NCBI GenBank assembly: GCA_964016885.1
Contig: OZ024743.1
Coordinates: forward strand, 372,000,001 to 372,064,000
DNA: 64,000 bases
Direction of reading: 5' to 3'
From: Eledone cirrhosa
Taxonomy: Eukaryota
This document shows, piece after piece, positions 1-64,000 of the stretch. The notes below the pieces were generated by a model. The model made no database searches. It saw only the letters and a list, made by a program, of their open reading frames with translations, and was not told where the DNA came from. Each line of letters starts with the position of its first letter. Position 1 is the first letter of the stretch. A program made the position numbers and the translations under genes.

Positions 1-3000
1 ATTTTCCAGTGTGCTCCAAAGTAACGCCCTGATTACGCTCTTTTGTGCTATAACTCAGACAGGCTTGGCTTACAGGTTTGACCTATTATTTGACGTGCAT
101 TCTTCATAGATCTTACTTAGTACTCACTTTCCACTTACTCACCGTTCAATTGAAAGTTTTGGCTACTCCCCCTTTCATGCTCCATTACCTGCATAAATAT
201 TTACGTGTTCAGTCCTGCTACAATATAGTACTCACTTTAAACTAATTCAAAGTTCATTTGAAAATTTTCGCTACCAAACACATTCTTTGAATCTACGGTC
301 ATGCCACCCCAAAAAGACCACGACTAAGTCGCCAAACTAAAGCTGCTTCTGCTGCCAAACGAAGAAGAGCTACAGAGTTGTCCGTAGAAAAATTGACTCG
401 GTTGTCACAAAATGCAACTCGAAATGCAATTACCCGGGCAACCGAGACAGAAAATAAAGAGGAGCAACCACCTTTCTGGAAATGCATTTGTAACTGCAGT
501 TGCACGTACAGCGCAAACTGATGAACAACATTCTCGATGACGAAGCAAAAATGCGGCCTCCACCGCTGCGGCACGTGACGGTGAGGACGAAGATCACCGT
601 TACAGACGACGACGAAGAGATGCCGCCTCAACTGCTGCGTCACGTACTGCCGAGGACGAAGGACAGCGTTCCAGACATCAACGTACGGACGCCGCTTCAA
701 CAGCTTCCGTTCACGCATCAGAGACTGCGCAAATTCAATTAGAAAGGCTAAACGCCAACACACTCCACAGGAGTGCTAAACGTGGTACAGAGATGATCAG
801 TTGTACTCGGTGGTCCCATAAGGCTTTCCACTATGACCCAACAGTAAACTATGCACTGATGTCAGAAGTTCAGATTGGATCCATGTCTGTCATTTGCCAA
901 TATTGTCGGGCAAAAAAATGGCCTGGGGAGACTTCAGGGATGTGCTGCTCTGACGGCAAAGTGAAACTGCCTCCTCTACAGGAACCACTACAACCTTTGA
1001 AGTCTCTACTGACCGGTGCCACGGCGGAGTCGGAACACTTCCTTCAATGTTCCAGGAGATACAACGCTGCCTTCCAAATGACCTCTTTCGGAGCTAACAT
1101 CATAAGGGAGGACAGCTTCATGCCTACCTTTAAAGTTCAAGGACAAATTTACCACAGAATCGGTTCGCTACTGCCCACAACAGACGGACAGCCCCATTTC
1201 CTACAGCTATACTTTGTCACTGACTATTTGAACCAAGCGGAACGACGCGCTTCAATTTCGCCTGGCACAGAGATGAAAATTCTGTTGGAACTTCAGAGAA
1301 TGCTGCACGAAAACAACAACTACACTCGCAGTTTCAAATGCGCATTGGAGGCTGCTCCGTTGCCAAATTTTGCTGTTATAATCGACGCTGACAGGAAACA
1401 ACCAGGCACCCACGCCAGACGTTTTAACACTCCCACGTGCAATGAAATAGCTGTGCTTCTTCATGGAAAACAGTACAACAAGCGGGACATCATACTTCAG
1501 TGTAAGGACAATAGTCTGCAACGGATCAGCGAGACGCATAGGTCCTATGACGCATTCCAATATCCCTTACTTTTCCCATTCGGTGACGACGGATACCACT
1601 TTGGAATTCCTTTGTGCAACAGCAACAAAACTGTTTCCTGTATGCAATTCTACGCCTACCGATTCATGGTCCGCGAATGCTGCTTTAACCAACTCCACCG
1701 TGCAAGAGTACTCTTCAACCAACTTACTGTAGACGCGTGCGCAAAGATGGAATCTGAAAGGCTGTGCTACATAAGGAACAATCAAGCACGCCTTCGTTCG
1801 GACAGCTACATTCACTTACGGGATGGAGTAAGGAATGGCGTCGATCCCGAGAACCTTGGAAAACATTGTATCCTTCCCTCGACCTTCATTGGGAATCCTC
1901 GATACATGAGTGAACGCACACAGGATGCTATGACGTACGTGCGTCTCTACGGCAGACCAGATCTCTTCATCACTTCAACATGCAACCCTAAGGGGAATGA
2001 AATTACCGCGGAATTATTCCCCGGACAAAGGGCGTCAGACAGACACGACCTTACAGCACGAGTTTTCACTTGAAGTTGACAAAACTTATTGAACTCCTAA
2101 AATCAGGTAAGGCCTTTGGACATGTTAGGTGCTACGTATACACCGTTGAGGGGAAAAAGAGAGGCCTGCCACACGCTCACCTACTCATTTGGCTGATAAC
2201 GAAAATCAACGCAAGCAGCATTGACAACATCATTTCAGCAGAAATACCCGACCCGAAATTGGACAGAGAACTCCACAAAATTGGACGTCACTGCTCACAT
2301 GGTTCATGGGCCATGCGGAAACGGTTTCAACATGAATTCTCCATGCATTAAAGAAAGAAGGTGCACCAAGAGGTATCTAGGCCATTCCTCCGAGAAACTC
2401 GGACAGGTGGCGACGGTTATCCATTATACCGCCGGACGGAGGAATTGTTGTGAAAACCCCACATCACCACGTCGACAACCGGTGGATTGTACCCTACTGC
2501 CTCCTTCTGCTTAAATTGTTTAACGCCCACATTAACGTTGAATACTGCCACTCCGTCAAATTGATAACGTACGTCTGCAAGTATATCAATAAGGGGTCCG
2601 ATGCTGCGTCCTTTGGTCTTACAATGGAGAACAACCGAGACGAAGTAACTCGATACCAGGTCGGCCGATACATCAGCAGCAATGAAGCGTTCTGGCGATT
2701 CTTCCACTTTGCAATAAACCATAACTACCCCCCAATCAAACAGTTGGCGGTGCACCTTGAAAATGGTCAAAGAGTCTACTTCACCGCCTCCACCGCTGCT
2801 GAGATAGCAGAGGAACCCAAGGACACCACACTTACGGCATTTTTTAAGTTATGCCGAAACGATCCCTTCGCCAAGACCCTCTTCTATTCTCAGGTGCCAT
2901 CATACTACACTTGGAACACAGACCACAGAATTTGGTTAAGAAGGGTGAAAGGACAACCCTTCGAGGGACATCCAGACATTAAAATGTCCCCTACCCTTGG

Positions 3001-5016
3001 GAGAGTGTACACCATTCATCCTAACCAACAGGAATGCTTTTATCTCCGCCTTCTACTGCATGACGTGGTAGGACCGACATCTTTTGACGATCTGAAAACA
3101 ATCAACGGAGAGCTTTGTACTTCATTCCGCGCAGCCTGCCTTAGACGGGGTCTACTGGAAGATGGCGCTCAGTGGGATGCGACATTGGCGGAGGAAGCTA
3201 CAATACGCTCAGCGCGAACTCTTCGGCAACTCTTTGCGGTGCTACTGCAGACATGCGAGCTAAGCGACCCTGCATTCTTATGGGACAAATACAAAGAGGA
3301 CCTTTCCGATGACTACATACACCAGGACAACTGCTACTCCCTCATTCCGACGTACGACTCAGCGACGAATTCTTCAACAAAGCTCTCATTGACATCGAGT
3401 ACAAAATCCTAACTGCTGGCGGAAATGACCTTCCATTCTGCCAAAAGTTCAGCGAATGGGCTCCGACAAACTTCTGACGCGCATAATTCAGGAAACTGCC
3501 TACGACGTCCACGCCCTCGAACTGTTCATCAACGAAAACGAGCCGAAATTGTTGCAGGACCAACGGTAAGCGTATGGCACAGTTTGCACTTCCATTCGTC
3601 AATGCAGAGGAGGTATCTTCTTTTTGGACGCCCCAGGAGGAACTGGTAAAACATTCGTCAATAAACTCCTCCTCGCCAAAGTGTGACAGCAGAAAAGAAT
3701 CGCCCTGGCTGTGGCTTCTTCTGGCATTGCAGCAACTCAACACGACTTCAGACGACACAATAACCTGCAACATCACCAAGGACTCTGACAAAGCTGAAGT
3801 CTTGAAAAGATGCCACCTAATTGTGTGGGACGAATGCACAATGGCCCATAAAGGGTCCCTTGAGGCGTTAGACATGACCCTACGAGACATCAGGGAATGC
3901 AACCAGCTGATGGGAGGAGTACCTCTACTGCTGTCTGGCGATTTTCGACAAACTCTTCCAGTTGTTCCAAAAGCCACCAGGGCCGACACTGTGGGGGCTT
4001 GCATTAAGTCATCTCCCCTGTGGCAGGAAGTGCCTGACCCTCACAACAAACATGAGAGCCCAACTGCTCGGTGACCACTCAGCAGCCGACTTCTCAAAGG
4101 ACCTCTTAACAGTTGGTGACGGCACTGCACCTTCAGATGCAGCTGGAGAAATGGCAGTCTCGCAAGTAGGCACCGTTGTCGACACTGTTGACGACCTCAC
4201 AGCCTCTGTCTTTCCCGATATGGCGACCAACTACAAAAACACGAGTTGGCTATGCTATAGAGCCATATTGGCTCCCAAAAATGACTTCGTTGCAAAAATC
4301 AATGAGGACCTTCTGCAACGCATTCCTGGAAACCTCCATACCTACAAATCTGTGAACAAAGATGAGGTTGACGATTTTCCAACAGAATTCCTCAATTCCT
4401 TGGACCTCTCTGGACTGCGCGTCAAAGTTGGGACTCCAGTCATGCTGTTGAGGAGCCTGGAACCACCACGTCTCTGCAACGGAACACGGTTAGTGGTAAG
4501 AAACCTCCTGCCGCATGTAATTGAAGCCACAATTCTCACGGGCTGCGGTGCTAGAGAAAACGTCTTCACACCCAGAATACCATTAACTCCATCAGGTACG
4601 GAATGCCCCTTGTACTCTGCGCCGACTTCAATTCCCCGTTAAACTTTGCTTCGCGATGTCAATCAACAAGTCCCAAGGCCAAACGCTATCAACGGCAGGC
4701 TTGCATTTAGCCCAGCCGTGCTTCTCACACGGCCAATTATACATCGCATGCTCAAGAGTGGGATGCGAGCAGAACTTATTCATACTTGCGCCCAAAGGCA
4801 GAACAAAAAATGTGGTCTACAGAGAGGTGTTGTGACTCCTCTATTCAGCACCACTGCAGTCTTGCCGGTCTGACATATAGTGAGTAGATGCTATTGTTGT
4901 ATATTTTCAAACTTACCCCTATTTACTTTCAATGCCTCAATATTCATAATTGAGTGGAATCATTAAAAGTACTTTAAAGCAATTAAACTCTGAGCAACGC
5001 TGGGCACTTCTGCTAG
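1..5016 (+). mobile_element. Helitron, autonomous type, decayed RepHel; 5' end not visible
   Basis: Frameshifted ORF chain ~301-4835 with zinc-knuckle CQYC..MCC, HUH motif GLPHAHLLIW, YVCKYINKG, and PIF1 motifs VWDECTM, GDFRQTLP, LCNGTRL; 3' end has an imperfect GC hairpin then CTAG|T at 5013-5017. Confidence 0.95.
301..4835 (+). pseudogene. Helitron Rep/PIF1 helicase pseudogene
   Basis: ORFs 793-2073, 2070-2351, 2450-3412, 3574-4074 and 3962-4642 are successive frames of one RepHel protein. Confidence 0.92.
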
Positions 5017-5438
5017 TATATATATATATATAAATACTTTTTCCTCACTAGACATTTTCCCTAACATCACACAAATTTGTATGTTTTTTTGTAGCTTAAC
5101 AGCTATAAATTAATGTTTCTTTCTTTCGTCTCTTACTCCTTTGGACAGTGTTTGGCTTGTCAGATGTGGTGGTTCCGGATGGACAAACAGTACTATTGGT
5201 AGGGGTTGAACTGCCTAAGTCCATCTCAATGGCTGATGACCATGGAGTTCTGTGTCTTTTGTATGCATTATTATTTAAAAAAAACTTTTTAAGGTTTCCT
5301 CTTAAAATTTTTTTTTCGTTTTGTTTTGTTTGCGTTGGTTGTCTTGTCTTTTTTTGTTAATTTTCTAAAGTTTATATATATATATATTTGTTTTGTGACG
5401 TTTTTGATATGAAATCATGTTTCGAAACAAATATTGAT

Positions 5439-7620
5439 ATACTTGGGGAGGGTCATATTGTTGTAATAATATTGCCAGAAATAATAACAGAACACACTCA
5501 CTTTTTGGTTGGTTTTCGCTTCTGCATTTTTTATATCTCCATAGTTAATTCATTTGGCCATCAATGTTTATCATTGACTGACCAACAGTCAAAAATACAG
5601 ATATATATAGTCTAACAAAGTTCTTTCGTTGCACATCTGCAACATCATCATTGGTACTATTATCATGTTTGCTCCTATTGTGTCATGTTTACGCCATTTT
5701 TATTTTATCTATTTATTTATTTATTTATTTTTGTCTCCGTCTCTGTGCATGCGTTTGCGTGTGTGTTCGTGTTTGGGTGTATGTGTTTTGGTTTTTGTAT
5801 TCTATCTTTGTTTATATGTGTTTGTTGTTATTGTACTTGTGTATATATTTATATTATTATTTAATTATATTTCTCTTAAGTCAGTATTGTTTGTTTGGGT
5901 ATGGTTGTTGTTGTTATTCCATTCATTTTTTCTGTTTAGCTTTGGCTTTCACTCGCTTCTCTGATTTGCCTACCTGTTGGGTCATTTCTATGTTTAGCTA
6001 TTATTTTAATTTCTATGTTGTCAATGTTACCATCATGTTGTTGTCTGGCGTGTTCGTATAGTACTGAACCGTTTTTTTGTCCTTTTAATTCCCCCCAGTG
6101 TTGGTCTATTCTTTCTCCTAAGCTTCAAGCTGTCTCACCTATGTATGTCATTGTCATGTTTCTGCAGGTACCCTCTGTACATCTTATACTATAGGCTACA
6201 TTTCTAGTTTTACCGTTTATCTGGGGGTTTACTTTACATATAACACATTTCTTATTAGTACAGTGGGTTTTCTTAAAGGGGTATGTTTTGCTGATCAGGG
6301 ATTTTATGGTAGTTCCTGGCTTTTCTACCACTTTAATCTTTAAGTGGGTCTTTCTTAGGGCCTTTCTACATTGGTTAGCTAATTTCCCTCCAGGGGTAGC
6401 ATCCACAAACATGACACTCTGGTATCTCTGGTTGTCGTACTATGAGGTGGCTTTCCCTATCTTATGTTTAGTCCTATCTAAGCTATTCCATGATTTGCTC
6501 CTGTATAGTGGGCAAATTCCTTTCTTGTCCAGATCTATGAGGGTCTTATACTTCTCTGTGGCTCCTTTGTATACTCTGATGTTGTCTCATTGGTTGTAGC
6601 CAGAGAACTGCATTCGATTGATCAAGTGTTGGATGTGTCTTTCCATTTCAGTTGGATTGCACATGCGGGACATGTTCTTCATCACTCTTACCAAGTCTGC
6701 GATCAGAATATTAAACTTAGCACTACTGGACATTGCTGAGTTTTTGAGAATCAGGTATTTGGAGGCCATGGGTTTAGCATAGTGTGAGTGGAGAATTTGG
6801 GACCTCTCGTCTATAGTGTTAATCCAGAGTTCCGTGTCTAATACTGGTAGTCTATTGTTAGGGTGTTTGGAAGGGTAGTCAACAGTTACAGTTATACTCT
6901 GGTGTATGGAGTTAGCTATCTGCTGGATGCTTTCCATCGTGCTATATTCTAAATCATGTTCATTAGTACTCTCCTGTGAGAGTGTCCTTATATATATTAA
7001 TGTCGTCTACATAACGAGAGTACATGATGAGGTCTATGGAGCTCTCATCAAGGAGATCTTTGAGTCTCTTTTCCCACCATACCATGAAAAGGTTGGCAAC
7101 ATCACCAGCTATGCTGACGCCAATGGCTGCTCCCTCATTTTGGGTGTAGATCTTTTCATTTAATTTGAATATACGGCCCTTTAGGGTAGTTTTAATACTA
7201 GCCCCTATTGCATGCGCGACCATTTTTCTAACCTGATCATTGTTTTGGGGTGTCCGTATGGCTTTGGTCCACACATTCCACCTTCCCATGGGAGGCTTTT
7301 TGCCATTGAGGTTATGGACCCCTTATGGGTCTACTGGGGCAGAAACGGCTAAGGTCAAGGCTATCTAGGTACTCAGTGTCATAGGTAAGTCTAAGTAGGA
7401 GGTTGTTAGACTATATATATATATATTTGTTAGACTATATATATATATATATTTATATCTGTATTTTTGACCGTTGGTCAGTCAATGATAAACATTAATG
7501 GCCAAATGAATTAACTATGGAGATATAAAAGATGTAGAAGCGAAAACCAACCAAACAGTGAGTGTGTTCTGTTATTAATTCTGGCAATAGTATTATAACA
7601 ATATGACCCTCCCCAAGTAT
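5439..7620 (-). mobile_element. Penelope-like retroelement, decayed RT plus GIY-YIG, flanked by ~180-bp inverted repeats
   Basis: Minus ORFs carry GAAIG..ANLFM, YSRYVDDI, LPVLDTEL and VAYSIRC..YIGET; 5439-5618 is a near reverse complement of 7427-7620. Confidence 0.88.
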
Positions 7621-7893
7621 AACAATATATATATATACACATATTGTCACTTTATATACACTCTGCAAATACAGATGCCTTAAACCTGGTGCACAACCCA
7701 AAGAGAGAGAGACACAGTAACAGCATTGAGTGCTTCAACCAGTTCGCTGCTAGTAACTACAAATTACCCACCTAATAACTTATATATGTATATATATATT
7801 CATGAGTGAATAATAATATTATAATATCAAAACAGCCTCATAAACACCAGTGGTAGCTGAGAGAAAACAAGTTAAGTTAGTTTTATATATGTA

Positions 7894-7990
7894 CTAGCAG
7901 CAGGACCCGGCATTGCACAGGGTATAAAACGTGAAATAGCAACATGTGCAAAATCTGAAGAAAATCAGCTGGATACTCTTTAAGTATTCT
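7894..7990 (-). mobile_element. Helitron 3' terminus (fragment or non-autonomous)
   Basis: Minus strand reads ...ccctgtgcaatgccgggtcctgctgCTAG|T, similar to the end at 24549. Confidence 0.6.
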
Positions 7991-8849
7991 AAATCTTAGA
8001 ATATGATTTTTCTTCCATTTGGAGAAAATCGGTTAGGTACTTTTCGAGTTTTATAGATTCGCACCCAGTCATCCAGACAGACATCATCAGTTATGTCTAG
8101 TCCACCTGCATGCATACTGTGCAGAGTAAAGCCTGCAATGCTTGAGTAAGACATGTCATGTAACCACACAGCATGCTGGGCTTTCCCCACAGGAGACCAT
8201 AGCCTCTTTGTAAATCTACCCAATCTGATATAGACCGAACTGTTATATCGGATGCCGAACGCTTCGGAGTTACTATTGAGGTCACCATTAACAATTTCAA
8301 GTGGGAGTCACCGCGGAATTAGCACAACCGCTGTTTGGCGTACTTGCGCATGGCGTTCATACTGCGGTGTAGGTGAACAAAAGTGGTCTTAGTAGAAGTA
8401 GCACAGACGTGAGTTTTAGAGTGACAATAACACAGCAACGTACACAGGGCCCGGATTTGTGCGTGATGAAAGCACGAAGCATCAACAGGGCACTGACAAA
8501 AATTTTAAGGTCCTCCTCATTTCCTCAATCTCCCGAAAATGGTCCTGCTTAAAAGTAAGTAAGTGTTGTGTCCTCTGCTAAATAAACCAAATTTTTAACG
8601 AAATATTATACGCTACTTACGATGTTTAAGTAGCGTTTATATTGAAAATGAAAATGGCATGTAATGTCCAATGCTAATTCGTAAATTTCCTAGAAACCAT
8701 TAATGGAATCGGAAATTTTGTCCACAGCAATGTGAGAGGACTAACTAATGTGTGCTGCAAATTTCGAGGAGATCGGCTGGATTATCTTTAAGTTACGCCT
8801 CAAAAAAGCGGTTTTTCGCCTAATGCGGCCCTAGGGCAGGAAAAGTTAA

Positions 8850-9580
8850 AATTAATATATATGATAAACACTAATACAATCATATTAGTGTTTGTATTGT
8901 AAATGACCAAGTTAGCTAGATTGATTGTATGATTGTATTAGTGTTTATCATATATATTAATTTATATTAACTTGTATTTCACGGCTCAGAAATATTTCTT
9001 TCTTTGAGCTATTTAATTGTAAAAGACTGTTTGAGTTTATAACTCTATATTTATAGTATTACGGCTCCTTCTGTCGAGCTAATTTTAGTCCCATAAAAAC
9101 GGCTGTTATTTCTAGCAGCACGAGTATGCGGTAGCTAGACACTGAGAAACCATGTGCGTCGATCAGTCTTCTTAAATATTTTGAGGTGAAACATACCAAT
9201 TTTCTGGGTACTTGCTGATGAGAACTGAAGATGGTATTTTTTCACTTTTTCAATTATCGAAACTTATTTGGATTTTGAAGTTTAAACTTATCTACGGAAC
9301 AGGTTTGGATTTTGAAATTTAAATTTGTTCAAGTACCACGGCTATTGCCAATATGGGTTTGTTTTTATTGATTTACAGGCAAACTGTATTAATATAATTA
9401 GTATTTTTCAATCTAGCTAACTTGGTCATTTACAATACAAACACTAATATGATTGTATTAGTGTTTATCATATATATTAATTTATATTAACTTGTATTTC
9501 ACGGCTCAGAAATATTTCTTTCTTTGAGCTATTTAATTGTAAAAGACTGTTTGAGTTTATAACTCTATATTTATAGTATA
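8850..9580. mobile_element. Penelope-like pseudo-LTR relic (inverted plus direct repeat, hammerhead-like core)
   Basis: 8850-8923 is the reverse complement of ~9408-9481; 8929-9059 is directly repeated at 9449-9579; CTGATGA...GAAAC core at 9215-9263. Confidence 0.6.
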
Positions 9581-10389
9581 TATATATATATATAGATATA
9601 TATATATCTATATATATAAAATTATTTGTCTGTCTGTCTCTATATATATACACATATATATATATATATGATGACTGCCCCCTCATTATCGAGTATGACC
9701 ATTGCACGATATAACATTATTAATAATTATTAATTAATTCTATCATGCAATGCCTGTGCGTGAAGATATTTTTTAAAGTGAGGAAAGACTGTGCACTGAG
9801 CCAATCCCACTCTCTGAGCGACAGTAGCTATAATCTGAAAAGAAGAAAAGATCAACACCATCGGTAAGTACTGAGCCGCAGGTTTTATATCGGAGTTATC
9901 CCAGTTTCCTGAGTTGCCTTCTCCTAGAAGAAGGCCCTGACAAAGGCTAGGGGTCCTTCACTCCCAGTGGTTTAACCGCGCGATCAGGTGTCCAGCCCGA
10001 CTATTTCTATGTCCCCGCGCATATACATACACATGCACCCATGTATATACACATATACATACATATGTACATGTGTATATACATATTTACACACTTTTAG
10101 ATGGCCGTTGACTCTTATGAGTTCTTCCGCCCTTTGTATGTCGGGTCACTCTTGAGTGGTACTGGTAACATGTAACCCAGTACAACCTGTCGCATGGTTG
10201 GGTCGTTGGTGACTAAACTGGCAACCCCACTAAATTTACTTGGTGAGGAGGCTGGTTTTGGACACCCTGCAGGACAAAAACCAAAACCTGACAAAGGGCG
10301 GATATATATACTAGACCTGAAAAATGTGCAAGCTCCAAAGAGCCACAGAATGTTATAATAAACCTTAAAAGCTCTTACATAGTACTTAC

Positions 10390-10505
10390 ATTGTATGGAT
10401 AGGCCAGGTTTACCAGTGCTGCAGCATGAATGATAAAGTCGATCTCAGTGCACATGTGGAGATAGTCATCTGTGTTCATCCCCAGGTTGGCAATAGCCAC
10501 ATCAC
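10390..10505 (-). CDS. NRPS-like A-T-R enzyme, exon 9 in window (reductase domain)
   Basis: ttcag|GTGATGTG...TACAAT|gtaagt; (G)DVAIANLGMNTDDYLHMCTEIDFIIHAAALVNLAYPYN, the extended-SDR HxAAxVN motif. Confidence 0.93.
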
Positions 10506-10549
10506 CTGAATATTTAAATATTACAATGTTTATTGTATAACATTGAACA

Positions 10550-10955
10550 CGTTACCTGTGTGTGAGGTGAGATGCTTCATGGTAATGAGACAAGAGCAAT
10601 AAATGCAGAGGATATGTGAAGGCTAGAAGGAAATGAAGCAAACATTCTCTGAACAATTAAGTATTGATGAGTTGGATATAAGAAGAATCAGATGTAGTGT
10701 GCAAGAGAGAAAAGTGTGGTGTGTATGGATGAAGATCATTGAATGAAGAAGTGAAAAGGAGCTACAGTTGAGGGAGGCCAAGGAAGAACTGGGCAGAGAT
10801 TATGAGAGCTGATTTTAAATCACTAAAACTTAGTTAGCTTGACAAAGGACTGCAACAAGTGGAGGAATGCTGTGCTAGAAAAGACCTGCCCAACCCATGC
10901 TAGCATAGAAAAAAACAGATGTAAAATGGTGGTGATGATAATGATGATGATGAAT
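10550..10955 (+). mobile_element. Old RTE LINE 3' fragment
   Basis: Degenerate MLHGxET..RLEGNEA-like sequence, aacccatgctagcat 3' motif and (GAT)n tail. Confidence 0.7.
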
Positions 10956-11909
10956 GGTTACAGAGACATTGCTACAATATAAGTGAGGCCTTGGAGAGTC
11001 ACGACCATGATCTTTATGAGTGGACGCAAGTGTGAATATATCTCTTCTGCCATAATGATGAGTTGATTCAAGCTTTGTGAATTCAATTTTGGTGGATGGG
11101 AACTGTATAGAAGTCCATCAGATGAATTGTACTTGTCATTAAAAGGACTAGCCTTATTGAATAGTGTCACATTGAGTCTTTTAGAGGATTGTATCACAGG
11201 TACAAGTGTCTGTGGAATACTCAGCCATTCACACTATTGGTAGTTCTGTTGATTGAACTAGAAAATTCATTGTCAAACTGATGAGAGATCCATTAACATG
11301 AGATTAATCCACTTCAACTGTGAATTGAAACTAGGTGAGAGATTTGGCATACTGTGTGAGAAATTCATAGTTAGATAGAAGAGGAGGAGGAGGAGGTGTA
11401 CAGTCAATTGATCTCAGTTTATGGCTAGAATCCATTTTATTAACACTATATGGATAAAAGGAAAAGTTGACTGGTTAAATTTGAATTCAAAATATAGATA
11501 TTTTGAATATCAATAATATAAATACAAATATTATAGTGTTTTCAGTCGTATATTCCACCATTTCTGTATCTCCATACAACAATTTGTTAGTGTCAGGAAG
11601 CTTGAGATTTAACTTTTAACCTGTAGTGATTCAGTCGAAAATGTCTAAAAAAAAAAAAGGTTTGTTAATTCAAATTGTGTTGTTTTGCACTTTTTAAGAA
11701 TGTCTTGCTATTATGGTTCCATGTGATTTGTTAATTCAAATGTTTATAGTGTTTTTACAGATTTTTGTGAAAATTTGCACTATTAAACTAAAAACTTTAA
11801 CATTTTATATTATGCAGTCATAGTATTGTTTTATACTTTAAAGACTGGTTGTTAATGTGACGTCATGTGATGACATTTAGTAATCAAAAGCAGCAGAAGG
11901 CATAATCAC

Positions 11910-12075
11910 CTTTGACAGTTGCTAATCTGCTGTTCATTAAATTTGCAACATTCTTCTGTTTTTCTGTTGCTTTCGAAGCTTCTTTAGCCAAAACACCAAA
12001 TTTTTTTAAAGAATCCATCAGCCGTTTCTTGCTATTCATATTTGGTTGTTCTCGGACAAGACAATAAATGAATGT
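11910..12075 (-). CDS. NRPS-like A-T-R enzyme, exon 8 (reductase domain)
   Basis: ctatag|ACATTC...GTCAAAG|gtgatt; TFIYCLVREQPNMNSKKRLMDSLKKFGVLAKEASKATEKQKNVANLMNSRLATVK(G); 166 nt, phase 0 to 1. Confidence 0.9.
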
Positions 12076-12901
12076 CTATAGAAATATAACAAATAAATTC
12101 AATGTAAAACATTTTACTTAAAATATAATTATTAAAAAAATATAGGTTAGTCAGTAGAGGGGAAGTTGTGCCCATGACCTTTGCTGGCACTCATGGACTT
12201 GTATGATAAATACAATCAATGTTCAGTTTGAATATCTGTTGGTTAATATCTGTGTTGAATAAGAGTGTTGATGACCAAGTTGATAGAGTATAGGCCAACT
12301 ACATAAGAGGTCAGTATTTAAATAAATATTTGGATTAATTAAAATTTATATATATATTTCTGAAATGATTTTTATTGCATTTCCATTTTTAGTCTAGTTT
12401 ATTAGGATTTGTAATTTCAGATGTTTGCGTGAATCTTGTTGTTATTGTTACTATTGAGTAGCCCTTTCACTGTCGCTGTTGCAATTGTCTTAATAGTTGC
12501 CACTGTTGCTATCATTAGTGTTGTCATAGTGATCATGGCTGTCATTATATTCTTCATCATTACTATTGCGATCACCATTGTAATTATCATTCACCATCAT
12601 TGCAATAATCATTATTATGATTGCCGTTTTAATCGTCATACTTTTTTACACACAGAAATTTAGCCATCATAGTAACATTTAGAAAGTCTTAGTTTGTAAG
12701 ACGACAACTCTGTAAAATCTATGTTTGATATTCTGCTTTACTGTGGTACATTCACAGCTAGTGTGATTTATTACTACCCCTTTAGCCATATGTGAAATTT
12801 AGGAGGTATTGGTCTATAATACACTTTACCGGTGGACCAGGTGCATGCCAGTAGAGGTTGGGAGGTGAAGACCTGCAAGTCATTCTTTTTGTAAAGCCTA
12901 T

Positions 12902-13027
12902 GGTAAAGTGGGCATTACAGGAGAGAGAAAAGGGTAAAGTGGGCATTACAGGAGAGAGAAAAGGGTAAAGTGGGCATTACAGGAGAGAGAAAAGGGTAAA
13001 GTGGGCATTACAGGAGAGAGAAAAGGG
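12902..13027. repeat. 31-bp minisatellite x4
   Basis: ggtaaagtgggcattacaggagagagaaaag in perfect tandem. Confidence 0.95.
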
Positions 13028-14393
13028 AGAGACATTAAAAACAATGTGGAAGCAGCAGAGAGGACATCAAGGTAGCTATAACTGAAGAGAAGTGACCAGT
13101 GGCATCAGTAGTATGTATGCCACTTAAGTGTCTGAAGTTTCAGCAACCTCAATGAAGATGAGGCTGTATGTTGTAAGACCTGAAACATCCACTGACTCCA
13201 GGATACAATACTGATGATCTATCCTATATATGTAGGAAGAAATTGAACTAGTTATCACTTCCCTTTTGAGCATATATATATAAAATTTATAACACGTTAG
13301 TCTATAACACTGCAACTTAACAAGATATATCCTACTTGGTTCATAAGTAGTGTCAGTTCTTACTCCTCACTTGACTATATGGGAAATTTAAGAGACATAT
13401 AACACTGTAACTTTACAATGATCTTCTATGCTACACTAATTGCAAATGCCAGTTCTTATTATATGGGAAATTTAGGAGGTATACAACACTGTATGTAATT
13501 TTGCAAGATCTTACTTCATATTTTGATATTATGTGCTACACTCACTGCTAGTGTTAGTTCTTGATTATCTTGATTATATGAGGATGCACCCTAATTTTAA
13601 CAACCAAATGTTTGAAAAAAAAAAAATAAACCACCCTTGGCCTCCAGGACGCATGGTAGATTTTTGAGACTTATTTTATGAAAAAAGTAGTGTCTTTGAT
13701 GCCGGGGAAATATGATATATAATACATTTTATGAGATGTATGCTTTATCTTAATTTTCTATGTTACACAGAGTGCTAGAGTTAGTTCTTCACTGTATCTC
13801 TGCCTGTCGTTTCTACCCACCATACCCCCTATTGTGCTTTATTAATCATTAAGGCTATCTCTGCTGTAGCATTTCCGTTGGTCTCTGTATTGTTTGACTT
13901 ATTTCTGGGAATAGAACTTTCATTATCTGTCTCACCACCTAATATAATTTTAAGTATCAATATAAATTATATAATTAGGAAACGTTTTTGTTGGAGACAA
14001 TGAGAAAAAACAATAAAAGAAAAAACAACTTTAAAATATAATAAACGATAACTATGGCCTTGAAGACATTATTTTCTTTTGAAAATTGTTTACAATTTGA
14101 ATATTAAAAACAAATAATTTTAACACTTTTGTTAGCACAATACCCATGACTTTCAAATAATTTTGAAAATAATCAAGAATTTGGAGTGAATTAGTAAAAC
14201 TACTAATTTTCTCATTTTTAAGCTGGTGTTTGGAACATAACAGAAGTTCTTACATAAAATTATGGTGGAAGGATTTTAGATAAATATAAACACTTTAAAA
14301 CAGTTTTGTAAACTAGAACCATGGGTAGTTTCAGGCATGTTGGTGTCAAAAAGATTAAAGAAAATAATTTGATGGTTTCTTTGAGACTAATAC

Positions 14394-14529
14394 CTTTGTG
14401 TTTAAAAGAAGTTCCTGTATCAAAAAAGCTCCCAAGAATCCAGTTGCTCCAGTGACAAAAATTCTTCCTTTGTGCCACCTATTGCCAACATGGAAAGATC
14501 TCCAGAATGCTCTCAGACTCATATCAACA
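14394..14529 (-). CDS. NRPS-like A-T-R enzyme, exon 7 (start of reductase domain, Rossmann motif)
   Basis: aacag|TGTTGAT...ACAAAG|gtatta; (N)VDMSLRAFWRSFHVGNRWHKGRIFVTGATGFLGAFLIQELLLNTK. Confidence 0.95.
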
Positions 14530-14899
14530 CTGTTATTATACAAGAAATGTAAAAATTGGATTAAATAAATAGCAAATATTTAACAGGAAACATTTGTTTG
14601 ATATCTGTTAACAGTTCTTTGATCTAGATTTTTTCTTCTTCATCAAAAGTACTTCTGTATGAAAAGTAAAGCATTTAAACCGGCCGTATCTGGCCAGAAT
14701 TCTTTCACCTCTTTCTGTTCAAACTGGCTGTAACTGGCCACTCATACTGATGTTAAGGTGATGTTCTAAAAATAAATAATATCAAAATTTCAAAGATTCA
14801 ATATTATGTGAGATAATTATGTGAAACAAAGCCTTCACCATGAAAATATAATAGTAAATATAGAGTAATGTAAATACTAAAGGGTTAAGAAGTGTGATA

Positions 14900-15545
14900 C
14901 CCAGAGCTTGTGCCTGGGTATTTTGCATCCTAGGCTAGCTCTACAATGTGTGCCCTAATATCCCAAATAAAATAATTTCACCTTATTGTTTGGTAACCTG
15001 ATGAACCTAGTTTTTGAAACGTCTTACTCAGATCACATCAGCAAAATTACTAAGCCTGCATTTTCCACTTTACAGTTCACACTCACCCATGCCAAATCAT
15101 CTAATAGGTAATAATTGTTTCTACTTTAGGCACAAGGCCAGCAATTACCCAGTGCATTACTGGTACTTTATTTCATCGACCCCGTAAGGATGAAAGGCAA
15201 AGTCAACCTCGGCGGGATTTGAACTCAGATCGTAAAGGGACGTAACTAATAGGTAATAATACCATACAACCATCTCCACTATTATGGATATCTCCACAAT
15301 GCTGTTAGATGACAAAGATGTTTAGCAATTATTTATTGGTCACAGGAAATTATTATACACTGAAATTTATTGGTCACAGGAAATTATTATACACTGAAAT
15401 TTATTGGTCACAGGAAATTATTATACACTGAATTTAATTATACAAATTTATATAAAACTGTAATCCTGTGAGGTTCTGTAATGCACCTCTCTGAGGTCTG
15501 TATCCTGCCTAGTTGGTCTCAATGGTAGCATCGCTCCTGGTGATA
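14900..15545. repeat. Unclassified dispersed repeat (related copy at ~51520-51965) containing a SINE and a 34-bp x3 tandem
   Basis: Shared blocks such as aaaattactaagcctgcatttt and cacactcacccatgccaaatcat; tandem atttattggtcacaggaaattattatacactgaa at 15331-15432. Confidence 0.7.
15112..15250 (-). mobile_element. tRNA-derived SINE fragment
   Basis: Minus strand has B-box gagttcaaatccc, then gccgaggttgactttgcctttcatcc...aaagtaccagt; same family at 38590, 61335, 62610 and 62810. Confidence 0.8.
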
Positions 15546-16544
15546 CGATGTGTAGATGTGAAATATGGCTGGTGAATGGGTTTAGAATAGGTATATTGTA
15601 TCCCTGCATGTCAGGTTGGTACCAGGAAGAGTAAAACATCACCTCAAAAAGGTCCTCATGATGAGTATAAAGTTTGTCATGGAGCTTTTAATGTTAATCC
15701 CTGTTATAACAACAAAATTGGCCTTAAATACTTGTTTGTTTTGATTGGTTTGATCAATGATGTAATTAGAAGTAGAGTAGACATTGTTGTCACAGGTATA
15801 ACTGAGTGGATAGGAAATTTCTTTGCAATCATGAAGTTCCAGGTTTGATTCCATCCCACTCCATGGCATCTTAGGCAAATATCTTTACCATTGCCTCATA
15901 CCAATCCAGGTCTTGTGAGTGAAATCACAAAGCCCATTGGATGGATTGTACCTGTAATTCAAAGCCTTGTCACATATTGTGTCACACTGATTTGACCTGA
16001 GAATTATGTTAAGGGTACACAGAATTACATTAGAAATTACATTAATGTATTATTACATTCAAGTTATCTGGGGGATAATCAACCAATTACACATTAATAT
16101 GCGCGCTGGACATTTAATTGATCAGACAACTGAATGTTCATCATTGAAACTGATGGATAATCTATCACCAGTGAAGATATAAATATAAAATAGCTTGACA
16201 AATTATAATTGCATTAACAACAATTCATCTCAGACATTGAAACATTTCAGAAACAATACTAGCTTTGATTCAGTAAAAAATATACTCAGTTCTTTTTTTA
16301 ATGGCATTATGGCTATGAAAGGAGTCAATCATCAGATCAGACTCCAAAGAGACAATGCTTCCAGTTGATATCTGCTGGTCTGAACTCCTGGCACAAGGAG
16401 AAATGTAAAGTATTTTGCTCAAGAACCCAATGTACTTTTTGAACCTATGACTTTATGACCACGAATCCAACACCTTAACCACTAGATCACATAATTAATC
16501 AAGAGAATTAAGTAATATAAAAACACATAATTTTGGATATTTAC

Positions 16545-16763
16545 TTCACAAAACCAGGATCATGCCGTTCCACTTCTGCATGTAGGTTAGGCTGGGTATA
16601 CATTTGTTGAACCCTTTCGATAGATGGACTTAGGTTGAGACAGCCCTCAATGAGTTGAGCTTGCTGTTTTACTGTTGGAAACAGAAACAAGTCTTTTACA
16701 GTGAGCTCTACTTTAAATTCCTCCTTCAAGTCATTAAGGAGTGTTGCTGCTAATAGGGAATGT
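16545..16763 (-). CDS. NRPS-like A-T-R enzyme, exon 6 (carrier domain Ser plus linker)
   Basis: ttgcag|ACATTCC...GTGAA|gtaaat; (G)HSLLAATLLNDLKEEFKVELTVKDLFLFPTVKQQAQLIE...HAEVERHDPGFV; completes FFDLGGHSL. Confidence 0.95.
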
Positions 16764-17236
16764 CTGCAACAAATAGAAATCATATATACAGAACATGGAG
16801 AATAGATATAAAATGATGTTGGTCATGATGATGAGAATGATGATATAATATTGTCAGGCTACAATTAGCAACTTATTGTTTCTATTGTAAGATTGTCAGA
16901 TGCATTTAAATAAAACTTATTTAAATGCAGTTGAAAGAGTTATCTGTGTTTATATCTACAAAACTGTTTGGTAATGCATAGAAAGGTCAAATATTCACAA
17001 CATGGTCTTTTTTTTTCATTTGTATCCACACTAATACAGTTACACACACACTTATATAGCCACACATACACTTATGTACATACTATATATATATATATAT
17101 ATATAACTATTAATTCGACAAATTTCAATTTGGTTATATAATGTTTGCAATAACAAAAAGACAAAGAAAGAGGGAAAAAAATTAAATAACGAAAGTAAGG
17201 AAAAGGTTTAGGGGAAGGGAGACAGGCAATGTTTAA

Positions 17237-18858
17237 ATAAATGCTTTCTTGAACATGTCTGGGCTTTTTCCTGTAGTGATAATACAGTTAAAAAGATGTT
17301 GAAGTGCTTTGATAATTGGTTCACCTCCAGCTTTGATGAATTCTGAGTATATGTTGTCCAGTCCAGGGCTTTTTCCTCGCTTCAAATCTTTGATAGCATG
17401 AGATATCTCGCTAGCTAAGATATATGGAATGGCATCTGATGTTGAATCATGAATGGTTGTTGGTTCTGAATTGCTGAAGTACAGTTCTTCATAGAATTTA
17501 GCCCAGCGTTCAAGGATATCATCTTTGGAAGTAAGGATCGTATCGTTTGAATCTTTAATGCCCCAGCTAAGATTTCTTGGTTTAGACTACAAAAAAGGTA
17601 GCAGACTTGATTGTGGGAACTTTTGTCCTAACAGCCTATTGAGTCACATTTACATGCTTTTCATGAGTATCATTGCAGCACGAGTGAAGTCAGACCTTTA
17701 TGCCTCATTTCCTGAAACACAAGCTGCATATCAACCTGGAAGAGATAGCATTGAGCAGATCCTAGCTATTGAACAAATCATTGAGAAATCAATTCAACGA
17801 CCCTGTGCACATCACCTTCATTGACTTCACAAAAGCTTTTGACAATGTGAAACTATCCAGCTTGTGGCAACTCTTGAACAAGACCTCAATTAACAAAACA
17901 TACATCAACCTACTGAAAGAAACTTACACCAACTCAACAGCATATATCAAAACAGACTTGGGAACTACATGCTGTATAGACTTTTCTACCAAACTGAAGA
18001 AGAATGCTCCTCTGGCTATCAAATAGGAGGTAAAATCCTCTCAAATCTTAGCTATGCAGATGATCTGCCATAATGAGTTACCCTAGAACTGATCTGCAAG
18101 ACTTTCTGAATGTACTGACCAAACATTCGCTGGAGGCTGGCTTACACATCAACATCTCCAAAACAAAGTGTATGACCACTGATAAAAACAATACCAATCT
18201 CCAACTCACAATCTCCAACCAGCAAATTGCTCAAGTTACGAAGTTAGTATATCTCGGTCACAAACTATCATCAAACAATAATGGAATGGTCGCTGCACAG
18301 TATTGTATCGCTCTAGGTTGGGCAGCTTTCAACAAGAACAAGGAAGTACTAACATCAAAAGAAGTTTCCTATCATTTGAAGGCTAAGATCTTCGATACTT
18401 ACATCCTACCAATTGTGTTATATGGTCTTGACTGTGTTAATTGGACTACAAGGTCACTTCAGAAGCGCTCTACATTCCAGAACCACATCATGAGACTTAT
18501 GACTGGTAAGCGGCTCAGCGACCATATCTGTATCAGTGAGCTGCTCCACATTACCAGACTTAGACCAATTACATCAATTGTCAAGTCAAGAGTACTCAAA
18601 CTATATGGCCATATCAAAAGATCAACTCGTGGTGTGAGTAGGTTATGCCTGAAAGGAAGGTTGGCTGGTTAGAGAAGCAGAGGCTGGCAGCCAAAAACAA
18701 TGCTTGATAATGTCAACCTATGGACTAGACATGATCTTTGCTCTTTGAATTCTGCTGTGGGTGACCAAACTTTGTGGAGAAAAATATCTCATGTTGATGC
18801 GCAGTCTGCAACTGGCGGAGTTTAGTGTCAAAGTAGTAGTAGTAGTAGTAGTAGTAGT
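17237..18858 (+). mobile_element. 5'-truncated RTE-like LINE with inverted 5' segment and (GTA)n tail
   Basis: Plus strand 17587-18670: YKKG..CGN, FIDFTKAFDNV, YADD, YLGH, VLYGLD; minus strand 17237-17580 encodes the upstream part (ERWAKFYEELY, KSPGLDNIYSE). Confidence 0.85.
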
Positions 18859-19082
18859 ATATATATATATTATTGAATAAAATGACAGGATGCCATCAAC
18901 AAGATTCAACATGAAAGATGGGTGAGTTGCATAAGATTGAGTGCTTTTCCGAATATTACATCATGGTTTATATGGAATGACCAGTTCTATCCAGTGGTGA
19001 ACCACCAAACTTAAATATATATATATCGTTAAACAATGATGATATATATATATATATAGTAAGCAGTAAATAAATATATATA

Positions 19083-22000
19083 TGTAGTAAGCAGTAAATT
19101 TCCCCTTGAATTCTTGGAAACTAACTGCTATTGTACTAACTGACCTTACCGAGAAACTGGCCAATTGCGAGCCAGTTTCTCGGTTTGCCCATGAAGCGTT
19201 GCGTAGACCAAAGTGCATCGTTAGGAACTCAAAGGCACAAAAGGGTGTAGTGATAGCTGTCTTCGGAATATCAGCTGGATTAAGTGGCATTTGATGATAC
19301 GCTCTGACTAAATCCAGTTTAGAAAAAACTGTGCATCCGTGCAAGGAAGAAGCGAAATCCTGAATCTGAGGAATTGGGTATCGGTCAGGCTCTATTATTG
19401 CATTTAACCGTCGAAAATCTCCTGTCGGGCGCCAGTCTCCCATACGTTTTGGAACCATGTGTAACGGTGAAGCCCAAGGACTGGTAAAAGGGCGAATTAT
19501 TCCCAATTACCACATGTGATTGAGCTCCGCTTTAGTTGCCTTTAACTTGTCTGGTAGAAGCCAACGAGGGCGAGAGAATACTGGAGCACCCTTGGTTTCG
19601 ATGAAGTACTTGGTTGAATGAACAGGAGTGCCCACTGTAAAGTTTAAATATGTTATTTCTAGGAAGGATTCCAAAATTGAATGGTACGGATTATCTGAAG
19701 CAGCAACAAAAAAGACTGGACTGACATGTGGTACAGTCGAAGCCTTACCAGGAATCGAAAGGTATGTGTTGGCGTCCAACAAACGATGTGTCCTCATGTC
19801 CATGAGGAGCTTGAAGTGATGCAAAAAATCTGCGCCGAGAATTGGAAACGGCACATCTGTTATAGTGAAGATCCACGTAAAATCTCTACATAAGTTCTAA
19901 TCCAATGCACGAGATATTTGTCCATATGTGGGAATAGCAGAATTATTGATGGCCTGCAGCGAAATCGATGAAAGTGCGGGTTTGTTTTTCAGAAGCTCAC
20001 ATGGTTGTCTGCAGTGAAGAGCGTTGCTGCCAAATTTGCTGTGGTAATAGCAATAATCAGTGGGATTTGGCGAATATGATATCCGGCAGCTCGGTGACTG
20101 CGAGGGATGGCGTCTACGTCGATGGGGCGATCTTGTTCGTTGGCGTTGTAGGAGTTGAACTGACTTTGTCAACTTCTGAATGGCTTTCCACATATCTGTC
20201 GAAGGGTGGCCTTCTTTGGAGGAGACTGAAGACACAGGTGGAAACGAAGATGTGGAAGTCTGTGCAGGAATGTTGCGGTGGCCTGTATAATCTAGTATTT
20301 TATCCGCCGATGCCGCGAGCTGTTCCACCATACTGCCTTCCATCATTGGCGCCAATATCTCTTGTACTGTCAGTGGCAATCACAACAGAAATAATTGTTT
20401 TAACATTTCGTTGTCTGCTGTGGCATTCTCTGCTAGCTCCTTCATCCGTTGTAAAAGCTGCGAAGGCAATCTGTCTCCTAGGTGTTCATTGTTAACCAGA
20501 ATGCTAAATCTCTTTTCCGCCGTCTGCGAATTTCTTCTTAGAATTTCAGGAGCCGGATCAGTAATCAAATCCTTGACCGTGTTAGTCAAGGAAGTCGGGA
20601 TCGCACTCAGCAATATGTGCAATTGTTTTGGGTCTACCAAATCATTGGCTGCGAAATGTGCTTCCATTTGCGCAAACCACACACGCACATCACCTGAAAA
20701 ATTAGGCAGGGAGTTGTCACTCATTGTTGAAAATTTTGTATGGAACCAAAAAGACGGAACTAAGTTGTAATCTGTGTAGCAAAATGTATATTACTTGCCG
20801 AATCTTGAAGTGGAAAAATTTGTATTTTTGTGCCAAATACAATATGTCTCCCGTTTTCGCGCACAATTTCAGTGTGCATGTGCAATGGAAGTAAGATGGC
20901 ACGAAAATTTCAATGTTGGACAAGAAGACAACGCCATGTTGGAATTAGAAGTTTCATTTTCGTCGAAAACAAATTTTTTCCAAGTATTAACCAATTTTGT
21001 GGAAAGCTTTCGTTTTCCTTTTAGTTAACAGAAAAAAATTGATAAAGGAATGTAGTTCACTGAAATATTGAATTGTTCGACTATAGATGATCATATCAGA
21101 GGAAACGAAATGGAAAAGGAAGAAAAAAAAGTAACATATATTTTTGCCAAAACGAATGTGTGTTAGTTCATCATTCCCAATGGTAGTTCTGTCAACTTCC
21201 CAATACTTCCTTGTGAAAAAAAAAAAAAAAAAAAAAAAATTTCTCTTTCCAGAAAGTCTATTAAATTTTTTTTTTTTTTTTTTTTTTTTTAAAAACTTTT
21301 GTTGTATGAGATGCGTTGTAATTGGATTACATGTTCGTATCACGTCTATTACATGTTCGTATCACGTGTATTGACCACTATAGAAAATGAATGGTTTGGT
21401 CATTTTACTATTTTATTTACTCCAATTTAGAAATAGTATCAGAAGGCGATAGGCTGCGTTAAATGTCAATTGGATTGGAACAACAAGATCTAGTCAAAGT
21501 ATTTTTGAACATAATATTTATTGTGTGAACGTATTCTCCAAGTGTGTTTGCGAAATCATCAGAGACCTGGATTTTGTATACTGCTATATAGATGACATAC
21601 TCGTTGCTAGCACATCTCCAGAGGAACATGCTAAACACCTTCGTTTACTATTCGAACGATTTAGGAAGTACCAAGTTCGCATTAACCCTGCGAAGTGTAT
21701 ATTTGGTACCTCTTCTCTAGTTTTTCTAGGTCACATCATTAGTCCTACAGGCATATCACCTTTAGCGGATAAAGTGAAAGCTCTTCAAGAATTACCTCCT
21801 CCTACATCATTATGTCAATTCTTAGGACTGCTAAATTATTATCAACGTTTCATCCCACATTGTGCTGAGTGCATAGCACCTCTTTCTGAACTTACGGAAT
21901 CGAAAAAAGAAAAACGAGTCTATTTCTTTAGACCCAGCTCAACTCGAAGCTTATTCCAGAGTGAAACAGGAATTAGCTGATGTCACTCTGCTTGCACATC

Positions 22001-24540
22001 CTGTGCCTGATGCTCAGTTTTCACTGGTCGTTGATACATCAGGCACAGCAGTAGGTGCAGTTTTACAACAGTATCACAATCAGAGTATGCAACCATTGGC
22101 ATATTTCTCAAGACAGCTTAAACCCGCTGAAACCCGATACAGTACTTTCGGCAGAGAACTGTTAGCGATGTACTTGGCAATCAAACACTTCCAGCATTCG
22201 TTGGAAGGACGCCAGTTTACGATTTTCACAGATCATCGCCCTTTGACATTTGCTCTCAAAGCGAAACCCGAGAGATACTTGCCACATGAAACTCGATATT
22301 TAGATTATCTATCACAATTCACTCGTGATATACGCCATATTTCTGAATCACAGAATTTAGCGGCAGATGCATTATCTCGTTTACCTATCAACTCACTATT
22401 GACAAAAACCGATATTGATCTACGTTTGCTCGCTGCTGACCAGCCTGCTTTGGACAATTTGGATTTAGCTGCAACCGAATTTGCGACGTGCAAATTCAAA
22501 CAATTACCTGTAAACAATTCTGACACAAGCATCCTGTGTGACATATCGACTGATTCACCTCGACCCTTCTTTCCGGAACTTCATCAGCGAACAGTTTTTG
22601 ACACGTTACACAACCTCTCACACCCTGGAATCCATTCATCAGTGAAACTCATTACGGCTAGATTCTTTTGGCCAAATATGAGATGAGATATCACTGCATT
22701 GTCTCGTTCCTGCATACCTTGCCAGAAGTCTAAGGTGCACAAACCCATTCTAGCACCTCTGGGCACATTCAATGCCCCAGATGCCCGCTTTGACCATATT
22801 CATATCAACCGACCTAGTTGGACTTTGGCCGGTCTGTCATAGATATACATACCTTCTTACGAGTATCAACCGTTTTACACGTTGGCCTGAAGCCATTCCT
22901 CTCGAAGAGATTTCAGCAGAATTGGTAGCACGAGCTCTGATGTCTGGCTGGATTTCGCGTTACGGTGTCCCTTCCACGATCACCACTGACCGTGGCAGAC
23001 AATTTGAATCACATCTCTTCCATGAACTTTCCAAAATTTTAGGGATACATCGTACACAAACTATTAGTTATCATCCGGTTTCAAATGGCATGATAGAACG
23101 CTTTCATCGCCAATTAAAAGCAGCATTGCGTGCTTATCCCGACCAGCAAAAATGGAGTGAATATCTAACAATTGTTCTTCTTGGCTGTCGCGCGGCGGTC
23201 AGGGAGGATCTTGGATATTCCCCAGCGGAATTGCTATACGGAACATCTTTATCCTTGCCGGGACAGATGTTAGTCCCAGTCGACGCATTGCGGGAAGATC
23301 CTACGTTATATATTAACCGATTGCGATCATATTTCAATGATCTTCCGCCTATGGGAACATGTCAACAGATGATTAAATCTTCGGTTCCTAAAGACATTGC
23401 TTCTTGGACTCACATTTTTCTACGTGAAGACTCAGTGAAAGGACCACTGGTACCACTCTATACAGGACGCTACTGAGTCTTGGCAAAAACGGACAAACTT
23501 TACCATAGATATTTGTGATAGGAATCACACAGTTTCAGTAGATAGGGTTAAACAGGCCTTTACAGATGCTCCAATACCTGAACCCTATACACCCCCCACA
23601 TACAATACATTGCATGTTGCACCATCACGAGCATACTCACCTACAATGTCACAAACACCTTCCCTACCTCCATCTACATATGTTACAACGACTCGTAGTG
23701 GTCATAGAGTGCACTGGCCTCAAAAACTGAGTAGAACAATTTATATATGAACTTTGATATTGTTCAAACTTTTGACTCTTCTGAAAATAATTACTTTTGC
23801 TTGTTTGATTATGTTACGTTTTATTTTGCTCTTTGGTAACCATGCATGCATTTTTCTCGGTATATCCGATTTTTTCTCTTGTTTCATGTCATTTTGCGAT
23901 GTTGCATATTTTATACAGCTCATATAATATGAGAAGAGTGGCAGCCGCCATATTCCTGGCTTGGCTTATATATTGATATCGATCTTCGATCTAAACGGAG
24001 GGTAATGTAGCAAGCAGTAAATTTCCCCTTGAATTCTTGGAAACTAACTGCTATTGTACTAACTGGCCTTACCGAGAAACTGGCCAATCGCGAGCCAGTT
24101 CAACATATCAGTCAATCACTAATGTATTACGTCATAACTCTTATCTCTAGAGTTCAACAGATAGTTCTCAAATGAGAACACGTTAAATTCTGTTGTCCTC
24201 ACCAATTCGACTTGGGTTCGACTATAATCCAACAAATGCCTATGTTAATCTTGGAACGGAAAATATGACATCTATAAACTCTCGACAACTTACCAAGGTA
24301 ATCTAGTATAATATGCATACACTTTGTAATCTTTGTCACACAAATATGTATTTCTTTGATGACATCTGCAAACACACTTGGAGAATACGTTCACACAATA
24401 AATATTATGTTCAAAAATACTTTGACTAGATCTTGTTGTTCCAATCCAATTGACATTAAGCGCAGCCTATCGCCTTCTGATACTATTTCTAAATTGAAGT
24501 AAATAAAATAGTAAAATGACCAAACCATTCATTTTCTATA
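19083..24540 (+). mobile_element. Ty3/Gypsy LTR retrotransposon, decayed, with an internal inversion of ~19185-21551
   Basis: gag (VRVWFAQMEA, YCYYHSKFG), protease (ILGADFL), RT (SPWASPL, YIDDILV), RNase H (YFSRQL, TDHRPL), integrase ([19 protein letters not shown]); LTR start at 19083 matches 24006. Confidence 0.93.
24006..24540 (+). repeat. 3' LTR of the Gypsy element
   Basis: Begins TG after a purine-rich tract (aaacggagggtaa); first ~95 bp match 19083-19177; last ~170 bp match the reverse complement of 21379-21551. Confidence 0.9.
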
Positions 24541-24548
24541 TATATATA

Positions 24549-27500
24549 CTAGCAGTTTAGCCCGGCATTGCTCGGGATTGTTCATTTGCTATGAAAAGTT
24601 ACATACAGGTAAACGTGGCTTGAAAGCGAATAAGTTTATCAATTAAGTGCATAAAGCAGTTGAACCGGTTATTAAAAGTTACGAACCAATTAGCATTTTG
24701 GACAATCAATGATGAGTTAATAATCTTCCAATAGCAAATTTAGCAGACCAAAGTTGCAAGATGGTGGCCCTGATGCCGCTGGGTGTCAGATCTGTCCGCC
24801 ATGGGTGACTCTAACAGGAAATAGTTTTCCAGACATCATAGCTCCAACACCTCCAACACCTGCACCAACATCTATAGCACCTCTTTGTAGACGATATTGA
24901 GGAGTGTAAACAAAAAGTCCATTCCTGCTCCCTACGCGGGAACAGGCAACATAAAGTTGGCCATGGGAGAAGCAAGGCTCCCCCAAACATATGCCCGCCA
25001 CCGACAATGTTTGCCCTTGTGACTTGTTAATGGACATGGAAAAACATGGTCTCACCGGGAATTGGGATCGCCGGAAATTGAACGGAATATCTGACACCGA
25101 GTGGAAAAAGTTCATCCTTGGAATGAAAACATTATCCCCTCTCCCGCACCCCATTACAATGGTGGTCTCAATCAAGTGGGGCGTCAGTGACTTGACAACC
25201 ATGCGAGTACCGTTGCACTGCTTTGGTGGACGCAAGTTCTTTATTAGCATAATGGGACAGCCAACCCTAAGCTTAAGAATGTGAGGTGGGAGCTCTGGGG
25301 GCTCAAGGGAATTTAATAACTCAACCGGATATTTAACAATATCGTCGGGGTCTGACGTCCAGTCGATAGATTTGAAGATGTTCTCTTTACTGGGAATCTT
25401 CTCAAGCAGGCAGCGTTTGCCGAAAATCTCCTGATAGCAGAAGAATTACGCCAACCATAGGAGCCATAGAATCCCTAATGTCTTTCAGAGTCCTGTCCAA
25501 TGCCTCAAGGGCACCCTTGTGTGCCATTGTGCACTCATCCCAACCAATGTGGCAACATTTTTTGAGAACCAGAGCTTCGTGTGAACTCTTGTTGATATTG
25601 CATGTTGGTGTCTCAGTTTTTACTAAATCCAAGGGGAGTTTAAAGGTTGAATGTGCTGTCCTGCCTCCCGGCAGCAAAGTAGCAGCGATCCCGGACGATG
25701 CAACGGCCAACGCAATTTTTTTCTCCTGATGAATCTTAGCAAGAATCAATTTCGTTACAAAAGTTTTTCCGGTATCCCCAGGAGCATCGAGAAAGTAAAC
25801 ACCCCCAGTCTGATTTTGAACCGCGTCAATGATAGTTAAATAGGCCAACCTTTGGTCCGACAGAAGTTTTGGCTCATTTTCCTCTAAGTATTGGGAAAGA
25901 GATTCGATGTCATATGCTGTTTCCCGCAACAAATCCGGGCCCAACGTGTTAGCTTCCTCTCTGACGTTTGACAGCAAGCCATACGTTGCCAATTCATTCC
26001 CACCCATGTCGAGGAGGGCATCCTCGATATCAATGAGTGCCCTATTGTAGATAATGTCGCTGTAACCAACGTCCACTGAAGGATACTGCAGATGAACCAG
26101 GCACAGGAGGTCCTCAGATATGAAGTCACTGTATTTGACCCATAAAGATTTGGGATCACCCAATTCACACTTTTGAAGCAAAATGGCAAAGAGTTCTCGT
26201 AGACTTTTAGGTGATTTCAACAAACACCCTCTGCTAAAGTGGATTCCCATTGCGAATCATCTTCCAAAAGACCACGCTTAAAGCAGGCTTCCCGGTACGT
26301 ATCACATATTTCTCCATCAACAGTTTTGAGGTCCTGAAAACTTTGTGGGCCTACAACTTCATGCAGAAGAAGGCGGAGATGAAAGCATTCATGCTGACTT
26401 GGGGGCACAGTGTAAACCCTTCCAAGACAGCTGTCAAATTTTACACCAGGATGTCTTTCAACAGCCTGACCTGACTTTCTTCGCACCCAAGTGTTTTTTG
26501 ACCTGGGGGTACACAATTGTTTGCGCAAATGTATTGAACTGGCAAAGTTTGAAGAAATCCGTCAGAGTGGTCTCTTGCGGATCGGTGGCCAACTTGGCGG
26601 CGGTTTGGTCTGTAAAGTAAACCCTTTGCCCATTTTCCAAATGTACTGCAAGCTGTACTATGGCGGGGTGCCGTTGGTGTAGGAGTAAACCAAATAGGAG
26701 CCAAAAAACTTCATTGCTACTGGTGTACCGCCCCGCCAGGTATTCTGTGACCTCGTCCCTGCTATTTTCAGCTTGAAATGCGAACATCGCGGCATCAGAG
26801 CCCTTATTTATATATTTGTATATGTATTTTATCGACTTGACGGAGTTGCAAAACTCAACGTTGATGTGGGCGTTGAACATCTTCAAGAGAAGCGGGAAGT
26901 AAGGGACCACCCATCTATTGTCGACTTGAGCCCCCTTTACTGTTGTGGTGAAGCCACCGTTCTCGGGCCGTCTCCGCCTGTACAGGGGGTACCCATCGCC
27001 ACTAGTCTGAGTCTCGTCAACAAATTTTTTGGGGTATCCCTTACTGCACGACCCCCCTTTCAAACACGTGTGATGCTCATTATGACCCGACTCACACGGA
27101 CCATGTTAGCTTTGACGATGTCACGTAATTCCTGGTCAGTTGCTGGGTTAGGGATTTCAGCCGAAATGAAGCTGTCTATGGCATTTGAATTGATTTTATC
27201 AGCTAACCAAATCAAAATGTGAGCATGTGGCAGCCCTCGTTTTTGCCATTCGACGGTGAACATGTCACATTTTACAGCCCCAAATACCTGACCCTTTTTT
27301 ATTAAAGCCATGAGTTTAGCCAGTTTCAGTCTGAACACCCTGGCAATGAGGTCATGTCTGTTCGAATAATTTTGCCCAGGAAAAAGTTCACGGGTTACAT
27401 TCCGATTCATATGTCTATAGCATTAATCTGTTAATGCCCCAGAAAAGCCGTGCGTCAATACGGAAAGCTCCACTGCAGTGTTGTCATATAGGGAGTGAAG

Positions 27501-27840
27501 AGCGACAGAGAGAGAGTAAAGCAGTTAAATTATAGAGAGGGGTAATATACGGAACGCTCCATTTGATCATACACATTGTTTCTCTCGCTGCAGTGTTGTC
27601 ATATAGGGAGCGAAGAGCGACAGAGAGAGTAAAACAGTTAAATTATAGAGAGGGGGAATGATCATGATCGAATTTTGCCCTTATTGTTGATGGATTTGAA
27701 ATTTTTTTGCTTCATGACCTTTTTCTGACTAAAAGCAATAATTGTTCCGACTTTGAATAGAATCCGTTGGAAATTGTGGACGTGAATCCGTTACAAACCT
27801 TAACACACACATCCTCAGATTTATATATATATATATATAG
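24549..27840 (-). mobile_element. Helitron, internally deleted, both termini present
   Basis: EWQKRGLPHAHILIW, YIYKYINKG, GDTGKTF, DECTM, SINKSQGQT; 3' hairpin cccgagcaatgccggg then CTAG|T at 24549; 5' ctatatata..aaatctgaggatgtgtgtg end near 27840. Confidence 0.93.
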
Positions 27841-27987
27841 GCATGTACCAGTATCTGGGAGATATGAGGTTTGATTCCTTATAGTGGACCATGGTAACTT
27901 CTTTTTCAGTCTTTCATAAGCTATTTTATGATAATGATTATATATATATATATGTGTGTATATATATATATATATGTAGCAATATCC

Positions 27988-28039
27988 ATAGGTATGCTCA
28001 ATAGGTATGCTCAATAGGTATGCTCAATAGGTATGCTCA
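27988..28039. repeat. 13-bp tandem repeat x4
   Basis: ataggtatgctca x4. Confidence 0.9.
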
Positions 28040-28061
28040 ATTGGGAAAAGAGTACACAAAC

Positions 28062-28730
28062 TCTTTCCCATTTCTTCTCTGCTAAAATGTATCACTAGAG
28101 CTGATTCCAATTTTTCCAGCCATCCATCTAATCTACGAAGGTATTTTAGCCTACATATTGTCGTTAATATTATGATGTTCCCTGCTGTATTAGCGTTAAA
28201 TTTTCCCTGCTGTATTAGCGATAAATTTTCGAGGGTTTCTCTTAGTAGTTTTTCATGACGTTATTATTGTTAATTTTACTGATGTAGTATTAACTTATTA
28301 ACTTGGATATTTACCATGCGGTATTCTAATCCTATTGTATCTCTCTCAGTTATTTACCATGCAACCCTCAGTTCCTACCCCCCCCTCTCTATGCACTTCT
28401 TTAAGGCTACTACCCTGTCTTTAACCTAATTCATTCAATCTGAAAATATTGAAGAGATAAGACACTTTCCCATTCTTCTCTGCTAAAATGTATCACTAGA
28501 GCTGATTCCAATTTTTCCAGCCATCCATCTAATATACGAAGGTATTTTAGCCTACATATTGTCGTTAATATTATGATGTTCCCTGCTGTATTAGCGTTAA
28601 ATTTTCCCTGCTGTATTAGCGATAAATTTTCGAGGGTTTCTCTTAGTAGTTTTTCATGACGTTATTATTGTTAATTTTACTGATGTAGTATTAACTTGGA
28701 TATTTACCATGTGACCCTCAGTTCCTACCT
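28062..28730 (+). repeat. Direct duplication (~260-300 bp, ~400-bp period) upstream of the RTE ORF
   Basis: ttcttctctgctaaaatgtatcactagagctg...ttggatatttaccatg at ~28070-28318 and ~28473-28711. Confidence 0.9.
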
Positions 28731-28739
28731 CACAATTTC

Positions 28740-31700
28740 CCTCCCCCCCACCCCCACACACCACCATAGTCTATTCGACCAATCAAACCTAGCATGCCAT
28801 TTCCACTGCTGCTGCTACTACCTGCCTAACTAACTCTCTCCTCCTCTGGCGCATCCCAACACACCCTGCCATTACCCCACCACCACTGTTCTTCTAGCCC
28901 TCAATTTTCCCACCGTTATGGATGGATGAGCTGGGAATACACGAGCAACTCTGAATCAATAGATGAAATATGAATCTGCGAGCTACCAAGCACCCACGTG
29001 AAGCGCCAACCCAGAGACCCTCCCCTACGAGTGTCGACAAATGCCCAAAACTCCGAGTTGGTACCATCAATGTAGGCTCAATGAAAGGAAGAGCAGGAGA
29101 AATCGTAGAAATGCTAGAGCGAAAGGAAGTTGATGTATGCTGTGTGCAAGAGACTAGATGGAGAGGATGGTCTGCTAGAGTCCTTGTAGGAAAAAGCCAG
29201 TGCTACAAATTTTTCTGGGTGGGAAATGACGATCGGATGGGTGGTGTAGGTATACTATTAGCTGACAAGTGGGTAGATAAAGTAATCTCAGTGTACAGGG
29301 TAAATGCAAGAATCATTAAACTCAGACTAGTCCTGAATAAGACAATTACCACAATAATATCAGCTTACGCACCCCAATCGGGGCTGCCAGACGAACTTAA
29401 GGATAGGTTTTACGAGTCCCTAATACACACTACTGCTCTAACAGACGACAAGGACTTCCTAATCATTGCAGGAGATTTTAACGGACACGTAGGTAAACAC
29501 TGCGACGGCTTCAATAGAGTACATGGAGGCCATGGAGTTGGCACAAGAATGAGGAAGGATTCAGACTTCTAGAATTCTGCGACGCCAATGACATGTCGAT
29601 ATGTAACACAAACTTTAAAAAACCCGACAACCACCTGATCACCTATAGATCAGGGGAGCACTCTAGTCAGTTAGATTTTATCCTCATCAGAGGACGTGAC
29701 AGATGGACGGTCGTAAACACAAAAGCCTTCCCTAGTGAGGAATGTACATCCCAACATAGCTTAGTTGTCAGCGACCTCACGGTCAGAACTAGACGAGCCC
29801 TGAAACAGAGGCCAACCTGGAGAAGAAAGATCTGGAAGCTGAAAGTCCCCTCAACCAGTAACAGATTTAAAGATATTTTACTCAACGCCTACGACAGTAA
29901 AGAAGAACAGATAGAGACATTTAACGTAGAAGAGAACTGGGAGTTCCTAAAAAATAACTTACTAGAGGCGACGGATGAGGTTTGTGGCTGGAGTAAGACC
30001 TCAAGCAGGAGGAGAGTGACTTGGTGGTGGAACAATAAGGTAGATGAAGCAGTCAAGGCCAAGAGACAGGCATGGAAAGAATGGAAGAACGGGGGGAGCA
30101 GGGTACATTACATAGAGACCAAGAGGGAAGCTAGGCGACAAGTATACTTAGCTAGGAGGGAAGCAGAGGATAGAAAATTCAAGCATGTTTTACAACGTGA
30201 GGACCAGAAACAGGAGGTATTCAAGATTGCGAGGCAGTGTGTCAGAGATAGTTGTGATGTCATTGGAGAGAAGTGTATCCGGAATGATAAAGGTGAGCTT
30301 GCCCTCACAAGTGCTGAGAAGAAAGATGCATGGAAGAGTCATTATGATAGATTACTAAATGAGGAGAATGCATGGGAAGAAGAGACCCTACCCCACGTAG
30401 ACCCTATAGAGGGACCAGCAGTACAAGTCAGCGGCAGCGTAGTAAGTAAGGCAATCAGAGATATGAAGATAGGGAAGGCAACCGGTCCATCGGGTATAGC
30501 TGCCGAGATGCTGAAGGCATCTGGGTCTGTAGGTCACACTATAACCACACGTATCGTTAACCAGGTAATACTAGAGGGGGCCATACCAAAAGATTGGTGC
30601 AGTAGCATCATTGTCAACTGCTACAAAGGTAAAGGCGATGCACTAGATAGAGGAAACTATAGAGGTATAAAGTTGATGGACCAGGTCATGAAAGTAACAG
30701 AAAGAGTTATAGCACAGCTGATTAGGGACCGGGTGAATATAGACGAGATGCAATTTGGGTTTGTACCAGGGAAAGGCACCACTGATGCCCTCTTCCTTGT
30801 GAGGCAATTACAGGAAAAGTACCTAGCTAAAAGTAAGCCACTCTACTTGGCATTTGTCGACCTTGAGAAAGCCTTTGACAGAGTTCCACGTGCAGTAATC
30901 TGGTGGGCTCTTAGAAAACTAGGAGTAGATGAATGGCTTGTGAAAGCGGTACAAGCCATGTATAGGGGAGCAGTCAGCAAAGTTAGGATTGGCAATGAGT
31001 ATAGCGAGGAATTTAGCGTACAGGTTGGGGTCCACCAGGGCTCTGTTCTTAGCCCTCTCCTGTTCATCATAGTCCTGCAGGCAATAACGGAGGAGTTTAA
31101 GACCGGATGCCCATGGGAACTCCTGTATGCTGATGACCTCGCACTCATAGCTGAATCTATGGTAGAACTAGAGAATAAATTCCAAACCTGGAAGCAGGGA
31201 CTAGAGAGAAAGGGCCTCAAAGTCAACATGACAAAGACTAAGGTCCTTATAAGTAGACGAGAAAACAGAACCCAGATCCCCTCAGGGAAATGGCCTTGCT
31301 CAGTATGTAGGAAAGGTGTAGGTAGGAACTCCATTCTCTGCCCCAAATGCAAACAATGGGTACACAAGAGATGTAGCGGGATCTCAGGAAGCTTAATTAA
31401 GAATGTAGGATTCACATGCAGCAGCTGTGCTGAAACAGCAAGCAAACAGCCACAGGAAACAAGTACCACCAATCTCTGGGAGGGCCCTGTAGAAACAGTA
31501 GACAGCTTCTGCTACCTAGGTGACCGAATTAGCAACGGAGGTGGGTGCTCAGAAAGTACAATAACTAGGGTAAGAACGGGATGGAAGAAGTTTAGGGAAC
31601 TACTACCACTGCTAGCTGCAAAAGGCTTCTCCCTCAGAATGAAAGGCAGACTGTATGATGCGTGTATCCGAACAGCGATGTTGCATGGTAGTGAGACCTG

Positions 31701-32390
31701 GGCGCTGAAGGTGGAAGACTTACGTAGATTAGAGAGAAACGAAGCCTGCATGCTCCGATGGATGTGTAACAGTAATATACGTGAACGACAAAGCATAAAG
31801 GAATTGAGAGAGAGACTGAGCATAAGAGGAATCAAATGCTGCGTGCAGGAGAGGCGGTTACGCTGGTATGGACATGTGATGCGTATGAAGGATGACAGCT
31901 GCATAAAAAGGTGCAGAGCACTAGAAGTTGATGGAAACCGCGGAGTGGGGAGACCCAAGATGACTTGGGATGAGGTGATAAAAGCCGACCTTACCCAACT
32001 ACACCTCTCAAAGTCAATGACACACGACCGTGACTTCTGGCGTCACGCAGTAATACAGGGTACCCGACCTCCCATGGGTACACGCTGAAGCATATAAACA
32101 ATATGCCCCCCCCCCCCACCGCAAGGTGGTCGTGGAGGTGCCACGGCAAAAAAGCACCCAGCCCACACTGTAAAGTGGACGTGTAGGCGCCACGAAAAAG
32201 CACCCAGCACTCACTGTAAATGAGGTTGGTGTTAGGAAGGGCATCCAGCTGTAGAAATCAAGCCAGATCAGTTCCTGTATGAGCAAGGCATGGTCAGCCG
32301 ACCAGACACTGCCCACAACAGGACAACCCGTCTAACCCATGCTAGCGTGGAAGAACGGACGTAAAACGGTGATGATGATGATGATGATGA
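28740..32390 (+). mobile_element. Near full-length RTE LINE with (GAT)n tail
   Basis: ORF above plus 3' UTR ttaggaagggcatccagctgtagaaa...aacccatgctagc...gatgatgatg; 5' boundary approximate. Confidence 0.92.
28970..32088 (+). CDS. RTE-clade LINE ORF (APE endonuclease, RT, PHD-type finger) with a single frameshift at ~29548
   Basis: VCCVQETRW, AYAPQ, GDFNGHVG, QFGFVPG, FVDLEKAFD, QGSVLSP, LYADDL, CSVC..CPKC..HKRC..CSSC; ORFs 28970-29572 and 29593-32088 join if one A is added. Confidence 0.93.
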
Positions 32391-32519
32391 AACTCGTATA
32401 AGTGCCTGAAGAAAGGCCACTATTTTGATGCTTCTTGTTTTCTGGAGGTGTGGTCAAATTTGGGCCTATTTGGTAGCGCCTTTGTTCCGTGTATGACCAC
32501 AAATAAATAATATATATTG

Positions 32520-33760
32520 GCTATTTAAGACCGGCTCCGCATGGGAACTCCTGTACATGGATGATCTCACACCCATAGTGGAATCTATGGTGGAGCTAGA
32601 GAGGAAATTCCAAACATGGAAGCAGGGCCTAGAAAAAAGGGGTTTTAATGTCAACCTGACAAAGACTAAGGTTCTAGTAAGTAGAAGAGAAAACAACCCT
32701 GATCCCCTCAGGCAAATGGCCTTGCTTAGTATGTAGGTAGAAATGTGTAGGTAGAAATTCCATCCTCTGCCCCAAATGCAAACAATGGGTATTCAAGAGA
32801 TGTAGTGGGATCTCAGGAAGTTTAGCTAAAAATATAGCAGTTGCACCGGGACAGTAAGCAGCAAACAAACACAGGAAACAAGCACTATCAAATTCTGGGA
32901 AGGCTCGGTAGAAACAGTAGACAGTTTCTACTAACTGGGTGACCAAATTAGCAGCGGAGGTGGGTGTTCTGAAAGTATAGTAGCCTGGGTAAGTTTGGGA
33001 TGGAAGAAGTTCAAGGAGCTACTACCACTGCTAGCTACAAAAGGCTTTTCCCTCAAAATAAAAGACAGTCTGTATGATGCATGCATATGAACAACAATGT
33101 TGCATGGTAGTGAGACCTGGGCACTGTGTGCAGAAGATTTGCGTAGACTAGTAAGAAATGAAACTTGAATGCTCCTATGGATGTGTAATTGTGAACGGCA
33201 AAGCATAAACATACTGAGAGGGAAACTAGGCATAAGAAGAATAAGAAGCAGTGTGTAGGAGAGGAGATTGTGTCGGTATGGACATGGGATGCGTATGAAG
33301 GACAACAGCTGTATAAAAAGGTGCAGAGCGCTCAAAGCCGATGGAAGCCATGGAGTGGGGAGACCCAGGAAGACTTGGGATGAGGTGATAAAAGCTAATC
33401 TTGCCCAATTGCACTTCTCAAAGGTGATGACAGAGAACTGAGATCTCTGGCATTATGCAGTAATACAGAAGACCCATTATGCAGTAATACAGTAATACAG
33501 GTACAGGCCAAAGATGAAGCATACATATAATATGCACCACCCTACCACACATCTGCCATGAGGACAAGCTGAAGTATACATCCAGTGAAGCCTCCAGACC
33601 ACCCTGTAAAGTGGTCGTGATGGCGACACGGCAAAAAGTGCCTGGGCCACACTGTAAAGTGGTCGTGTAGGTGTCATGGAAAAAAGCACCTAGTGCACAC
33701 TGTAAAGTGGTCGTATACGTAAAAAAGCACTCAGCCCACACTGTAAAGTGGTTGTGGTGG
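32520..33760 (+). mobile_element. Decayed 5'-truncated RTE copy
   Basis: Paralog of 31095-32200 with stops; 3' UTR has repeated cacactgtaaagtggtcgt units. Confidence 0.88.
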
Positions 33761-34053
33761 TTTTATTTTTAATAAACTGTGATCATTGTAATCTTAGCAA
33801 CAAAGGAATAGAATCCTGATGGCACTCTTTTCTGGATTCTTCTTTGTCTTCAGAGAGATTTACTGCTTTGTTGCTAAGATAAAATACGATGAAAGCTTGT
33901 CTTTTTTTGCTTATGAATACCAGCTGATTATGCTCATTTACTTACAGTGCAAAAGCTGGCCAGCTTGAGTTGATATATGTGTGTATATAAACACACACAC
34001 ACGCACATGTATATAGACTATATAATGCATAGAAGAATAAATTATTTACTCAC

Positions 34054-34245
34054 CCTCCTAAATCAAAGAAACTTTCTTCAATGTCAATATTGCCAAGTTG
34101 TAAAACTGTCATCCAAATTTTAGCTAGTTTCTTCTCAGTGTCTGTTGTTGGGATACCATTTAGTTCACTGTTATCTAACAATTGGCTGTTGTACTCGGGT
34201 AGAGCTTTCCTATCAAGTTTCCCTGATGCTGGGACAACTGGAATA
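34054..34245 (-). CDS. NRPS-like A-T-R enzyme, exon 5 (A10 Lys plus start of carrier domain)
   Basis: ctcag|TATTCCA...TTAGGAGG|gtgagt; (S)IPVVPASGKLDRKALPEY...TDTEKKLAKIWMTVLQLGNIDIEESFFDLG(G). Confidence 0.95.
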
Positions 34246-34807
34246 CTGAGTTTGGTTAGAAAGCAAAAGTTTACAACATTTTATTTGTACACATAAACAC
34301 ACAACACATATACATGCACATACACACATGTACACAACACTCACATAAACACATACACACACATACATATATAAACACATACAGACATACATAACAAACA
34401 AGCCCACACACACAAACACATCTACACATAAATACTCATATATTCACACCCATATATACAAATGTACATAGTCATAAAAGCAGACACACATGCACTTGCA
34501 CAACACATGTGCTCAGATATACACACAAACAAACGGACACATCTACACATAAACACTTATACATCCAAACCCATGCATACGATTATACATACACATAGGC
34601 ACACAAACACAGACATACAAACACTACATGTGCACACATATACACACAAACAAGCATATTTACACTTTAGTACTCATTCATATACACACCCATACAAATA
34701 TACACACACATACAGTAGCAATCAAAATTAGAGAACGATAAATTAACTTTTCATTATTTTTCTTATTTGACAAACTTTTTACTTTAAAATTTGAAAGAAT
34801 ATTTGTA

Positions 34808-35937
34808 GTCAACCTGACAAAGATTAAGGTCCTCGTAAGTAGATGAGAAAACAGAACCAAGATCCCTTCAGGGAAATGGCCTTGTCACTATATATGAAAG
34901 GTGTAGGTAAGAACTCCATCCTCTGCCCCAAATGCAAACAATGGGTACACAAGAGATGTAGTGGGATCTCAGGAAGCTTAGCTATGAATGTAGGCTTTAC
35001 ATGTAGCAGCTGTGCTGGGACAGCAAGCATCAAACAGCCACAAGAAACAAGCACCACCAAACTCTGGGAGGGCTCTGGAGAAACAGTAGACAGCTTCTTC
35101 TACCTAGGCAACTGAATTAGCAGTGGAGGTGGATGTTCGGAAAGTACAGTAACCAGGGTAAGAACGGGATAGAAGAAGTTCAGGGAGCTACTGCAAAAGG
35201 CTTTTCCCTCAAAATGAAAAGCTGACTGTATGATGCGTGCATGCTAACAGCAATGTTATATGGTAGTGAGACCTGGGCATTGTGTGTAGAAGACATATAG
35301 ATTAGAAAGAAACGAAGCTTGCATGCTCTGATGGATGAGTATTAGTAATATACGCGAACAGCAAAGCATAAACGAATTGAGAGAGAGACTGAGCATAAGA
35401 GGAATTAAATGCTGTGTGCAGAAGAGGAGTTGCATTAGTATGGACATGTGATGGGTATGAAGGATGACAGCTGCATAAAAAGGTGCAGAGCACTAGAAGT
35501 CGATGGAAGCTGCGGAGTGGGGAGACTCAAGAAGACCTGGGATGAGGTGATAAAAGCCGACCTTACCCAATTGCACCTCTCAAAGGCGATGACGCAGGAC
35601 CGTGACCTTTGGCGTCATGCAGTAATACAGAAGACACGACTTCCCACAGGTACAAGCTGAAGCTGAAGCATATAGACAATATGCCCTCACCCCCTCCCAC
35701 TGCAAAAAAGCACCCAGCCTACACTGTAAAGGTCGTGTAGACGCCACGGAAAATAAGCACCCAGCACTGACTGTAAATGAGGTTGGTGTTAGGAAGGGCA
35801 TCCAGCTGTAGAAATCAAGCCAGAATCAGTTCTCATATGAGCAAGACAAGGTCAGCCGACCGGACACTGCCCATAACAGGACAACCCGTCTAACCCATGC
35901 TAGCATGGAAGAATGGATGTAAAATGATGATGATGAT
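34808..35937 (+). mobile_element. Decayed 5'-truncated RTE copy
   Basis: Paralog of 31222-32390 including the PHD-like segment, 3' UTR and (GAT)n tail. Confidence 0.9.
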
Positions 35938-36289
35938 ATCTGTCTTGTGCTAAAATATTTTCTAAATAATCAAGGATATAAGCAAGATATTAATGATATA
36001 CCTTTAATTTTGAAAAAAATACAGTGATCAAAATAAGAGAACTCTCCAGTGATCTTTTATATTTTAGGGTTTATCTAGATTCTAGATTTTCTAGAAATAT
36101 CTGGCAACGCTTGTCAACAGGGTCATGTTACCAGTATGTTCCATTTTCCTATCAACTCTCTCAAGATGTCAACCCACTCCAAGGTAACTGAAGCCCTCTG
36201 ACATAAAGTCATTCAGATGAAGAGTGATGGACTCTCTCTCTCGACCAATGGAAGGGAGTTAGCTGTTCTAAATGTGTCATAACGAGGAT

Positions 36290-36650
36290 ATTGAAATTGC
36301 ATAATGAAAACTATTCATTCACATCTATGAAGAAGGCTGACCATCCACATAAAACAAGTCAACGAGTGGACTGCATGATCCACAGAATGTCTATGGAGAA
36401 CTGCTTCAACATTGCAGCTGGAATATCTCAACAAATCAGCGCTAATTTGGGCAAGGAAGTGTACAGTCTCTCATCGTCTGGAAGAAGTTTGATTGAAAGC
36501 CCACTCCCTAGCGATCAAACCTCTTACCAACAATAAAAATAAAATTGCTAGACTTGCTTTTGTTGAGAAACATGTCGTGTGGAGTGAAAAAAACTGGTCC
36601 AAAATTCATTTTAGTGTTGAAAGCAAGTTTAATTTGGTTGGTTCCAATAT
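36290..36650 (+). pseudogene. Tc1-family transposase fragment
   Basis: Reads KIARLAFVEKHVVWSEKNWSKIHFSVESKFNLVGS, a decayed W..V.FSDESKF motif. Confidence 0.75.
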
Positions 36651-37114
36651 ATAATGGAATACTCCTATATTTTACCAGCGAAGATTCGAAACCGAATCTG
36701 AGGTTTCTCGCATCTGAGACCACCCATTGTAGAAGATTTCCTACCATTGTCCTGTCAAGTCAACGATGATAAACGTACATACCACTTGACCTCTGATCCC
36801 AGCTTCCTGGGAGACGATATCCACATGGCTGATCATAAATCACATCCTTCTAACTTTAGCACTATTTGTTCCTCATGAGATTGATAAAATAAATACCAGA
36901 CAAAAAGAATGGGGTCAATATTATCAACTATAGCCCTTAAAGGCAGCGTCCTAACTTGGTCATCCAGCTGTAGAAACCATGCTAAAATGGAATGTATGAG
37001 TAAAATGTACTCATTTGACCTGTCTAGTCTTAAACTGTGGCAACCCATCCAATTAATGACAGTATGGAAAACCAGCATAAAATGATGATGATAATGAATA
37101 AAGAAGCTACTGAC

Positions 37115-37311
37115 CTTTCCAGAAACAAGATGTATGATGGTATCATATAAAATGGTAACTTCTTCTTCAGCTGGTTTCTGATATCTTTACGAGTGACTTC
37201 ACAATTGGTAACCACATATGCTATGAGAAATTTGTCCTCTCCTTCATTCCCTTTCACCAATACAACACAGTTATTCACAAAACTCAGGGACATCAGAGAT
37301 GCTTCCACTGC
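37115..37311 (-). CDS. NRPS-like A-T-R enzyme, exon 4 (A subdomain)
   Basis: tttcag|GCAGTG...CTGGAAAG|gtcagt; AVEASLMSLSFVNNCVVLVKGNEGEDKFLIAYVV...LPFYMIPSYILFLE (A9 LPxYMIP). Confidence 0.95.
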
Positions 37312-37952
37312 CTGAAAAATATCAACCACAGAAACATGTTCATGATCATCAGCTTAATCATCATCATGACCACCACCACTACCACCAAGAAAAGAAAATA
37401 GTAGCAGATGAATTAAATGAAAAGAGGATGAGAAATGAATTAAATGTCTAAATCATTTTGTTGTGGAATCTTTATATATTTCAAAAATCATAAAACCCAT
37501 ACCTATATTTTATGGACAATCCCTTCCACTTTTCTACTATTAATAAGATATTAAACAAAACAAACATTGTTTTAGAGAGAAGATTTATTCATATTAAAAA
37601 AAGAAAAGTGATTTTGCAGAACCCCAGAACTTTTTCCATAGAACCCACTAGTTAAAATGTTTGAGATGGTTGTTAACAAGATTATAATATTTTGATTCAG
37701 TCAGTCTGATCTCCAACCATCATTAGGGTTTTTATTCCTGAAGGTTCACAAACTATATTCTCAACTGTAGTTTGTTACAATGTACACATTCAGAAATATA
37801 CATCTGATGAAGAGATTAAACCAATCATAACATAGAGTAGATGTAAATTATGAAAAGATCCTTCATATGTAAAGTGGAGCTTAATAATATGAAACATTTT
37901 AATCTTTTTAACAGATAAGTAATTTTTGAATCCTTAATTTTAGGACACTTAC

Positions 37953-38168
37953 TTGAACCTCTACAGAATATCCCCTAATTTTCACCATAGAATCACACCG
38001 TCCACATATTTCCAAGTCACCATTTGACAGCATATAACCCCAATCACCAGTTCGATATAATGTAGTGGGTTGGCTAGTCAAAGAGCGTTTCGTCTTTATG
38101 AACCTTTCAGCATTTAAGTTGGGCATCTTCAGATAACCAGTGGCAAGTGTTGGGCCACCTATGTAAAT
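37953..38168 (-). CDS. NRPS-like A-T-R enzyme, exon 3 (A6-A8 motifs)
   Basis: tacag|ATTTAC...GTTCAA|gtaagt; IYIGGPTLATGYLKMPNLNAERF...LYRTGDWG...ICGRCDSMVKIRGYSVEVQ. Confidence 0.96.
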
Positions 38169-38589
38169 CTGTAAAAATTAATGTGTTGTTGCTGTTATCA
38201 TTGCTATTTTATTGACACGAGGTTTGTTGATATGATTGAAGTTGATGCTTTTGCATGACCACAGTCCAATGACTAAAACTAGTAAAAAGATATTTTAAGG
38301 CCATTTTCTCTGCTAAAACAAGGGTTAGCTTTGCTAGCTTCATGACAAGCTTCTTCATTTTGCTCTATTGTCTAAATCATCAATTTTTAGTTATGTTTTT
38401 CTTGGTCTTCCCCTTCCCCTACTTCAATCATTCCTCACACCCAGTCACTGTCATACTTCTTCAACATGACCCAACCATTTCATTTTATTTCCCTTCACAA
38501 CATTCATTACTGGTCCTCTCCCCCAGTCACTTTCATCCTTCCATAACAGATTACAAAACTATCTCATTCTAGTTCTTTTTGTAACATCC

Positions 38590-38778
38590 ACCATTGTATG
38601 ATTGTACTGGCAGTATCGGTAGAGGGTTGGACGCCATGCTTTGACGTATAGAGTTACGGCCCTTGCCATTCTGAGTTCAAATCCTGCCGAGGTTAACTTT
38701 GCTTCGGGGTCGATAAAATAAAGTACCAGTAATGCACTGGGTAATTGTTGGCCTTGTGCCAAACATAGAAACAATTAT
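38590..38778 (+). mobile_element. tRNA-derived SINE
   Basis: A-box-like tggcagtatcggtagag, B-box gagttcaaatcc, family body aaagtaccagtaatgcactggg. Confidence 0.8.
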
Positions 38779-39099
38779 CTGTATTACTTGTGCATTATAT
38801 AAGTTGTTATATAACTTTCAGAGGTTCCAAAAACCTATATGAGATTCTATTGATTATATCGATTTTAATCAATCAGAAATGGTCCAGGTATGAAAAACCT
38901 GTATAAAACCTTTCATAATTTTTTGTATGTATAATTGGTGCATTTGGTCAGTTTTCTAACTCTTGGACTTAATGTTTGTTTTTAACTTTTGATCCATTGA
39001 GTGCTTTGTGATTGCCTAAAAAAAAATCAAATGTTGTACAACAGTTAAACTTCAATTTACAATTACTATATAAATACATATATATATAATACAGAAGAC

Positions 39100-39432
39100 C
39101 TGAATTCCCATGGGCACAGACTGTAGCTGAAGCATATATATAGCATGCACCACTCCACCCACCCACTACCATACATCCCCATGAGGAAAAACTGAAGTAT
39201 ACATCCAGTGAAGCCCCAAGCCCACACTGTAAAGTGGTCATAGGCATCATGACAAAAAGCACCCATGAGGTTGGCGATAGGAAGGGCATCCAGCTGTAGA
39301 AACCAAGCCAAAATCAGTTCTGTATGAGCAAGGCATGGTCACCTGACCTGTCATTGCCCACAATAGGATAACTCATCTAACCCATGCCAGCATGAAAAAG
39401 TGGACATTAAACAATGATGATGATGGTGATGA
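39100..39432 (+). mobile_element. RTE 3' UTR fragment
   Basis: aggaagggcatccagctgtagaaa, aacccatgccagcatg and (GAT)n tail. Confidence 0.8.
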
Positions 39433-39445
39433 TATGAATTCTTAC

Positions 39446-39556
39446 CTCCCCAGACACTCCAACAGGTTGAAGTTCCAGATTTTCGTTCATGATTGCTATT
39501 TCAACATTAGGTAGCTGTTTACCAACTGGAGAAAACTTTCGTCTTTCAAAAGTAGC
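39446..39556 (-). CDS. NRPS-like A-T-R enzyme, exon 2
   Basis: aacag|GCTACT...GGGGAG|gtaaga; ATFERRKFSPVGKQLPNVEIAIMNENLELQPVGVSGE. Confidence 0.93.
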
Positions 39557-39849
39557 CTGTTTTGGGTGAGGAATTGGTGGATTAAAGAATTTATTTATAA
39601 CACATGTATGAAGATGAAGAATTTAATGATAGGAACCAATGGCATCAACCAAATAACATATAACACAATTGCATGAAAACAAACCAATGAGGAAGCCTGA
39701 ACATGGTCATTTAATCAGCTGGAGACAGCAACCACGTTTCCCTTGAATCACAACATACCACCTTAGAAATAGTAGTGATATAATGGATAATGTAGTCCTC
39801 AAAGTTGTGGTAAGAAACTGTCAGGAGAGCTGAACACCAGAAGGTCTTC

Positions 39850-41090
39850 AGAGAAGAAACCCCCCTCAAATGACCGTTACAGCGCTTAACTTCTTAAGGA
39901 GGCCGGGCTGCATTCTGCTGACATTTAGCCATTCAGATATCAGAAACTTGCTATGTATTTAAACTGTTTCCATAAACTGGAATGGAGTACAATATCCAGC
40001 CTTAAGCCACTCTTCCTGATGATTTCTGGTTGTTTTGCCAATCCTGGTAGGTCAGCTGTACACTTCCAGTCATAAGCTCCACCCAGAAGACTCCACTCCC
40101 ATGCCCTCTATGGATAGCTGTTCCTGGCCATGATTTGCTGCCTCCTGGTGTATAGAATGTTGCTGAAGATTCTCATGATACAGATTTTACTTTTTCTGTA
40201 CTTATCACATGTACAATCTTAAGCACTTGATTGTGTCCCCACATGTATCTTTCTTGGGCTAACGCTACTCTGCATGAACACAGAACATTTTCCACCAGCT
40301 ATCTACCCTGGTAGAGTGGGCACTCAGGGTCATCTGATTTACCCCATTTCATAAGATTTGTATTTGAGGACAGATCACAGACAGATCTGAGGAGAAAACT
40401 GATTCTAACAGGTGCCTTATGCCACAAGTCATCCCAAATGGAGTACACCTTCCCACATCATCCACTGGCCCTGTTGGCTATGCTGAACTGCCTTCCAGAG
40501 TCTTCTGGAATCCTCTTTTTTCTTCACCTCCTGTAAAATCAGATCTCTCCTCATCTTTCCCCTGGCCTCTGACCACCATTCCAATTTTGTTATACCCAGT
40601 CCTTGCCTACTCGCCTGAGTGTGTCCCATTACATCTCTGATCATAAGGCTTTCTTTTGCTGCCTCCTGGACCTTCCATCAGCCTGTCTTAAGCTTGGGCC
40701 AGATCATCCTCACAACCTTGTATTCCAACTTCTCAAGCATGGTCAAGAGCCTTGCTTCTTTGACTTTGTACTCCTCAATGATGGATTTGAGGGATAACAT
40801 CAGCTTGATCTGACAACTGTAGAGTGCTACATCAGTGAGATCTGGTGGGACATCAAGCCACTTCCTTGTGTATTTGTTGATTTTGGTCTCCACCATACCA
40901 AAGCTGATATCGTATATCAGTAGAGGCTAGAGAAGCTTTGGGATCAACATGAACTGCAAACACCAAACCTTATGATCTGTAGACCTTTTTCCACCATTTG
41001 CCTTGTTTTGGCTCCTCTTTTTGTATCTTTCAGGGTGTCATTATCCCACCTTCCGAGGCTTTTGACTAGTTCCTCAGCCCCTGCTGGGAT
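39850..41090 (-). mobile_element. Decayed RLE-type non-LTR retrotransposon (Hero/NeSL-like)
   Basis: Minus strand: KVWCLQFMLIPKLL, INKYTRKWL, IEEYKV, RQGLG, QQGQW, PECPL, RYMWGHNQVLK. Confidence 0.75.
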
Positions 41091-41578
41091 ATTATAGTTT
41101 CAGATGTACAGCATCACCAGAGAATTCAGCACTATACTTTTGACCATTTGGTAGATGAAAGAATCAATCAAACCCTGGTTGATTTTGAGAATAGTAACAA
41201 CACCCATGCTAGCGTGGAAGAACGGACGTAAAACGGTGATGATGATGATGATGAACACACCCAGAGAAGCTTAAAGACTGATAAAAGAACTTTCTGGTAA
41301 GAAGAGGAGGAATAATGTGGTATATATCCAAGGGGAAAACCAACCTGTGACTTGGAAGGAGCATGTTTACAAATTCCTATCAGCTGACAATCATTGTGAG
41401 CCAGATGTACAACTGACCCACCACCATCACCCCCATTACCACTATAATCACCACCACCACAACCACAACCATAAGCAGCAGCAGCACCATCACGAGCAGC
41501 AGCACCATTACCACCCGCCTGTCACCACCACCACCACCACCATAACCAACAACAGTAACTATGAATCAATAAGGAACA

Positions 41579-43174
41579 TTGGGTTGTAACAAAAGTTTGC
41601 AGCATTTTTCTATTGGTTATGTTTAATCACGACACTAATTTGATCAAGTGACAGAAGCATATGTCATATATATATATTTTCTGAAAGAGGAAATCTCAAC
41701 ACATTTTTCTATTCTCAATATTGTGCAGATTATTTACTTCTACTGTTTTTATGATAAAATTGAAAATGGGAGGAAATGAGATACATTTTCATCATTTCAT
41801 GCTCTTTTATTTCAGCACTTTTATGCTGCACAGAAAACAATAAAGATATGTGCTGTTTATAGCAATGGTACCATAGCTGATAGTACTGTTCGCAAGTGGT
41901 TTGCTAGGTTTAGAGCCAAAACTTTTGACCTCAAATACCCTGCCCATTCAAGCATGCCTATAGTTGATAATAACCAAATAGAGATTTTAATCAAACATAA
42001 TCCAGGTAACAGAGCGTGAGACATTGCAGAGATACTTCACATATCCCATATGAGTGTTACAATTTATTTGAAAACACTTGGATACGTGAATTGCTATGAT
42101 GTTTGGGTGCCTCATAATTTATTTGAAAAAATTTTAATTGAGCGTATTTCCATCTGTGATTCTCTGTTAAAAAAAACAAAAACAATCCCTTTTCGAAAAA
42201 AATGATCATGGTTGATGAAAAATGGATTGTTTACAACAATGTGGAGCATAAAAGAAGGTGGAGAAAATGAAATTTACATTCCAAAAGCTGGTCAGTATCC
42301 AAAGATGATAATGCTTTGTATCTGGTGGGATTGGAAGGGTTAGGGTTAGGGTTATGAACTCCTTCCATGAAATCAGACATTAAATTCAGACTATCATTGT
42401 TCTCAGTTAGACAGATAAAAGAAGGTAATCAATAAAAAATGTCCAGAATTGGCAAACCAGAATGGTGTGGTCATACATCAGGACAACGTTAGACCACATG
42501 TTTATTTTTGCAGACATAGCAAGGCGGCACATGGCTTAGTCGTTAGAGCATTGGCTTTGCAATCGAAAAGTTGTGAGTTCAATTCTCAGACCGGGTGATG
42601 TGTTGTTTCCTTGAGCAAGACACTTTATTTCACATTGCTCCAGTTTACTCAGCTGTAGAAATGAGATGATAGGGACTGGGGTCCATATCATTCCACTACA
42701 AAGTGGTCGTGGAGGTGCCACGGCAAAACAGCACCCAGCACTCACTGTAAATGAGGTTGATGTTAGGAAGGGCATCCAGCTGTAGAAATCAAGCCAGAAT
42801 CAGTTCTCGTCCCACCCTTGCAAGCAGGGAAAAGCGGACGTAAAATGATGATGATGATAGCAGAAATTGGTACAGCTTGGCTTGGATGTTCTACTGTCCC
42901 CACCTTCGGGTTGTCATTGATTTCAATCCCTACAAACTTTCCTTAATAAGAGGAACTTCGATACTTTAGAAGACATCAAAACCCACCTATACCAGTTCAT
43001 GACCTAGAAAGATGCCAAGTTGTGGGTGGATCGGACCATGAAGTTGCCTCAAAAATGGTGAATGGTAGTGGAACAAAATGGAAAATATGTCATTGAATAA
43101 AGTTATGTACAACTATTTAAAAATTGGTAAAGAATTTCAGTTAAAAAATGCTATGAACTTTTGTTACAATCCAA
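41579..43174 (+). mobile_element. Mariner DNA transposon, full extent with decayed transposase
   Basis: ~30-bp TIRs ttgggttgtaacaaaagtt..gcatttt / aaaatgc..aacttttgttacaatccaa; motifs WVPHNL, DEKWI, LCIWWDWKG, HQDNVRPH. Confidence 0.92.
42523..42858 (+). mobile_element. tRNA-derived SINE with RTE-derived 3' tail, inserted in the mariner
   Basis: tggcttagtcgttagagca A box, gagttcaattc B box, ccttgagcaagacactt core, RTE tail with (GAT)n; flanking atagca duplication. Confidence 0.88.
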
Positions 43175-43405
43175 TAAAAACCATTCAGTATAATTTAATG
43201 TAAGCACCTTTCTTAAGTTATGTGATAAACAACAGCTTATTGACAAATTAATTATGTTACTAAATCCTTCCAAATTCTTGATTAATTTCAAAATTATTTG
43301 AAAATCATAGGCAATGTCTTTCATTTGAAATATTGTAAAGAAGCAAACAATAGGATGATGAAAATGAGGATGAGCATCATCATTTCTTTAAAAAGAAGTT
43401 TTTAC

Positions 43406-43559
43406 CTTGTTATGTGTGTAACACTGTGTCAAATCTACACAGGCAACGTCATGGCATTCAGATATGCTGTAGAGGTTGACAAACTGGATGTGAGGTAAAG
43501 ATTCAATACATCTTTTGAAAAATGTTGCTGTAACAACTTCTCCACAGAATATGATGCAT
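43406..43559 (-). CDS. NRPS-like A-T-R enzyme, exon 1 in window (A-domain pocket and A5 region)
   Basis: ttacag|ATGCATC...AACAAG|gtaaaa; CIIFCGEVVTATFFKRCIESLPHIQFVNLYSISECHDVACVDLTQCYTHNK. Confidence 0.93.
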
Positions 43560-43922
43560 CTGTAATACAGAACAATACATCATGGTCTGAAAAAATCAAC
43601 ACCAGTCCTCAAAAATAAAAAAAAATAAAGCATACACATTCTCTCTCTCTCCCCCTCTCACTTTCTCTCTCTCCCCCTCTCACTTTCTCTCTCTCTCTCT
43701 CTCTCTCTATCTCACACACACAGAGTTTTCTTTACTATGTACTGGGGTTTTATTCTCCTTCCTGTTCATGGTAGTGGTAGTGGTGTTGGTATTTATGTTG
43801 GTAAAACTGTGAATAGGGTGAATTTCGCGATTCGTTTATCCATATATCATCATCATCATCATCATCACCGTTTTACATCCGTTCTTCCACGCTAGCATGG
43901 GTTATATATATATATATATATA

Positions 43923-46800
43923 TATAATTGAATATAAAAGAGAGATAAACACAGATATATACATATATGTATTCAAATGGGACCAGATTCGCTAGGGTGA
44001 AAAAAATACTATATTCAATTATATTACACGGCCCGGAAAAATCTCTTTCCTTGCTATTTAATTGTAAGAGACTATTTTGAGTACTTTGATATATTCGGTT
44101 CCTTGAATTTGTAGAGCTAATTTAAATGTTGAGTAAACTTGGCTGCTATTTTTAGTAGTATACATTTATGAGACATGCTAGGTTCTGATGCCATGTGTGT
44201 TATTTTATATATGCACACTATTCAGTCTTCTGAGATACTTAGAAGTGAAGGGTTTACTAATTTTACACCCACTGATGAGGAAAAGAATTGGTAATTCCCT
44301 TCACTAAAATTGCTAAACAGCATTACCAAAAGCTGTCTGAATGTCTGGCAGTTGCTCCAATATCGGTTTGTATTTCTTTTCTTGATTTATTCTTTTAAAT
44401 TGAGTCTGGCAAACCCTATTTGAACACATATATGTATATATCTGTGTTTATCTCTCTTTTATATTCAATTATGTTACACGGCCCGGAAACATTTATTTCC
44501 TTGGGCTATTTTATTGTAAGAGACTATTTTGAGTTTCTAACTCAATATATACCTTTGATATATATATATATAGTAATAATAATAAATGTAAAGATTGAAA
44601 TCCAAAGAGGGCTGGTGTTGTTTCTGCATGATGAATATAAGTCAATAGAGTGCTCAACCGAGGGAGCCAAATAGTAATAATAATAAATGTGAAGACTGAA
44701 ATCCAAAGAGGGTTCGATAAGGATAAGATAATACGTCATTATGTGGAGCGATGAGAACAAATACACGCAAAGACAAAACCACGTTAATGGTATAAATGGA
44801 GCCGTAGACTAATATTCTATTTAGGAAACCGAAGGATTCTCGGCTTCAGAGTTAAGAATAATGTAAATAAATTAGTAGAACGAAAATGACAGAGGTTATT
44901 AAAATCATAAAAGTAATAATAATTAAATATATACATACACACATCTATATATGTACATATATGTGCATACGCGAAAACACCCACCATGCATGTACACATA
45001 AACACGCACACACATACATAAACCCGCACGACACATGTACCCGCGCACATACGAACGTATACACCAAATACACATAAAAATATATATATGTGTGTGTGTA
45101 TACATATAATTATATAAACGTATATAAATATAAATATACACACACAAATACGTATATAACACATGCGCACACATACCTACAGGTAAATACACATATGTTC
45201 ACCAAATGAATGTATAACATAACTCAAAGTACACATATACACACCTTACAAATGTGCAAACACGCATACACCAACAAACACAAAATACACGTATACACAT
45301 AACCATATATATAATATAATATATACACCTATAACAAATACAAGCATATATACGTACGAGAAAGTATATGTGCCTCCACAAAACATACAGGTAAGGTGTA
45401 CTACCTATACAAATAAGTAATGGTATAAACATAAAATATACTTAGCTACCACAGCAAGACATAAATTATCCACGTATTGTTTGTACTATCCGTTAGGGTA
45501 TAATGTGGGGCTGCAATACAGGAAAGTTTTATGCAATTTGTGTTTACAAGCCGAAATTGCCTCAGATTTTTTTGTTTAAGATGTAATCCTTGGCGTAGAG
45601 TATTTCCAGGGCTTCAGCGGCACAAAGATCACATGGTCTTTTATTTCGATTATACAATCTAGCTTTAGCTAGGATCTCCCAGTGTAACCTATATTGGGTG
45701 TGGTTGTCTTTTAGACTCCAGATATAAGCTGACAGTGACATCATATTCCTTCTTAAAGGTTAAGAAAAGAATGGGTGTGCATGAAAAGACGCTGCGGTCA
45801 AATGAGCTGGACAGATTGGTGACAACCAAGCATATAATTAGAAAAATCCCCAACACAGGAGATTTTATGTGAGTGGGAGAAATATACAGTTGGACTTAAT
45901 GATTTTGAAATTTAAAATATGACGTAAGTAGATTGGTAAAAAAATATATAAATATTAACCATTAGACAGTTTATATGTTACTTATATTAGCTTAGAATAA
46001 ATGCTATCCTAAATATATATATATATTATACGAAAGAAAACAATATTTTAGGATGCAAGAATCATATTGTAACTATATCATAAAGAAGAAAAATTAGGAT
46101 TATAAAATTCTAAGGTAAATTATCCGTGTTTATGTATAATTTAAATTGGTATTATATGAGTGGAAAGATATTCAACAATTGGTATGGATTTTTTAAATAT
46201 AACTGATATGGTTATAATGCTATGAGATAAATTATTTAGTTCAAAAGAAGAGATGCAATTACCATGGCCTAATTTATCCTTTCAACAATTATATTTAAGT
46301 AGGTATTATACACATAGAGGCAGTGGCGGACGGGCCAGGTTGCCCATTTAACTTCTCTCTTGAAAGAGTGGCGATGGTTGTACCATCTTTCTTTAAATGT
46401 TGAAGAGGTGGAACCAATATAGTTATAGGACTTATCTTTTGTTTAAACTATGCATTTATAAACTAAATTACGATCAATACTATTTACAATACTTATGTTA
46501 CTATTCGATGATGCCACTCTGTGTCTATAAGTCGTTAGATTTTCGTTGTCTATGTTGCTGATGTAATCATTGCTAAATGAGATGTTAATTCCATTAGTGC
46601 TTCCAAGATTATCATTATGAGTTAACATTATTGAGTTAGTTCTGAGATTTCTGTTGTTAATTTTAGCTATATTTTGGGCAATATTTTTAGTAGTTGAGTA
46701 GGAAAGTTTGATTGAGTGTTAAAGATTCTACTATATTTATGTTTTTGGAAAACATTTATCAAGAGCATTAAAGAAAAGATAAGCTAAGTTCTTCTTGATT
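43923..46800 (-). mobile_element. Penelope-like relic (pseudo-LTR plus GIY-YIG fragments)
   Basis: Minus strand: VYKC...YIGSTSSTFKERWYNH (~46360-46470) and LSAYIWSLK..CDLCAAE (45562-45744); inverted 43923-43980/44417-44472 and direct 44010-44085/44462-44538 repeats. Confidence 0.75.
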
Positions 46801-47044
46801 CCTAATGATAATGGTGGACTATACCACAAAACAGAAAGGGATTGTACTCTTTTACAAAACTTATTGGTTTTAAAGGAGTTACATCGATTCAAAATCAGAT
46901 TTGTCCTGACTCCAATCTCCCCGCTCCCACCATATAGAAATAAACATTCAATAGATATTAACCCTAACGCACATACAGTTTATAACAATTCTAATAATGC
47001 TGATATCCAAAACCTAAGATGTAGACAATCCTCTCCACATGAAA

Positions 47045-48510
47045 ACAAAAACAAAAAACTACACCGCTTACCAACAAAGAGTGAAAAATAAAATAGAAAT
47101 GATGTTTGGAGACAGTACAACCAGAACTTTTCAGCCAATAACCCTCAAACAAGTATTGAGAGCTGTCAGTGAGACAGAAGATGGTGGCTGAAAGAAAAAT
47201 AATTAATAAAAGATTCAGACGAAACCAAACATCAGTCTGTAGAGGTATGAAGGGCAAAGTAATAAATGTCACTGAGGCCCCATCCCAGAAAGACATAGAT
47301 TCCTTCTGGAGAAAAATATGGAGTGAAAGAAGAATTTCAACCAAGATGCAGTGTGGCTGAAAGAAACCCAAAAGAATGACTGCCCCTTCACTACAACAGA
47401 AACATACAGAATAAATGATGATACTCTTGAGACTGTGATAGGAAAACTCCAAGATAAGGAAGAGACTTGATTGTCAGCTACTGGTACAAAAAAACTGACA
47501 TTCTATCAGATGTATCTCATCAACCTCTACCAACAAGCTCTCAAAGGAGATGCACATATACCAGTGTGGTTGACATTAGCACAAACAATATTGGTCCCCA
47601 AGAAGAAAGACACCCACTTGGCAAAATCTACCAACCCATTGCATGCCAGAATTTAATGTATAAAATGTATACAGCCTGCCTAAACCTATTTTTCCAAGAT
47701 CACTGTGACAGTAATAACATCATCACATGAGCAAGCAGCTGGGAAGAAAAGTGTTTGGAGATGTGCTGAATAACTCCAAATTAATAAAACCATGATGTCA
47801 GAGGTGCAACAACTTAGGAGGAATATGGTTACAGTCTGGCATTTGATTCTGTTCTCCACTCTTGGATGATAGAGGCCTTCCAACTCGCTAAAGTCACAGA
47901 TACTATTATCAGAGCCATAGAGAAGCTGTCTAATTCTTGGGTTACTATCCTAAAGTTAAAAACAGAGAAGAGGGACTCTATTTTCACTGATAAAATAGAA
48001 TATCACAGGAATATATTTCAAGGAGACAGTCTTTCTGTGCTACTATTTATTCTATCATTAAACACCTTGTCCTTTCTGTTCAAGAAATGTGAAGGATACA
48101 TAATTGGTTCACAGAAGGACAGAAATACGAACCTAACTCATATCTTTGTGGATGACTTGAAACTCTATGCCAAAAACATAAATTGGATGAAGAAAAATTT
48201 TGACCTGTTTATGACATTCTCAAAGGATATAGGAATGGAATTTGGCCAGAATAAATGTTCATATATGACTGTAAAGCGGCGGGGAAACTACAACCCTATC
48301 TAGCAACATTTTTATCAATGGCCTAACTGTTTAACCAATATCTGATGAGGACTGCTACAGATACCTAGGGGTAGATGAGAATATATCCTATAATGGTATT
48401 TGTAATAAGGAACACATAACCAGGGAATATTACACTCGATTAAGAAAAATATGGTCATCTGAAATCTCTGCACACAATAAAACAGTGGCTCACAATGTGT
48501 TTGCTGTGCC
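47045..48510 (+). mobile_element. R4/Dong-like non-LTR RT fragment, inverted duplicate of ~58338-59700
   Basis: YQPIACQN, IFQGDSLS, FVDDLKLY, YRYLG; near-identical to the minus copy. Confidence 0.88.
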
Positions 48511-49199
48511 AACACATGAAAACTGTTACAGATACCTAGGGGTAGATGTAAATATATCCTACGATGGTATCTGTAATGTGATTTGCGAGTTGGGTGGCAT
48601 GTCTCCCAGCTCGCAAATCACATATGGAGCGTTAAGAACAACGACACACCTTTTCCATCAAATGGAGGATATAGTATATACTTTCACAACTAGCTTCAGA
48701 TAAACCCTGCCTCAACATACCTTGATTGCTTTGGCAGCTGTCTTCATGAGACAAAGTATATTTTGAGTAAATGGCTTAGATTTGATTAACAGATCTAGAA
48801 GTATACTTTGATTTACTGACTATCTTGTATATCAAGGAAATTGAATTTTTTGAGTCAACTAGAAAAAATTATTTTTCTATTTTTATTCAATCTTGACTGT
48901 GTCTCTCCCTTGAATTCACCTTCTAATTAAAAAAACAAACAAACCTTTTTCTAACTAATTTCTAAATTACCTGCCTTTTTTTAAACTCTTATGATATATA
49001 AAAGAAAAGTACAATCAACTCCAGGCAGCTATCTTTATTTTTCTTTTTCTTATGACAAACTGAATGAGTTGGGGTCCAGAACCTAATGAAACTTAAGTAC
49101 CTGTTTATGTCACTGTTGTAATATTTATACTAAACTTCTCCTATTGACTGAGTGCTCTTACTCTTTTCTACCAAACTTTTACTACAGTATATATATATA

Positions 49200-49330
49200 T
49201 CTACTATATAAATGGCAATTTCTGCCTGTCTGTGTGCAACCGGTTAGCATCTAAACCAATGATCCGATCCTGATGAAACTTTACATACATGTTAAGCTTA
49301 TATTCAGGAACAAGACTGGCTAATTGGATT
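49200..49330 (+). mobile_element. Helitron 5' terminus (non-autonomous relic)
   Basis: A|TCtactatataaatggc..tgtctgtgtg..atccgatcctgatgaaact, a Helitron-like 5' end following a (TA)n tract. Confidence 0.55.
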
Positions 49331-50049
49331 TCAATAAAAATAATGGAACCCCTGGGGACATTAAACCCTCCCTCTCACTACTCCCTTTCCTCCTCCTTCA
49401 ACTCAGTCCTCCAAAACGAGGCAACAACCTATTTGTTTTTTTGTTTTTCATTCTGTCTACAGAATGAGAGAAAGAGAGAGAGCCAAAGAGAGAGAGAGGG
49501 GGGATTAGGGAAGAGAAAGAAAACAGAAAAATGATAGCATAGTTCGATAACTAACTTTTATTTATTTATTTTTTAAACGCTTCTTAACTAACTCCCTTTT
49601 TAACGTTACTTCTCTTTCTCTCTCTCACAAAAGTCGTAATGAGACTGTGTGTGTATGTGATCGTGTGTGCCTTGGTGTTCTTAAATTAGAGACAAGTGTG
49701 AGTATGTGTGTGTTTATCACCGTACTTAAGTTAGAGACATATATATCCCAGTCTACTGTCTCATGTATGTATATATATATGAAACAGAAAGGAAAGGTTG
49801 TATGTGACACCTCGATTTGCTAGAAATATTAGCAAAATCCATTTCAAATCACAGCGAACAGTCTTACACACACAAACATACACACATGCATGTGTGTGTA
49901 CGTATGTATGTATGTCATGGAAGCCGCTATAACTGTTGTTGTACCTAAAAGAAATAGAAAATCTCCGTCAAACAAGATCCTACTGCCATAGAGGTAAATG
50001 TTGGTGAAAGCTACAGTGTAAACATTTTAATTAACCCAGGCTCTGCTGC

Positions 50050-50690
50050 ACTTTGGGCCAAGGTGCGTTACTGCATACCAGATGGTTCCAGACTGTTGAT
50101 AAATTCAACAAAATAATGAACAGTGTCCTCCCCATCAACAACTTTTGTCAATAGCTTTATAGGATTGGCTACCTCCAGGGATCATTTGTGAGAGATTTTT
50201 GTAGATGGAATTCACTGTGATACTTTCTGGGGAGAGGATTGCTCTTTCACACAGCCACTCTTCATTGGAATGGTGGATTTTGAAATTGGGAAACACTTGA
50301 TTAATTAAGCTATCTTTGCTTTCCACAACAGTACAAAATGATGAAGGATCAAAACATCCAAGTTTCAGAAGTTTTCAAGCAAGCAAACTCTGCAAAAATG
50401 TTGTCACTGTGAAGTTGTGCTCACATGTTGGTTCTTAAATTGAGTTTGGTGATACATGGCCATAAAGTTGACAATTTTAGGCAAGCTCGAACTTGATTGA
50501 CGCGAGTCCCCTTTAATATCACAGGTAAAGTTTGTCAAAAGACCCTGATAAAACGACAGTGATTCCTCCCATCAGTGGACACTTCATCGGATATATTTCA
50601 TTGTTGTAGCACAAACATGGCAGTATCAGAACTCTTGTTGATTTTTTTGCACACATACTTTATAGGTTTCCATCTTCTCCACCATTCTGG
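50050..50690 (-). pseudogene. Helitron helicase fragment
   Basis: QTLPV, VFPN, EWLCERAILSP, FINSLEPSG on the minus strand. Confidence 0.8.
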
Positions 50691-51172
50691 TTTCAGGAAA
50701 AAAGATGAGTGCAATCCCCAGCGGGTGCTTTTTTTAATAAATTTAAATGGCTGAAAGCTTCTTATCTGTAACTCTAAGGGTCCCCTACCTCTCCACCTCC
50801 ATTTTCAGAAAAAGGAGTCATTGGCGAGTGAGTCGGATGTCAGATTGGTTGAACACAAATGAAAATACCCAGAAAAAAAAATTCCCACTGAAGAAATCTC
50901 TGATGTTGGGAAAATCCAAGAGTCCTTACTGCTCTCCACCATTTCGTGTCGGAGAAAAAGTCAATGGTGAGCATGTCAGAGGTCAGATTAGTTGAAAACA
51001 CACAGAAAACCTTAATTATTTCCTATTTTATTTGGTGTTATTAGTGGTTAACAAAGAAACAAACAAACTTCCTTTTCATATGTATTATAGATTTAAGTTA
51101 ATCATAATACATATTTATATAAAACCATGATCCTTTAAGATTCAATAATGCACCTTGGAAAACTGATGTAAA

Positions 51173-51206
<34 letters not shown>

Positions 51207-53441
51207 CAGTGACATATATGTGTACACAGGTGCATATTTTTTATTAGTTCTCCCCACCAACACACACATTTAAAAACAGCTTTGCAGCTCATGCTATATC
51301 ATGAATTATGTCTACTACAGTACTTCATGATCCACAATTAGGTTGAGAGTGCCCGATTCTCTTCTTTACTTAATATAATTTATGTTAGTTTTATTCCAGT
51401 TTAAGGTAACAGGAAGGGAAGTATGAGCTGTGCTTACACATCTGGGTGAAAAGGTCATCTGTTACTGAAGTTTCCTGTTATGTAATTGAGAGACACAACA
51501 AAATAATGTTCTGAGTTGGCACCTGGGTATTTAGTACCCTTGACTAGCCTTACAATGTGAGTCCTTTCTCTTAGTTATTTGCCCATTCTCCTAAATAAAA
51601 TAATTTCAACTTAAATTTTAGTGAGGTGACTAACCTAGTTTTTTGGCACGTCTTAATATGACCGCACTAATAAAATTACTAAGCCTGCATTTTATACCAT
51701 ACAGTCCACACTCACCCATGCCAAATCATGTGACAGGACATAACACCATATGACCCTCTCCACTGCAAAGCTGCTACACAGCAAAGATATTTAGTGATTG
51801 ATTTATTGATTACAGGAAATTATCATATACTTAAGTTAATTATAATACAAATTTGTATAAAACTGTGGGCCTTTAAGTTTCAGTAATGTGCGTCTTTGAG
51901 GTCTGTGTCTTTCTGAGGTATGCTTCCTAATTGACTGTCTGGTTGATCTTAATGGTAGCACCAGCCTTGTACACATGCTAACTCTAGTTTGGCTCTTGTT
52001 CATTTGTTTTTAATAATTTCATTATTTTACATCCTCTCTCCTCTGTAATTACAATTTACTTGACATGTTTAGTGAAATGCTAATCTTTTTCTAAATATCT
52101 GCAGAATTCACAAGGCAATCTTCAAGCTGTCAGTATGTCCAGAATCTGTTTTGACACAACACACACAAGCATTTTCCCCCAAAAAGTTTTTTTTCCACTT
52201 CTTCCTCTTCACACTCTCCTCTATAACATTAATGAAAATTATTCTGTACAGTGCTCAGGTGCACTACAACTTATCCAAGGTGCATGTATAGTATATAGTA
52301 TAATTGTTTCTACGTTAGGCACAAGGCCAGCAATTACTCAGTGTATTACTGGTACTTTATTTTATCGATCCTGTAAGTATAATGTACAAATGTCAGGAAA
52401 GTGTATGAGTCATGATAAACACACATATACACGCGTGCGTGTGTATGGAGGAGGAATATCAGGAAGCATGGAAGTTTTGAAGGATGCAGTGTCCCATCAG
52501 CTAACAACCAATGCGAGCAGTTTGTTCCACGTTTCAGCCACTCTGCGTGTGAAAAAATGTTTCCGAAAGTCATGAGAGCTGTGCTGTTTTCTGACTTTGT
52601 AAGCATGTCCAAGGGTGTAATTCAAAAAGGTGATCAGAGCTGTTGTTGGCAAGATGGTTAATCATTATGTGGATATATACCAAGTCAGTTGCCAGACGTT
52701 GGAGCTTTAATGTAGCCATACCCAGGGAAGCAAGGCTATCAGAGTATGGTAGATGTCTGATGGAGGGTATTTGCTTGGTTGCACGTCTCTGAATAGTTTC
52801 CAGGAAGTCAGTACTCTGATGAAGATAGGGGTTCCAGACTGGTGATGCAAATTCTAAGTGTGGCCACACCATAGCTATATACAGCTTTAAATAAATAGCT
52901 GGAGAGCGGCTGACAAAAGTCTTGCTGAGTGATGCCAAGACACCCTCAGCCTTCTTGACAAGTTTAGAGATGTGCTTTGTCCAATGCAAATTGCTGCTGA
53001 CAATAATTCTCAGGTCACATTCACAAGAAGACTTCTTGAGATTAGTGTTGCGGAGGGAGTATATGAACACCGGGTTTTTCCTCCCAAAATGTATGGTGGT
53101 ACACTTGTCCACAGTCAGCTTGAGTTGCCAGTCCATAATCCATTGCTGCATTGGGTTCAGGTCTGATTGCAGGAAAGATCTATAGTGTACAGGATCTGTT
53201 CTTTGTCATCTGCATATTTCAGCACTGTGGCATTCTTTAAGTTGGAATCTATGTCATTAATATATGTAACAAACGAAAGGATACCAAGAACAGATCCCTG
53301 TGGTACACCAGATGTCACCTTATAGGGTGAAGAAGGCTGTCCTAGAACCGTGGCTACTTCTTTTTAACTCAGAATGAAGGACTTCAACCAGTTATAAAGA
53401 TCATCTCTTACACCCATTGCAGAGAGTTTTGCCATAAGTCT

Positions 53442-53681
53442 TGTAGAAGATCACGCCATCTAGCATCGACTGCCTACACAGTCGCTTAACTGCCCTTAGT
53501 TCTGACGTCAGTGGCTGAGACACACACTTGGACAATAACACTTGAAGACAATAGACGTGCGATAATCACGCAGCGGCTCAAGAGATGACACCAACACCAT
53601 GTGGCAGTATTTGACGTTTTAAACATATTCCCAACCTAGGAGCATTAATGTATTCGTATATATTTTGTAATTGCTCCTACA
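53442..53681. repeat. Possible solo LTR
   Basis: 240 bp bounded by TGTAG...CTACA, interrupting the CR1-like RT; no clear target-site duplication. Confidence 0.4.
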
Positions 53682-53889
53682 TATAAAAAATGTTTTTTGT
53701 AACATAAATTGAGGTATGTCTTTATTCCTTGTTTGAAATGTGCCAGTTAACCATAACCAATTAGACGGGATGATTGACGACCACACCTCGCCTAAAGTCT
53801 TTTGTGTGGCACAGAATTAAAAGCTTTAGCAAAGTCATAAACAACATCCACTAATGAGCCACTATCAGTGATTTGGGTAATGTTTTCAA

Positions 53890-54425
53890 GAAACAATGGA
53901 ATGGTTGCTGCGCAGTATTACATTGCTCTAGGTTGGGCAGCTTTCAACAAGAACAAGCAAGTACTAACATCAAAATGCGTTTCCTATCATTTGAAGGCTA
54001 AGATCTTCGATACTTACATCCTACCAATTGTGTTATATGGTTTTGACCGTGTTTGTTGGACGACAGAGTCACTTCAGAAGCTCTCTACATTCCAGAACCA
54101 CATCATGAGACTTATGACTGGCAAGTGACTCAGCGACAGTATCTGTGAGCTGCTCAACATTACCAAATTTAGACCAATTTAGATCAATTGTCAAGTCAAG
54201 AGTACTTAAACTATACGGTCATATAAAAAGATCAACTTGTGGTGTGAGTAGGTTATGGTTGTTAAGAGAAGCAGAGGCTGGCAGCCGAAATGATGGCTTG
54301 ATAATGTCAACATATGGACTGGACTTGATCTTTGCTCTTTAAACTCTGCTGCTGGTGATTGAACTTTGTGGAGAAAAATATCTCATGTTGGTGCACAGTC
54401 TGCAACTGGTGGAGTTTAGCGTCAC
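53890..54425 (+). mobile_element. 3' fragment of the LINE family seen at 17237-18858
   Basis: High identity to 18280-18830 (ALGWAAFNKNK..YILPIVLYG). Confidence 0.88.
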
Positions 54426-56499
54426 AAAAATAAAAAAAACTCGATGAGTTGATCACAGCAGCTGGGGTTAGGAATAAATCCAAATTGCAAGGGCTGGATA
54501 AGGCTGTGAGAATTCCAGAAGTTTCAGAGTGTTTCTCTGACACAGGATTCCATCAGTTTGGCAATGCAGCTGGTAAGACTGACTGGACGATAGTTGACAG
54601 GCGACGTGCAATCACCTTTTTTGAACAGAGGAATGACACTGGCAGTTTTCCACTGCTCTGGAGTAACAGACAGAATTGAAAGCAGAGTGAAAGCTGATGC
54701 AGAAGAAAGTACCCACCACGTTTGAAAAGCAGGTATCAAGACCAGGAGAGGCATAGTTGCACTTATTCTTAAGGTGACGTTGCAGCATTGCAGGTGTAAA
54801 TTCCATAGTTGTTACAGAATTTGATGTCAGAGGTAGTGGAGATGGTTCTTTTATTTCTCATTTCATCTGATGATGAAGGACTAATGTCTGAATCATTAAG
54901 ACTTGTTTCCTATTATATCAAGCGTTAACCTAAATTATACATATGTTGTACTGTATTGTTTGTTTTGTTGTTTCCGTTTACTTTTCCCATATGTACCTAT
55001 TTATCTCTTTCTCTCTCTCTATATATATATATCGATTGGTATCTGCTCTACTGCAGTTACAACTTTGATTCATGCCTATTATATATATAGTGTGGGAAAT
55101 GGACATTAAACGATGATGATGATGATGATGATGATATTTCATCATCATCATTTAACACCTGCTTTTCCTGCGAACAAAGGTTGGATGGGTCTACATAAAC
55201 CAACTCAGTACTAAGTTAGGCTACTGACCTTACAGATAGGCCAGGTGTCCCCATCTCACTAATGTACGGTCACATATTCTACTGAGTGCACAGGGGTGGT
55301 TGTCATGTCTTTGACGCAACTGAAGGATCCTTCCAAACCTTTGTTTGGCAAGATTTCTATGGTTGGATGCCTTTTCTATCACCAACCACTTTATAGTTTG
55401 TACTGGGTGCGTTTATTATGCAGAACACACACACTAGGAAAGCTGTCATATTTTTGACATGACTGAAGGGCCCTCTGTACATTCTGTTTGACAAGCTTTT
55501 TATGGCTGGATGTCCTTCCTATCATCAACCACTTTATACCATGTACTGGATTCGTTTGTTATGTAAATTACCAACACTAGAAATACGACTGAAGGGTCCT
55601 CTTGAACCTTATTTTTAGGCAAGCTTTCTACAACCGGATGCCCTTCTTGTCACCAACCACCTGTTGGGGGTGGGGCTGGAGTAATAGGAGGGGGAGATTA
55701 TGGCAAGGGTGGTGTGATTTGAGAGGGTGATGGGTGGGGAAGGTATTGCAGTGAACGAGAACACTGTAGTGGTGGAGGTGGGATGGAACTCACCAGTGCT
55801 GGGAAGGGGTGCTGTAGTGAATGGAGAAAATAGCTAAGGAGATAGTGGAGAGGGAATGGGTGGGCAGCTAAGGAGTGCCAGTAGTGGGGGAATTGGTAGG
55901 GTGCATAAGTATGAAGAGAGTGGCTATTAGAGTGTGATAGTGAGGGAATCTAGAGTCTTTTGAGAGTGCAGCAGTTAAGGATTGAATGCTGGTGATGGCA
56001 GGGGAATATGTAGGTGGTGTAGTGATGGTAAAAATAGTTATTAGGGAGTGCTAGTGGAAATGGGGACAAGGGGATAAGGCTACATTGTATACTGTTAGAG
56101 GGTGCTAGTGGAGGGAAGGGGACATGGGGATAAATGAGGTCACCTTGTATGCCGTTGTAGCCTCCATTGGAGTATACTCAATTTGTTTCTTTCTAGCCTT
56201 TGCAGGTTTTCTGCAGTCAAGGACTACGTTTCACTGCTGTGTAGCTTTATTGTTCACACACAGGTATCATAAATCTACATTTCTCTCCGAGAGAAAATCT
56301 CTTTCTTGTCAGCAGCAGTAATAGATTTCAACTTCTTCCAGACTGTTCTAGCTATCACACTTTCTCCTCCACTGGTAATTTGATCGCCTAGATAACAAAA
56401 GCTGTCAACAATTTCTAAGTAGCTTCCCTGGCAACGAAGGAAACTATTTCACGTGTGCTCTTTGTGCTCACACCTCCTGTGCATCTGCCACATATAAAG

Positions 56500-57060
56500 T
56501 TTATCTTTTCCATTAGCCTGCCAGCAATACCACTACATCTCTTGTGTGTCCATAAATTACACTATGTGCATCTTATTGAATTACAGCCAATCCCTTTCTG
56601 ACATATTGAACGAGGTCACTTTCTTGATGATATCACCCTCTTGTCTTTACTTATTAAGGTTTTCATGTTTGCTAAATTTACTTTTAGGCCTTTCAAATCT
56701 AGGTTCTTCTTCCATGCTTGACATTTTCACTCTTAATCTCCTATGCATTCAGCTATGAGGACTAGGTCATCAGCATATAGGAGCTCCTATGGAATGTCAG
56801 TTTTAAATACCTCAGTGATGACCTGGGGTGGACTGAGGACTGATCCCTGGTGAACTCCCACCTGTACTTCAAATTTATCACTGTACTCATTGCCAACTCT
56901 CACTCTGCTGGTTACTCCTCTATACATGGCTTGCACAATCCTCACAAACCTAGTTTCCTAAGTACCCACACATTTCTACACCTAATTTCCTAAGTGCCCA
57001 CCAAATTACAGAGTGTGGGACCCCATTAAAGGCCTTCTCCAGATCTACAAATGCTAGATT
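56500..57060 (-). mobile_element. Decayed RTE RT fragment
   Basis: Minus strand: LAFVDLEKAF, VGVHQGSVLSP, ELLYADDL. Confidence 0.8.
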
Positions 57061-57229
57061 AATAGCTTACTCTGGTCCGTTCATGTTCATTTTTCTGTAA
57101 TTATTTCTCAGTTGTATATATTCATATGTATGTATATGTTTTGAGCTATATATGTGCATGTGTAAATGCTTTGTATCTGTACATGTGTACATGCAGTTAT
57201 TAGATGCAGAATTTTTGGAATGTTTTACA

Positions 57230-60200
57230 TATTTTTACTGTTCCATTAATCGATTGTACTTTACAGCTTCTCAACATTTGTACTGAGACAGTTACTAACA
57301 TATCCCAGTGCCCCAATAATCACAGGTATAAATCTGAAGGTATAGTCAGAGTGGAGTATCTGCAGATTCCTCATTAGTTCTGCATAGATATTCTCCTTTT
57401 CGTTAATCTTTAATATTATATTGGCATCTGACTTCCATTACTGTGCATACCTTCTTTTCCCTGTCTCTTATCATCATATCTGGTCTGTTATGCCTGCATT
57501 TTATTGAAGTTTTGACTGGAACATTCCACCAGTACTCTTTCATATTATGTATGTATATGTCTTGCACATTGATGTAACTTTTAATATGTTTACTGTCGGG
57601 GCTGTATTTTCTCCAGATTGCATTGTATAATGTTTTGGCCACTACATCATGCTTCACAGGTAGAGAGTACCATGATGACATCTTTGGACAGCTGCTTATT
57701 ACATGGGTGAGATCTTCGGTGTTAATTCTGTAGAGTCTGTACTTGTCACATCTAAGTGTTTTGCCTGCATCCCTCTCTCTTTTGTGAATCAGGTATTTTG
57801 TATTGATTTCCTGTTCTTAGATTGTAAAAGCATATCCTTCAAAGTGAGAGCCAATATAACAGTTGTTGATCCAAGGTAGACTACTTTGTTTAACTATATT
57901 ATTCTCTCTTTCGAGTCTCTTGGCAACATATCTATGCATGATTTTCTGCTGATAAGCATGTAGTTTTTCCTCCACGGATTCAATGCGGTATTGCTGGGCA
58001 ATTTCCTTGGGTGGGTGCGAGTTTTTGATTATCATGCAGGGAGTATCTTTCAAGGAGTTCCCTCACAACTATCATGATATTATGTCTTATGTAGACAGAC
58101 TTGCTCAATAGATGGACTCCTATGCTTTGAGGTTCATAGATGTTATTGGAGGGATATGATGAAAGACTCAAATGCTGTCTGGACCGATGTTAGGGCTCTG
58201 CTTCCCTGCTTACCTTTCATTAAGAGGGCTCTTTGCCTCTATTGATGTGGAAGTTTCAGGTGTTGTTTATGATTTTTTATGTTTTAACATCAATTGCTCG
58301 GATTTCGTCTATCGCCCAATCGAGTATTCCAAATATTAGCACAGCAAACACATTGTGAGCCACTGTTTTATTGTGTGCAGAGATTTCAGATGACCATATT
58401 TTTCTTAATCGAGTGTAATATTCCCTGGTTATGTGTTCCTTATTACAAATACCATTATAGGATATATTCTCATCTACCCCTAGGTATCTGTAGCAGTCCT
58501 CATCAGATATTGGTGAAACAGTTAGGCCATTGATAAAAATGTTCCTATATTCTTTGAGAATGTCATAAACAGGTCAAAATTTTTCTTCATCCAATTTATG
58601 TTTTTGGCATAGAGTTTCAAGTCATCCACAAAGATATGAGTTAGGTTCGTATTTCTGTCCTTCTGTGAACCAATTATGTATCCTTCACATTTCTTGAACA
58701 GAAAGGACAAGGTGTTTAATGATAGAATAAATAGTAGCACAGAAAGACTGTCTCCTTGAAATATATTCCTGTGATATTCTATTTTATCTGTTTTTAACTT
58801 TAGGATAGTAACCCAAGAATTAGACAGCTTCTCTATGGCTCTGATAATAGTATCTGTAACTTTAGCAAGTTGGAAGGCCTCTATCATCCAAGAGTGGAGA
58901 ACAGAATCAAATGCCAGACTGTAACCATATTCCTCCTAAGTTGTTGCACCTCTGACATCATGGTTTTATTAATTTGGAGTTATTCAGCACATCTCCAAAC
59001 ACTTTTCTTCCCAGCTGCTTGCTCATGTGATGATGTTATTACTGTCACAGTGATCTTGGAGAAATAGGTTTAGGCAGGCTGTATACATTTTATACATTAA
59101 ATTCTGGCATGCAATGGGTTGGTAGATTTTGCCAAGTGGGTGTCTTTCATCTTGGGGACCAATATTGTTTGTGCTAATGTCAACCACACTGGTATATGTG
59201 CATCTCCTTTGAGAGCTTGTTGGTAGAGGTTGATGAGATACATCTGATAGAATGTCAGTTTTTTTGTACCAGTAGCTGACAATCAAGTCTCTTCCTTATC
59301 TTGGAGTTTTCCTATCACAGTCTCAAGGGTATCATCATTTATTCTGTATGTTTCTGTTGTAGTGAAGGGGCAGTCATTCTTTTGGGTTTCTTTCAGCCAC
59401 ACTGCATCTTGGTTGAAATTCTTCTTTCACTCCATATTTTTCTCCAGAAGGAATCTATGTCTTTCTGGGATGGGGCCTCAGTGACATTTATTACTTTGCC
59501 CTTCATACCTCTACAGACTGATGTTTGGTTTCGTCTGAATCTTTTATTAATTATTTTTCTTTCAGCCACCATCTTCTGTCTCACTGACAGCTCTCAATAC
59601 TTGTTTGAGGGTTATTGGCTGAAAAGTTCTGGTTGTACTGTCTCCAAACATCATTTCTATTTTATTTTTCACTCTTTGTTGGTGAGGGGGGAAGTTTTTT
59701 GTTTTTGTTTGCATGTAAGGTGCATTGTCACATATCCTATAGGTCACCTTTCTTTTTTTCTATTTTAGTATTATATGATGTGTTTTGTTCTTGTTAACAT
59801 ATCTGTAAATTTCAATATATAAATTTCAGTTGTTTATACTGTTGATTTTCCAAGCTAATGGCAAATGTATTATTATCATCAGTGTTTTCCACAACAGTTG
59901 AGGCAGAATCAGTTGATAAATGTGGTGTCAAATTTCTTATCGGCATAGTTGTTTCAAGGGACTGTTCGTGAATTGCTGTTGTTTGTTGATGTTCAGCCTG
60001 GCTGCTAGAAACATGGCAGCCTGTAGCATGTGTTATTGCTTGCATGTTCGATCTGGGGGACTTATAATTGTTTCTACTTTTGGCACTAGGCCAGTGGGGG
60101 ACTTATAATGAATAATGTTCATGTCCCCTTACATTCAACAAACATTGCTTGTTGGCGTAATTGGTTGGCTGTGAGGTGATTTAGCTCTGGTTGTATTTCG

Positions 60201-60240
60201 TCACAGTATAGCTTCATTCTCTTCATATAGCCAATGGAGG
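57230..60240 (-). mobile_element. R4/Dong-like RLE non-LTR retrotransposon, decayed
   Basis: RT motifs plus C-terminal CCHC relic, KHDVVAK and NRPDM..VMEV restriction-like endonuclease motifs. Confidence 0.85.
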
Positions 60241-60429
60241 TATTTTTTTCGCCATTTAATAACAATTAAATAAATCACTATTAAGTTCGTAACTTCAAAA
60301 GAAATGTGATTTATAATTTCAGTTCCTTCTGTAGCTACAACTATAGAAACAACTATAGAAATTGTATGTTCGTGTTCATTATTCCGTAATCATTTCGAAA
60401 TCTGTGGAGAATCCGCTAGTCATTGATTA

Positions 60430-62615
60430 GTAATAAATCCATAACCAGCAAATTCTGGACAAGAGAACTTCAATACTGTCACAGAAAGTAATCAAACACC
60501 TGGAAAAAAACAACCTGGTCCCAAAAGAAGAGAAATGATGCTGCAGAGGCTTATATGGATGCAAAGACCAGTTATTAATAAATAAAGCCATAACTGAAAA
60601 CTGCAAAAACAAAAAAACCTCAGCGTGGCTAGGATTGAACCAAAAATCGTTTGACAGTGTTCCCCATACATGGATACTCAACACACTAGCCATGAATAAA
60701 ATAACAACATTTATGAAACATGCCATGAGTAAATAGCAAACAATAAAAACAGAATCTATCCCATTCAACAGAGGCATATTTCAAGGAGACTCCCTATCAC
60801 CACTGCTTTTCTGCCTAGCATTAACACCACTATCTGCAACACTAAACAGCCTAGGGTATAAAATCTACAATGGGAAAATTAACCATCTCCTATATATGGA
60901 TGATCTAAAGCTGTATGCTACAAATAAAAAACAGCGCCAAACCCTGCTACAAACTGTACATGGATTCACAAAAGAAATAGGCATGAAATTTGGATTAGAA
61001 AAATGTGCCAAGGCAACTCTGAAGACAGGGAAACTAGTGAAAAGCACTAATATCATGTTAGATAAAGAAACAGAAATAAAAGAACTAGATCAAACTCAGA
61101 CATACAAATACTTAGAAATCAACGAACTAGAAAAGATTCAACACACACAGATGAAAGAAAAGATTAGAAAAGAATACTACAGAAGAATTAGGTTAATACT
61201 CAAAACTGAACTAAATTCAAAGAATAAGGTGAGTGGCATCAACACTTTAGCAATCCAAGTAATGAGCTACAGCTTTAACATTCTGAACTGGACACTAAAA
61301 GAACTAGCTGAAATAAATAGAAAAGCAAGAAAAATAATTGTCTCTACTTTAGGCACAAGGCCAGCAATTACCCAGTGCATTACTGGTACTTTATTTTATC
61401 AACCCCGTAAGGATGAAAGGCAAAGTCAATCAGACGTAGAAAGATTATACTTACCAAGAACACAAGGAGAAAGAGATCTTATGCAACTAGAAAATTCTTA
61501 TAAAATAACAACTGTAGGACTACAAAAATATCTAATAAAAAACAAAGGACAGATAATACAAATAGCCACGAAACACGAACAAAACAACATCTGTTCTCGG
61601 TCTTCAAGGAAGCAAAAAATTCAAATCAGAAACTGGACTAATAGATAATAGTGAGGAAAATGAAAACAAACAAAAAACAACAACAGAAGTTGTGAAAGAC
61701 ATAAAATTTAGATTGAAAACTGACATCCAGAATGCCATGATAAAACAAGATAAAAAATCCTTACATGGCCAATACCCCAAAAAGCTAAATAGAAAGGAAG
61801 TAGACAAAGAAAACACAAAACTGACTCCAATGCACTGGACTAAAAGCTGAGATGGAAGGATTTCTAATTGCAGGGCAGGACAAGAGTCTATCCACCAGAA
61901 ACTACCTGAAGTACATAATGAAACAAAGCACAATAAGTAACTGATGTGGAGATAGGGGAGAAATAATCAACCATGTAGTCTCTGGATGCCCAGCTCTAGT
62001 CAAAATGGAATATATCCACAGGTATGATAGAATCGGGACCTTCATACACAGGAAATTATGCCAGAATTATGAAATACCAACAGAAAAAAGATTGTACAAA
62101 CAACACCAGGAAAAGTCTCAGAGAATGACAAAGCAACCATTCTCTGGGATATACCAATACATACAGACAGAGAGATCAAAGCCAACTGACTAGATGTTAT
62201 AGTCAAAGACCACAAAGAAAAACAATGCCTTCTAATAGATGTATCAATCACACAGATGACAATATGTCTTCCAAGGAAATAGAGAAACTCTCCAAATATA
62301 AAGATTTAGAGATAGAAATAACTTGAATGTGGAAAATGAAAACAGAAACAATACATATAATAATAGGTGCTCTAGGAATGATAAAAAAACACACAGCTAA
62401 ATACATAGCCCAAACCCCAGGACTTATATATACAATATATACAGCATACAAAAGATAACATTACTAGGCACTGCACACATATTATGAAAAGTAATAGCAA
62501 TACAATAGAATCAACATCAGCAAAAATTACAGTGCTCCTACCCAAGGCGCACAGAGCTGTGCTTGGTAAGGCAGTAATGATGTACAATAAAAATGATAAT
62601 GGAAATAATAATAAT
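60430..62615 (+). mobile_element. Second R4/Dong-like element with (AAT)n tail
   Basis: GCKDQLLIN, FDSVPH, IFQGDSLSP, YMDDLKLY, HVVSGC, YIHRYDRI, LLIDVS; SINE piece inserted at ~61335-61428. Confidence 0.87.
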
Positions 62616-63020
62616 TGTTTCTACTTTTGGCACAAGGCCAGCAATTACCCAGTGCATTACTGGTACTTTATTTTATCGACCCCATAAGGATGAAAGGAAA
62701 AGTTAACCTCGGCGGGATTTGAATTCAGAATGGCAAGGGCTGTAACTCTATGCGTCAAAGCATGGCGTCCAACCCTCTACCGATACTGCCAATCCACCAA
62801 TAATGCTTTCTTATATAGGCACAAGGCCAGCAATTTTTGGGGAGGGGAAAGTCGATTAAATCGACCCCAGTGCGTGACTGGTTCTTTATTTTATCAACCC
62901 CGTAAGGATGAAAGGCAAATTAACCTCGGCGGGATTTGAACTCAGATCATAAAGGGCTGTAACTCTATTCTGCAAAGCATGGTTTCTGACCCTCTACCGA
63001 TACTGCTAATCCACCGCCCT
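62615..63020 (-). mobile_element. Two tandem tRNA-derived SINEs
   Basis: Two reverse-complement copies of the 38590-38778 family. Confidence 0.85.
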
Positions 63021-64000
63021 AATAATAATATATCATTATCATCATTTAATGTCCATCTTCCATGCTAACATGGGTAGGGTGGGCTGTCCCTTTGTGAGAG
63101 ATCAGGCCTTTCATTTTGAGGGAAAAATTTTTTTGTAGTTAACAGCGGTAATAGATCCCTGAACTTTCTCTAACTTGATCTCATTCTGGCTACTGTACTT
63201 TTGGAACCCCCCCCCCCCCCCACTGCTGATTTTGTCACTAGCTAACAGAAGCTATCTACCACTTCTATAGAGCCCTTTAGGCATTTGAAGGTGATTGTAC
63301 TTTGAGATCTGTTGCTACTTATTGCTCCTGTGCACCAACCGCATGTAAAACTTACATACCCACACACACACATACATATATATATGAGTCATTTGCTATG
63401 ATGATTCACCCTATCAGTCCTAGTTATGTGTTGTTTGTAATTTTTTTTGGAAATATCATGTAGTTTCTATGTGTAGTGCATGTTAATGCATCTACTGCAC
63501 ATACATGCATACATTTAAAACTTTTTTACATACCCTATGGCAACTATATTGTACCCAAACATATATACATATGTTTATTGAGGCATTAAGAAAAGACTAC
63601 GACAATTGCTGTGATAATACACAGTTAGGAATTACTGTGACTAAACAACCAAATCAAATGGATATAGTCTGCAAGCCATCACAAACTCTCGGTTAACATA
63701 GTTTTCCTTCAAATTTAACTTTAACTTGTAATAAATCTTTCCCTTTCTTCTCTGTCAACTTTTAAATCTTAAGTGCTATAGGGTTTACTGGTTGCATGAA
63801 TGTAACAAAACGAGACAATGTTTGTGTATATAATATTTAATTAACGGTAGATAGAATACTTGACATGTCAAAGATAGATGTTAGAATGAAACAAAGTTAG
63901 TAGTTACCGTTTTGATTGCCAGGCAAACGCGGCTGGCAGAGGGCGCCTGGCCTTAGCCAGGCGCCTGTTGGCCAAATTAATGGCAGAGCCAAATGAGAAG

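Follow-up and report, generated by a model that had tools for sequence, protein, structure and literature searches.

We asked whether nine small exons on the minus strand of the window (the whole stretch of 64,000 nucleotides analyzed here) belong to an intact gene, which family of NRPS-like enzymes that gene represents, and on which acid its product would act. A sequence-only reading had joined these exons into 502 stop-free codons and proposed an animal relative of the fungal glycine betaine reductase, ATRR. They proved to be exons 6–14 of an ATRR gene of 24 exons that spans 187.5 kb of the minus strand and encodes a product of 1282 aa with the domain order A-T-R1-R2. Five further exons lie to the right of the window and ten to the left. 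The left-hand exons encode the remainder of R1 with its YxxxK motif and a complete R2, the two parts that the reading had expected to find on that side. The features are as follows:

Contig C4 372,087,114-372,129,851 (right of the window), minus strand: exons 1-5, aa 1-267, with the start codon, P-loop, V199, F200 and W203
43406..43559, minus strand: exon 6, aa 268-319, A-domain pocket, CIIFCGE carrying I271 (fungal W270)
43406..43559, minus strand: acid site of exon 6, D305 (fungal E304) within NLYSISECHD
39446..39556, minus strand: exon 7, aa 320-356, A domain
37953..38168, minus strand: exon 8, aa 357-428, with IYIGG..LATGY, YRTGD and GRCDSMVKIRGY
37115..37311, minus strand: exon 9, aa 429-493, A sub-domain with LPFYMIP
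34054..34245, minus strand: exon 10, aa 494-557, SGKLD with catalytic K503; carrier (T) domain, first half
16545..16763, minus strand: exon 11, aa 558-630, phosphopantetheine acceptor S560 (GGHSL), remaining T domain and linker
14394..14529, minus strand: exon 12, aa 631-676, beginning of R1, including TGATGFLG for nucleotide binding
11910..12075, minus strand: exon 13, aa 677-731, R1
10390..10505, minus strand: exon 14, aa 732-770, R1 with HAAALVNLAYPY
Contig C4 371,942,323-371,992,321 (left of the window), minus strand: exons 15-24, aa 771-1282, R1 Y828xxxK832 and TGA stop
Left of the window, within exons 15-24, minus strand: R2, a whole classical SDR with Y1190xxxK1194

The proposed exon chain held up in full. 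Joined, exons 6–14 total 1507 nt and contain 502 codons free of stops, their AG/GT borders and phases match, positions 10390 and 43559 coincide exactly with exon borders, and every A, carrier and reductase motif that had been named lies on the minus strand where it had been placed. When random AG..GT segments of the same nine lengths were drawn from the minus strand of the window, 0 of 20,000 chains were stop-free. The exon borders were chosen by best fit to the Octopus sinensis protein P0003, with which the product shares 1149 of 1282 positions; the result is a homology-based gene model. The earlier guess of a mollusc was borne out by three Octopus orthologues, XP_029644001.1 (O. sinensis), XP_014786035.1 (O. 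bimaculoides) and CAI9732035.1 (O. vulgaris), which are 89–90% identical to the product and have the same pocket (VFWLICLHDK) and catalytic residues. In the databases they go under "linear gramicidin synthase subunit D", "uncharacterized" or "fatty acid synthase", so the ATRR family is hidden in the Octopus records; our literature search found no study of these three proteins.

It is very improbable that the gene is dead or a contaminant. The many transposon fragments in its introns, which confirm the transposon surroundings described earlier, could be taken to suggest decay, but the frame runs through all 24 exons and 1282 codons without a stop, 23 of 23 introns are GT-AG, the length equals that of the three Octopus orthologues (1282 aa), and the locus sits on a 379-Mb contig. 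Two single-exon searches of the genome returned at least one match each. A relative, P0006 (1281 aa, 70% identical), is encoded on a contig of 3.9 kb, which implies a spliced mRNA in that relative. As judged from its sequence, the gene is intact and of octopod type.

That the gene belongs to the ATRR family is virtually certain: four domains, the catalytic residues and the tree grouping all agree with the original family call. AMP-binding, PP-binding, NAD_binding_4 and adh_short all exceeded their Pfam cut-offs (scored on the 90%-identical P0003), the C-terminal classical SDR being fused in the same chain in the order A-T-R1-R2. Fungal ATRR is the glycine betaine reductase of A. nidulans, AN5318, with R1 Tyr Y811 and R2 Tyr Y1178 (Hai, Huang and Tang, bioRxiv 10.1101/559534). 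Compared through 13 named fungal proteins, to which the window protein is 36–38% identical, it has the same domain order and likewise lacks the alpha-amino Asp. S560, K503, Y828/K832 and Y1190/K1194 aligned with their fungal counterparts, and the motifs that had been described as ATRR-like, K-[LIVTM]-RGY-[ST], the spacing before SGK and VNLxYPY, match fungal ATRRs.

The A-domain tree that had been suggested as a check (FastTree, 104 sequences, 496 columns, built without Lys2, Ebony, AASDH and CAR) joined the window protein to that of O. sinensis (0.98) among animal proteins and separated the fungal, protist and animal ATRR-type proteins, as one group, from six bacterial NRPS A domains (0.80). 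This outgroup came from six multi-module NRPSs found by searching 50%-identity representatives with P0004, the best 150 matches being solely multi-module NRPSs of 5,000–7,900 aa. No fungal-named protein was among the 120 listed of 1118 matches in a second homologue search, and the fungal proteins emerged solely when the R2 region of a protist protein served as the query. No ATRR structure was among the 52 PDB matches listed. An atlas search returned two look-alike clusters, without taxa.

We give still less credence than to a dead gene to a Lys2-type aminoadipate reductase, a bacterial-type carboxylic acid reductase (CAR) or a molluscan FmtATR. P0003 does score against the Lys2 and CAR profiles (TIGR03443, 396.6 bits; NF041592, 180.8 bits), but both values fall far under the cut-offs (1030.1 and 1300, respectively). 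Also counted against this reading are the lack of the alpha-amino-binding Asp, replaced by V199, and the fused second SDR; Lys2 retains that Asp and has a single reductase. Ebony ends in an amine-selecting domain and AASDH in a PQQ-type propeller; in the window protein, the C-terminal half is wholly occupied by two SDR domains, and Ebony and AASDH/ACSF4 were rejected. FmtATR of mussels (PMC11869996) is, like the window protein, a molluscan single-module reductive NRPS-like enzyme, but it carries a formyltransferase domain, has a single R domain and uses tyrosine as its substrate; the window protein lacks the defining N-terminal formyltransferase domain, AMP-binding beginning at residue 14, and includes R2. 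Molluscan glycine-betaine reductase homologues are treated as a class separate from FmtATR (Venugopalan and Schmidt 2025, PMC11869996). By these sequence features, the gene is an ATRR orthologue and not Lys2, CAR, Ebony or FmtATR.

The pocket of the A domain bears on the substrate. As proxies for the A. nidulans ATRR sequence we used Talaromyces P0299 and Aspergillus nanangensis P0307; P0299 carries F201, W204, W270 and E304 at the exact numbers published for A. nidulans, and these residues align to F200, W203, I271 and D305. At the site of the alpha-amino-binding Asp (D235 of PheA), the window protein has V199, and Asp is likewise missing in 13 of 13 named fungal proteins. The ten-position pocket reads VFWLICLHDK versus VFWLWNCHEK in 9 of these 13, with six of ten positions identical and the acid kept as D; besides W270, replaced by Ile, the fungal N, C and E at three more sites are C, L and D. 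We aligned 145 homologues and dropped 20 partial rows, leaving 125 that cover the pocket: F200 is conserved in 125, W203 in 123 and D305 in 124. The third cage aromatic (fungal W270) is missing in the window protein. Trp occupies this site in all 13 named fungal proteins and in 77 of the 125 homologues; the window protein and its counterparts in all three Octopus species have Ile there, and Argonauta has Leu. Residues other than Trp turn up in lineages that are not related to one another, namely octopods, some bivalves, starfish, psyllids and nematodes. Because the Trp never varies among the fungal proteins seen but does so across the family, I271 lowers the substrate claim and not the orthology.

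The enzyme probably reduces glycine betaine to choline, with betaine as its main substrate. By analogy with fungal ATRR (Hai 2019, bioRxiv 10.1101/559534), a PPTase would prime S560 of the carrier, and the A domain (K503) would adenylate the carboxylate with ATP while F200, W203 and the acid D305 would hold the trimethylammonium group. The carrier would then take up the acyl group in thioester linkage, R1 (Y828, K832) would release betaine aldehyde at the cost of one NADPH, and R2 (Y1190, K1194) would convert the aldehyde to choline with a second NADPH. An AASDHPPT-type PPTase gene was detected in the genome with PF22624; PF01648 gave no match there. The likely role would be the recovery of choline from stored osmolyte, as a supply for phospholipid and perhaps acetylcholine. 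Among the extractives recorded for squid mantle is glycine betaine. A second PF07993 locus (contig C1) was rejected as an ATRR paralogue (best tblastn E 0.06); from its motifs, we take it to resemble a fatty acyl-CoA reductase.

Betaine is favored because the same pocket occurs in a protein of Meloidogyne incognita, whose MiATRR relieved betaine toxicity in yeast. MiATRR (PMC11050029) is also an animal A-T-R1-R2 enzyme; the M. incognita model P0232, a 1098-aa database entry that may differ from the 1306-aa cloned protein, has the identical ten-residue pocket, as does M. hapla P0240, and an A domain 52% identical. It differs in belonging to a parasitic nematode and in having been tested by yeast rescue and RNAi. 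MiATRR restored yeast growth on 0.2–20 mM betaine, and a direct choline measurement was not found in the sections consulted (Zhang et al. 2024, PMC11050029). Counted against the betaine reading are the growth-rescue and RNAi nature of this support, the lost cage Trp, the identity of only 36–38% to fungal ATRR, and the fungal A domain's strict dependence on head-group charge and size (Hai 2019, bioRxiv 10.1101/559534).

The same acid-to-alcohol chemistry might instead serve a different or wider range of substrates, the Trp-to-Ile change opening the pocket, a possibility that we hold only tentatively. Suggested candidates are a bulkier betaine or onium acid, such as proline betaine, beta-alanine betaine, arsenobetaine or DMSP, or, as reported for a diatom enzyme, an aromatic amino acid. 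I271 in place of the cage Trp points this way, as do the 48 of 125 homologues without Trp, which need ∼16 changes on a tree of 98 leaves. In the diatom Phaeodactylum tricornutum, PtNRPS1 (PMC13194791) has A-T-R1-R2, the motifs NVFFxW and NLYSISECH and, like the window protein, a residue other than Trp at the W270 site; its pocket, read by eye from the published source data as V-F-W-L-F-N-L-H-E, has Phe, Asn and Glu where the window has Ile, Cys and Asp. PtNRPS1 is reported to convert tryptophan to tryptophanol and to act on salicylates (Zhao et al. 2026, PMC13194791). Reported tryptophan reduction by an enzyme whose pocket is so similar makes the substrate of the window enzyme less certain. 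The passages on betaine in that paper contain no assay of PtNRPS1 with betaine, so the diatom enzyme may accept betaine too. Against a wider range, there is hardly any variation at the other positions of the pocket, and an Ile-type nematode enzyme relieved betaine toxicity. The replacement of Trp also appears repeatedly in lineages without close kinship, a pattern that resembles tolerated variation more than a single new function. Less likely again, and speculative, is that octopods and other lineages with a small residue for the cage Trp have an ATRR retuned to a bulkier marine betaine or aromatic amino acid, so that a single NRPS-like enzyme would yield an amino alcohol hitherto unknown in cephalopods.

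Returning to betaine as the probable substrate, the novelty implied by the sequence-only reading was not supported. ATRR in invertebrates is mentioned by Hai 2019 (bioRxiv 10.1101/559534), nematode MiATRR was tested by Zhang 2024 (PMC11050029), molluscan homologues are named in Venugopalan 2025 (PMC11869996), and NCBI already labels Haliotis and Nematostella proteins "glycine betaine reductase ATRR". We saw homologues in cnidarians, molluscs, annelids, echinoderms, hemichordates, tunicates, many insects and nematodes; the window gene is an ordinary member of a family whose presence in molluscs and numerous other invertebrates was on record before. A literature search that covered few subscription journals turned up no report in which an animal ATRR had been purified and assayed. 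Oxidation of choline to betaine is commonly treated as one-way (Hai 2019, bioRxiv 10.1101/559534), and the idea of a reverse pathway is a family-level one, already in print. The window copy contributes a full gene model and, in its Trp-to-Ile pocket, a natural variant open to assay. If animal ATRRs do reverse choline oxidation, those groups can recycle an osmolyte into choline, which would bear on the lipid metabolism and the feed requirements of these animals.

We mapped the 1282-aa Octopus sinensis orthologue (P0003, XP_029644001.1) onto 264 kb of the 3.0-Gb Eledone genome, comprising the window and 100 kb added on either side on contig OZ024743.1, and chose the best-fitting splice sites. 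The resulting model, in which exon borders are based on homology to P0003 and not on RNA, has 24 coding exons across 187.5 kb, from 372,129,851 down to 371,942,323. With P0003 as the guide, all 23 introns are GT-AG and the frame is open from ATG to TGA over 1282 codons, 1149 of the 1282 residues being the same as in P0003. Exons 6–14 are the nine exons within the window and sum to 1507 nt and 502 codons with zero stops; as a chance control, 20,000 length-matched AG..GT chains were drawn at random, and each contained at least one stop. The motifs listed by the sequence-only reading were indeed found on the minus strand where it had placed them, and the gene is real and intact. Searches with two exons each returned at least one genome match. 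A pyrimidine-rich run with a terminal AG lies 19 nt upstream of the start codon (~372,129,870, right of the window), suggesting a non-coding first exon further upstream.

The introns contain several transposons (window positions):
541-4642, + strand, broken Helitron-type element, intron 14
18961-20790, - strand, LTR-retrotransposon-type fragment, intron 10
21453-23476, + strand, LTR-retrotransposon-type fragment, intron 10
24786-27422, - strand, broken Helitron-type element, intron 10
28967-32088, + strand, LINE encoding an endonuclease and, in an 856-aa frame, a reverse transcriptase
~46990-48700 and 57400-59770, opposite strands, probable LINE-fragment pair, intron 5

The Helitron-type pair matches Helitron_like_N, PIF1, and Pif1_2B, and the two oppositely oriented LTR-type fragments match reverse transcriptase, RNase H, integrase, and DUF7041. 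The length of its reverse-transcriptase frame, which also has a PHD-finger match (E 3e-6), suggests that the 28967-32088 LINE is a young insertion. Near-identical translations on opposite strands (47818 + versus 58522 -; 46991 - versus 59280 +) suggest that in intron 5 a single LINE fragment is present twice, in inverted orientation.

The sequence-only reading had proposed an enzyme resembling glycine betaine reductase (ATRR). This identity was borne out: Pfam found adenylation (A), carrier (T), thioester-reductase (R1), and classical SDR (R2) domains in this order on P0003, and the window protein has fungal A-T-R1-R2 relatives (36–38% identity overall and 50–55% within R2 to 13 named proteins). 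A one-exon search gave 81 matches among the 100 candidates listed, the closest listed by identity being P0003 (89%). The window protein is 89–90% identical to the O. sinensis, O. bimaculoides, and O. vulgaris proteins and 85% identical to the full-length Argonauta protein. Among the matches listed, named homologues came from molluscs, nematodes, insects (mostly hemimetabolous), placozoans, cnidarians, flatworms, nemerteans, annelids, a brachiopod (n=1), echinoderms, hemichordates, and tunicates; no vertebrate appeared among the named rows of these matches (81 of 100 candidates; 120 of 1118). A FastTree calculated from 104 A domains grouped the window with Octopus and Argonauta inside the animal proteins; animal, protist, and fungal proteins separated from six bacterial NRPS domains with 0.80 support on a weak backbone. 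Lys2, CAR, Ebony, and AASDH were compared by HMM cut-off or architecture instead of in this tree.

The implied novelty did not hold. atrr genes are present in several protists and invertebrates (Hai 2019, 10.1101/559534), and two further sources report glycine-betaine reductases in mollusc genomes (Venugopalan and Schmidt 2025, PMC11869996) and atrr transcripts in marine protists (2022, PMC9321204). At NCBI, "glycine betaine reductase ATRR" is already the name given to the proteins from Haliotis and Nematostella. The available text of a 2023 animal NRPS survey (PMC10531068) contains neither "betaine" nor "ATRR"; the family is thus under-noticed, yet not new. The window gene is an additional copy of this known invertebrate family.

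In A. nidulans ATRR, A adenylates glycine betaine, T holds the thioester, R1 (Y811) forms the aldehyde, and R2 (Y1178) forms choline; the proposed cage is F201, W204, and W270 with E304 (Hai et al., 10.1101/559534). The Talaromyces ATRR (P0299) carries these four cage residues at identical numbers, so window residues F200, W203, I271, and D305 correspond to the fungal cage sites. Because of this register and the retained S560, K503, Y828/K832, and Y1190/K1194, we strongly infer acid-to-alcohol chemistry; the substrate follows less strongly. The genome also has an AASDHPPT-type phosphopantetheinyl transferase gene, seen as two exons (L024, L025; OZ024743.1, ~64.74 Mb); the stop within its HMM match falls at an intron acceptor.

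We aligned 145 proteins to the A domain, a redundant set with a few protists and one misaligned row (P0056), and kept the 125 covering the first nine pocket sites, dropping 20 partial rows. F200 was found in 125/125, D305 in 124/125, and W203 in 123/125. Site 271 varied (W 77, I 22, L 9, V 9, H 6, M 1, F 1), with ~16 changes on a 98-leaf tree; a variable His/Ile site in plant-parasitic nematodes is described by Zhang et al. (PMC11050029). Glycine betaine is probably the substrate. Another or wider substrate seems rather unlikely: the diatom Phaeodactylum tricornutum enzyme PtNRPS1, with Phe at the site 271 equivalent, has tryptophanol as its reported product (PMC13194791), but the window pocket, VFWLICLHDK, is that of the Meloidogyne incognita protein P0232, and the cloned MiATRR restored yeast growth on betaine (PMC11050029). 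Beyond this indirect test, the literature, available in part, yielded no functional test of an animal member.

Pockets differ elsewhere. That of Argonauta hians (P0004/P0332; VFWLLSSHDK) is more altered than the Octopus pocket, and the Capitella paralogues P0030 and P0072 (IFYMICMHDK) are candidates for an altered substrate.

The Blattella germanica orthologue, P0249, has a Trp-type pocket. Old diet studies reportedly showed that betaine can replace choline in the German cockroach, a result for which our literature search found nothing; if it is true, ATRR would account for the replacement.
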